NCBI GenBank assembly: GCA_049999805.1
Contig: JBNGIO010005827.1
Coordinates: 62,001 to 113,725 of the forward strand
Source: Folioceros fuciformis
Lineage: Eukaryota
Direction of reading: 5' to 3'
DNA: 51,725 nt
Part shown: in pieces, positions 1 through 51,725 of the stretch
Position numbering within the stretch: position 1 is the stretch's first letter
Layout: each line of letters starts with the position of its first letter
Made by a program: the position numbers and the translations under genes
Notes under the pieces: model-generated
The model's input: the letters and a program-made list of their open reading frames with translations, nothing else
Database searches by the model: none
Told to the model about the DNA's origin: nothing

Positions 1-3000
1 TCTGACCTCATCCTGCTCTCTTTTATACCTCTTGGCTAACTTTTTAAATTTCTCCAATGTGGCCATTGGCTCTTGGGCTCGGAATATCTCATTTTGAAGC
101 TCTTCGATGGTGGCATGGGTCAACTTCATCTGATTCACCAAAGCTTCATGTTGCTTCGCCATCACCTCCAACTCTCCTTGCACTTTACCCAATAATTCCT
201 CGCTTGCCCACTTGCGTTCCTTGGCCACTTTGTTTTTGCCTTCAACCTCCTCCAACCTGGCCTTCAGTAGATTCTCTTGTTGCCCTTGCATGCTGAGCCA
301 TGTGAGTGCCATGACGGCCTAGTTGAGGAGGTCTGCCTATGTCTGAGCCATGGCAGTGGTTAGTCCCTGTAAATCCTGGAACGGGGTGGCCCCTACGTCC
401 ATCCTTTTCCACAACCACTCCTTCACGCGAGCCGCGCTCCCTGTTTCTACTCTTGTTGGAACGCTTAAAGACGTGGTCCCGAAAACATTCTTCCACTCCT
501 TGGGAGCCTCCTCCGTCTGCGCTAGCCCTCCAGCCCCAACTACTCACTCATTAACCCTTGGCACTTCATTTTTCAGCCCTTGATTGAGGTCAGTCTGCTT
601 TTCTTCTAGCTCCTCTCATGCTCTAGTGGTCACCCTAGACCTGGTGACTCAGGGAGGGGTTGCTGCTCCCTGCTCACTTGTTATGGCTTTCCCCTTCTTT
701 GCCACCTTTCGTCTTATTGTTCGGCCCTTCCTCTTTCTGGTCATCACGACCTCCCCCTTAGAATCTCTTGGAGGCTCGGGTTCCCAGATACTGGAGTCCA
801 TGACCGCCACAAAGTCGCGAGAGGGGCTAGAAAAGGGGAAAGGATAGGCTACCCCCGCCACAGCGCTGAAAGATAATGGGTGAGGGATTAAGAAGACCAT
901 AGTTGGGGTAGGAGGGTTAGAGCCGGTGGAGGGGAATTTTGAGGGGTGGGAGGCCATCTTCGGGGCCACTCCCTTGAATTGACCAACAGGGGTGGAAGCG
1001 GAGGACGTACCCCAAGTGAAGGAGTGGCTTTGGAGAAGAATGGTGACAAGAGCAACGCCAATCGGTGATTTGCAAGGACTGGCTCAGCCATGGCCCAGAC
1101 CCAGACAGATCTGCTCAATGAGGCCGCCGTGGCGCTCACATGGCTTAGCATGCAAGGATAGCAGGAGCAGGTGCTAAAGGAAAAGTTTGAGGAGGTCGAA
1201 GGAAGGAATAAGGTAGTGGAGGATCAAAGGCGGGCGAGTGACGAGCTACTGGGCAAGGCACAAAAGGAATTGAAGGTACTGACAAATCAACAGGAAGCGC
1301 TGGTAAATCAGGTGAAAACAACCCATGCCACAATTGAAGAGCTCAAGAACGAAATCTCCTGGACTCAGGAGCTAGTGGCAACCCTGGAGAAATTCAAAAG
1401 GTTAGTCGAGAAGTACAAGAGGGACCGGGATGAGGCAAGAGCCAAGGTCGCGAGTGAGGTAGGGAAGTCAAAGAAAGGGAAAGGTTCCACTACCGTAGTG
1501 GCTGAAGGCACAACCGTGGTGGAACCGAGCACGGTTGCTGGACATGGAACCTAAGTGGCTGAACCAGCAATTGTGGCTGAAGGAGGAACGTATGATAGTA
1601 GGTCTAGTTAACTCTAGAACAGCCTTATCCTGGTTAGTTAATTAGGGTTAGGGCCATCTCACTAGGCACCATCTAAATAGTCACATGGTTACGACACGAC
1701 TGTTGGACATGACGGTTGGGTACACTCTAGGTTCGCCACGGGCGTCCCTCCCCATAATTGTTCAGTCTACTCCATTCCTTGTTCATCTCTTCCGATCACA
1801 CTACCGCTGCACGGTTTGGTTTACTGAATGAACGGGGGTAGTGGAACTGGCTATCGATGAACCTATGGTAGAGGAGTAGGGAACACCCTTGGAATGCAAG
1901 AGGTAGCCACCCCAGGACTGCCAATGGGGGGCGTGGGTAAGGATCTCTCCAGTAGGGGGCCCCATTGTGATATGACGTAGGGATGAAGATACCCATGTCC
2001 CTGGCTTCCTATTGCATGGTGAGCGGGTGCTCACTCTAAATGTGTATGTGGTGGTTGGAACAGGAAGGGCAGGAACTACTGGCTGCACTTTTTAATAGCC
2101 ACAGGTTGTTACCACTAGTTCTTGCGAATGGGTGCTAGGGCGTACCCCTTCCAAGTGAGCTTGTAGGAGATGACCAAAGGAGAGGTGCAAGCTTGGGTGG
2201 AAGACCACACAGTGTGGTTCTCCAGTGATGAAGAACCAAGGAGAAGCCCTAGAAGAATGGAAAGGACTGTGGACAGTGGGAGCGAAGTAGAGGTATTGTG
2301 GGAAGATCTTCCGGATCAGCAACGGGGTAGAAGGGCCAGAGGGATTCCAAGAGAGAGGAGGCCAAGATGGCCACAGCTAAAACGGGCACGGTAGTCTAGG
2401 AGGCACTAGGTCAAATTTTTATTATAGGACAAAACAATGCATAAATTTTGAACCAAATAGTGTTGACTGTAGAAACGTGTGAGGAACCTTTAATTATTCC
2501 CTAAACACTCAGAAAGGCTGTGTAATGGCGCTTCAAGGTTGGCTATATAAGGGACGAGGTTGCGTCCCTCTCGATAGACAATTCCAATTGTCAACTTCCG
2601 TGTGTTGAATTTGTGTGCTGTGGGTTGGAGACATCCGATCGATGGAGGTCTAATTCGGCATGCTGTCCTCTCGTCACAAGAGGACCAGGAAGATCCTTGG
2701 GGTGCTCGAGAGCTGTGTGACCAGCTCCGTGACTGGTGTGGCTAGTGGAAGGGGTGCTCTGCACCTATGAGGAAGAGAAATTTTTGCAGAAGGTCAGGGT
2801 GGGAACGCGAGTTTCGCAAAACCCTAGGAAAGCCAAAAGGGAGCGCAAGTTTTGCGAAACTCTTGTGAGCCGTCCGACTGTGATTTTTCCCTTCCTCATT
2901 CCACTGCCTAACCAAGCCATGTTCAATCTCTGTGAGGAGTTTGTGTGGCTCAAGGAGGAGTCTGTGTGGCTCAAGGAGGAGTCTGTGTGGCTCAAGGAGG

Positions 3001-3550
3001 AGTATTTAGTGGAAATTGAGTGTGTTAGAAGTGTGTATGGTTGAGATTGAGAAGTGCTGAGAAATATTGTTGATAGATTGGGTGGGAAATCAGTGAGAAC
3101 CAGTAATGCAGAGAAGTGCCACGATGTGGCTCGCCCTAACCTGCATCTACCAGTGAGATCTGGTTGAAGAATAATGGGAGAATGATTGGGTGTGCATGAG
3201 AATCAGCCTGCACATGCCATAGCGCCTTCACAGGCGTGGCCAAAAACTCCACGTCATCTAGGCACCGTGACGTGCTCATGCGCCAGTCGGGTGGGTCCCA
3301 CCACGGTGGCGGAATCCACTACTGCGGTTGCGGAACTCCCTACGATGGCAAAGTTAGGGACAATGGTGGCAAACTTAGGTATGGTGGTGGAGTACGCCCG
3401 GATAGGATCTGACAATAGGAAGTCTAGAAGTCGTAAAATTGGAATAACTTAACATGAACCATTCCCTTGGGATCGAACCCTAGGACTATAACGACATAGA
3501 GGGTGAATGTGGCCCTCATTGTGTCCCCGGACACAGAATTTCACTCCACA
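1..3550. mobile_element. Unclassified degenerate repeat/TE-like region, possibly the end of an LTR element abutting the Harbinger relic
   Basis: Short broken ORFs, including a coiled-coil-like ORF at 1171-1554. An 18-bp degenerate 'TTVVAE'-type repeat block occurs at ~1485-1610 and again at ~3295-3430. The region ends ...CTCCACA at 3550, exactly where transposase homology begins. No diagnostic protein domain recognised. Confidence 0.3.
2933..3003 (+). repeat. 21-bp tandem repeat, ~3 copies (GTGTGGCTCAAGGAGGAGTCT)
   Basis: Read directly; translates as repeated VWLKEES. Confidence 0.9.
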
Positions 3551-4109
3551 GCAATCAACGTCACCCATGTGAAAATTGAGCTCATGACACGGGAATGGCA
3601 ACTGACTATTTTGATACAAACCATGACTACAATGTTTGCATTCAGGCGGTTGTCGATATGAACATGTGATTTTTGGATGTTTTTGTAGGCTTCCTAGATT
3701 CCATTAATGATGCTAGAATTCTCAGCAATTCAAGCTTATATCAAAAAGCTATGGAAGGAGAAATCTTAAATGAGGACCATATTAGAGTCAAGTAATTCAA
3801 TGTTCAAGAGTTTATAGTGGGTGATGTAGGCTACCCATTGTTGCCTTGGTTATGAACACCCTTCCTAGGCATGCATGTCTCTTCGGAGAAGGACTATTTC
3901 AATTTTAAGCATTCCTCATCACACATAGTGGTAGAACGGGCTTCTAGGAATCTTGAAGGAGCATGGAGACTACTGAGTGAAACAATGTGGAAACCAAACA
4001 AGGAACATGAAGACTAATGAGCGAACTATGTGGAAACCAAACATGGACTCGTTATGGGCAATCTTGATGTGTTGTTGTTACTTGCTTTATGTCCTCATTA
4101 ATAAGGGTG
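3551..4109 (+). pseudogene. PIF/Harbinger DDE transposase (HARBI1/ALP1-like), 5' part, degraded
   Basis: Manual translation gives AINVTHVKIEL / DYNVCIQAVVDMNM*FLDVFVGFLDSINDARILSNSSLY / EFIVGDVGYPLLPWL*TPF / FNFKHSSSHIVVERA...WRLL...MWKPN. These are the DDE_Tnp_4 motifs (IDxTH, QAVVD, VGDxGYPLxPWL, FNxxHS). It contains stops and frameshifts and is interrupted by the Copia LTR at 4110. Confidence 0.85.
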
Positions 4110-4267
4110 TGATAATAAGCAGAAGCTTGTTGTAAAATTGAATGAATGAATTAATACAAAATTGTATATGTTTAAATACTTGCTGAAGTGTCCGTTCACT
4201 TTAACCTAACTATCATTAAGTTATAATAGGTTAATCTGTGTTAGGATATCTATAATAACCCTTAACA
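4110..4267 (-). repeat. Copia 3' LTR (158 bp)
   Basis: TGATAATAAG...CCCTTAACA; matches 15178-15336; adjacent purine tract (minus strand GACTAAGTGGGAG). Confidence 0.93.
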
Positions 4268-4280
4268 CTCCCACTTAGTC
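4268..4280 (-). promoter_or_regulatory. Polypurine tract (PPT) of the Copia element
   Basis: Plus-strand CTCCCACTTAGTC lies directly inside the 3' LTR. Confidence 0.7.
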
Positions 4281-5159
4281 GTAGACACAAATTAATGATT
4301 GGTAAACATTAAAACTCGCTACGCTTGGGCTACACGGGTTTCTCCACAACTGAACGGATCAAGTAGTGATTACTCCCACTCTTCAAGAGTTGCACCTACT
4401 CTTCTGATTGCCATTCCAAATTCGTGCGGCTCAAGGCTGTGAGCGATGGAGCCGTTTCTAACCGTCTTTATATGCGTGCTCACCACACTTCTAACATCCA
4501 GAGTTGAAGCAGCGCTCATCAGCAGGATGTCGCGGACCAGGAATCGCGTTCTGTCTTGCCAAGAACAACCTCCTGTGCACCATCTTGGAATAGGCCATCC
4601 AAGCTCAAGTCTATTGGAGCCCGAAGACACTGAAGAGCCCTCGCTTCTAGAGTCACAGCAACGACCAACTATGGCCAACAGGAACACGTTCTGTCACCTA
4701 CACGCTGTTCTGAGAATTGCGATGAGTTGGCTGAGGCCCTAAAGGAGTCAAGCCGCATACTATACGAGTTGCAAGAGTTGTTGTCTCCCAGGCCTAATCC
4801 TAAGGACCTTAATCTTCCTTTGACAGAAGTAGAGTGATAGCACATGGTGAAGGAGCTTGTCCTGATGGGTTACGATGAAGAGGTTGATGGTGGAAAACCT
4901 TACAGTCCCACTCACGTATACTGGTAAGTGATGGAGACTGCTACCATAAAATTTGCTGCAGACAATTTACGCTTTGTACTTTGACTTGTAAACTTCATCC
5001 ACTAAACTGTTGTTACCTGAATTTGCCTGTATCAAGAAGGACGATAACGAGAAGATATTTAAGCGATCAGGCTGGGTGTCTAGACCTCCTTAACCAATCG
5101 ACAACAAATACATCAATTCCTTGGGTTTCTTCATCCTTCCTGTAGGGCAAATAACGACC

Positions 5160-8050
5160 TCAAGTTGTAGAAGAGGGAGTAAGCATAACAAAATCCTTTA
5201 GCCGAAGGGTTGCCACATGTCTATAGTGCTTTGTCTTAGCAAGCCCCTTAGTCAAAACATCGGCAGTGTTGCTGTCTGTATGTATGTACTCAACCTTCAC
5301 AACTCCTCTTTTTGCTACTTCACGTATAAAATGATAATACAACTCTATATGTTTTGTGCGTGCATGAAATCTCGGATTCGAGACCAAGGCAATGGCACTC
5401 ATATTATCGCAGAAAAGCTGGGTTGGTTCTGTCTAAGGTAATTGAATACCATCCAGGAATTGTCTTTCCTACTCCGCTTCCTTGCAAGCATTTGTTAAGG
5501 CTTTATACTTAGCTTCAGTACTCGAAAGCGCTAACGATGCTTGCTTTTTACAGGACCAGTTTACAGATAGTTGAAACAAATAGGCTGAAAGACTCAACAT
5601 AAGGTACAACTTGCATGTCAGCAAGATCTGTAGCAGTTGATGGGGACATATCTACTGTTAACTTTACTCCCACTCTTGAGGGAGTGGATACAGGACGAGC
5701 AGCATCAAGGCCGAAACGTTTCAAGATCTCCTTGAGATATTTGGTTTGATGTAATACAATCATTCCAGCAGGCCTATCTCGAAGAATCTGAGTTCCAAGG
5801 CAAAACTGTAATTCTCCTTGGTCTGTCATTTCAAACTCTACTCGAAGCAAGGCCTTTGATTTATGTAACATAGAGGTACTGTTACTCAACAGCATGGCAT
5901 CATCAACATAAAGAGCAAGAATAACGAAGAAGTCCCCTTCTGCGAAATAGAACACATTGGAGTCTACCCCACACTACACAAAGCCCTTTTTCTTGAGGTA
6001 CTTCATAATACGTTATACCAAGCCCTCGGGCTCTGTTTCAATCCATAGAGGCTTTTCAGGAGCTTACATATTCGTTGGGGCCATTGAGCACTAACAAAAC
6101 CCTCTGGCTGCTCCATGTACAGGACCTCCTGAAGCTCACCATGGAGAAATGCTCTACAAATATCCATATGATGAACCTCGAGATCAAACTATGTAGCCAT
6201 TGCAAGCAAAATCCGAATAAAAGGTGGTTTAACAACAGGAGAAAACGTCTCCCCATAATCCACTCCTGGGATTTGGCTAAAGCCTCTTGGAACCAATCGA
6301 GACTTATAGCGAGCAATCGTGCCATCAGACTTTAGTTTAGTTTTAAACACCCACTTACAGGTGATGGGTTTACGACCAGAAGGTAAGTCCACCAGTTCCC
6401 ATGTATTAATCTTAATTAAGCTATTCTACTCCTCATTTATGCTAATCCTCCAATGGTCACCATTAGGGCCATTGAGTGCTTCACTGTAGGACTGAGGATC
6501 ATGCCTCACTTCTGGAATAGATAAGTTTCCCACATATGCTGATTTTCGAGCGTCAACAGACTCATATGGCACTTCTGTCCATTCTGACCTTGGCCTCCGA
6601 TCTCTAACAGGATAACGTGGAGAGGGAGTTTCAGCAGGAATTTCAGCTCCCACTGAATCTATTGGGTTAGATATATCATCTTCACCACCATCAGATCTGT
6701 CAAACTATGAGCCATCACCAGTCATAATATCTGGGTCGAGGCCTTCATTAGGGCCAACAGATTGCAAATGAGAATCCGTATCCTCATCAACCTGAACATC
6801 TGAAGTTGCCTCCTCACCATCCGAATTTGGATACACATCTGGTAAAGGTGGTTGAACAGCAGGCAATCTAGAGCCAAGTGAAGCAGACATTGGAGCATCA
6901 CCAGAATAGTCAACGATTACCTTACTATTTGAATCATCATGTTCAACGGAGGTAACATCTCCCTCAAGTAATTCATGTGAAGGATTTGATCTAGGAGAGG
7001 TAAGCTCACAAAACGTGACACTTCTTACGAGCACCGCCTTATGAGTTTGGAATTAATCAACTTATAGGCCTTACTTTCCTTCGAGTAACCTAGGAACAAG
7101 TAAGGAACTGCCCTATCATCTAACTTCTTCCTTCTCTTTGCAGGAACATATACAAAGGCAGATGATCCAAATACTCTTAAGTGGTTTATACTGGGCTTAC
7201 GTCCCCAGAACACTTCATAAGGAGTCCTTCCTCGAACAGCGGATGTAAGTAGTTTGTTCATTATATATGTTCTTAAGTAATCGTGCATAAGATAGCATAC
7301 TTCGAGTCATGCCCATAAGTGTCTGGTTCTTACGCTTAGCAACATTGTTTTGCTGTTGTGTGTAGGGTACAACTAGTTGGCGAATGATGCCACACTTTTT
7401 AAATAGCTCATCATATTTGTAGCCAACAAACTCACCTCCATTGTACCAGGTAGCCGGTTTGGCGTTGAACCATGACAATCCAGGATGCAATCTAATCAAA
7501 AGCGTCACTTTTGTGCCGCAATGGGTAAGTCCAAGTATATCTTGAATAATCATGAGTGATTTTTAGATAGTACTCAACACCATCTAGTGACTTAATCTGC
7601 AGTTTTCTAGCTATGTCACCATGTACCAACTCTAGCAAGGATGTTGCCCTTATGGCATCCTTATTTTTGAAAGGTAGTTCTTTTTGTTTAGACATGACAT
7701 AGGAACTGCAAACAGGAAGGGATTTGAAACATGAAGGCAACTTCTCTCTGTAACAATCTAACGCTGACATAAGGTCAAGTTTGGTTTTATTTACATGACC
7801 TTATCTAGCATGCCACAACTTAGCCTGATTCATAGAAGTGAATGCATATGCTCGTTCTAACCTTTTGGATGTAGTGAACAGCTGGTACAAGTTACCAACT
7901 ACTGCAGCTTCTGCTACATGATGGTCAGAATCATTTAAGTTGTAAATGTAACAGTGGTTAGCTTCAAAACGGAAACCATACAACTGACTACTTGTAATTG
8001 CTCGGATGGAGATCAAGTTCTTCGACATGGAGGGCACACAAAGGACATCT
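5160..8050 (-). pseudogene. Copia pol: end of protease region, GAG-pre-integrase, integrase, RT, RNase H (frameshifted)
   Basis: ORF fragments DVLCVPSMSKNLISI, KLWHAR, LLELVHGDI, VPYTQQQNNVAKRKNQTL, TPYEVFWGRKPSINHLRVFGS, KPITCKWVFKTK...RYKSRLV, LYVDDAML, FHARTKHIELYYHFIRE. Confidence 0.93.
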
Positions 8051-8830
8051 TGTCGTGCAAGGCACACAGCAGACGGTCACGCCGGTGATAAGTGTGGCAG
8101 CCTCCAGGCAGGAGCATCAGCTGAATAACACAGCACATACCAAAGAAAGTGGTAAGAAGGTTAGCATCCCGCAAGGTGCTGAGCACTGGGAAAATGTGGA
8201 ACCCCCATCCCCCGACATGGAATATGCTCACACGCAGATTTCTGGACGGTTTTGTTGGAAGAACTTGATTGACTGGCTGCCTATGCCAGGCAGGTTGGAG
8301 TTGGGTAAATCACACCAGGTGTTGCAGCGAGATAGGAAGAACATCAATCCTTACAACTCTTGAGCCCAAATATGGCTGGAACAACAAAAGCAATTGAGTT
8401 TCTAAGATAGCGGCAGGCACTCTCCCTTGGTGCGACTTCGACGACTAGCAGCCTCCATCTCCATCTCCACGGTTTAGCATGGTGGCCATGGCTGACGTCA
8501 GCGATTCTGGTGCGGGCTTGCCTCTTTGAGTCATGATCATTTGGTTGGNNNNNNNNNNNNNNNNNNNNNNNNNNNNNNNNNNNNNNNNNNNNNNNNNNNN
8601 NNNNNNNNNNNNNNNNNNNNNNNNNNNNNNNNNNNNNNNNNNNNNNNNAGCAGGGCAGCTGCAAGCATGCCCTAATCCACGTTCTCTAGTTTTTGGTGTT
8701 TACTAATTACCGTTTAGCATTTGCTAATTGCCAACATTTAAATGGCATTATCCTAAACTAATCCTTATTTAAAAGGATAATTGTTTCACGCTGCTTACTC
8801 AACCTTAAGCTCACCTTTGGTATCGTGACA
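8051..8830 (-). repeat. Gypsy 3' LTR (contains an assembly gap)
   Basis: Its 8809-8830 end (GCTCACCTTTGGTATCGTGACA) matches the remnant at 12438-12459. Its first 130 bp are repeated at 8833-8962. Confidence 0.75.
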
Positions 8831-9105
8831 GCTGTCGAGCGAGGCACATAGGAGACGGTCAAGCTGGTGATAAGTGTGGCAACCTCCAGCCAGGAGCATC
8901 AGCTGAATAACACAGCACATACCAAAGAAAGTGGTAAGAAGGTTAGCATCATGCAAGGTGCTNNNNNNNNNNNNNNNNNNNNNNNNNNNNNNNNNNNNNN
9001 NNNNNNNNNNNNNNNNNNNNNNNNNNNNNNNNNNNNNNNNNNNNNNNNNNNNNNNNNNNNNNCTAGCAAAAAGAAAGGGCTCGTCCACGCCGGGTACTCA
9101 TGCCC

Positions 9106-9270
9106 TCAGCTAGCTGTAGGAATAGCACACTGGGGGCAATACCATAACTGTTCAGGTACCTCAGTCAGCGGTGGATCCAAGCAAAACAAATGGAATCCGC
9201 CATTGCATCCATCACAGAGGAGCATGAGCTCTGCATCATCTACCCTGCGACACACCTGGCAAGAGTAATC
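9106..9270 (-). other. PHD finger (C4HC3) at the C-terminus of the Gypsy integrase
   Basis: CQVCRRVDDAELMLLCDGCNGGFHLFCLDPPLTEVPEQLWYCPQC has canonical PHD spacing. Confidence 0.92.
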
Positions 9271-12142
9271 CTCCGGAGGGACCCAATTGGCTGTGACAAT
9301 GGTGGGGTCCAAGTTGGGTAGGTGGCAGGGGGCACCATTCTTGGTGTGATCTGTAATAGTCCTGCCATCTACCCCCTGTAGCAGCAGCACCCGTTAGGTC
9401 TCACTTCCCTGATCCGCAGCACATGGTGGCTAGTGCTAGTGTCTAGTGTATCACCAGTCTGTCGCTGCAAATACACAAAGCCCCCAAATTGGAACTTCTT
9501 AAGTTTGGGCTTGAAACTTCCGCTCCTGGTATAGGCATACCTAAGAGTGTCCCTGTGTTGTGCGATGTGCAAATTTGCCATAGCCATGGGCATGACTTGC
9601 CTAAACATCGTAGCCCTCTCCCCAATGACTTTGGCCCATACAGCCGGACTGTCTAAGTCCACCACCTGCTGTAGTTGCTTGGTGATGGAGTAGGTGGCAT
9701 TGGCTCACGGCCAAAAAGTAGGAAATACGGTGAGAAGTGTGCCAAAGAGGCATGCTTACTCATCCGGTATCCCATTGTGATGTAGGGCAAGACGAGATCC
9801 CACTCGGTCTCAGGCATTTGTAGACAGAGCTTCCTCAAGCCCTTCTTAAGTGTCTGGACCATTCGCTCTGCAAGACCATCAGCCTAGGGATGGTCTCTGC
9901 TTGTCCTGCGATGATCTATCAATGCTGCATCCAATAGATCTTGGAATTCACCCCTGAATTCTGACCCCTGGTCAGTTAAACATTCTGCACAACTACCGAA
10001 ACGGCTGAGTACATTCTGCAAGAATGCTTGAGAGGTGCTCCTGGACATCTTGTCAGGCAGCGCGACATACTCCACCCACTTGGAGAAATGCTCCATCATG
10101 ACAAGCACGTACACATTCCCACGTGCAGTGCGTGGCAGCTCCCCAATCACGTCACATGACCATCTGAAAAAGAGGCCCATGATAAGCAAAGGATGTAGCT
10201 CTGGGTGCCAGATGGTGAAGGAAGTCTTCACCCTGTCGCATGGCTCGTAGCAGGCAACCCAGTCATGCACTTGACCATGCATCCCATGCCAATAAAAATG
10301 AGGGGCTAGCAGGCTGTAAGTGCGTTTGACTCCAAAATGACCTCATATCATTGTGCACCTTACTAATTAGTGCAGCTCTGTTAGCTAGTGGTGGCACCAA
10401 GCGTTCAACTCCATGTGCCCGCTTCCTAATAACATAACCATCCCGCCAGTAATATGTGGCAGCACGATGCTTGACCTGTTTAGCTATGGTTGGTGGCAAC
10501 GTCGCATCTAGCTGTCCTGTTTGCAAATACTGTAGTGTGTAAGGATCCTCCCAAATGTCCTTAGCCAGTCGGGTGGGTACAAATGTGCTGCCACTGTCGA
10601 CACACACCATGGCCACCAGAGCAGCGACCTTGAATGGTTCATAGGCTCATAATCCTTCCTTGCCTCGGTGATGTCCTGACAGCTGCTGTCTGGATTCCTA
10701 GAGAGAGTGTCTGCATTCTGATGCTTCAGACCTGGTCTGTGAACCACCTGGAAATCATAATCCTGAAGATTCATGGCCCATCGAGCTAGCTTGCCGCTGA
10801 GCTTTGTGTTGGCCATGAGCCACTTGAGGGGCTGGTGGTCCGTCACCAGCGTGAATGCTTGTCCATAGAGATAAGGTCGAAAGTGGCAAACTGCCCAAAC
10901 AGCGGCGAGGCATTCACCTTCATAACTGCTGTAATTGGCCTCCGCCTTATTGTTGCTACGGGATGCATAGGCTATCACTCTCTCATTCCCTTCGTCATCA
11001 TGCTGAGCCAAAAGTGCCCCAAGGCCCAAGCTGCTCCAGTCTGTGTGTAGCACACAAATGGCTGTTTGAAATCAGGTTTGGCCATCACAAGTGCAGAGGT
11101 CAACTTGGATTTCAGGGTATCAAACGCCTCCTGCATAGCCTCAGTCCAAGTCCATACCACGTCCTTCTTGAGCAGGTCGTTGAGAGGCTTGGCAATACGG
11201 CTGAAGTTCTGGATAAATATCCGATAATAATTGCAAAGGCCAAGGAATGCTCACAAGGCAGAGAAGTTAGTGGGCTCCTTGACCTGCAGAATGGCCTGCA
11301 CTTTAGTTGAGTGTGGCATCACGCCGTTGGGAACCACCCTGTGTCCTAAATATGCAACTGTATTCATACCAAATTCACATTTGGCTAGATGGCACTTGAG
11401 TTGAGCCTTCCTTAGGGCAGCCAACCTATTGTGCTACATAGATAACGTCCTTGTGCACAGTGTGGACTTTGATTCACATTTGGAACACTTGGAGGACCAA
11501 AACTATGTCCATAACCCTCTGGAAGGTGACTGGAGCATTCTTGAAGCCGAACGGCATCACGAGCCACTCCCACAATTGCTGTGATCCGTGAAAGGTTGTC
11601 TTTTTGATGTCCTCCGATGCCACTGGCACTTGGTTGAACCCTTGCCTTAGATCCAGTATGGAGAAGTAGGCAGATCTGCCGATGCTGTCAAAGATCTCCT
11701 ACGGTGTAGGCATAGGGTACCTGTCCTGGGCTGTCACGACGTTGATAGGGCGATAATCGCCACACATTCTCTTCTCTGTCCATAGGCCATGGCTATCCTT
11801 CTTGGGTGGCATGACAGTCGCAGCAGCGTAATCAGAACTGGAAGGTTTGATTAGCCCTGCCTCACATAATTCCTTGCACCTGGCATCCACCATCTCCCAC
11901 TCAAATTGACTCAGCCGATACCTTCTGCGATATATGGGCTTCGGGCTTGTGAGGTTGATCCTGAAGGTTGTGACGTTGCAGCGTTTCAACTCCTTCATGG
12001 AGAACGCGAAGCAATCACTGTACTTGAGAATCAATGCCCAAATCTGCCTCTGCTGTTCATTAGTGAGTTGTGGTCCCATGTGCAAGTTGAACGTTTCAGC
12101 AGTGAGTGGCACCTTGGTTGATGGCTCTTGCCTCACATCCAC
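9106..12142 (-). pseudogene. Gypsy pol: RT, RNase H, integrase, PHD (frameshifted)
   Basis: KRMCGDYRPIN...DRYPMP and MPFGFKNAP (RT). HTDWSSLGLGALLAQ, YSSYEGECLA and TDHQPLKWL (RNase H). TDQGSEFRGEF and SPYFLLFGREP (integrase). Confidence 0.92.
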
Positions 12143-12303
12143 CTTGAAGGTCGATGCAGAAAAAACAAAGTGGTGCTAAGCAACATACTCCCCCCTCCTG
12201 CATCGAGCCTGAAAGGTAGGCAAGGATAGCCAGGAAAAGGTAGGTGCACTGCATCTGCTGGACAGGCCATGGCTAAAAGGCCTGCAAGGGTGCCTCTGTT
12301 TAG

Positions 12304-12441
12304 CAGTTGGAAAGCCAAGCATAAACTCACAAGCCAAGTGATGGCGTGCAAGTCCATAGCTCGACCGATAGCAGCACAGCGCTGAGAGACTGTAACCTGC
12401 GGTGCTGCCGTGGCATGTGCTGGACAGCCCATGATCTGCTC
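12304..12441 (-). pseudogene. Putative remnant of a C5 cytosine DNA methyltransferase C-terminus (motifs IX-X) upstream of Gypsy RT
   Basis: EQIMGCPAHATAAPQVTVSQRCAAIGRAMDLHAITWL resembles the DNMT3-like C-terminal pattern ExxxGFPxHYT...RxxxLGxSWxVxVI. Judged by eye over a short alignment. Confidence 0.5.
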
Positions 12442-12459
12442 ACCTTTGGTATAGTGACA

Positions 12460-13783
12460 ATCTTCCAACTGAAGTGTTCCTTCACTCATCAAAGGTATGA
12501 CCACCTGTCCAGTACCTTTACTGCAACTCCTCGAGCATCTCCCACATAAACTAACTGTGGCGAGGTCGTCTTCCAAAACGTCGTGAATAATTGGCGGTTG
12601 TTGCAAACATGTGTTGAGGCACCTGAATCAATAAACCACAGTGATAAAAGCTCATGTGTAGCAGTGGAGCACACAGTCAACTCTGTTGCAGCACTCCTGT
12701 GTGAAGGTAACTTTGAGTCCTTTACAGCAACATGAGCTTGTGATACTTTCAAGTCCTTCTTTGGATCACTGGCTTGCTTCTTAGGACAGTTGCGCTCCCA
12801 ATGTCCAGGAATGCCACACCAGTGGCAAGTGCCTACACGTTTGGCAGTCAAGGGCGAAATGAAGGTAGGTTTCTTTCCTCCTTTATCTGGCCCCTTCCCA
12901 AACGTTTTGCCCTTGGCTGCCAACAACACTCTTTTACCTCGATTTCTGGAACTGGGTCCAGACCTATGATGGCTTTGCTCCTCTTGCAAGAGTGCACCAA
13001 TCACATTGTTGAGGTTGATAGTCGCTGGTTGACCAGCAGCAACAACAATATACGAAGAGTGAAGAGCAGCATTCTGTCCAGAAATGAAGGTTTGGTACGA
13101 CCAGGTGGGAGGCAAACTGCCAAGCAACTGAGCAACACCCTCTACCTCAGACATTGTGCTGCCGAGCATAGCTAGCTGTGCCCTCAGGTACCGGAACTTT
13201 GTTATGTGTGCTCCCAAACTATCCCCTTCCTTCAAACGCAAGCGATAGAATTGATTACGAACACAGACCAGTGTCAAAATACTTTGAACCTAGTAAGTGT
13301 TTTTAAGTTGCTCCCACACAGCAGCAGCTGTGGGCAAGCTTTCAACTTCTGTGACTTAGTTTCACCAAGGCCTGAAAATATGATGGCAAAGGCCACCTTG
13401 TTCCCTTTGACAAACTTGTCTTTAACATCTTGGGGATCAATCGATGCAGGAACAGGAATCGAGCCATTGGCATATTCCCACACATCACGAGCATCTAGGA
13501 ATGCCTTCATCCTAGCTCGCCAGCTTTCATACTTGGTATGTGTACCATCGAAACGGTCTTTTTCCTTGAATTCTCCTCTGAAAGATGCAGTCCGTACTGT
13601 AGTCATTTGAGCAATAAGAACAGGGAGAACAGGTGCAGGAGGAGCAACGATTGAGGAAAATTGAGAAGTTAGAGACTGCAAGAATGACACCTCTGTTTCT
13701 AGGTCTGTGTCAGAATCACTATTTGTCTCTTCAAAGAGAAATGAGAGACCTGACATACAGAAGATATCTATGCAATCATGCAA
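12460..13783 (-). pseudogene. Copia gag (DUF4219/UBN2-like, zinc knuckle) and aspartic protease
   Basis: RFDGTHTKYESWRARMKAFLDARDVW; CHWCGIPGHWERNC (CCHC knuckle); WFIDSGASTHVC (protease). Frameshift near 13275. Confidence 0.92.
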
Positions 13784-14877
13784 ACAATATGTAGACGCAT
13801 CAAATTGTTTGCAGGCTATAAACTAATAAAAAACAGATCAGAATCGAAACGCCACCACAAAACGACATGGAGATTCGAAATGGTAAGTAAGTGAGCCCTA
13901 GAAAAACCAAACGTGCCCTAACTTTCATTTTTAAAGATATGACCGGTTGTATGTTCATGACAAGTGTACACAATCTAAGGGCAATGTCCCTATGTGTACA
14001 TGACAACCAACCGTCAAATGTGCGCAAGGCGCCTATTGGTGGCTGGCTGCAGACAGCACCTGGAGTGGTGAGCTTTGTCCACCTCCGACTGCAGCACGCC
14101 TCCCACCAATCTAATTAGGCAGCCTCTATAGCATCACGCTCACAAATTGGAGGCGACAACGTTGGAAAGTAAAGAGCAACTTGAGGATCCATCACCGAGA
14201 GTCCTGGATCTGAAACTTTGAGAAAACGCGCAATTCTCTGAATAGTCACAGTTTGCACTTGAGAAGTCTCAGATTGCAGACACATATCCTTTGTGAGAGC
14301 GGCAATCATTCGAATTGCTGAATCAATCTGAAGGGTGAGGTCTGTTCTTGTTCAGAACAATAGAATCTGAGTGTCTCGAAGGCAATCACCAATTGTTGAA
14401 CGAGTGACTTTCAAGATCAAATGTTCATCTTCATAGGGTGACAACACTCTGGATGGTCGTCTTGCTAATCCTCGTCTTAAGCTTGCACGCAGATTTGCGC
14501 AACAGGTGCAGAAACGCTGATCCTTTTGTCCACCACGAGATGTCTCCAATTTTCGAGATACTATGGGGATGAAAGCCTTGTGTGAGATCTGTTTGAATAT
14601 TCTCCTTAAAGGATCCTCAAGGTATCTATTCGTAGTAGAGGACAATTCAAGTTTAAATTCCCCTACGCACGGAGCATGATACCTATTTTTAGACCTACAC
14701 GTCATCCCTGCTGCTCAAGTGGGACCAACATAGTCTATTTTGTACTGTGATCCCTTCATAGCTAGGTTCATAAAATNNNNNNNNNNNNNNNNNNNNNNNN
14801 NNNNNNNNNNNNNNNNNNNNNNNNNNNNNNNNNNNNNNNNNNNNNNNNNNNNNNNNNNNNNNNNNNNNNNNNNNNNA

Positions 14878-14959
14878 AACTATGTTGAAAGACACCTTGT
14901 CTCATCTAAAGTACGACTAAACTATGTTGAAAGACACCTTGTCTCATCTAAAGTACGAC
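14878..14959 (+). repeat. ~41-bp tandem duplication beside an assembly gap
   Basis: AACTATGTTGAAAGACACCTTGTCTCATCTAAAGTACGAC occurs twice. Confidence 0.8.
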
Positions 14960-15026
14960 ATCTGCTTTGTTTGATAGAGTAGCCTAAATCTATGTACAGA
15001 TGAGCAACATGGATCAAAGAGCCAGA

Positions 15027-15038
15027 GCTCTGATACCA
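15027..15038 (-). promoter_or_regulatory. Primer-binding site complementary to tRNA-iMet
   Basis: Minus strand reads TGGTATCAGAGC immediately after the LTR end. Confidence 0.92.
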
Positions 15039-15336
15039 TGATAATAAGCGGAAGCTTGTTGTAAAATTGAATTAATGAATTAAATATAAAATTGTATATG
15101 TTTAAATACTTGCTGAAGTGTCTGTTCACTTTAACCTAATTATGATTAAGTTATAATAGGTTAATCTGTGTATACCATGATAATAAGCGGAAGCTTGTTA
15201 TAAAATTGAATTAATGAATTAAATATAAAATTGTATATGTTTAAATACTTGCTGAAGTGTCTGTTCACTTTAATCTAACTATGATTAAGTTATAATAGGT
15301 TAATCTGTGTTAGGATATCTATAATAACCCTTAACA
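15039..15336 (-). repeat. Copia 5' LTR with tandem duplication (truncated copy 15039-15171, full copy 15178-15336)
   Basis: A 139-bp unit (ATACCA plus most of the LTR) is repeated head-to-tail. Confidence 0.9.
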
Positions 15337-15500
15337 AGGTGAAATGCTAGCAGCAAACAGTGATGAGCCTAGTCATGATGATGGTTATTGCACAATTCCT
15401 TGTAACAACATGAATGTGGATGGTAACATGCTTCGCCAAAACATAGCTAGGTTCTTGTGGACTAGCAGACAACAAGGATATGAACTACTTAATTTTCTAT
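15337..15500 (+). pseudogene. PIF/Harbinger transposase, 3' part resuming after the Copia insertion
   Basis: Joining across the TSD gives LINKGEMLAANSDEPSHDDGYCTIPC...GNMLRQNIARFLW, similar to the C-terminal HDxGY...R motif of ALP1-like proteins. Confidence 0.7.
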
Positions 15501-15790
15501 GACAGTTTGTCTCCTAACTTGCTCAATGCATCTCCTATTTTCATAAAAGTAGGCACGAATCCCTCTCCAATTTGATTATGTGATTGTATCATAATACAAT
15601 TGTGCTCCATGAGGTCATTGTGGACCCTCTCTTGAAATTCCATGTTCACTTTATGACTCTTCTCCTTGTTGGTTTCTGTCATGTTCACTTTATGCCTCTT
15701 CTCCTTGTTGATTTCCGTTAGCCTTGCAATAGGTGACCACCTCTTATCATCGTTCAGGGGCTTCTTATTTTTCTCCCTATTGCCACCCAA
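15497..15790 (-). pseudogene. Putative Harbinger partner gene (Myb/SANT-trihelix-like), C-terminal coiled coil
   Basis: Ends NQIGEGFVPTFMKIGDALSKLGDKLS, similar to the LxKLADALxRIADKL terminus of ASR3/SH4-type trihelix proteins. It is convergent with the transposase, and Harbinger elements encode such a second gene. Confidence 0.5.
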
Positions 15791-16392
15791 GAGTCAATCT
15801 TCGAGGTCAATCTTCTTGGCAGCCTGCAACATATGAAGTTCCTGCAATGTCCACAACTTTCAAGGTGCCTTGAATGTTTGGTTCATGGAAAGAATGTGGC
15901 TCGTTCTCAAAATTATGCGCATAGGGCCTACACCAAGTTGTGAGATTGGGGAAGCATGGAAGCTGCGAAATCCCAACAATAAAGCTAAAGGCAAGGATAC
16001 TGAGCTTGTGGGACAATTAGGAATGAAGGTTGAAGTCACAGCATAGGCTTGAGACTGACCTACGTCTTCCGGACCCATCGATCTACAACAGCCCTCCAAA
16101 ATCTGGAACGAATACAGGTATAAAAATTTAACCAAGACGACGAGTGCAATGGAAGCAAGAGGGGATTGCAAGCGAATTGAGAAGGAAGCCCCTACACCTC
16201 TACCGGCAAAGGCCCGTAGTCGTAGAGGTTAGAGGCGGTCTCTTCCGATCATTACGGGAGTTCACGTTTTGGGGCGGTCAGAAGTTGCTGGAGGGAAATT
16301 GATGTCAATGGAAAGGAGCCCTTGCTGACTAACCTGACGTATGTTGTTATGATGTTGTTAGACTCTCGTGTTCCGACAACGGTTCCCGAACA

Positions 16393-19300
16393 ATGGTCGC
16401 AGTGTGGGAACCGGATTCATTGTGGACCCAACAAAGTGGTGTGTGTACAGGCGTTCTACGAGGAGCTCCCGCCCACTGCATTGCCCAGGATTCCGCCCCG
16501 GACAAACGACCAAGCCTCCATGTTCAGCAGTGTAAGGAGCGTAGCACTCCCACTCCCGCTGAAATCTGCGGTGGGGACGGATTATCCAGCGATGGTCGTC
16601 GCCAGGAGCAGGAGTTTTTTCTGCATCCTACAGTGTGCTGGGATAACAGACGAGGTAAGAAGACATCCCGTTCGCCTGACTTCCGGCGTAAAGGGTCCGG
16701 CGAGGTGCTCTGGTTGAACAACTCTGCGCAGCCAGCTTGGTTGGATGAGTCTCTGTGTGCTTCGGATATACAGATGGATCACGGTGCCTCTACTCCTAAT
16801 TTGAGCGGTTGCGGCAAGCCTGATGCAGAAAGGCGTGCAGGAGCCGAATTGGCGGCCACGGCCATAGCCGTGAGCACATTATGTCAGCAAGGGAAGCTTA
16901 CTGAGGCCGTCGAAGCCCTGGAATTTCTGGTGCAGACAGACGGTAGTATTTCTCAGTACATGCTTCATACTGTGCTGAAACAGTGCATAGTAGAGAAGGA
17001 TGTGGTTGTTGGGCGACGAGTTCATCATCTAGCTATCAAACTTGGGTACGAGTCAACTACGTACTTGGGGAACCATATCTTGCGCATGTATGCATGTGCA
17101 GGTAGATTACGAGAGGCAATGGATGTGTTCACCAGGGTCGGCAAACCAGACGTGTTCATGTGGGTTTCCATAATCTCTGCACACGCTAAACATGGGAAAC
17201 CTTATGAGGCCGTACAACTGTACCATGACTTCCGTGCCTCAGGTGTGAAGTCTAATTCTCATATCTTTGTAGCTGCCCTTAAAGCTTGCACATGTGCCTC
17301 GGACTTGGAATCTGGCCGGAAAGTTCACTCTGATTTGTTTCTCAGTGGCATTCCTCCCAACTTGTTTGTCGGCAACTGCTTAGTAGGACTGTATGCAAAA
17401 TGTGGTGTATTAGAAGATGCACGCCAGGTTTTTGAGAGCTTGGCCATTAAGGATTCAGTCACTTGGACCACCCTTATATCTGGTTATGCAAATCATGGGT
17501 TTGGTGAAAAGGCTCTTGTTCTGCATGGAGAAATGAAGAAGGGGGGCATGATTTTGGATAACCCTGTTACCTTGTCTTGCCTTTTGAAGGCTTGCGCAAG
17601 CACTCGTGACTTGGAGAAGGGCAGGCAGCTTCACTCACAGATTATGGCTGGAGGACAGCTGGATAGTCTACTGGTAGCGACATCCCTGGTGGACATGTAT
17701 GCAAAATGTGGTGAACTAAGAGATGCACGCGAGGTTTTTGACAGCGTAAGAAAAAAGGATGTGGTGACGTGGACGGCCCTTATAGCTGGCTATGCAAATA
17801 ATGGGCTCGGTCATGAGGCACTTGCTCTGTATGGACAAATGGAGCAAGAGGGTCTGATTATGGGTAATCATATTACTTATTCTTGCCTTCTGAAGGCCTG
17901 TGCAAGTACTGGTGCCCTACAGAAGGGCAGGGAGTTGCACTCCCAGATTGTTGAAAGAGAACAGCTCCACGATGTACGGGTGGGCACCTGCCTTGTGGAC
18001 ATGTATGTAAAATGTAGCGACCTGGATGAGGCACGCAGGGTTTTTGATGGTTTGGCGATGAAGAATGTGGCAACATGGACGGCTCTGATAGCTGGCTATG
18101 CACAGCAAGGGTTCTGTCAAGAGGCACTTGTTCTGTACGGACAAATGGAGCAAGAGGATCTGATTCTGGCTGACTCTGTTACATTTTCTTGCCTTTTGAA
18201 GGCCTGTGCTAGTGCTGGGGCGTTACAAGAGGGCAGGCAGCTGCACTCACTGATTGTGGAAAGAGGGCAGCTGAATCACGCATGGGTGAGCACTTGCCTG
18301 GTAGACATGTACGCAAAATGTGGCGAACTCGAAGATGCTCGCGGGGTTTTCAACAGTTTGGCCACAAAAGATGTGGCGACATGGACAGCCCTGATAGCTG
18401 GGTATGTACAGCAAGGGCTCTGTAAAGAGGCGCTTGTTCTGTATGGTCAGATGGAGGAGGAGGGCTTGATTGTTGCTGACAGTGTAACATTTGCTTGCCT
18501 TCTGAAGGCCTGTTCAAGCGCTGGTGCCTTGCAAGAGGGCAGGCGGCTGCACTCCCAGATCGTTGAGAAAGGTGAGCTGGAGAGAGACATGCAGGTGGGC
18601 ACCTGCCTCGTAGACATGTATGGAAAATGTGGCGAAGTAGAAGAAGCACGCAGGGTCTTTGACAATCTGGCCGCAAAAGATGTGGCGACATGGACAGCCA
18701 TGATAGCTGGATATGCTCGAAAAGGCGTCTTGACAGAGGCGCTGGTTCTATATCGAGAAATGGAAGAGGAGAGCCTGATTCTTGCTGACTCTGTAACTTT
18801 TGCTTGCCTTCTGAACGCCTGTGCCAGTGCTGGTGCCTTACAAGAGGGCAGACAGCTGCACTCACGGATTGTGGGTAGAGTAGAGCTAGAAAGGGACATA
18901 CTGGTGGGCAACTGTCTGGTGGATATGTATGCAAAGTGTGGCAAACTGGAAGATGCACGGAGGGTTTTTGACAGTTTGGTCAGAAAAGATGTGGTGACAT
19001 GGAATGCTCTGATAGCTGGGTACGGTTCCTGTGATGAAGGTTACAATGCAGTAGCCTGTTTTGACGAGATGGTAGTTGCTGGTATTCAGCCTGACGAAGC
19101 TACTTTTACTTGCCTTTTAGCAGCATGTGGCCATGAGGGACTGGTAACGGAAGGTCGGAAGCATTTCGATTCCATGGTTGAGCAGCATGGCATCACACCT
19201 ACGATTCAGCATTACAACTGCCTGGTTGATCTTCTTGCACGTGCAGGCCATTTAGATGACGCAGAAAATACGTTATTCTCTTGTGAGAGGCAAGACGATG

Positions 19301-19905
19301 TTGTAGGGTTGATGTCTTTGCTACATGCCTGCAAAAGTCACGGGGATATAGAAAGGGCAACTCGGTGTTTTGAAACCATTGTGAAACTGGACCCTCAGGG
19401 GGCTTCCGCATATGTGCTCATGGCAAATGTCTACGCAGATGCAGGTATGTGGGCAGATGTAGAAAGGATTGAAAAAAGGAGGACATTAGCAGGAGCTAGG
19501 AAGAAACCTGCAGTGGCAGGCATTGAGGTAGATGAACAGGTCCATACGTTTGTGGTGGGAGAACACAGAGAAGATCTCTCAATGAGGGTCGAGACCTTGA
19601 ATGCACGGCTGAAGGAAGAAGGGGGCCATGTACCACACACCAAGCTGGTGTTGAAGCAACTTCCCGAGAATGAAAAGGAAGATGCGCTTTGCGGCCATGC
19701 TGAGAAGCTAGCGTTGGCGTATGGTCTCTTGAATACTCCAATCGGCACGCCTCTGCTGGTAACGAAGAATCTGCGAATGTGCAGTGACTGCCACACGTCC
19801 ACTGAGATCATGTCTAGGGTTGAGAAGAGAGACATTGTTGTCAGGGATGGATACCGTGTGCATCGATTTGCAGCTGGTTGCTGCAGTTGCAGGCGTCGAC
19901 CATGA
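16393..19905 (+). CDS. PLS-class PPR protein with N-terminal PDF (OSB-like) motif and C-terminal DYW:KP domain ending RRP; putative U-to-C editing factor (copy 1, 1170 aa)
   Basis: Intact ORF with 7 P-L-S triplets including P2-L2-S2, then E1/E2, KKPAVAGIEV, LCGHAEKLA...LRMCSDCH and the terminus CSCRRRP. Confidence 0.95.
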   Translation: MVAVWEPDSLWTQQSGVCTGVLRGAPAHCIAQDSAPDKRPSLHVQQCKERSTPTPAEICGGDGLSSDGRRQEQEFFLHPTVCWDNRRGKKTSRSPDFRRKGSGEVLWLNNSAQPAWLDESLCASDIQMDHGASTPNLSGCGKPDAERRAGAELAATAIAVSTLCQQGKLTEAVEALEFLVQTDGSISQYMLHTVLKQCIVEKDVVVGRRVHHLAIKLGYESTTYLGNHILRMYACAGRLREAMDVFTRVGKPDVFMWVSIISAHAKHGKPYEAVQLYHDFRASGVKSNSHIFVAALKACTCASDLESGRKVHSDLFLSGIPPNLFVGNCLVGLYAKCGVLEDARQVFESLAIKDSVTWTTLISGYANHGFGEKALVLHGEMKKGGMILDNPVTLSCLLKACASTRDLEKGRQLHSQIMAGGQLDSLLVATSLVDMYAKCGELRDAREVFDSVRKKDVVTWTALIAGYANNGLGHEALALYGQMEQEGLIMGNHITYSCLLKACASTGALQKGRELHSQIVEREQLHDVRVGTCLVDMYVKCSDLDEARRVFDGLAMKNVATWTALIAGYAQQGFCQEALVLYGQMEQEDLILADSVTFSCLLKACASAGALQEGRQLHSLIVERGQLNHAWVSTCLVDMYAKCGELEDARGVFNSLATKDVATWTALIAGYVQQGLCKEALVLYGQMEEEGLIVADSVTFACLLKACSSAGALQEGRRLHSQIVEKGELERDMQVGTCLVDMYGKCGEVEEARRVFDNLAAKDVATWTAMIAGYARKGVLTEALVLYREMEEESLILADSVTFACLLNACASAGALQEGRQLHSRIVGRVELERDILVGNCLVDMYAKCGKLEDARRVFDSLVRKDVVTWNALIAGYGSCDEGYNAVACFDEMVVAGIQPDEATFTCLLAACGHEGLVTEGRKHFDSMVEQHGITPTIQHYNCLVDLLARAGHLDDAENTLFSCERQDDVVGLMSLLHACKSHGDIERATRCFETIVKLDPQGASAYVLMANVYADAGMWADVERIEKRRTLAGARKKPAVAGIEVDEQVHTFVVGEHREDLSMRVETLNARLKEEGGHVPHTKLVLKQLPENEKEDALCGHAEKLALAYGLLNTPIGTPLLVTKNLRMCSDCHTSTEIMSRVEKRDIVVRDGYRVHRFAAGCCSCRRRP

Positions 19906-20236
19906 GGACGACGAGGAGCTGGCCATTGTCTTCCAACATCGATTGTTTCTCCTCGTCGACGGTGGGTTAGTTTTGAGCTTCATAGGTCGTAGACAACACC
20001 ACTCGCGGTACGGACGTGATTGCTTAAAGGAGGCTTTTATTCCTGGTTCTGTGCACGGACGCCTCCATCGACTTTGGCACGCCGGAAAATGTGAGTCTTT
20101 GCCATCGGGAAACCGTTCATGTGTACTGGGATTGTAAACAGCGGGTTGTCGGGCATGCACAGTAACTAATCATCAGCTAGCACGGCTCAGGCGGTTGCTT
20201 TGCCTCCCCATTTCCGAAAGCGGAGCAGGGTGCAAT

Positions 20237-23125
20237 ATGGGCACAGCATTGCGGCCAGATTTGGCAGGGTCGCGACCAATGGCTGGGTGTACGGGAATTG
20301 GAGGAGGAGATCCCGCTCTCCTCGCTTTTGGGAGACAGGCAACGCTTAAGGATGATGCCTTGAGCTGCAGTGGTGTCAGGAACCTGGCACTACCGAGGGA
20401 ATCCATGGCTGAGGAAGTATCACCCGCCGACGGTCGTCGGCAAGAGCTGGAGCCCTTGTGTCGACAGTCTGTTCCGGACCCTATCATGTGGTGGGAGAAC
20501 AGACGACGTAAGAAGAGCTCCCGTTCGCCTGACCTACGGCGTAGAGGGTCCGGCGAGGGCCTCTGGTTCGACAACTCTTTAAATCCCGCTTGGGTGGATG
20601 CGCAGCTCGGTGCTCGGGATACGCATGTTGGTCTTGCTGCTTCTCTTTCCAAGTCTGAGCCTCAGAGGCCCGCTGGATCAAAAGTGAGCGTAACAGCTGT
20701 GACCGTGAGCACGTTGTGTCAGCAAGGGAAGCTGAGCGAGGCCGTTGTAGCCCTGGAAGAGCTGGTGGAGACAGACTTTCCTAATCCCCAGGCTTTTTTG
20801 TTTACTGTTCTGAAACTGTGTGCAGCAAAGAAGGATTTGGTTCTGGGACGACGAGTTCATGATCTCACTGTCAAACTTGGGTTTGAGACGAATACATACT
20901 TGGGAAACCACATTCTGCGCATGTATGCCTGTGGAGGCAGGTTACACGAGGCCATGGATGTGTTCACCAAAGTGGGGAAGCGCGATGTTTTCATGTGGGG
21001 CTCCATGATGACTGCATACGCCAAACATGGGAAGCCTAATGAGGCTATACAACTGTACCACGAGATGTGCAGCTCTGGGGTAAAGCCGGATGCTCACATC
21101 TTTGTAGCTGCCCTTCAAGCTTGTGCCCTTGCCATGGACATAGAATCTGGCACAAAAGTGCACTTTGATGTTTTGCAGAGTGGTATTCCTCCTAACTTGT
21201 TTGTTGGCAGCTGCCTGGTAGACATGTATGCGAAATGTGGGGGACTGGAAGCTGCACGCCAGGTGTTTGACAGCTTGGCCACAAAGGATGTGGTGACCTG
21301 GACGGCCTTGATAGCTGGATATGCAAATCATGGGCCCGGTCAAGAGGCTCTTGTATTGTATGAACAAATGGAGCAAGAGGGCCTGATTTTGGATAACCCT
21401 GTGACTTTTGCTTGCCTTCTGAAGGCTTGTGCAAGCGCCAATGACCTACAAACTGGCAGACAGTTGCACTCACAGATTTTGGGAAGAGGAAAGCTACAAA
21501 GTGACATATTGGTCTCCAACTCCTTATTGGACATGTATGCAAAATGTGGCGAACTAGAACTTGCACGCCGGGTATTTGACAGCTTGGACTCAAAGGATGT
21601 AGTGACATGGACAGCCCTTATAGCTGGATATACAAATCATGGGTTCGGTGAAGAGGCGCTTGTTCTGTATGGGCGTATGGAGCAAGAGGGCCTGATCTTG
21701 GGTAACCATGTTACTTTCGCTTGCCTTTTGAAGGCCTGTGCTAGCACACGTGCCTTGTGCAAGGGCAGGGAGCTGCACTCACAGATTGTGGGAAGACGTC
21801 TGTTAGAGAACGTGGTGGTGGCCAACTGCCTGGTGGACATGTATATAAAATGCGGTGAGCTAGAAGATGCACGCAGGGTCTTTGACAGCTTGACCAGAAA
21901 GGATGTGGTGACATGGAATGCCCTGATAGCTGGGTTTGCACAGCAAGGGCTCTGTCATGAGGCGCTTGCCCTATACGGCGAAATGGAGCGGGGCGGGCTT
22001 ATTTTGGCCAATCATATTACTTTTACGTGCCTTTTGAATGCCTGTGCAAGCGCTGGTGCCATGCACGAGGGCAGGCAGCTGCACTTGCAGATTGTGGAAA
22101 GAGGAGAGCTAGAACGTGATATATTGGTGGGGAACTGCCTAGTGGACATGTATGCCAAGTGTGGGGAACTGGAAGAAGCACGCAGGGTTTTCGACAGTTT
22201 ATCTGCCAAGGATGTGGTGACATGGAATGCCCTGATAGATGGGTATGGTACTTCTGATCAAGGTCACAACGCCTTAGCCTGTTTTGAGGAGATGATAGTT
22301 GCTGGTGTAGAGCCTAATGATGCTACTTTCACATGCCTTTTAGTAGCATGCGCTCACACAGGCCTGGTAAATGAGGGTCGGAAACTCTTCGGGTTCATGG
22401 TTGAACACCATGGGATCAAACCCACTCTTCAGCATCACAACTGCATGATTGATCTTCTAGGGCGTGCAGGCCATTTAGATGAGGCAGAGAGCATTCTATT
22501 ATCATGTGACAGCCGGAACAACGTTGTGGGGTTGACGTCTCTCCTGAATTCCTGCAAAAGTCATGGGGATATAGAGAGGGCAACTAGGAGTTTTGAATGT
22601 CTTGTTACACTGGACCCTCAGCGGGCATCCTCGTATGTGCTTTTGGCCAATGTCTATGCAGATGCAGGGAGGTGGACAGATGTAGACAGGATTGAAAGAC
22701 AGAGATTGGCAGCAGGAGCTAGGAAGAAACCGGCTGTGGCGGGCATTGAGGTGAAGGGGCAGGTACATACATTTGTGGTGGGAGAACATAGAGATATCTC
22801 GCCCAAGGTAGACAGCATGAATGTACATCTGAATGAGGAGGGGGGCCATGTACCCCATACAAAGTTGGTGTTGAAGCCATTGTCTGAGAAGGAAAAGGAA
22901 GATGCGCTTTGCGGGCATGCTGAGAAGCTAGCTCTAGCGTACGGTCTCCTAAATACTCCGAGTGGCACTCCTCTGCTGGTAACAAAGAACCTACGAATGT
23001 GCGGTGACTGCCACAGTTCGACTGCAATCATGTCAAAGGTTGAAAAGAGAGAGATTGTGGTGAGGGATGCGTACCGTGTGCATCGGTTTACAGCTGGTTC
23101 TTGCAGCTGTAATGGTCGGCCATGA
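20237..23125 (+). CDS. PDF-PLS PPR-DYW:KP (GRP-type) protein (copy 2, 962 aa from first ATG)
   Basis: The ATG at 20237 aligns with the paralog starts; the track ORF opens at a TTG at 20195. 5 PLS triplets; KKPAVAGIEV, HAEKLA, CGDCH, terminus CSCNGRP. Confidence 0.95.
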   Translation: MGTALRPDLAGSRPMAGCTGIGGGDPALLAFGRQATLKDDALSCSGVRNLALPRESMAEEVSPADGRRQELEPLCRQSVPDPIMWWENRRRKKSSRSPDLRRRGSGEGLWFDNSLNPAWVDAQLGARDTHVGLAASLSKSEPQRPAGSKVSVTAVTVSTLCQQGKLSEAVVALEELVETDFPNPQAFLFTVLKLCAAKKDLVLGRRVHDLTVKLGFETNTYLGNHILRMYACGGRLHEAMDVFTKVGKRDVFMWGSMMTAYAKHGKPNEAIQLYHEMCSSGVKPDAHIFVAALQACALAMDIESGTKVHFDVLQSGIPPNLFVGSCLVDMYAKCGGLEAARQVFDSLATKDVVTWTALIAGYANHGPGQEALVLYEQMEQEGLILDNPVTFACLLKACASANDLQTGRQLHSQILGRGKLQSDILVSNSLLDMYAKCGELELARRVFDSLDSKDVVTWTALIAGYTNHGFGEEALVLYGRMEQEGLILGNHVTFACLLKACASTRALCKGRELHSQIVGRRLLENVVVANCLVDMYIKCGELEDARRVFDSLTRKDVVTWNALIAGFAQQGLCHEALALYGEMERGGLILANHITFTCLLNACASAGAMHEGRQLHLQIVERGELERDILVGNCLVDMYAKCGELEEARRVFDSLSAKDVVTWNALIDGYGTSDQGHNALACFEEMIVAGVEPNDATFTCLLVACAHTGLVNEGRKLFGFMVEHHGIKPTLQHHNCMIDLLGRAGHLDEAESILLSCDSRNNVVGLTSLLNSCKSHGDIERATRSFECLVTLDPQRASSYVLLANVYADAGRWTDVDRIERQRLAAGARKKPAVAGIEVKGQVHTFVVGEHRDISPKVDSMNVHLNEEGGHVPHTKLVLKPLSEKEKEDALCGHAEKLALAYGLLNTPSGTPLLVTKNLRMCGDCHSSTAIMSKVEKREIVVRDAYRVHRFTAGSCSCNGRP

Positions 23126-23269
23126 ATGAACACGGAACGCATGCCAAGTCACAGGCGTCACGGGCGCGGTGTTTTGTAAGTCCGGGCCCTAGTATAGGGG
23201 ACATCTACAGAGGCGCCCATGCCCATTTTCTACGTAGTTGGAGCGGCGTAGACGAGTAGTAATAAGATC

Positions 23270-23365
23270 CATTATTGTACCAAAGTAGTATTGTTACGAT
23301 TCATTATGGTTCCACGAAAGTAGTACTACTATGATTCATTATGGTACCACCAAAGTAATATTGTG
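23270..23365 (+). repeat. Degenerate ~34-bp tandem repeat (~3 copies)
   Basis: CATTATGGT(A/T)CCA..AAAGTAGTA...GATT recurs. Confidence 0.6.
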
Positions 23366-23637
23366 AATAGTACGGTGACAGTTTTCGCAGGCCTAGCTCA
23401 GGGTTTTAGAGGGAAAATATTTTACTTATTATCATTTCTAAAACACCTCGCTTGATATATCTCTAATGAATTACCTTGTAAGATTATAGAAAATTATTAT
23501 TAAGATTTTAAAATATTATTATTGAGATTATAGAAAATTATTATTGATTGTAAGAAATTACCGTTGATTGTAAAAAAATATTGTTTGCTTAGACCATAGA
23601 AAGTGAATGTTTGCTTTTAAATAGGTTATGGTACAAG

Positions 23638-23891
23638 GTACGACTCTATGAAGTAGCCCAGGCAACATGGATACAAAGTGTACGACTCTATCAAGTAGCC
23701 TAGGCAACATAGATACAAAGTATACGACTCTATGAAGTAGCCCAGGCAACATGGATACAAAGTGTACGACTCTANNNNNNNNNNCTCTATGAAGTAGCCC
23801 AGGCAACATGGATACAAAGTGTACGACTCTATCAAGTAGCCTAGGCAACATAGATACAAAGTGTATGACTCTATGAAGTAGCCGGCAAACA
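23638..23891 (+). repeat. 42-bp minisatellite with alternating A/B variants (small gap inside)
   Basis: GTACGACTCTATGAAGTAGCCCAGGCAACATGGATACAAAGT alternates with ...ATCAAGTAGCCTAGGCAACATAG... Confidence 0.9.
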
Positions 23892-25569
23892 TAGTAGACA
23901 ACTTAAGCTTATACAATAGGCATGAAGGGTGGAGCTCAAAGGCCCCATGGGTTGTATGAAAGGGCAATACCCCATGGATTACAACCGGGATATGATACAA
24001 GACTATAGGCCTCTTCCATAGTTCTAGCTTGCACTAAAGATCGCTCCCTTTGCAATTGAAAGTTGACTTTGAAATCCTAGGCAACCAAAAGTTATTGTAA
24101 TGTTATTCCCTTGCTTTCATACCAATTATAGAGGTACCTTTTTCAAGGATACCAAGACTAGTAGTTTGAGACTGTCCTACTTACTTTCTAACACACAATA
24201 CCTTAGTGCTAGGACAACTTATGGTACTACTAAAGACTGATAGTGGGAGCTATAAAGAGTCTACACTAGCAATTATAAGGATAAAGCGGTTGGTTCATAT
24301 GGTCCTGTAGAGATGCCAAAACTCAACAAGCATAGTCTCCTAGGTGCGAACAATCGCTTCCTTAAGCTCTTCGGCCTTTACAACAAATTGGGGACAAGGT
24401 GAGGAGAATGATTGGAGTGGGTACATCACGATGAAGACTAGAGTGAGCCCATCACCCTCCAAGGGCATCACTAGAGGAAAGGCACAATGGAGTAGCAATG
24501 TTACAAGCACATTATACATGCCAATTTTTGTTTGATTTGTAGGACAACTAGCCTCTCATGACCTCTAAGACTTTTGATGTTGGGCTACATAGCCCAATAT
24601 CCAATTGCAATGGGTTTACGATTGCAAGTGGGCCTACTTCAATTCTGAAGGAACGCTCTAGGAGCTACATGGTGAAGGAGAGGAGAGGAGGAGGCAAGGA
24701 GGAGAGGAGAAAGAGAGGTCACACTCTCACAATAGAGTCTATCATACAAGGGAGCTCAAGGGGGTATTTATACCCTCTAGAAGAGCTCCCTAGGAAGCTT
24801 CACAAGAAGCCCACAGGAAGCTGCACAAGAAGTTTCCTAGAGATTAGCTTAAGCTAATCTAAACCAATGATACTTAACTAGACACTAATTTTAGACTAAA
24901 CACATTAGTCTAGGCACATTGGGCTTTAATAACCCTACAAATTCCACATTGGTGGAGTACTGCTACTAATAGTTGCAGCTATCATCACTCAAGCTTGAAC
25001 AACTACCTATGCATAGTGTTCAAATTGATCTTTGTAACTTGACGGTCTAGGATATTAAACAAGTTCATGGGAGATCGAAGATAGAGTAGGAGGGGATTGT
25101 TCCGCAAGACAAAACCAATGAGGGGAAGCGCACAACCAACCTGACCGATTACTTACTATAGGAAGCTTCCGCTCTAATGGAGGGTAGCAATTCAACACGA
25201 AAACGCTCAATGGCTGGCGAATCAAGTTGGTTATTGAGCTGAGCTAGAGGTGGTTCATGATGAGGATTACCCTTGGCCTCATTTGCTGCTAGCGCACCTC
25301 CTACTTTACAAGCATCTTCCTAAATTACATTTGACGTTTGCAACAAGGGACTTGAGGACAATAATGATGTACTAGGTCTATGTTCACAAACTGGACAAGC
25401 TACTAAACTTGAATACCATGGGCAGTGAACATACATACACACAATAGTTTACCTCAACACCTACCTGGTGCAATAAATATAGTCAACCCATGCCATTGGG
25501 CTCCTCACCAAGGATGAGAAGCAACCAAACCAAGCTAGGCAATCCATGCTTGCTGAGAGAGGATCTAAT

Positions 25570-25773
25570 CCCAAAGGATTTGCCACCTTTCAACAAATTA
25601 TCTTCACGATCTTCAAAGACTTCTTGTTGAAATTCATGGAGGTGTTCCTTAACGATTTCTCTGTGTTGAGGATAATGAAGGCACACTTAAAGCACTTGCA
25701 CAAGTGTCTCCAAAAGTGTCGGGAAACCAACCTTAAACTCCACTTTAGGAAATACTTCTTCACAATACTATAA
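25570..25773 (+). pseudogene. Gypsy-type reverse transcriptase fragment
   Basis: ATFQQIIFTIFKDFLLKFMEVFLNDFSV...HLHKCLQKCRETNLKLH..K corresponds to the F(L/M)DDF region of Gypsy RT. Confidence 0.75.
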
Positions 25774-26474
25774 ATTGGGTTGATTTATGATTATTTTTAT
25801 ATAGTTGTGATAAATTTGTGCAATTTATGATGGTGGGTTCATTGCTGAGAATTGTAATACACATGTGTAATATTATGCGAGGGTTTGAGAAGGCCAACGG
25901 CTATTGCCATGCGAATTTACATACTTTTGTTTTACTAGGAAAGTGCACATTGATATAAGGTGTGCTTCAAACATGTTTGATAATTTAGCTTTTCTCAAGT
26001 GCACTACAGTACCAAGGCGCGCACAAGTGTGCGCTCGCCTACCTAAATGTATGCATTCTATCTAGCAAAAGGCCTTATCCTTCGAATCGCGGAGATTCTG
26101 GACTCTCAGTCATAAGAACAATAATGTCATCCCTTGTCTCTGGTTCGCTTGCCATTGCGTTCAGCTCTTCCACTTTGTCTCCCGGGTCTTCGGGTTCGTC
26201 TACTAGTGAAGCTGCATTGGAGAATGTTTCTAAACTACACTTGTTGTAAAAAGCGTCTAAACATGCAAGGACGCAAAACAAGCTTAAAGTCCTCACTATT
26301 TATTCAAGGTTTAAATCATCAAAAGAAAGATGAGGACTAGCCAAGATGAACTTATATTCTCACTAAAAAACTATGTAAAAGGGTTAAAAATGTTCAAAAT
26401 AGACTTTTTATATAAAATAAAATCTAAAACAAATAGTAAAAATAAGGGGGAAAAACTATAAAACCTTGAAACCA

Positions 26475-26890
26475 TGGCGTGCACAAGTGCACTTGGTCAT
26501 TGCACACAAAAGTGCGCACAAGCTCGATCATCACGTGCATAAGTGTGCACCGACTCAATCATCGCGGAGACAAGTGCATGCCAACACAGTCATAGCGCAC
26601 ACTTGTGCGCACCATGTATGTCATCGGACACAAAAAGTGCGTGTCAGCTCGGTCATTGCACACAAAAGTGCGCACAAGCTCGATCATGACGTGCATAAGT
26701 GTGCACCGACTCAGTCATCGCGGAGACAACTGCATGCCAACACGGTCATAGCGCACACTTGTGCACTCCAACCAGGTCATGGCAAGTAAAAGTACATAAT
26801 AGTTGGGTCATGGTGCACACTTGTGCACGCCAACCAAGTCATGGTAAGTAAAAGTACATAACGGCTAGGTCATGGTGCACACTTGTGAGC
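26475..26890. repeat. GTGCAC/GCGCAC-rich complex tandem repeats (156-bp period x2, 62-bp period x2)
   Basis: 26495-26608 is repeated at 26651-26764, and 26776-26825 is repeated at 26838-26887. Confidence 0.8.
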
Positions 26891-27252
26891 ACGGGCACAC
26901 TCAGAGTAAGAACTTGTGAGTGGGGTTTGCTTCTAGCGCAAACTTTTGCGTAACAATTGGTTCTTAGCATGGACTTGCAAATGCCACTTAGCTTCCAACC
27001 CGCACTTCTAGATACCAATAGATTGATTTCAACATGGGGAGAGTAAAAAAATAATGAAACTCTAGGATTTGAATCCTTAGCCCCTTGATCAGCCGTTTCT
27101 CGAGGCATTGAAGGTCGCTACCAATGATTGGTTGTAGGTCCACGAATGATTGGTGGACCTATAGAAGGTGAAGGAGTCTCACCTACAAATGGTGAAGGTG
27201 GACCCCTTAAGATGGACAACACCCTTGCAGAAGGAGAGAAAGTACTTGAGGT

Positions 27253-30200
27253 TGCAGGTTCGATAGATAGGGGTAACTCCCGTGCATCGAAACCCAGTGC
27301 AGTCAGAAAACTCTTGAGTAAGCAGAACAATGCTGATGGGAATTGACCGCTTGGGGAAGTACAAACGAGGGACTCACCTACGTATTCTCTCCTGGAATGT
27401 GAGAGGGTTAGGCGATTGGTCGAAATCAGCGTCTAAATGCCGAAGGCTGCAGCACTTTCTACAAGGAGAGTTCGATTGGGATGTGGTATGTATTCAGGAA
27501 CACAAATTGTCGGCCGAGCACATTCAGCGAATCAAGAAGATATTTCTAACAGGTCGAACAGTGTGGGGATGAGCAAGATCTGCAGACGAAAGAGACAATA
27601 ACAACTACGGAGAAGGTGAGTCGGCCACGAGAGGAGGCGTCTCCATTACAATCCACCCAGAGCAAACACAAAATGTGTTGGAGACAGGACAGGATGAATC
27701 CGGGAGATTTGTTTGGGTGGTGTTGCAGATCCTCAAGGCCCCATGGGCATCTGCAATGTCTATGCTCCTAATGAGGCTTCGGAGAGGAGTATACTGTGGG
27801 GGAGGCTTGGTGAACATCTAAATGATCATATACCATGGCTGTTGGCGGGGGACTTCAATTTTGTCAAAAGGCGAGAGAACATACAAGGGTCGAGCGAGGT
27901 GGATATTCGGAGGGTACCTCTATCGTGGCAAGAACTAAGGGACACCAGTCTGAATGTGCAAGACCCTTGGCTGGCTCTGCCAGCGCATTGTCAGCAAGCC
28001 TCTCTCAAGCTCAGTTGGTCCAATCAGCAGCTAGCAGCTTATGGGGCTCGAAGACTGGATAGGTTCTATGTCCCCGTTGGGTGGCTACCATTTGTGCAAG
28101 ATTATTGTATTTTGGCTGGTATAGTGCTTTCAGACCACCATCCTATCAACTTGACCCTGTAGCTATCCCCCGAAGACCTTCGGCACAAAAGGGACAAGAG
28201 AGTTTTTCGGATGAGTACGTCTGTTCTAGCGGAAGAAGGGGTGTCTGAGCGCGTCAAGGAGCTATGGCAAGGAATAGAGCAAGGAAAAGAGTCGGCTGTG
28301 CAACGGCTCATGAACGCGAACAACGAAGCCACCACCTTCTTGAGGAAGCTGGGCGCGAAGCGCAAAAGAGACAAAGCTCGGATTGAAGACTTTTTGCGGG
28401 AGGATTTGGGGTACATCCGAAGAATGGGGGAAGAGCGTGCGCTGACTGGGGAAGAGGAAAGCCGACTCCGGGAAATTCAATGCGACCTGGCAAAGCTTGA
28501 AGAGGACAAAGCTAGGGGATGGTACAAACGTGCTAAGCTGAAATGGGTGCAAGAAGGAGACTGCCCCTCTAAGTTTTTCTTCGACAAGGTGGCAGCGAAT
28601 CGACATAAGTCAAGAATACCTGCTCTTCCCGACGCACAGGGTAACAGGCAAGACTCCCTCAATGGTTTGAAAAAACTGATCACATGCTTCTACGTAGGAA
28701 TTTTTGCAAGTCTTGGAAAACTGGCAGGCTGGGAGGATCTTTGGAGCTCAGCATATGGGCAGTTACCTGCTAAAGTGTCAGAGGAGCAACGAAGTGTTCT
28801 TGACCAACCTATTACTGCTGCGGAGGTGGCTTAAGCGCTGAAGGAGATGCCGATGAACAAATCTCCAAGGCATGACGGAATCCCCCCTGAATTTTTGGCT
28901 TGGGGATGGGAGTTTATGAGTCCACTCTTTATGGAGGCAGTCAACACGATCTGGGAGGAAGGTAGTATGGGCCCGTGGTTTAACCTGGGCCTCATCTCCC
29001 TTCTACCTAAACAGGATGCTAGCCTCTCAATTGCTAATTGGCGTCCCATCACTTTGCTTACAACCACTTATAAAGTGATTGCCAAGGTCTTAGAAAATAG
29101 GCTCAAGCCATTTCTGGACAAGTGGTTGGAGGTGGAGCACCGGGGCTTCGTCCAGAACAGGTGTATTCTTGACAACTTGTTGCTGATGCGTGAGGCTAAG
29201 TACAATGCTCTAGTCCAGCAGTGTTCATTTCCTTACATTTCTATAAGGCTTATGACTCTGTTGAATGACACTTCCTATGGAGGTGTATGCGAAGCTTTGG
29301 GTTTGGCAACAACTTCTGCAGGTGGATTGTAATTTTGTGTGAGGATGCAGGCGCTATGGTCTCTGTCAACGGCTCCTTTACCGAAAGGTTTGGTATTACG
29401 CGTTCGGTGCGGCAAGGATGCCCATTGGCCCCATTCTTATTCATCATTGTCATTGAGTTTCTCTTGCGAGCAGTCAAGCAGGATTCAAGGATTGAAGGCA
29501 TTCAGAATACCGATGGCTCGCAGTTGTGTATCTCATCTTTTGCTGACAACACCATGCTCTTCTCATCGGCAGATATGAACTCCTTAACAGCCCTACTCTC
29601 TCAGGTACAGATTTTTGGGCAGCTAATCAGGATGCAATGTGAATTGGAGTAAGACCAGGATGATGTGCATTAACCTATAGGGGGAACCGACCGCATGTAT
29701 CAGGCACATAGAGCGGGTCAAACTCGGCTCATCACACAAATACCTGGGCTTGCCGTTCCAGGAAGAGGATGAGAATGCGGAGATTGGTAAATTTGTTTGT
29801 CTTCGATTCATCCGGAAGGCAACCAACTTACGACTTTTGGAACTTAGTCTGGCAGGCAGAATTGTTGTCATTAATCATATTTTGACAGCGCCCCTGTGGT
29901 ATTATTTGTTCTTGTGGGATCCTAACAAGGCGGATCTGAGACGATTGCAACAGATAATTTCCAACTTCCTATGGACCAAGTCTAAGGAGCTGCTCTCTTC
30001 TTTCCATAAGGTGGCGTGGCATCATATTATTCAGTGCAAGCGCTTGGGAGGTTTGGGGTTGGTTGACCCCACGAGCAAAGTGAAGATCCTACATGCGCAA
30101 TGGGTGCTGAAGGCAGCTGGACCAACGGGATACCCTTGGAAACGCTGGTTAACTCAACACTTGCAGCTTTCTTAAGCGGTCGCCCGGGGGCGGAGGTTTA

Positions 30201-31870
30201 TGGACAACCTCCTGGCGGATAGGCCCATGTTGGATACCAGGAATTGCTCTCCTCTTTTTGCTTCAATCTGGCGCGGTTTTCTGGAGGTGAAAACCTTTCT
30301 TATCTATGCCAAGCCCAGGAATAGGGACGATGTGCTGGGGCTCCCTCTCCAAGGTTTTAAGGGGCTGTGGTCTCAGAACTTCCTTCCCCGAGTGAACCGG
30401 TCTCAAATCTTTGGTTCCGCCAGCAGAAGCGGCATTGTGCAGCTCGGACACCTGTGGAACCATAGAGAGGCTGGTTGGAAATCAGCGGAGGAGACGCGGG
30501 AAGAGTTTGGGATCCCTGTTCAACACGTGAGACTTATGCTTGCTTGGCTCCAGGAAGGGATGGCCGAGGATGTGAAGCTAGCGCTGCTACAGGAAGCTTA
30601 GGTTGGCATCAATATGTGGGGAGCTTACCCCATGGACAATAGAGCAGGTGGCTCCGACCAGGAGCAGGACGAGCTCCTCCCAGATTTTGACAGAGCGGTG
30701 CTAGTGACATCAAGGACAGATGAGGAAGGAACCCTATCTTATAGGACGATGAACACATAAGGGCTGCTGGAGGAAGAAGGTAGAGCTGAAGGCACGATGG
30801 GTGGAGCCACCCTCAGAGGGATTACCATACTATTCAGGGCTAGACGAGCCGGTTTTTGGCTTACCCAGGAAGAGCAAGGCAACCGGAAACAGGTCATGCA
30901 ACATTGTCCTGTAAGATGCTAGTTTCGCTTGAAGGAGAATTGGGAGTTAGTGATACGCCCCGACCTATATATGTGGCCGGGGAGTGCAGGAAGTAAGCAG
31001 GCCACTTGGAAGTCACTCTTCAATTTTCCGTCGGCAAGCGTGTACCTCCGATTGGTGCGAGTGCAAAAAGGTCCTCGGCGAAGTCAACTGGCTCCTAGGT
31101 TGCAGGTCTCCCAACGTCGGCAAAAGGAAACGATCAAACTCTTGTGGTCGACCCTAGGGATCCCCCTAAGGTGAGGGTTACCATCTGGTGTTTTTTCCAA
31201 GCTTGCTTGCCTAACGCAGATTGATGGGACGGGCTATTGGTGGCTACGGGGGAGGAATGCTGCAGGCTATGCAATGTTGGCGCTCCGCATAAAAGCCAAC
31301 ATATTTTCTTTCATTGTGAGTATGCGCAGGGTATTTGGAACGAAGTCAGTAGGTGGCTACAGAGACTTCTCCCGGAGAGAGCCAGCTTGGTTACTGAGCA
31401 AGCTGTCTTATTTGGGCTGGACATACAGGTAGGGAGGTCACTTCTCAAATTCCAATGGTGGGGAGTGGTTTGGTCCCTATCATTGTTTTCCTTGTGGCAA
31501 AACTAGACAGCAATGGTATATGGTGGGAGTGAGCCGGCTGCTAGGAAAGCTTTGCTATGACGCATCTGGGAGCAGGTACTTGTGGTCGCGGAAAGTATTC
31601 GAACGTCCGCTCACTCTAAGTTCAAGCGGAGAGAGTGGATACTTGCAAGCTTCCTCCGGCACAATGATCAATGGGAGTACTCCTGCCCGTGGGGCACATA
31701 AGTCTCATAAGGGTTGGGTGGCTCTTGATCATAGGGCAGTCCAGCTGTGCTCGCTTTTGCAGCTTAGATTTTGAGTCCAGGCTAAGGTATTCAGTTGCGG
31801 ACGCAATTGATATGCCGTTGGTGTAGCCTAAACTGCGAATAATCAGATCTTTTCTTCGCGAAAAAAAAAA
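27253..31870 (+). mobile_element. 5'-truncated L1-clade LINE (ORF2: APE endonuclease, RT, zf-RVT; degraded)
   Basis: EN motifs ILSWNVRGL, CIQEHK, NVYAPN, AGDFN, RLDRFY, SDHHPI. RT motifs KSPRHDG, NWRPITLL, VRQGCPLAPFLF, FADNT. Zinc-finger CRLC...HIFFHC. A10 tail at 31861-31870. TSD AAAGTACTTGAGGT at 27239-27252 and 31868-31881. Confidence 0.95.
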
Positions 31871-33609
31871 GTACTTGAGGTCATCCAAGAAGCAACACAG
31901 GGTGTTGTTGTGCAGTCAAAGATCAAACCTACATGTGCCATAGGTAGTTCTACGCGGGTATGAGGTCAACATTTGGAGGTATATATGACCATCCAACCCG
32001 CACTAATTGAGACTTTGACTATCTCAGAAGCTTAAGAGGCAAGGCATCTTCCTGTGCGAGGTAGACTTGACCCAATCAACAACTCTAGAGTGGCATTTAA
32101 GGGATTAAGCAACCCCAATCCGGAGAAACTAGCACTCCTTCTTCTCGACATTCCAAGCGGCATTAGTAGGAGGATTAGAGAAGGGAAGATGAGAGCAACA
32201 AGCTGAGGCATCAAGACCACACAACAGGAAGAAGAGGATAGGCTGTGGGTGGATCAATTTCTATATCTAGAGATTCTCTAGATATGGTAATTGCCAATTG
32301 CCTTCTAGTTAAACAAGATACTTAATAAACTACTTTTTGGTTTTGTCTTAAGGAGATCGTTGGTGTTTAGGTTCCTAGCCTGAGCAGGATCGGTACTTGG
32401 ATGCATGACATGCTTGGTACATCGGACAACCATGAGCGAGCACGTCATTATTAACCCCCTAGGTTGGACGGCAAAAGGAAGTGCGACATAGAAAAATGTA
32501 ATGTTCGTAGCCTAGCTGCAGCTTAGTATAGACAAGTAAATTAGGAAAGTGAATATCTAGAATTAATAATGATGAGATTTCTAAAGGTCCCATAATCTAA
32601 AAAACCTAAACTGTAAATAACTATTGGGTACATTTAAAAGGTGCCCGAACACAAAATAACTACCTTTTGTTTCTTTACGACAAGGAAGACTTACAAGTGC
32701 AGGCCCCTGCAGCATCACTTGTTCATTCCCTGGCTATTGAAACACATGGGGCCATGGATAAGGATTTTTTCAGGTTTTTGAAGACATGCGCGAAGGCCCA
32801 TCATGTCACCAGAAGTAGCATAGGGCTTCCTCTATATGGTGTGGTGTCCGCTGCAGCTGTAAGTTAGTATTCTCTTGAATTAGCTTTCTTTTGAAAGATC
32901 ATTCTCTTGAGTTTATTTTCTTAAAATTGCATTTTCTTGTTGGAAATTTGATTGAGGTGTGTGTGCGTAGGGTGTAAGACATGTGAGCCAATTGTGGATT
33001 TGAAAGCCAACCTATAACTCCAACAAAGTGTGGATGCAAGTGGTGAAAATCTTGTGGTTTCTGAAGAAAGTAAACGCTTCACTTTTACAAAGCCATAGCA
33101 CCATCATGCAGTAATTAATGTATGCATAATGTAATGTGATGTAAATAATTATTAACAAATGAACCATACATGAGTATCATGTTTAGTGGCACATCATGAC
33201 AATGAAAGATATTAGAACTAGTCCATGTGTACATTAAATTGCTCATCTCTTTTTTGGAGCATTAATATAAATCAACATTTAATGTGGAGAAAAACCTAAA
33301 TAAGGAATTGCTTGGCTACTCTCAACACATCCTGGGATTATATGTCTCCTACATAAGGGACAAGTTTTTCCCTCTCTTGACCACCAAACATCGATACAAT
33401 AAGTATGGAAAAGATGCAAGCAAATAGGAAGCTTCCGAACTATTGCTCCCTCTTCAAATGGATTAAGACAAATAGCACAGTCATATGTGTTGGTTAAATC
33501 TATGCCAATTACTCTTGATGTAACAAGATTAATATCTTGAGATGACTATTCCTCACTTGGATTTATGTTTTGTTGTGTGAGACCATTGAGTATTGGTAGA
33601 TCCTCAAGT

Positions 33610-33963
33610 GGATCTCTTTCTTGTTCTCCAAGAATGTAAAGCATTGCTATATTATCATTAGCCTACTCTTCTAAAGAATTGCATTACCATTTCATAAAGA
33701 TAATCAATGAGATGATCAATGATCAATAGTACTCCAAAAATAAAATAATTCCAGAAAAAAAATGTGGTGGAACCAATCAGCCATCATACTTGGATCTCTG
33801 TCTTGTTCCCAACGAATGTAAAGTATTGGTATATTATCAGCCGCTACTCTTCTGAAGAGTCTTCTATAGAATTGCATTACCAAATCACAAAGACAATCAA
33901 CTAGATGATCGATGATCAATAGTACTCCAAGTAATTCCAGAAAAAAATTATGGTGGAACCAAT
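33610..33963. repeat. Diverged ~180-bp tandem duplication
   Basis: GGATCTCT..CTTGTT...GAATTGCATTACCA...GATCAATAGTACTCCAA...TGGTGGAACCAAT at ~33610-33777 and ~33792-33963. Confidence 0.8.
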
Positions 33964-35363
33964 AAGTCATCTTATCAAATTAGATTATGTTAGAAAAATC
34001 ATAGATCAAATCTTATATTGTAATTAGGTGTATGATAAAGATATAAAATTATATTCTTCTTGACCTTCTTAAATAAATTATTTTTTTATTATTGAAAAAG
34101 AAGTGAGAAATCCCATCTACTCCAAAGATAGGAGGAATAACCCAAGCCGGGCCAAACGAGGTACTAGCTCCCCCCTTCGAATGTCAAGGTTCTCTTAAGT
34201 TAAGTAGTTAAGTAGGCTATAGAGACTACAATTGAATGAAACATAGAAATGTTGGATATCATGATTCCTCCCTCCTATATACAGGTGAAAGGGTTTACTT
34301 ATATCTTAATTTAGAAACTAAATTATTTGTAGAAGTTTCTAATCCCATCCCCTCGCAGTGCAAACTTTATAACGAATCCACTTAAATGAAAACTAAAAGA
34401 TGCGAAGAATCAACATTTTAAACAAGAGGGACTAACTTGTTATAAACTATTTTCTATGACTAAGTCTAATCCTAGGCCAATCCTGTTATGGACTATTGCC
34501 CGTGATTAGAGCTAGCCCTTTTGGCCCGGTTTGTTTAGAGCTAGCCCCGTTGACCCGGTTTGTTTCCCTCGTTCAAGGTGGTTTGTGTCCCGGTCCCGGT
34601 TTGTTTTCCCTCTTGCAGGGTGGTTTATCTCCCACAATTTTATCGTCCTCTCTGCATAACTTACTTTCAACCTCCCTGTGTGCCTCTGTCCACTATTCAC
34701 GGTCCCTGCGTTGCTCGTGCTTTCTTTCGGGGTAGATGGGTTTCCGTCTTAATTTTTTTTCAAGTAGTTATCGTCTTTTATCCATCTTTTCTTGTTATTA
34801 GACGTTTGTAATCCAAGATTACCTTGTGCACTGTCGCGACGACGGATAGCAGCCCGATCCGACACCAAGGCTGGAGACGGACAATGCATGATATTTGGCA
34901 GGACGACAAATTGTTCATTATCATATGGACGGGGAGAAGGGAGTTGTCAAATTTCCATGAGAGATCGCAGGCACTGGCTTGGGACGTGCATACTTATCTG
35001 ATAGGGTCTTCGCACCAGACCGGCCCGGTCCTTGAGGAGGAGCTTGGCAGGTGCAGATTTTCCTGACAGGCTATTTGCACCAGACCGTCCTGCTCCTCGA
35101 GGAGGAGCAAGAGACGATGGCAAGGACGTCGGCCTCTCATAGAATATGGCAGCTGAAATCAATCGTGATTACAGTCGTTGTTACTGATTTCGATAGTTAT
35201 GTCTGTAAGTAGGTTTTCATCAACAAACACCGGTTGTGACAACTAGTAATTTTCTGCCAGGTACTCCTGATTCCATCCTGCCAGATCCTGTTGGTGGCGC
35301 CTGCTGATTTTGTTAACAACACCCGGATTCAGAATTCCACCTTCGGAACACATTCCATCATTC

Positions 35364-37937
35364 TCACGGTCTACCCTTGCAACTGCAACAACCAGCTGTG
35401 AATCTATGTACGCGGTACGCATCCCTCACCACAATGTCCCTCATTTCAATCCTTGACATGATTGCAGTGGAAGTGTGGCAGTCACTGCACATGCGGAGAT
35501 TCTTCGTTACGAGCAGAGGTGTGCCGCTCGGGGTATTCAAGAGGCCGTACGCCAGAGCTAGCTTCTCAGCATGCCCACAGAGCGCATCTTCCTTTTCCTC
35601 CTCAGACAATGGCTTCAACACCAGTTGTGTGTGTGGCACGTGGGCCCCTTCCTCCGTCAGACGTGCGTTCACACTCTCTACCTTGAGAGAAATATCCTCC
35701 CTGTTTTCTCCCACCACAAACGTATGTATTTCATCCTCTATCTCGATGCCTGCCACTGCAGGTTTCTTCTTAGCTGCTGCTGTCATTCTCTGTCTCTCAA
35801 TCCTCTCTACGTCTGTCCACCTCCCAGCATCTGCATACCCTTTGGCCATGAGCACATATGCAGATGCACACTGACCATCAAGTTTAACGAGACTTTCAAA
35901 ACAACGGGTCGCCCTCTCCATATCCCCGTGACTTGTGCACGCATTCAGGAACGACGTCAACCCCACAACATTGTTTTCACTCTCGCACGATAATAGCATG
36001 CTCTCTGCCTCATCTAAATGGCCTGCACGCCCAAGTAGATCAATCATACAGTTGTAATGCTGAGTAGTGGGTTTCATGCCATGCTGTTCAACCATAACAT
36101 TGAAGTGCTTCCGGCCCTCATTCACCAGTCCCTCGTGCCCGCATGCCACAAAGAGGCAAGTAAACGTAGTGTCATCGGGCTGAATACCAGCCACCAACAT
36201 CTCCTCATAACAAGCTAATGCTTTCCCACCTCCATCACAACTACCATAACCAGCTATCAGGGCATTCCATGCCACAACATCCCTAGTGGCCAAGCTGTCG
36301 AAGACCCGGCGTGCCTCTTCCATTTCGCCACATTTTGCATACATGTCCACCAGACCAGTGCCCACCAGTGCGTTATCTAACTGACCTCTTTCCACAATCC
36401 GTGAGTGGAGCTGCCTGCCCTTTTGCAAGGCACCAGAACCAGCACAGGCCTTCAAAAGGCAAGCATAAGTAACATGGTTACCCAAAATCAGGCCCTCTTG
36501 CTCCATTTGTCTGTAGACGGCCAGCGCCTCTTGATCGAGGCCTTGGTTTGCATATCCTGCTATAAGGGCAGTCCAAATCACCACATCCTTACAGGCCAAG
36601 CTGTCAAAAACCATGCGCGCCTCTTCCATTTTGCCACATTTCGCATACATGTCCACCAGACATGTGCGAATCAGTGTGTTATCCAGTTCTCTTCTTTCCA
36701 CGATCCTTGAGTGCAGCTGCCTGCCCTTCTGTAAATCACCAGCGCTCGCACAGGCCTTCAGAAGGTAAGAAACAGTAACAGCATTAGCTAAAATTCGACC
36801 TTCCTTCCCCATTCGTTCATACAGTACAAAAACCTCATCACTAAGCCCACGATTTGCATAACCAGCCATGAGAGCATTCCAAGTCACCACATTTTTTGTG
36901 GTCAAGCTGTCAAATACACGCCGTGCATCTTCAAGTTGGCCACATTTTGCATACATGTCCACCAGGCAGCTGCCAAGAAACAAGTTGAGAGGAATCCCAG
37001 AGTGCAAGACATCATGGTGCACTTTCCTGCCAGATTCGAGGTCGGCGGCAAATGCGCAAGCTTGAAGCGCAGCTACAAAGACGTGAGCATCCGGCTTCAC
37101 CCCTGACCCACGCATCTCGTGGTACAGTCGTATGGCCTCATTAGGTTTCCCATGCTTAGCATAAACAGAGATGATGGAAAACCACATGAAGGCATCTGGT
37201 TTGCCCACCCTGGTGAACACATCCACGGCCAAGTGCAACTCGCCTGCACCTGCATACATCCGCAGCAGATGGTTCCCCAAGTACGTATTCGACTCGTACC
37301 CCACATCGATAATGAGACGATGAACCCGTCGCCCGACAGCCAGATTCTTCTTAGCCGCACACAGCTTCAGTACCGCATAAAACAGAGACTGAGAAACAGG
37401 GCAGTCCCCGTACGCCAGAAATTCCAGGGCGCCGACTGCCTCGCTGAGCTTCCCTAGATCACATAACGTGATCACGGTTTCCGGAGTTACAACCATGTTC
37501 GATCCAGCAGGCCTGCAAGGCTCGGGCTTACCCGAAAGGCTGCACTCGGACGTAGACGCACCATGCCCCATCTGCCTGTCCATAGCAACCAGCTGCTCAT
37601 CCACCCAAACTGGATTAGAGGAGTTGTCTAACCAGAGGACCTCACCAGACCCCTCACGGCGGAAGTCAGGCGAACGGGAGCTCTTCTTGTCTCGCCTGTT
37701 ATCCCACCACATGGTAGGGTCAAGGAAAAGGGGCCGAGGATCGTCGCTACATAATGCCCCCCTAGCCATGTATTTCCTCCGCAGTGCTGAGTTCATCACC
37801 CTGCTCCACCTCGAGGCTTCGTTGCTCGCCAGCTGCTGCCTGCTGGAAGTGTGGCGTGCGGGAGCTCCTGGTAGACTCCCCGCACACACACCAATTGGAT
37901 GGGTCCGCGACGGATCCGGTTGCCATACCGTGGACAT
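35364..37937 (-). CDS. PDF-PLS PPR-DYW:KP (GRP-type) protein (copy 3, 857 aa)
   Basis: Intact ORF; 4 PLS triplets; KKPAVAGIEI, HAEKLA, CSDCH, terminus CSCKGRP. Confidence 0.95.
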   Translation of the reverse strand: MSTVWQPDPSRTHPIGVCAGSLPGAPARHTSSRQQLASNEASRWSRVMNSALRRKYMARGALCSDDPRPLFLDPTMWWDNRRDKKSSRSPDFRREGSGEVLWLDNSSNPVWVDEQLVAMDRQMGHGASTSECSLSGKPEPCRPAGSNMVVTPETVITLCDLGKLSEAVGALEFLAYGDCPVSQSLFYAVLKLCAAKKNLAVGRRVHRLIIDVGYESNTYLGNHLLRMYAGAGELHLAVDVFTRVGKPDAFMWFSIISVYAKHGKPNEAIRLYHEMRGSGVKPDAHVFVAALQACAFAADLESGRKVHHDVLHSGIPLNLFLGSCLVDMYAKCGQLEDARRVFDSLTTKNVVTWNALMAGYANRGLSDEVFVLYERMGKEGRILANAVTVSYLLKACASAGDLQKGRQLHSRIVERRELDNTLIRTCLVDMYAKCGKMEEARMVFDSLACKDVVIWTALIAGYANQGLDQEALAVYRQMEQEGLILGNHVTYACLLKACAGSGALQKGRQLHSRIVERGQLDNALVGTGLVDMYAKCGEMEEARRVFDSLATRDVVAWNALIAGYGSCDGGGKALACYEEMLVAGIQPDDTTFTCLFVACGHEGLVNEGRKHFNVMVEQHGMKPTTQHYNCMIDLLGRAGHLDEAESMLLSCESENNVVGLTSFLNACTSHGDMERATRCFESLVKLDGQCASAYVLMAKGYADAGRWTDVERIERQRMTAAAKKKPAVAGIEIEDEIHTFVVGENREDISLKVESVNARLTEEGAHVPHTQLVLKPLSEEEKEDALCGHAEKLALAYGLLNTPSGTPLLVTKNLRMCSDCHTSTAIMSRIEMRDIVVRDAYRVHRFTAGCCSCKGRP

Positions 37938-38611
37938 GTCACCGGAACCGCTCCGGAAGGCGAGACGCAGTGCGGGCAGGATTCCTAGCTATGTGTTGAT
38001 CACCATCGATAAAAGAGCATCAGCCACACACTCCTCATCGCAAACGCAGCGTGCCCCACACCATCTACCCATCACCAACGGCATCTTCTGGCATCCAACA
38101 AGCACATCGACGTCCTCAAATCTACACAAACCAGCCAAATTGTGACACCGCCTCATCGGCACCTCATGCCCGGCCCCAGACTCATAGCAAAGATCTATCG
38201 TCACCTTCTGCCAAGCAAGTGCCGCTGACGATTTGGACTCTCGGGAAGTTCCCCTGCGGACTCCAGGTTCATATCGACTGGTGCGCGCGTTCATGTCTCG
38301 GACGCACCAAAGCAAGTCGTTGAAAGTCGGAGGAATTCCGTTTCAGCGTTTTAAAACGTGATGGAAAGAAACGTGCGAGTACGAACTATGGCTCCAGGTT
38401 CGAGAAATCCGTTCAGACACACTCTGCCGCTGCCGGACGGCTTGGTTCCATGGTGGTTACGGCCCATGTGCGTGGGACCTCGTGGGTTCGATGGGTTGCC
38501 ACGGCCTTGCAGTGCGACGAGTGGCAGGCCTATACATTCTTCGGGAATTGATCTGGAAAAAGCTTCCGAGAGCGGTGCATGCCACATGACCACACTATGG
38601 CAACTTGTGAC

Positions 38612-41600
38612 ATGGCCACAATATGGCAACCGGATCCGTCTTGGACCCAACCAACTGGTGGGTGTGCAGGGAGTCGACGAGGAGCTCGCGCACGCCTCAC
38701 TTTTAGCAGGCAGCCGCTGGCGAACTGGAGCAGGGTGACGAATTTTGCGCTGCGGAGGAGATACATGGCTGGGGGGGCATTATGTGGCGACGATCGTCGG
38801 CAGGAGCTGGAGCGCTTGTGGCGAGAGTTTTTCCTTGACCCTACCTTGTGGTGGGATAACAGGCGAGATAAGAAGAGCTCCCGTTCCCCTGACTTCATCC
38901 GGGAGGGATCTGGTGAAGTCCTTTGGTTAGACAACTCTTCCAATCCAGTTTGGGTGGATGAGCAGCTTGTTGCTATGGACAGGCGGATGGGCCATGGTGC
39001 ATCTACGTCGAAGTCGAGCTGTTCGGGGAAGGCCGAGCCTAGCAGGCGTGCAGGGTACCCTATGGGCGTAACTCCTGTAACCGTGAGCGTGTTATGTGAG
39101 CAAGGGAAGCTCGGTGAGGCTGTAGCCACTTTGGAATCTCTGGCGCAAGGGGGCTCTCCTGTTTCTCAATCTCTGCTGTATGCTGTGCTGAAACTGTGCG
39201 CCAGGAAGAAGAATCTAGCTGTAGGGCGACGAGTTCATGATCTCATTATCAATTTGGGATACGAGTCAAATACGTACCTGGGGAATCATATTCTGCGGAT
39301 GTATGCAGGTTTTGGTGAGTTACAATTGGCCATGGATGTGTTCACCAGGGTGGGCAAACCAGATGCCTTCATGTGGTTTTCCATTATCTCTGCGCATGCT
39401 AAGCATGGCGAACCTAGTGAAGCCATACGACTGTACCACTCGATGCATAGGTCAGGGGTGAAGCCGGATGGTCACGTCTTTGTAGCTGCCCTTCAAGCTT
39501 GTGCATTTGCCGCCGACCTCGAATCTGGCAGGAAAGTGCATTCTGATTTCTTGCGCAGTGGAATTCCTTCTAACTTGTTTCTTGGCAGCTGCTTGGTTGA
39601 CATGTATGCAAAGTGTGGTGAACTGAAGTATGCACGGCAGATATTTGACAGCTTGCCCACAAAAAATGTCGTTACATGGAATTCTCTCATTGCTGGGTAT
39701 GCAAATCAAAGGCTCTTTCAAGAGGCCTTTGTGCTGTATGGAGAAATGGAGCAAAAGGGCCTGGTTCTGGCTGATCATGTTACTTTCGCTTGCCTTCTGA
39801 AGGCCTGCGCAAGCTCTTGTGCTATAGTAGAGGGAAGGCAGCTGCACTCACAGATTTTGGAAAGAGGGCATCTAGAAAATGGGGTTGTGGTGGGCAACTG
39901 CTTGGTGGACATGTATGCGAAATGTGGCGAACTGGAAGTTGCACGCATCGTTTTTGAGAGCTTGGCCACTAAGGATGTCGTGACATGGACCTCCCTTGTA
40001 GCTGCATACGCAAATCATGGGCTTTGTCAAGAAGCTCTCCTTCTTTATGGACGAATGGAGCGAGAGGGCTTGATTTTGGGAAATCATATTACTTTTGCCT
40101 GCCTTCTTAAGGCCTGTGCAAGCGATGGTGCCTTAGAGAAGGGCAGGGAGTTGCACTCACAGATTGTGGAAAGAGGAATGCTCGATAACTTGCTGGTGGG
40201 CAACTGCCTGGTGGACATGTATGCTAAATGTGGCCAACTGGACGATGCACGTGGGGTTTTTGACAGTCTGCCGAGAAAAAATGTGGCGACATGGACGGCT
40301 CTAATTGCTGGCTATGCACAGCAGGGTCTCCCTCAAGAGGCTATTGGCCTGTATGGACAAATGGAGCAAGAGGGGCAGGTTCTAGCTGACAGCGTTGCTC
40401 TTTCTTGCCTTTTGAGGGCGTGTGCAAGTGCCGGTGCCTTGCAAGAGGGCAGGCACCTGCACTCTCAGATTCTGGAAAGTGGGCAGTTGCAAAGTGACAT
40501 GCTGGTGGGGAACTGCTTGATAGACATGTATGCAAAATGTGGCGAACTCGAGGATGCACGCCGGGTCTTCAACAGCTTGGCCTCGAAAGATGTGGTGACA
40601 TGGACGACCCTTGTAGCAGGGTATGCTCAGCAAGGACTCGGTCAGGAGGCGTTAGTTCTGTATCACCGAATGGAGCAGGAGGGGCTGATTCTGGCTGACG
40701 CTGTCACTTTTTCTTGCCTCTTGAGGGTATGTGCAAGTATTGGAGCCTTACAAGAAGGACGGGAACTGCACTCGCAGATTGTGGAAAGAGGACAGTTAGA
40801 CAGTGACATCCAGTTGGGCACTTGCCTGGTGGACATGTATGCGAAATGTGGTGACTTAGAAGATGCACGTCGGACATTTGACAGTTTAGCATCAAGAGAT
40901 GTGGCGACATGGACAGCCCTGATATCTGGCTACGGTACTTGTGATGAAGGGCACAATGCACTTGCTTGTTTTGAGGAGATGTTAGTTGCTGGTGTTCAGC
41001 CTGATGATTCTACTTTTACCTGCGTTTTGGTAGCATGCGCTCATGAGGGACTGGTGACTGAGGGTCGCAAGCACTTCACTGGCATGGAACAGCAGGGCGT
41101 CAAACCTAATATTCAGCATTACAATTGCATGATTGATCTTCTTGCACGAGCAGGCCATTTAGATGAGGCTGAGAACATGTTATTATCTTGTGAGAGCGAA
41201 GGCAATGTCGTGGGATTAACGTCGTTGCTATTTGCCTGCAAAAGTCATGGGGACATAGAGAGGGCAACCCGGTGCTTTGAAAGTCTTGTAAGGCTGGACC
41301 CTCAGGGTGCATCCGCGTATATGCTTATGGCCAATGTGTATGCCGATGGTGGTCGGTGGACAGATGTTGAGAAGATTGAAAGGCAGAGACTGTTAGCAGG
41401 AGCCAGGAAGAAACCTGCGGTGGCAGGCATTGAGGTCGCGAATGAGGTACATACGTTTGTGGTGGGAGAATACAGAGATGATCTCTCTCTTAAGGTAGAG
41501 AGCATGAACGTATGTCTGAAGGGGGTAGGGGGCCACATACCGCAGACAAAGTTGGTCATGAAGCCTCTGTCCGAGAAACAAAAGGAAGATGTTCTTTGCG

Positions 41601-41812
41601 GGCATGCTGAGAAGCTAGCTCTGGCATATGGTCTCTTGAATACTCCTAGTGGCACACGTCTGTTGGTAACGAAGGATTTACGCATGTGCAGCGACTGCCA
41701 CAGCTCCACTGAAATCATGTCAAGGGTTGAAAAGCGACAAATTGTTGTGAGGGATGGCTACCGTGTGCATCGATTCGCAGCTGGGTGTTGCAGTTGTAAG
41801 GGTCGACCATAA
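38612..41812 (+). CDS. PDF-PLS PPR-DYW:KP (GRP-type) protein (copy 4, ~1066 aa; upstream in-frame ATGs at 38579 and 38597)
   Basis: The MATIWQPD start aligns with the paralogs; 6 PLS triplets; KKPAVAGIEV, HAEKLA, CSDCH, terminus CSCKGRP. Confidence 0.95.
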   Translation: MATIWQPDPSWTQPTGGCAGSRRGARARLTFSRQPLANWSRVTNFALRRRYMAGGALCGDDRRQELERLWREFFLDPTLWWDNRRDKKSSRSPDFIREGSGEVLWLDNSSNPVWVDEQLVAMDRRMGHGASTSKSSCSGKAEPSRRAGYPMGVTPVTVSVLCEQGKLGEAVATLESLAQGGSPVSQSLLYAVLKLCARKKNLAVGRRVHDLIINLGYESNTYLGNHILRMYAGFGELQLAMDVFTRVGKPDAFMWFSIISAHAKHGEPSEAIRLYHSMHRSGVKPDGHVFVAALQACAFAADLESGRKVHSDFLRSGIPSNLFLGSCLVDMYAKCGELKYARQIFDSLPTKNVVTWNSLIAGYANQRLFQEAFVLYGEMEQKGLVLADHVTFACLLKACASSCAIVEGRQLHSQILERGHLENGVVVGNCLVDMYAKCGELEVARIVFESLATKDVVTWTSLVAAYANHGLCQEALLLYGRMEREGLILGNHITFACLLKACASDGALEKGRELHSQIVERGMLDNLLVGNCLVDMYAKCGQLDDARGVFDSLPRKNVATWTALIAGYAQQGLPQEAIGLYGQMEQEGQVLADSVALSCLLRACASAGALQEGRHLHSQILESGQLQSDMLVGNCLIDMYAKCGELEDARRVFNSLASKDVVTWTTLVAGYAQQGLGQEALVLYHRMEQEGLILADAVTFSCLLRVCASIGALQEGRELHSQIVERGQLDSDIQLGTCLVDMYAKCGDLEDARRTFDSLASRDVATWTALISGYGTCDEGHNALACFEEMLVAGVQPDDSTFTCVLVACAHEGLVTEGRKHFTGMEQQGVKPNIQHYNCMIDLLARAGHLDEAENMLLSCESEGNVVGLTSLLFACKSHGDIERATRCFESLVRLDPQGASAYMLMANVYADGGRWTDVEKIERQRLLAGARKKPAVAGIEVANEVHTFVVGEYRDDLSLKVESMNVCLKGVGGHIPQTKLVMKPLSEKQKEDVLCGHAEKLALAYGLLNTPSGTRLLVTKDLRMCSDCHSSTEIMSRVEKRQIVVRDGYRVHRFAAGCCSCKGRP

Positions 41813-42713
41813 AATGAAGATTTAAGCTGTAGACTTACAGCATGCATTCGGTACCAGGGAGACCAACGACCTAGATGTCCCGGACAATGTAGTGCAAGTC
41901 GCGCTCACTTCCAAGGGGCCTGACCGTCCAAGACGGTACACGATCTCCAGTGTTCCGGTGTGGGAGTGATATCATGTCTGTCGAGAATTACTTTGAAGTG
42001 CCTTCTGCCCTGTCCTACCAGACCCACTTGACTGCAGGCCACCCGATGGGCTCAATATATGTTGCCGCACCAGTCGTTTGTTGGCCATAGCCAGTACATT
42101 TTGTCCCAGATCTCTCACCTATATCCGAGAGAGCAGGTCTGAAATCTATGGTGGCCTCGGTATGTCTTGGGTCTTCACTCCGCACTTGATACTCAAAGGT
42201 ATGCCAAATGCCCACGCAACTCAAAAATTGGAGCGAAGTGTATGACAGTGGACGCCGATGTTCTTCTGATGGTCCTTACTTTCTGCCATCCAATGCCGTA
42301 AACAGTAGCCAGCGTGACAGTTTCATCGACTGCTCTGCGCATTTCCACTATCCGCTGTGCTTGATCCCTACCACCCTATCTCACCCGCATATGGAAGACC
42401 ACTCTTTTCGAACAGTCTCACTCTTTCAACAATGAAAACTCCACTGGGTTGGTGGGAAGCTCCTAACAAGAAATCGTTTTGCTGCTGGCGAGGAATTTGG
42501 CAATGGGTGTTTATGGGTTTGCCGTTAAGTCTTGGTCATACACTCTAGCTTTTGTGACTTCCTTACATCACGACAGGCTACGTTCCATGGTTGGCGTTGC
42601 CTCTGGACGTACCCAATGTTGCTGTGCAGTTGGCAGGCATCCTGCTGCGGCCATCCCAACAAGGCCTTCACAGTTAATTCTGATTTTCATGTTCCGACAG
42701 CTGTGGCTGTAAC

Positions 42714-45307
42714 ATGTCCGCAGCATGGCAATTGGATCCGTTATGGACCCAACCAGTTCGTGGGTGTACAGGGATTCTCAGAGGAGCTCTCGGTTACCTC
42801 AGTTTAGGGAGGCAACCGCTTGTAATGAACGGAATCGCGAGGTGCAGCAGTGGGAGGAGTCCAGCACCCAGCAGAAAATCCATGGCTGGGGAAGGAGTGC
42901 GCAGCGATTGTCATCGCCAAGACCTAGAGCTCTCGGACCGGCAGTTCTTTCTGTCTCCTGCATGTGGTGGGATAATAGCGGAATTAAGAAGAAGCGCTCT
43001 CGTTCGCTTGACTTCCGTCAGAAGGAGTCCAGTTAGGTGCTCTGGTTAGACGACTCCTCCAAGCCAGCCTGCGTGGATCAGCAGGTCCTTGGTTTGGGTA
43101 TGCAGATGGGTCGAGGGTGCGCTGCTTCCAAGTCAGGCTCTTGCTGTACTCTGAGGGAGGCGGGCCTGCAGAATCCGACTTGGGCGTGTGGCTAGAAACG
43201 TGCGCAAGTTTTGTCAGCAGGGGCAGCTTATGCTAGCTGTCGAACCTCGAGTTTCTGGCGAAGGCGCACTGTTCAATCTCTCAGTCTTTGTTTTATGCCT
43301 TGGTGAAAAGTTGTGCCGCTAAGAAGAACGTGGTTGTCCGGCGATGAGTTCATGATCCCATTTTCAAACTTGGATACGAGTCAAATGCATACTTGGGAAA
43401 CCACATCTTGCGCATGTATGCATGTGGAGGTAGGTTAGAGGGTGCGATGGATGTGTTCCCCAGGGTGGGCAATCCAGATGCGTTCATGTGGTTCTCCACA
43501 ATCTCCGCATATTCTAAACGTGGGAAACCGAATGTGGCCATAAGGCTATACCCTGAGATGTGTAGCTCAGGTGTGTCATGCTCACGTCTTTGTTGCTGCC
43601 CTTCTAGCTTGTGCATTCAACGCCAACTTGGAATCTGGGAGAAAAGTGTACTCTGATATCTTGAACAGTGGCATTCCTCCTAACTTGTTTGTTGGCAACT
43701 GCCGCGCAGGAATGTATGCAAAATGTGGGGAACTGGAAGATGCACGCCAGGGTTTTTGACAGCTTGGCTACAAAGGATGTGGTGACTTGGACAGCCCTGA
43801 TAGTTGGGTATGCACAGAGAGGGCTCAACGATGAGGCGCTTGTTCTGCATGGACAGATGGAAGAAGAGGGCCTAGTTGTGGCTGACTCGGTTACTTTTTC
43901 TTGCCTTTTGAAGGTCTGTGCAATGGCTGGTGCCTTGCAGAAGGGCAGACAACTATATTCACAGATTGTGGAAAGAGGACTGCTGAAAAGTGACTTACAG
44001 GTGGCCACTTGCCTTGTGGTCATGTATGCAAAATGAGGTGAGCTACAAGATGCACACAGGGATTTTGACAGTTTGTCCACGAAATGGTGGTGTCATGGAC
44101 CACGCATATACCTGGTTACAGAAATCATGGACTTTCTCTAGAAGCACTCTTTCTGTTTGGACAATGGAGCAGGATGGCCCGATTTTGACTAATCACGTTA
44201 CTTTTACCTACCTTCTGAAGGCCTGTGCAAGCGCGGGCGCTTTACAGGAGGGAAGGCGGTTGCATTCACAGATTGTTGAAAGAGGAGAGCTAGAAAGTGA
44301 TATACGGGTGGGCAACTGTTTGGTGGGCACATATGCCAAATGTGGGGAACTAGAAGATGGGCGCGGGGTGTTTGACGCCTTGTTAACAAAGGATGTGATG
44401 ACAGGGAATGCTCTCATAGACGGGTATGGTTCTTGTGGTGAAGGTCACAAAGCACTATCCTGTTTCGAGGAGATGATAGCTGCTGGTGTTGAGCCTAATT
44501 CTGCTACTTACGTTCCCGTCGTAGCAGCATGCGGTCACAAGGGATTGGTGAAAGAGGGTTGGAGGTACTTCGATGCCATGGTTGAACAGCATGGCATCGA
44601 ACCTAGTCTTCAGCATCGAAATTGCATGGTTGATCTTCTTGGGTTTGCAGGCTATTTAGATGAGGCAGAAACATGCTTCTGTCGTCGGGTGATAGCCAGA
44701 GCAATGTTGTGGGGTTGACATATTTGCTGAATGCCTCCAAAGGTCAGGGGAGTACAGAGAGGGCGACTCGGTGTTTTGAAAGTCTTGTTGGATTGCATCG
44801 TCAGGGGGCATCCGCATACGTGCTCATGGCCAATGTCTACGCAGATGTAGGGAGGTGGGCAGATGTAGAAAGGATTGAACGACAAAGGATAACAGCAGGA
44901 GCTAGTAAGAGACGGGCAGTGGCAGGCATTGAGGTTAAGGATCAAATACGTTTGTGGTGGGAGAGCATAGAAATGATATCTCGCTCGAGGTCGAGAGCAT
45001 GAACTTATATCTGAAGGAAGAAGGGGGCCACGTACCGCAGACAAATTTGGTGTTGGAGCCATCGACTGAGAAGGAAAAGGAAGATATGCTTTGCGGGCAT
45101 GCTGAGACGCTAACTTTGGCGTGTGGTCTCTCGAATACTCCGAGTGGTACACCCTTGCGGGTAACGAAGAATCTACGCATGTGCAGTGATTGCCATAGTT
45201 CGACCGAAATCATTTCAAGAATTGAAAAGGCAAACATTGTTGTCAGGGATGCGTACCGTGTTCATCGATTCGCAGCGGTGTGTTGCAGTTGTAAGGGTAC
45301 ATCATGA
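42714..45307 (+). pseudogene. PDF-PPR-DYW:KP pseudogene (copy 5)
   Basis: Collinear with the paralogs (MSAAWQLDPLWTQP; MWWDNSGIKKKRSRSLDF; PPR fragments; LCGHAETL...CSDCH...CSCKGTS) but split over many frames, with stops. Confidence 0.9.
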
Positions 45308-46494
45308 GAACGAATCCAAAATCCACGCTAATGGAGTGTGTTCGGCGGTTCTAAAGTCTTGTTACATTGAACCCACAGGGACACAGGATATCCTCGATGC
45401 ATGATCCCAACAAGCAGGTGCCGCAGGATATCCGCCACGAGTTTAGATGCGTCCCGGAACCATTCCCTGAGAGCTCCTATGGTTGGAAGGATCTCCCATG
45501 GACTGCCCCCCCACCATCAGAAAAGAAGGAAAATCTAGGACTCTCTCTCAACGCACGAGTACGAACAGGCTTACACGTCTCGTCCCGACCATCGTGGAAA
45601 GGATTCTGCCCAAACACTCACGCAATGGGGAGAAAGATCACGTTTGTGGCACCTGGTGGGCCTTCGGCCCAAAGCAGACCATCACAGCTATGGCTATCCC
45701 TGACTGACCGGCGAGGACTCGCGGCATTGTCCCGCTCGGTGACGATACGGAAAACCGCACGGTATGGGAAGAATGGTCACCCGTGGTGATGACCCACGCG
45801 GGGACCCGATGTGATGTCCCGCGTCTGTGTCCTGGCCTGGGTAGTGTGACAGGAATGAGTCTGTATGTACATACATATGCATGTATGTACATCACACGTG
45901 CTCCAGCTCCAAGGGATGGCAGTTGGTTTTACAACCGTAGTCAAGCCTGTGGGACTGGTATATTACAAGATGCCTTCTTCGGATTCCGCTGTGTCTCCAT
46001 CACAGACTTGGTCCAGGGCGTCCAGCGCGCTCACTTTGTGGTCTCCGAGCAGGTTACGAGTTGTCAGCTCCATATGCAGATGTAAGTCTGAAGGGGATCG
46101 AAGTCTCCTTCCTCCACCGCATCTGCATCGGCTTCGTTCAGTGTCTACTGATCCTCCCAGTGGTCTTGGTGTGTCTTGGCGCCTCGACATCTTTCCGAGC
46201 CTTGCACCTCATTGCATTGTATCAGCGATGATATTTGCAATTCGCTGTTGAGAGATACTGCCATCGACGTCATCTCAGATTACAGTGATCGGAAACGAGG
46301 TGCAACTAGTGGGTTAGGTCGTGGGCGTGGATCTTCTGGATCATGAAACTTATTCGGAATGCATTGCTGCTCTGTCTGTGCCAGGCAGATTTGCGAGACA
46401 TCGTGGATCGTGGTGATTGGTTTGTGAGCTTCAGGTTGTGTGCTCCTGTTTGGAGTTTCATCGCGCACCTCCTTGGGAACGAAGGATATTTAGC

Positions 46495-48541
46495 ATGGCG
46501 GTGGACATAGGTGAGCAGATTTAGTGATTTTGTTAATGGTTGTGTGGCGACTCAGATGTATCAACGCTGAGAGGGGAGGAAAGTCGATCACCTTCGGTTT
46601 TGTCGGATTGCAGCAAACGTGGATTTGGATGCGTGTCATGCTGTCGCAGTTGAAGTAGCACGGAAAGCCGGAGCGGTAGAGATCTTACCTGGTCCTTGAA
46701 GCAGCAGGCTAGCGAACCCTGTTTGTCACAGGCAGTCTGAGATTTGGCAGAGTTTTTCTTTCGCAGGTTATTCTGAAAGGATTCCACCAGCAGAAGATCG
46801 TTGGCTACAAGGGCGAGGTTCGAGTTTCATCGTGCTTATGTTAACGTTGTGGGCTTGCCCTTGATAGTGATTACGATGCCTCTTACATATACTTTCCTGC
46901 AAATAGGTTGATCTTGTTACTGAAACAGACGAGGAATGTGAGCGTCTAATTTTTGCTGACTTGAAGAAGAGTTTTCCCACGCATGAGGTACTCATCTAAT
47001 TTTGGATGTGATTAGCTTTGCTAGCTTGGTTTTGTTTCTGATGACAAGTCTGGATCAGTTGATTGGCGAGGAAACAGCAGCTGCGAGTGGTACTGTCACT
47101 CTCACAGATGCGCCCACATGGATCGTGGATCCGTTGGATGGCACAACAAATTTTGTGCACAGGTGAAATTTCCTCTGTGAAATCTTTGCTGCCCAAACAG
47201 CGGTCTTGAGTGCCTTGTTTGCAGTCTTACCACTAGCAGTTAGCTCTGTGACTTTGTTTCCATCTTGGGATTTGGGATATGGGGTTGGATACTATGCTTC
47301 ACTGTCAGTCCTGAGTCCATGTTTTCACTCGCACGCTAGGTTTCCATCGGTGTGCGTATCTATTGGCCTTGTGGTTAACAAAGTTCCAGTGGTTGGCGTC
47401 GTGTACAACCCCATTGTGGACGAGGTACGAGTCCCATTTGAAAATCTGCTACGCTACGGTGTGAAGAGGCCTTGTGCCTGTAAGTGCCACTCCTTGGTTC
47501 TTCTAACAGCTGTTGAAATGGATTGCAGCTGTTCACCGGTGTGCAAGGAAAAGGTGCATTTCTAAATGGATCAAGAATTTATGGTGAGGGGTCTATTCGC
47601 TAGTACTTGGTCAAGACCTACTGTTAGATGGCGTAGTGCACCACGAAACGTATAGATCCTTTTCTTCCCATGCATAATATTGCTCAACTGTTAGATGTGT
47701 AGAGCTTTAGCTGGCGGGTACTCTTGTAGCTTACCCCTGTGGATCACCAGAACACTTGGTAACTGGGCTTGGTACTTGGCTCGTAATGCAGCTTCTTCCG
47801 TCACGGAGATTGGCAAAGCCCTTCTGGGCACTGAGGTGCCTTAGCCACAAGCTTTTTCGTTCAGCATCCTGTAGGTCTAGCAGATTCCGGACGAATTCTT
47901 ACCCCCCCTGCCCTTCATGGTTTGCAGATAGGCACAAAGAGGGACACGCAGACAGTTGATGAGACGACTAACAGGATCAACAATCTCCTGTTGAAGGTAG
48001 GGTTATGGAGACTGTAGAAGCGGAGCTGTGGCTGAGTCCATCAATGCCTTACAGCCGAGTTGTGAAATATGGCGTCTTGCGATGTGTGCATGTTCCGACA
48101 GGTTCGGTCTCTTCGCATGCTGGGATCATGCGCGTTGGACCTGTGCGCTGTAGCTTGTGGGAGGCTAGATCTCTTTTATGAAATTGGCTTTGGTGGACCA
48201 TGGTACGTACTCACAAGTGCTGTCAAATTCGAAGTCGAAGTGTGTGGCACTACTTCCCTCCTACTGACGGGGTGATATGCTACATCAGGGATGTGGCAGC
48301 TGGAGTCTTAATATTGCAGCAGGCGGGGGGTTGCGTTTTCGACCCGTACGTCTGCTACCATCTTGTCATGAGTTGTTTTGAATGTCTGTTTTCCACAAGC
48401 ACCTTTTTGCTTGCAGCCATTGTAACAGACGTGTGGGGTTTCAGATCCGGCGAACCTTTCGACCTCATGTCCCGTCGTGTTGCAGCATCAAACGGGCAGT
48501 TGAAAACAGCTTTCGTCGAGGGTCTACAAGCACCCTTGTAA
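46495..48541 (+). CDS. VTC4: Inositol monophosphatase / L-galactose-1-phosphate phosphatase (multi-exon, ~12 exons)
   Basis: Spliced at GT-AG sites: MAVDI / [21 protein letters not shown] / [17 protein letters not shown] / VDLVTETD...FPTHE / LIGEE...[15 protein letters not shown] / [10 protein letters not shown]...VYNPIVDE / [14 protein letters not shown] / ...LLGTE / IGTKRD... / [34 protein letters not shown] / DVAAG...DP / [16 protein letters not shown]...*. IMPase signatures DPLDGT and WDVAAG are present. The start exon is least certain. Confidence 0.9.
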
Positions 48542-51230
48542 TCACTGGCTGACATGCGTAGTCCAAACCCCATTTTTTGTGCACAAACAAGCACATCGCT
48601 GCCGTTCTGTGGGCCAGGAAACTCACCTAATTCGCGATGAAGCAGTTTTCGTCACTTCTTATCTGGCCAGCGTTTGTTCCATGGTCACACAGTATGTCTC
48701 TGACGATCTTCCAGCTATCGAGTGGCAACAGCAAATGAAGCGAACCTGAACAATTCATGGAAGGAAGGAAGGAGCCAAGATTCATAGCCTTTTACAGCAG
48801 CATTTAGTGTCAAGGTGAATTGCAATCGCAGCGAGGAAGGTTTGCAGAGACGACGATGGTCAAAGATCCACGTTCTTTGCTATTGGTCAGGTGCAGAGAT
48901 ACTCGAGCAGCATGCGGTTATGGAAGATGCAGTGGAGCTTAAGTTACACTGCCCAGTGGCGGTGAGGGAAACCAGAGCAATGAAGAGCGAGAAGGCCAGG
49001 CCCTGCCACAGCCACAGCCACAGCCACAGCCGCAGGAGAATATTCCGTTTCAATGAAAAGGGCGTTATAGGGTAGGCAGAGCGTGTGAGAGAGAGAGCTA
49101 GTCGCCGAATCCTGTGCGAACAGGGCATGGATCCAGGATGCCAGGAAGAAGCCCGGGCATCGTGATCAGCGCGTGCAGTTTGCCAACAAGCGCTACACAA
49201 CAAGAGACGAACAATGACGCCACCTGGAGCGTGACGGCAGCAGACGATATATGCATTGTAAATTATGTACAGCATCTCCACCCGATTACATAAATATCTG
49301 CCCGCATCACCTCTGCCAAGATGCACGTAGATACTGTACAAAAATGTACTTGCCGTAGCAGTCAGGGATGTGGTCAGAGCCACCAGGACCAACAGGGCAC
49401 CGCGCGACCCGAGCGCCGGGCAGGGCCGGGCAGGGCCGGACCGCATCCCTGCTCCTTCCTTCACGCTTGATTCAGATGAAAGCCTGACACGAAAAGGGCT
49501 GACTGCAAGTCATTTCTTGGCACGCACTCTTTTCACGCTTGCCATGGCCGCACTGTTGAGCTGCATGCAAGAAGCAAGTCGTCACCGTCGTCACCTGTGA
49601 TCCGTTCATAGCTGTTGTGACACAAAACAAAACAGTACGCGATTTGCGCACTAGCACGAGTGATGAGATAAGTGCACAGTTCGGCCGTCTCGCTTTCTGA
49701 GCCGAGAAACCCGACACCGCGCTCTTGACAGCTTGCTTATAGCATCCAGCGCCGCACCTGGCCGACTCCATCTACACCTGGAGCAGGATCGGCAAATCGC
49801 CGGACGAGACAAGAACGATGTTACCAAGCTAGTGGTAGCCGCAGCCGTAATCAGGTGGTAGTAGGGTCACGGTTGCCAATGTCAAATATCCACAATGTTT
49901 CCACACGCCGCAAAAATAGCAGAAACCGAGATACATACAACAACATGTACATGTATCTGCTGTACATCCCTTCCTACATGCCGTGACCTCCTTTCCTGCT
50001 GCCTGGCGGGGAGACGGGAGTGGCGGGATGCGGCGAGATGCCGCCTCCGACAAGCCCTTGGGCAGCGACCAAGAGGCAGCAGTGGCAAGGGGAACGAAAG
50101 AAGGGAAAAAGGCAAAGCGAAGATGACAGCACCACAGCAGTCCGGAGCGGCCACGTCTCGCGGAACGACACGTTCCCACCGGCCGGGAGCCAGAGGCGCT
50201 ACTCCCAAATTGGAAAGGTATCCCGGGACGTCGCACAAATTCGCGGCCACCGCGCATCTCTCTTTCCCTCCTAGCTCTACTCTGGCCCTCACTTTGTGGA
50301 CGCTCGTTACGTGTTGAGGATGCTGCATAGGCCGCATTCCCGGCTTTGCAAGCTCCTGCCAGACTCCATGCCGTTCCGTTGCGAGCACTCCTTTGGCCCA
50401 ATCCCAATCCCAATCTCAATCCCTTCCCTTCCCATTCTCCGCTTCGCTCCTCCCCTTTTGCTGTCCGGCAAGCGACGACCTGGTTGGGAGCTGCGATCAG
50501 GCTCACGTTGGCCCCCGGCTCGCGCATCCACGCCCTTTGGACTAGTCGATGAAGGCCCATCGCAACACATGAAGGAAAGAAGCTTCGCCACACCACAGTT
50601 CGTCATGTCAACGCCGGGATTCCGGAATCCACGGGACCAAATTCTGGTGTGCACCGTTCTGTTCTGGCCAGCCGGAGCCCCGGGCCCTCCTTCCTTCCTT
50701 CCTTCCTTCCCCTCCACCGCCTCGTGGCTTTCATCACCCAGCACCTACTCGGTAACCCAACCCATTCCATGATTATAATGTTTCTTATTTCTCTCCCATC
50801 GGTCCACCGCCGCAGGGTCACGCTCCTTCACTGCTTGTACTTACACGCTACAATCTCACAAGTGCGCTGATGACACACTACTGATGTTGGATTCTCTCTC
50901 ATGCAACCTATTGATGTGGACAATTTCATTTTAAGTTTTTTTTAAACAAAAAAACAAACTTTGAGTCAAGCCTATCAGGCTTACGTTTCTTTTTTCCTCT
51001 TTTTAATCAGTTAGTCAATTAATTAATTAATTAGTATTTTAAGTTCAACTACAAAACTTATTAATTGTCTTTCAATTAATAATAACTTGTAATTAGTTTT
51101 ATAGAATCTCCTTTGTTAGTACGCATACTTGTTCAAAGACCGAGGAGAGTTGGTTTAGTTATACATTGAAAGTTGTGTTCTGTCCTAGCCAACCACATCA
51201 CACCTATCTTCGTGTTTTGGTATGTGTTAC

Positions 51231-51427
51231 TTAGTTCAACATTGGAAGACGTTTTCTTTCCTAACCAACCAACCACATTACAACTATCGTCTTGTTTTGG
51301 TTTCCGCATACTAACTATATGATTTGGTGTGTGTTAGTTCAACATTGGAAGACGTTTTCTTTCCTAACCAACCAACCATATTACAACTATCGTTTTGTTT
51401 TGGTTTCCGCATACTAACTATATGATT
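51231..51427 (+). repeat. 103-bp-period tandem duplication (plus a diverged partial copy upstream)
   Basis: TTAGTTCAACATTGGAAGACG...CATACTAACTATATGATT at 51231 and 51334. Confidence 0.85.
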
Positions 51428-51725
51428 GTATCGTTGACAATATGAAACGAATTATACTTGAAGATAGAAAAAGGTAGAAAGTAGTATTAATTTGGATCTA
51501 GACCTATTTTCACTTCCAACAAAGTGGGGAAGTTGGGAACTCAGGATATTAGTGAAGGCCTGCGTTTCCATAACTGGAATGTGGAGAGTGAGATGTTATT
51601 GAGATACCCACATATTATCTGCCTAGCGATGTAGAATCATGTATGTATGTACGTACGTATGTATGTATGCATGCATGTTGGCGGAAACAGAGGCAAGGAG
51701 GAGGATGTGGGGCCAGCGTAAGGGC

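Follow-up and report, generated by a model that had tools for sequence, protein, structure and literature searches.

The window, that is the whole stretch of 51,725 nucleotides analyzed, contains a dead Gypsy retrotransposon copy on the minus strand that spans 12459 to 8051, with the 4-bp target-site duplication ATCT on both sides (12460-12463 on the 5' side, identical to 8047-8050 on the 3' side). The copy is nested in the protease region of a Copia element, also on the minus strand, whose gag-to-protease part lies at 12464-13822 and whose frame resumes past the insertion at 5548-8046; integrase- and RT-like pieces were recognized there by eye, and the one piece scanned had no Pfam match. At its 5' end the Gypsy copy retains a 22-nt repeat stub (12438-12459), as noted earlier, which matches 8830-8809 at 21 of 22 positions. 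The stub carries the TGTC end (the left integrase end) of a repeat here referred to as A1, and its last 6 nt form the microhomology GTGAGC. Adjoining it is the C-terminal remnant (motifs IX-X, about 15% of the domain) of a DNMT3-like C5 methyltransferase (12304-12443), followed by a DNMT-RT linker with a G-run frameshift (12163-12303), a broken reverse transcriptase (11335-11806, located by tblastn with the P0001 domains), RNase H (10757-11053, Pfam and tblastn with the same domains), a frameshifted integrase with H2C2 zinc finger and rve core (9890-10394) and, at the polyprotein C-terminus, a PHD finger (9127-9261) 87% identical to that of an intact copy. All of these lie on the minus strand, and the domains downstream of the remnant are split by frameshifts and stops.

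The 3' side of the copy is compound. Repeat B1 (8833-8962, minus strand) ends in GACA, and its start and the polypurine tract fall inside an N gap (8963-9062); it is followed by a 2-nt spacer, GC (8831-8832), at the centre of a palindromic junction, GACA-GC-TGTC, which we infer to be an internal integrase site. Beyond the spacer are repeat A2 (8214-8830, minus strand, including an N gap at 8549-8648) and, after an A/B join with extra G residues, repeat B2, which ends in GACA at the right integrase end (join and B2, 8051-8213, minus strand). The stretch 8051-8830, previously taken for an LTR, in fact consists of A2 and B2, parts of a split repeat, with another B and the 2-nt spacer before it. 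A self-primer site is predicted within A2 (8435-8449, minus strand); its reverse complement is the primer-binding site found after A1 in the full-length copies, a site deleted here.

The peptide read from the minus strand at 12441-12304, EQIMGCPAHATAAPQVTVSQRCAAIGRAMDLHAITWLVSLCLAFQL, was matched with E=7.7e-13 by a profile of 79 homologous domains, all from outside this genome, whereas the runner-up among the 1594 six-frame pieces of the window reached E=1.4. This result confirms the methyltransferase remnant that the earlier note had proposed at this position. The upstream stretch of the profile match (MSEGTLQLED...) is Copia and stub sequence that is in frame by chance. No Pfam family was found for the remnant piece, and the remnant itself lacks motifs I-VIII.

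Full-length relatives had been expected to encode both a methylation writer and a histone reader, and a sister subfamily does so in a single open frame of 2386 aa (L051:2209-9366). Its polyprotein has the order gag-protease-DNMT-RT-RNaseH-integrase-PHD, with nine Pfam families in order; the methylase sequence that the peptide would require upstream is present, between protease and RT, and the domain is intronless within the Gypsy Pol frame alongside RT, RNase H and integrase. Pfam identified rve and H2C2 in this polyprotein, and no recombinase family at E<=0.1. For the DNMT domain the genome yielded 126 matches (123 of the 190 candidates were scored, and in some cases several matches are pieces of one copy); ten of the matches were near full length without stops and fell into two groups about 40% identical. 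The domain after the integrase is a PHD finger, not a chromodomain as in the Chromovirus Tcn1 or Chlamyvir. Its nearest relatives are KDM5 PHD1 and the fingers of WSTF, BAZ2B and UHRF1, and the residue two before the His was glycine in 46 of 50 homologues and never tryptophan. PHD fingers of this type bind unmodified H3 tails, and the finger of this element, judging from these residues, probably does so as well.

The intact methyltransferase domain contains motifs I (ELFGGICTG), IV (GWECQ), VI (LLENT), VIII (AHRLR), IX and X in unpermuted order, whereas the host DRMs (L056 and L057) have the permuted order. Its best PDB sequence match was DNMT3A (E=1.4e-10), with HhaI at E of about 1, and its PF00145 score was weak (21.3 bits in the polyprotein and 25.3 for the domain alone, against a cut-off of 22). 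A model of the domain from a 70-row alignment had a pLDDT of 96 (36 for the single-sequence fold), and all listed Foldseek matches to it were DNMT3A/B/C, the top one with E=4e-18; on this model the domain has the full DNMT3 fold. In comparisons between subfamilies the domain had a pN of 0.19-0.28 at a saturated pS of 0.76-0.83 (10 of 11 comparisons), and the preceding linker a pN of 0.42-0.51 (6 of 7). One close pair gave a ratio of 0.34, dS being saturated elsewhere so that an exact ratio is unobtainable. These substitution patterns indicate that the DNMT domain is under purifying selection. The PF00145 loci read in this genome comprised two DRM and two CMT/MET-like genes, with no multi-exon host DNMT3 recognized (no DNMT3 query was used); the protein-cluster atlas returned generic PF00145 clusters, mostly phage, and was uninformative on kinship. 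The catalytic region of both host DRM genes (L056:2270-5041, 924 aa; L057:3270-5540, 757 aa) lies in one long open frame.

The most likely role of the methylase, on our analysis, is action in cis on new cDNA: it would be packaged with RT and methylate the new cDNA, and a fresh copy would arrive pre-marked. The same has been proposed for SymbioDIRS-Dnmt3 (PMC5890265). Within the window family, C-to-T change at CG and at CHG exceeded that at CHH about 6-fold. CG depletion (0.36-0.58) was like that of the neighbouring Copia (0.40-0.44). The C-to-T pattern is accounted for by host MET1/CMT, and self-methylation and host methylation cannot be told apart from the mutation spectrum; a CG/CHG-high, CHH-low pattern is what has been reported for host methylation in Anthoceros agrestis (PMC10952607). 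That the methylation signature is no more than this host pattern would also suit a DNMT3-like domain kept for a non-catalytic job (binding of cDNA or RNA, or a structural spacer) or for action on RNA, with no DNA self-methylation. Two further observations favour such a role: motif IV, PC in DNMT3, is EC in this genome and in most homologues (EC in 54 of 80 domains, PC in 17 by pattern, SC in 4, unmatched in 5), and the Klebsormidium enzyme gave no methylation in yeast, a result its authors call inconclusive (PMC5890265). Against it, the catalytic Cys and the motif VI Glu are each kept in 79 of the 80 domains and the two motif VIII Arg in 75, the SAM-binding glycines hardly vary among chlorophytes and streptophytes, PC is retained in four Marchantia proteins, and the modelled fold is that of a full DNMT3. 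We consider a non-catalytic role unlikely, though it has a real share of the probability, and favour a methylase that acts on the element's own cDNA.

The repeats of the element depart from those of a canonical LTR retrotransposon. A complete element on C6246 consists of A1 (470 nt), coding region, G-tract, B1 (111 nt), GC, A2 and B2, with the target-site duplication ATCT, and this A-coding-B-GC-A-B layout is common to all three families of this genome in which it was read (F1, F2 and F3). Features of canonical LTR elements are present (DDE integrase, TG/CA termini, target-site duplication, polypurine tract, primer site); the canonical layout itself, with a complete direct TG...CA LTR on each side, was rejected since A stands alone on the 5' side in 20 of 21 5' ends, B being absent after A1. 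At 14 of 15 places the B/A spacer was exactly 2 nt (12 GC, 2 AC), and the remaining place had an 8-nt deletion. The polypurine tract lies directly 5' of B1. In 18 of the 19 F1 and F2 5' ends the stretch directly after A1 is the complement of a site lying 205-265 nt within A, with two compensatory changes, the remaining end being without that part of A; in F3 a 14-nt primer match lies just downstream of a TATA-like box. The A/B join is variable: one base may be missing, the join may be exact, G or A may be added (the A being the base with which the primer site begins), a run of G may be inserted, and three joins are deletions. All nine F1 joins are different; among eleven F2 joins four lack a base, three have an added G, two are exact and two are otherwise different. 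In F3, 15 of 17 joins begin alike, one of them with a G-run insert, and two have an added A.

Comparison of the two B repeats gave no fixed B1-versus-B2 differences. The B1-B2 distance within an element was not below the between-element distance in 8 of 9 elements, and private variants common to B1 and B2 were found in only 2 of 9, both being low-power tests. Of 21 5' ends, one was of a mirror-like form (A-B-GC-A-coding-B), located at the end of a contig and spanning an N gap, and perfect 4-bp duplications were present in 15 of 17 F2 and F3 solo-type A-B loci (counts that leave out L158); mirror, A-coding-B and solo A-B forms may be faked by short-read collapse. A metagenome locus scan for the algal repeat layout returned a single weak 16-residue match. 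Several individual loci also deserve mention. L176 (G000:C5845:82200-84590) is a possible mirror-image insertion, A-[gap]-B-GC-A-primer site, and may be an assembly artefact. The A-coding-B forms L138 with L121 (flank GGGG) and L140 with L122 (TCGT) have their ends on different contigs with a common 4-bp flank, and were read as one-repeat circle or B1-B2 recombination products. F3 (G000:C6046, C6226 and C25; L174-L203) has repeats that are 99-100% identical, and many of its loci are solo-type A-B with 4-bp duplications; either the family expanded in a burst very recently or full-length copies have been collapsed.

From this layout we propose that the element probably replicates through a self-primed cDNA with B-GC-A ends, cleavage at an internal palindrome and joining of the cDNA ends. 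The RNA would start inside A and prime itself, Tf1-style; self-priming is known in Tf1/Sushi and Tcn1 (PMC6317226). With strand transfer on A, and with the plus strand primed at the polypurine tract, a linear cDNA, B-GC-A...B-GC-A, would result: under ordinary LTR reverse transcription, self-priming just after A1 and a plus-strand start ahead of B1 dictate B-GC-A at both ends. The physical cDNA ends would then not be TG/CA. Since the TG/CA ends would be internal in the cDNA, insertion would require cleavage of the palindrome by integrase and joining of the cDNA termini, with a variable A/B join as the outcome. The integrase site would be the internal palindrome CA-GC-TG, a staggered cut after CA on both strands giving two processed ends; end-joining of the cDNA termini, in a 2-LTR circle or during repair after strand transfer, would create the A2/B2 join, and opening at the left site would produce A-coding-B-GC-A-B. 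Retroviral integrase can cleave palindromic 2-LTR junctions (PMC1905944). Three observations count against the internal cut: random site choice predicts about half mirror insertions and one of 21 was seen; in the youngest family 15 of 17 A/B joins begin alike, as inheritance would also give; and homogenization of B1 and B2 is visible in only 2 of 9 elements. The one-sided layout would be explained if methylation of the CG beside the terminal CA (CGACA in all three families) picked which internal site is cut, a suggestion that we regard as a long shot.

The same repeat order is found in DIRS-type elements (PMC5890265), and the element could instead replicate in the manner of PAT/Ngaro-type DIRS, with RNA running from A1 into B2, the B/A junction templating circle closure and the A/B join inherited through RNA. 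The A/B join forms partly follow subfamilies, most F3 joins (15 of 17) begin alike, and B1/B2 homogenization is undemonstrable in young copies. However, the primer site abuts the end of A1 and the polypurine tract abuts the start of B1, fixing LTR-type cDNA ends, the A/B joins hold primer- and tract-like remnants, and the absence of fixed B1-versus-B2 differences, the DDE integrase without a tyrosine recombinase and the 4-bp target-site duplications all speak against this route, which we judge improbable. Membership in DIRS/PAT/Ngaro was rejected on the Pfam results given above for the L051 polyprotein.

The truncation of the methyltransferase in the window copy was examined through its relatives. 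The earlier note had ascribed the junction to a microhomology deletion of gag, protease and most of the methylase domain; the deletion stands, while the microhomology common to repeat A and the donor is GTGAGC, 6 nt and not the 4 of GAGC. When 12460-11700 was used to query the genome, 37 matches were obtained (36 candidates scored); the first 17 query bases were matched by the window copy alone, and the closest copies (93-94% identical) start at base 18. Upstream of the junction, methyltransferase sequence was found in all seven close copies inspected; in five of them motifs I-X follow protease sequence, every one of these copies being interrupted by stops or frameshifts. By this comparison the deletion took gag, protease and about 85% of the methyltransferase domain. 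The loss, which occurred by microhomology-mediated deletion, is at least 3.0 kb relative to the copy on C6396, a minimum given that this copy carries an internal deletion of its own, and about 5.4 kb relative to the intact sister subfamily. The window copy would be inert, because promoter, primer and primer-binding site were deleted. A chance peptide match, an assembly artefact at the stub-DNMT junction or DNA from an algal contaminant is very improbable: the remnant piece has no Pfam match and the junction is known from a draft assembly with N gaps alone, but the profile E-value and the upstream continuation into the full domain in the 93-94% identical copies led us to reject chance, the matching target-site duplications within a single Copia frame argue against an artefact, contamination was rejected on copies on scaffolds of 386-530 kb and named land-plant homologues, and mis-assembly of the window junction alone would leave the family conclusions untouched. 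Several other copies likewise lie within Copia elements (L051, L060, L064), and a window-family copy at L059:240-550 (G000:C6396) has 3' repeats that are partly inverted and deleted, near plant telomere-like repeats.

The host is hornwort-like, as the placement of the element in an embryophyte had assumed: of five DYW domains in the window, three terminate in GRP, a form that has been described from hornworts (PMC9478123). Named homologues came from Marchantia polymorpha, Calypogeia fissa, Closterium, Haematococcus, Chlamydomonas eustigma, Monoraphidium and Tetrabaena, with no seed-plant, fern or Klebsormidium name among the listed homologues; most matches carry no species name, so this range is a lower bound. 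By domain order, 99 proteins were divided into PR-DNMT-RT (28), RH-DNMT-INT (64) and unclassed (7). All ten named chlorophyte proteins have RH-DNMT-INT, compared with none of the 21 named streptophyte proteins, 17 of which have PR-DNMT-RT. The two orders were separated in an unrooted RT-RH tree (SH-aLRT 100; 46 rows with both domains complete) and in an unrooted DNMT tree (support 92; 59 rows, 29 environmental rows having been randomly dropped). These trees are compatible with one old capture together with a relocation of the methylase, or with the domain having been captured twice from a related donor; the distribution suggests that the domain was captured before land plants arose, and perhaps before chlorophytes and streptophytes diverged. 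The gene models P0065, P0066, P0069, P0093 and P0131 of Marchantia and Calypogeia, annotated as hypothetical protein or methyltransferase, are pieces of the retrotransposon.

Fusion of a Dnmt3-related domain to Gypsy Pol is known from KnitGypsy-Dnmt3 of the alga Klebsormidium nitens (PMC5890265), which has the same intronless domain in the Pol frame, the same DIRS-like A-coding-B-A-B repeat order and the same purifying selection on the domain. Because both the fusion and the repeat order recur there, the kind of element is already known; the earlier reading of a DNMT retrotransposon was sound as to element and architecture and overlooked the split repeats that link it to KnitGypsy-Dnmt3. Common descent of the two is likely, their likeness resting on the published description. 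In contrast to the algal element, presented as acquired in the K. nitens lineage (PMC5890265), the present one resides in an embryophyte and has homologues in two liverworts, Closterium and chlorophytes. The main text of PMC5890265 contains neither 'PHD' nor 'embryophyte', and no mechanism for the repeat order was seen there; its Fig. 4c may show a PHD. What appears to be new here is the land-plant and chlorophyte range, the PHD finger and the proposed integration route. No report of these was found in the literature searched, subscription papers, theses and Repbase being outside its scope, and two later papers say only 'streptophytes', which could include land plants.

Other elements share single traits. 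Among transposable elements, IS3/IS30 circle junctions are a case in which a DDE enzyme acts on abutted, palindromic ends that a short spacer separates. Cleavage of the retroviral 2-LTR junction (PMC1905944) likewise has a DDE enzyme acting on ends of this kind, whereas the junction described here is a permanent, templated part of the repeats and apparently the normal route, not a side reaction. Tf1/Sushi and the plant Tcn1 chromoviruses are likewise Gypsy elements in non-seed plants with self-priming, as proposed here, in place of tRNA priming (PMC6317226), with a chromodomain where the present element has a PHD finger in addition to methylase and split repeats. SymbioDIRS-Dnmt3, whose enzyme methylates CG de novo in yeast, also combines Dnmt3 in Pol with A-coding-B-A-B repeats (PMC5890265), but has a tyrosine recombinase in contrast to the DDE integrase, polypurine tract and 4-bp duplication found here. 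EpiLTRs (bioRxiv 10.64898/2026.05.21.726589) are likewise LTR retrotransposons pairing a DNA methylation writer with a histone reader, in their case DAM, a DNMT4-sister enzyme and a chromodomain (Cymbomonas, Euglena) as opposed to DNMT3-like and PHD; the available text of that preprint mentions neither 'hornwort' nor 'land plant'. Gypsy-7a_cRei and REM1 of Chlamydomonas likewise carry a PHD accessory domain in a green-lineage Gypsy, with no methyltransferase mentioned in the text available (PMC9940879).

DNMT-carrying Gypsy elements have so far come from one charophyte alga, their enzyme never demonstrated active. A hornwort-type genome with very young copies and the PC-bearing Marchantia copies offer tractable land plants with methylome data, in which one can now ask why a transposon should bear the silencing enzyme of its host. 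The split repeats would presumably escape standard LTR finders, and the integration via an internal palindrome that they imply is experimentally testable. In its fullest form our interpretation is one old Gypsy lineage, spread over green plants that include chlorophytes, hornworts and liverworts, in which the methylase has moved once within Pol, with a permuted LTR opened at an internal palindrome, and an active DNMT3 with a reader of unmodified H3K4 mimicking the animal DNMT3-ADD pair; taken as a whole this is attractive and tentative, and may well fail in one of its parts.

The remainder of the window includes at least five intronless KP-type PPR-DYW genes (16333-19905, 20138-23125, 35364-37988 on the minus strand, 38552-41812 and 42700-45307), with the C-termini RRP, GRP, GRP, GRP and GTS, respectively. 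These are candidate U-to-C editing factors, and the last gene is broken. A tandem array with a 42-nt unit, broken by a short N gap, lies at 23602-23925.

Follow-up and report, generated by a model that had tools for sequence, protein, structure and literature searches.

PPR-DYW:KP genes of Folioceros fuciformis encode an N-terminal OSB-type PDF motif that also occurs on PLS-class PPR proteins of other non-seed plants

In Folioceros fuciformis, PLS-class PPR genes with a KP-type DYW domain form a tandem family. These genes are nuclear and lack introns, and each encodes a single copy of a motif of ~50-68 aa between its N-terminal leader and its PPR array. Profile and pairwise comparisons establish this motif as a genuine PDF of the OSB type, homologous to that of plant OSB proteins. 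In plant organelle RNA editing, PPR-DYW proteins supply both specificity and catalysis, and they are being made into programmable C-to-U and U-to-C editors. The fusion looks both ancient and widespread, extending to a moss, a liverwort, lycophytes and ferns, and the PDF is a candidate for how PLS editing factors work in lineages without MORF helpers.

The window, meaning the whole stretch of DNA that was analysed, comprises 51,725 nt (GCA_049999805.1, contig JBNGIO010005827.1, positions 62,001-113,725 of the forward strand), and all coordinates given here are positions within it. It contains four intact intronless genes (copies 1 to 4) and one pseudogene of the same family (copy 5; Table 1). 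The order of elements is a disordered leader of ~55-70 aa, one OSB-type PDF, a disordered linker of ~25-30 aa, 13-22 PPR motifs, an E motif and the DYW:KP domain, and the paralogs differ in length by whole PLS blocks of ~102 aa. Because the ORFs of copies 1 to 4 are uninterrupted (1170, 976, 857 and 1077 aa, respectively), the PDF, the PPR array and the DYW domain share one frame in four independent copies. A six-frame pattern scan located the WDNRR/WENRR core at 16639 (+), 20492 (+), 37706 (-) and 38852 (+); in copy 5, what is left of it is a degraded WWDN at 42968 (+). Thus, all five motif copies lie where the original prediction had placed them, between leader and PPR array, and the peptide that it quoted for copy 4 is the translation of that interval; only for copy 3 did its figures (37590-37740), although they mark the right place, fall 1-3 bases out of frame. 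The P-D-F signature is present in copies 1, 3 and 4, reads P-D-L in copy 2 and survives as L-D-F in the remnant of copy 5, which has a frameshift inside the motif, a stop just after it and several more frame changes.

Table 1. Genes, PDF motifs and copy 4 domains in the window (1-based positions).
Feature	Position	Strand	Remarks
Copy 1 gene, intact, intronless	16393..19905	+	ORF 1170 aa (P0001); Pfam PPR, E_motif, DYW_deaminase residues 1078-1167; KP/HAE/CSDCH/RRP
Copy 1 PDF motif core	16603..16755	+	5-aa deletion in first helix; first Trp of WW pair replaced by C
Copy 2 gene, intact	20237..23125	+	962 aa from first ATG; frame open from 20195 (976 aa; P0002)
Copy 2 PDF motif	20444..20608	+	Most diverged intact copy; WWENRR; P-D-L for P-D-F
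Copy 3 gene, intact	35364..37937	-	857 aa (P0003); head-to-head with copy 4
Copy 3 PDF motif	37587..37739	-	First helix short by 8 residues
Copy 4 gene, intact	38612..41812	+	1066 aa from Met aligning with other copies; ORF from ATG 38579 is 1077 aa (P0004)
Copy 4 leader, residues 1-58	38612..38785	+	Arg/Ser-rich; predicted disordered
Copy 4 PDF domain as folded, residues 59-126	38786..38989	+	AF2 fold; profile and BLASTP matches to OSB proteins
Copy 4 PDF motif	38801..38968	+	Best preserved copy; within fold 38786..38989
Copy 4 linker, residues 127-154	38990..39073	+	Predicted disordered
Copy 4 PLS-type PPR array and E motif	39074..41530	+	Pfam; helical repeats from residue 155 in model
Copy 4 DYW:KP-type deaminase-like domain	41531..41803	+	Pfam DYW_deaminase residues 985-1075 of P0004, E 1.8e-30; KP pair, HAE, CSDCH, GRP end
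Copy 5, pseudogene	~42714..45307	+	Stop-to-stop frames; frameshifts, stops; C-terminus still ...CSDCH...CCSCKGTS
Copy 5 degraded PDF remnant	42920..43090	+	Frameshift before WWDN; stop after PDF-equivalent L-D-F

The rest of each protein has the composition of a PLS-class DYW editing factor, and every intact copy gives Pfam matches in the order PPR, E_motif and DYW_deaminase (E-values of 1e-62 to 1e-111 for PPR/PPR_2, 1e-13 to 1e-16 for E_motif and 1e-30 to 1e-34 for DYW_deaminase). In the accessible text of PMC11845758, the DYW:KP type is distinguished by a Pro-Gly pair replaced by Lys-Pro, by Ala or Cys following the zinc-binding His, and by a C-terminal triplet that varies. All four intact copies read K-K-P-A-V-A, G-H-A-E-K and C-(S/G)-D-C-H and end in RRP or GRP, in agreement with the original description. 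By these signatures, the C-terminal domains are KP-type DYW domains and candidate U-to-C editors. The type is further defined by catalysis of U-to-C editing and by an active-site Lys88 (KP6 numbering).

The PDF motif has been defined as ~50 aa with a conserved Pro-Asp-Phe signature (PMC6963530, in the part accessible), and a PDF model is absent from Pfam. A profile built from the four intact window copies matched 550 proteins at E<=1e-3, and 118 at E<=1e-10, among 1.84 billion (hmmsearch, HMMER). Most of the matches listed are proteins of 250-500 aa with 1-13 motif matches each, mostly C-terminal. They include 'protein OSB1, mitochondrial-like' from Populus (E 4.4e-21) and 'organellar single-stranded DNA binding protein 3' from Euphorbia (E 2.9e-17), and BLASTP aligned the motif to the C-terminal repeats of both with 44-51% identity over 50-56 aa. 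The proposed match to the OSB motif is therefore well founded. Word-index searches with the motif gave no match, a result that the exhaustive HMMER search contradicts and that we attribute to the index itself. The window proteins are not members of the OSB family: Pfam searches found no SSB or OB-fold match in P0001-P0004 at E<=1, and lowering the bar to E<=10 for the N-terminal ~170 aa brought up neither family, while the named OSB proteins give a weak N-terminal SSB match. Furthermore, the PDF of the window genes is single, N-terminal and upstream of a PPR array, which is not the placement seen in that family.

The original prediction had tied this architecture to U-to-C editors and to the window family, a link that is not supported, since the fusion is specific to neither. 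N-terminal PDF and PPR occur together in 10 of the 150 profile matches listed, those named being from Diphasiastrum, Selaginella, Ceratopteris, Adiantum and Pteridium. Among the 120 closest PPR homologues, 22 have an N-terminal PDF, 19 of them strongly; by source, these are 13 of 19 from Diphasiastrum, both from Sphagnum fallax and one of two from Calypogeia, and none of the 20 from seed plants (20 proteins only). Three further PDF carriers among these 120 have the KP-type HAE signature, two of them with the KP box and a GRP end as well. However, at least seven PDF-PPR proteins end in a canonical DYW with HSE or have a DYW_deaminase Pfam match. Two Pteridium entries are transcriptome ORFs with a 5' UTR, so the fusion is transcribed in that fern. 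Since the same N-terminal PDF sits on the PLS PPR proteins of other plants, all labelled hypothetical or generic PPR protein, the fusion was already present, unannotated, in public proteomes. No publication describing a PDF-PPR fusion was found in the searchable literature library, in keeping with the original suggestion that the fusion is undescribed. Because Pfam, on which domain surveys depend, lacks a PDF model, and because a recent OSB survey demanded an OB-fold as well as a PDF, a recurrent N-terminal PDF on editing factors would have been missed.

The PPR-linked PDFs cluster with one another. On a tree of 281 rows they required 10 label changes, compared with 37.1 in shuffles (0 of 500 as low), and on a tree of 99 rows 4 compared with 31. 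A tree in which all 39 PPR-linked PDFs were forced into one clade was not rejected (p-AU 0.657), in a test that used 56 columns and a group defined after the first tree had been seen. The PDF phylogeny is compatible with one ancient fusion, and the architecture, which to judge from these comparisons accompanies either DYW type in mosses, liverworts, lycophytes and ferns, is inherited and not local.

No structure of a PDF domain has been solved, and the PDB contains nothing structurally related to it. Modelled alone with AF2, the PDF of copy 4 reaches a pLDDT of 90.9, and in context its residues 59-126 score 90-96, with PPR helices above 90; the predicted fold is a helix, two or three short strands and a second helix. 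The leader (residues 1-55) and the linker (residues 128-149) fall below 50. As modelled, the PDF is a modular, confidently folded domain between a disordered leader and a disordered linker. Since the leader is predicted to be disordered, is Arg/Ser-rich and evolves near-neutrally (pN/pS 0.89), it is probably an organellar targeting peptide.

What might such a domain contribute? We think it probable that the PDF is an accessory single-stranded nucleic-acid-binding module, a general helper of the PLS editing factors of non-seed plants and not a determinant of U-to-C chemistry. The leader, as an organellar targeting peptide, would be cleaved off, so that the folded part of the mature editing factor would begin with the PDF, flexibly tethered to the rest. 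Binding of RNA by PPR arrays is parallel: the N-terminal repeats contact the 5' nucleotides and the DYW domain acts just 3' of the array. The PDF would therefore lie at the 5' boundary of the RNA element that is recognised. In that position its surface, aromatic and basic, could add sequence-independent contacts to single-stranded nucleic acid, and these may raise affinity or on-rate, or hold the upstream RNA unfolded. In the accessible text of PMC4166229 and PMC6963530, OSB1 and OSB2 favour ssDNA over dsDNA or RNA, and the PDF motif of OSB1 alone suffices for ssDNA binding; a role in RNA contact therefore assumes a shift or breadth of specificity.

That preference, ssDNA binding being the only PDF activity reported in those texts, leads to an alternative that we regard as rather unlikely: the PDF would keep its taste for ssDNA and anchor the editing factor at single-stranded regions of the nucleoid, such as transcription bubbles, R-loops or replication intermediates, coupling editing to transcription. 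We scored conservation at the 17 positions that are invariant or at least 90% conserved in a 43-sequence PDF alignment. All 17 are retained in copy 4, against 16 in copy 3, 15 in copy 1 and 13 in copy 2. That copies 3 and 4 preserve aromatic and basic residues at near-invariant positions would suit a DNA anchor, as would the predicted flexible linker, which could permit contacts with DNA and RNA at once. However, the sequence holds nothing to tell DNA binding from RNA binding, OSB2 is reported as a tetramer in the same accessible texts, and one PDF without the OSB scaffold may bind weakly. It is less probable still that the PDF is a protein-interaction module, serving dimerisation or the recruitment of partners (other editing factors or OSB-type proteins) instead of binding nucleic acid. 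The predicted helix-hairpin-helix unit is small with a conserved hydrophobic and aromatic face, some PPR proteins have 2-3 tandem PDFs (P0033, P0007, P0191, P0211), and PDF-PPR proteins, in the sample seen, occur only in lineages without MORF helpers. All this would agree with such a module, whereas the PDF function described in the accessible literature is nucleic-acid binding.

The selection data bear on whether the motif has any present role. Pooled pN/pS is 0.35 for the PDF core, 0.42 for the first PPRs and 0.23 for the E-DYW region, and is higher in the leader (0.89) and the linker (0.57). The motif value comes from 47 codons and from six pairs that are not independent of one another. Of the 56 motif columns, 25 are identical in all four intact copies. 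The original prediction had described the motif as more conserved than the leader and linker around it and had suggested selection; both points are borne out, and purifying selection on the motif is supported. Erosion is nevertheless uneven. Residues of helix 1 are missing from copies 1 and 3, copy 2 is altered at four of the 17 near-invariant positions (including PDF to PDL), and the copy 1-copy 2 pair gives a motif dN/dS of 0.89, which rests on only 8 synonymous differences. These features would be expected of a vestige, functional in an ancestral PLS PPR protein and now carried along and slowly decaying in the KP family, and yet we consider this improbable: the pooled ratio is as low as that of the PPR array, the other five of six pairs have a dN/dS of 0.10-0.29, the core is retained in four paralogs whose dS reaches 0.4-1.2, and KP-type relatives from other sources keep the PDF (P0189, P0247, P0250). 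Some database models begin the motif at residues 5-7 (P0122, P0118, P0033), and it starts at residues ~60-80 here, but we give hardly any credence to the view that so N-terminal a motif is part of an import signal removed with the transit peptide, because, unlike a transit peptide, the PDF is confidently predicted to fold, is conserved and is a homologue of a domain that functions in mature OSB proteins, and the disordered, fast-evolving leader upstream already fits a targeting role; the opposite extreme, in which the PDF redirects the deaminase-like domain to ssDNA substrates, is just as improbable.

Returning to the PDF as an accessory binding module, a more specific and much more speculative version can be put forward, which we think unlikely as a whole. 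The N-terminal PDF would be an ancestral cis-acting helper of PLS editing factors in those land plants that have no MORF/RIP proteins, gained once from an OSB-like gene early in land plants; it would give the sequence-independent single-strand binding or RNA unfolding that PLS arrays need, and would have become dispensable and been lost once the trans-acting MORF proteins arose in seed plants. If this were true, the PDF could improve engineered PPR base editors, C-to-U and U-to-C alike. In any case, it is a natural accessory module for trial on synthetic editors, and its occurrence here widens the known PDF repertoire beyond genome maintenance.

Comparison with known systems places these proteins as follows. 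They share with OSB1-OSB4 the ~50-aa PDF motif itself and its near-invariant W, F, P, D, R and K positions. In contrast, the OSB proteins have an SSB-like OB-fold, which the window proteins lack, and carry 1-5 C-terminal PDF copies where the window proteins have one, N-terminal, followed by a PPR array and DYW:KP; in the sequences inspected, PPR-linked PDFs also have an extra residue between LW(L/I) and P-x-W. With PPR-DYW:KP proteins (the candidate natural U-to-C editors and the synthetic KP1-KP6) they share the PLS array, the E motif and a DYW_deaminase domain that has the KP pair and CxDCH, reads HAE for HSE and does not end in DYW, and they differ by the added N-terminal PDF, which the accessible text of PMC11845758 does not mention. 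MORF proteins are restricted to seed plants, and accessory-domain fusions of PPR editing factors, for example RRM-PPR, are listed in PMC13386178, a survey from which the terms 'OSB' and 'single-stranded' are absent. MORF/RIP, the RRM-PPR fusions and the PDF have one idea in common, that of equipping a sequence-specific PLS PPR protein with a generic helper, but those domains are unrelated to the PDF, and MORF acts in trans and only in seed plants, whereas PDF-PPR was seen only in non-seed plants among the 120 closest homologues. Also comparable are the PDF-PLS-PPR proteins of non-seed plants, such as Diphasiastrum complanatum KAJ7558666.1 and KAJ7517631.1, Selaginella XP_024517303.1, Ceratopteris KAH7429238.1 and Adiantum KAI5061374.1, together with those of Sphagnum fallax and Calypogeia fissa and the Pteridium transcripts. 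These have the leader, the PDF and the PLS PPR array in the same order, and their PDFs group with those of the window in the tree. They differ in sequence and in architecture: identity is 26-48% over the first 330 residues of copy 4 and, in local alignment with copy 3, no more than 57%, and many of them end in a canonical DYW or at the E motif and some have 2-3 PDFs.

The motif that lies between the leader and the PPR array of the window proteins is the PDF motif of the plant OSB proteins, organellar proteins that bind single-stranded DNA, an identification that the original prediction made and that proved correct. A HMMER profile of the four intact window copies, searched against 1.84 billion representative proteins, returned 550 matches at E<=1e-3, of which 118 reach <=1e-10 and 14 reach <=1e-30. 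The comparison with OSB PDF motifs proposed alongside that identification gave significant matches to named OSB proteins, namely a Populus nigra 'protein OSB1, mitochondrial-like' (E 4.4e-21) and the Euphorbia peplus 'organellar single-stranded DNA binding protein 3' (E 2.9e-17). By BLASTP, the copy 4 motif aligned over its whole length to two C-terminal repeats in each protein, with 51% and 47% identity in Populus nigra and 46% and 44% in Euphorbia peplus. Both proteins also have a weak N-terminal Pfam SSB match, and this arrangement agrees with the layout published for OSB proteins, in which PDF motifs come after an OB-fold, as given in the available text of three papers (PMC6963530, PMC4166229, PMC13393729). 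Among the 150 matches listed, most are proteins of 250-500 aa with 1-13 PDF matches each, chiefly C-terminal. One of the matched proteins (P0047, 1526 aa) has a kinesin motor domain downstream of three PDF-profile matches, and represents either a further fusion of the PDF or a gene model in which separate genes were merged. The PDF consensus quoted in the original prediction agrees with that of our 43-sequence alignment.

In a Pfam scan of ~170 N-terminal aa from each of the four copies, no family model recognised the PDF motif; the sole match, to DUF4675 (E 0.078), was rejected as chance. Word-index searches, with the motif alone against longer proteins or with a motif-restricted 250-aa N-terminal query, came back empty, but an absence of motif relatives is contradicted by the exhaustive HMMER search, and the empty results are a limit of the index.

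The genes that carry the motif form a cluster of five paralogs spanning 16.4-45.3 kb of the window, with retroelement debris and short assembly gaps in between.

Features of the PPR-DYW:KP cluster and its surroundings (window positions)
Feature	Position	Strand	Description
Copy 1	16393-19905	+	uninterrupted ORF, 1170 aa
Copy 2	20237-23125	+	uninterrupted ORF, 962 aa counted from first ATG
Copy 3	35364-37937	-	uninterrupted ORF, 857 aa
Copy 4	38612-41812	+	uninterrupted ORF, 1066 aa from the Met aligning with other copies; open from ATG 38579
Copy 5	~42714-45307	+	pseudogene; readable only with jumps between frames
Copia-type LTR retrotransposon, degenerate	9884-13756	-	Retrotran_gag_2/3, DUF4219, zinc knuckle, Pol beta-barrel, integrase core; separate ORF fragments
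Non-LTR (LINE-like) element, fragmented, between copies 2 and 3	27743-30601	+	RVT_1 matches, two adjoining ORFs
Inositol monophosphatase-family pieces (three ORFs)	~47167-48541	+	Pfam profile positions 101-130, 180-214, 216-263
Assembly gaps (N runs)	8549-8648, 8963-9062, 14777-14876, 23775-23784		three of 100, one of 10

Pfam matches to PPR repeats, the E motif and DYW_deaminase are present in all four intact proteins, which share 66-75% pairwise identity. Their assignment to the KP subtype, as originally predicted, is borne out by the K-K-P-A-V-A box, G-H-A-E-K, C-x-D-C-H and a terminal RRP or GRP in place of DYW; the criteria are those in the available text of PMC11845758. The lengths of the intact paralogs, 857, 962, 1066 and 1170 aa, make up a series, with whole PLS triplets gained or lost. 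In the alignment, the gaps within the PPR array are clean and of 102 or 205 residues, that is, whole P-L-S triplets, which suggests that target length has diversified through unequal recombination between PPR repeats. Copies 3 and 4 are head-to-head, ~640 bp from ATG to ATG (37938-38611), and may have a bidirectional promoter region in common. When the DNA upstream of the paralogs was compared by blastn, no similarity was found, the sole match being that of the 641-bp copy 3/copy 4 intergenic region to itself. The N run at 23775 immediately follows copy 2, and the inositol monophosphatase-family pieces downstream of the cluster are probably the exons of a single multi-exon gene. One sequencing run contained 63% of the words searched, and we read it as DNA, not RNA, because its exact contigs also cover intergenic DNA (37692-38312, 41781-43413). 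Three further runs matched with PPR fragments only, at 90-95% similarity, and no RNA run was among the matches listed.

A PDF motif was found in all five copies, each where the original prediction had placed it, and the copy 4 peptide quoted there is what 38801-38968 encodes. When the four intact copies are aligned, 25 of the 56 columns prove invariant. Selection was gauged by the Nei-Gojobori method, with the counts of all six pairs of intact copies pooled. The motif core gave a pN/pS of 0.35, a figure drawn from 47 codons and non-independent pairs, of which copy 1-copy 2 alone gives 0.89; the leader gave 0.89, the linker 0.57, the first PPR repeats 0.42 and the last 230 residues (E-DYW) 0.23. 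The motif is thus under about the same constraint as the PPR array and the leader is almost neutral, in keeping with the earlier claim that the motif is under selection relative to its flanks. The pooled value for the motif counts against the rival explanation that the PDF is a decaying vestige; the copy 1-copy 2 value counts for it, as does the uneven conservation of the motif across the window copies: of 17 positions that are invariant or at least 90% conserved in the 43-sequence alignment, copy 4 keeps 17, copy 3 16, copy 1 15 and copy 2 13, and residues of the first helix have been lost from copy 1 (five) and copy 3 (eight).

The motif is predicted to fold. An AlphaFold2 model of a 70-residue stretch, made with a 43-row alignment, has a pLDDT of 90.9 and comprises a helix (3-17), two strands (22-24 and 37-39) and a second helix (56-68). 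In a 330-residue N-terminal model of copy 4, the PDF (residues 59-126) reaches pLDDT 90-96 and the PPR helices, from residue 155, >95, whereas the leader (1-55) and the linker (128-149) stay <50. This contrast suggests that the PDF folds as a unit of its own on a flexible tether, and that the leader before it is disordered. Foldseek of the confident PDF model against the PDB gave no match at E<=0.001, and VIA-align against 48,161 representative chains found no fold relative (best Z 4.2). The PDF is therefore, by these sequence and fold searches, apparently without a solved relative, although newness of the fold is not thereby proven. The C-terminal half of the motif at 38801-38968 resembles, through G-x-x-L-W-L...P-x-W-(V/L)-D (E ~0.3), CP29-type chlorophyll a/b protein N-termini; that PDB sequence match (~22 residues, E of at least 0.3) was rejected as chance.

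Proteins combining PDF, PPR and DYW domains, for which the original prediction proposed a search of plant proteomes, do occur beyond the window. Among the 150 PDF matches listed, 10 also match the window PPR region, and in eight of the 10 Pfam recognises PPR families. They come from Diphasiastrum complanatum (P0116, P0139, P0125), Selaginella moellendorffii (P0122), Ceratopteris richardii (P0120), Adiantum capillus-veneris (P0033, two PDFs) and Pteridium aquilinum (P0138 and P0153, transcriptome ORFs); P0007, with three PDFs, and P0118 have no species assigned. P0139 has an E+ motif and DYW_deaminase and ends in DYW. A search with the copy 3 protein then yielded 120 close PPR homologues, the best at 57% identity and the species-assigned ones, mostly from Diphasiastrum, at <=46%. 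When these were scanned locally by hmmsearch with the profile of the motif, 22 of the 120 had a PDF at the N-terminus, although three of the 22 matches were weak and partial. The PDF was present in 13/19 homologues from Diphasiastrum, 2/2 from Sphagnum fallax, 1/2 from Calypogeia fissa, 1/17 from Adiantum (weak) and 0/7 from Ceratopteris. None of 20 seed-plant homologues carried it (Cryptomeria 4, Papaver 1, Macadamia 1 and 14 'Gb_' gene models, which we take to be Ginkgo). Tandem N-terminal PDFs, two or three, occur in some PPR proteins (P0007, P0033, P0191, P0211), and the second PDF of P0202, mid-protein at residues 679-731, suggests a fused tandem gene model.

These homologues do not uphold the proposed tie between the architecture and U-to-C editors. 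In P0189 and P0247 the KP box and HAE do occur together with a terminal GRP, and P0250 combines HAE with an end other than DYW, but six other PDF-bearing homologues end in DYW (P0195, P0210, P0216, P0222, P0274, P0299), all except P0299 with a match to the HSE pattern. Since canonical DYW proteins also carry the PDF, nothing links it to the U-to-C reaction, and on these sequences the PDF-PPR fusion is neither confined to the window locus nor KP-specific.

The origin of the fusion was addressed with trees. FastTree was run on 281 PDF domains (39 belonging to PPR proteins), leaving out cluster isoforms and domain matches of <40 profile positions or <25 bits. The label 'PPR-linked' required 10 changes on this tree, compared with 37.1 in shuffles (0/500 as low). 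One group has 26 of 31 tips PPR-linked (support 85), and a second, of 11 tips (support 88), consists of the four window copies, the HAE-type P0189, P0247 and P0250, the three P0007 PDFs and a 162-aa fragment. An IQ-TREE analysis of 99 rows (all 39 PPR-linked and 60 random OSB-type rows, one repeat per protein), built after 47 rows of non-PPR proteins <250 aa and of unknown architecture had been dropped, required 4 changes, compared with 31 in shuffles. Forcing the 39 PPR-linked PDFs into one clade gave a likelihood above that of the free quick search (p-AU 0.657), in a test with 56 alignment columns and a group named after the first tree was seen. These trees are compatible with, but do not prove, one ancient PDF-PPR fusion that the PG and KP lineages both inherited.

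A PPR array lies parallel to the RNA that it binds, and the site to be edited falls just 3' of the final repeat. We propose that the leader would be a targeting peptide and the PDF the N-terminal module of the mature editing factor, where it would sit at the bound RNA element's 5' edge, adding sequence-independent single-strand contacts. Among the rival explanations, the PDF may tether the editing factor to nucleoid ssDNA; the available text of two papers reports that the PDF motif of OSB1 is enough to bind ssDNA and that OSB1 and OSB2 prefer ssDNA over dsDNA or RNA (PMC6963530, PMC4166229). It may instead be a protein-protein interaction module. Least likely, it is removed on import; in PPR proteins the PDF starts anywhere from residue 5 to ~190, with 24-85 common.

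The PDF-PPR fusion, of which both the domain and the enzyme family are already known, appears to be undescribed. A search of the available full texts found no description of it, an earlier mention elsewhere being possible, and the terms 'OSB' and 'single-stranded' are absent from the available text of a 2026 kingdom-wide editing-factor survey (PMC13386178). The original claim of novelty holds to the extent that no publication was found, but the fusion was already present, unannotated, in public proteomes. The window proteins themselves are <=57% identical to any protein collected in the copy 3 search. We consider that the interest of the fusion lies mainly in its breadth across plants. In contrast to the OSB proteins, the window proteins have no OB-fold and carry just one PDF, which is N-terminal, so they are not members of the OSB family. 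In our small sample, the distribution of PDF-PPR proteins complements that of the MORF helpers, which are restricted to seed plants according to the available text of the same survey (PMC13386178).
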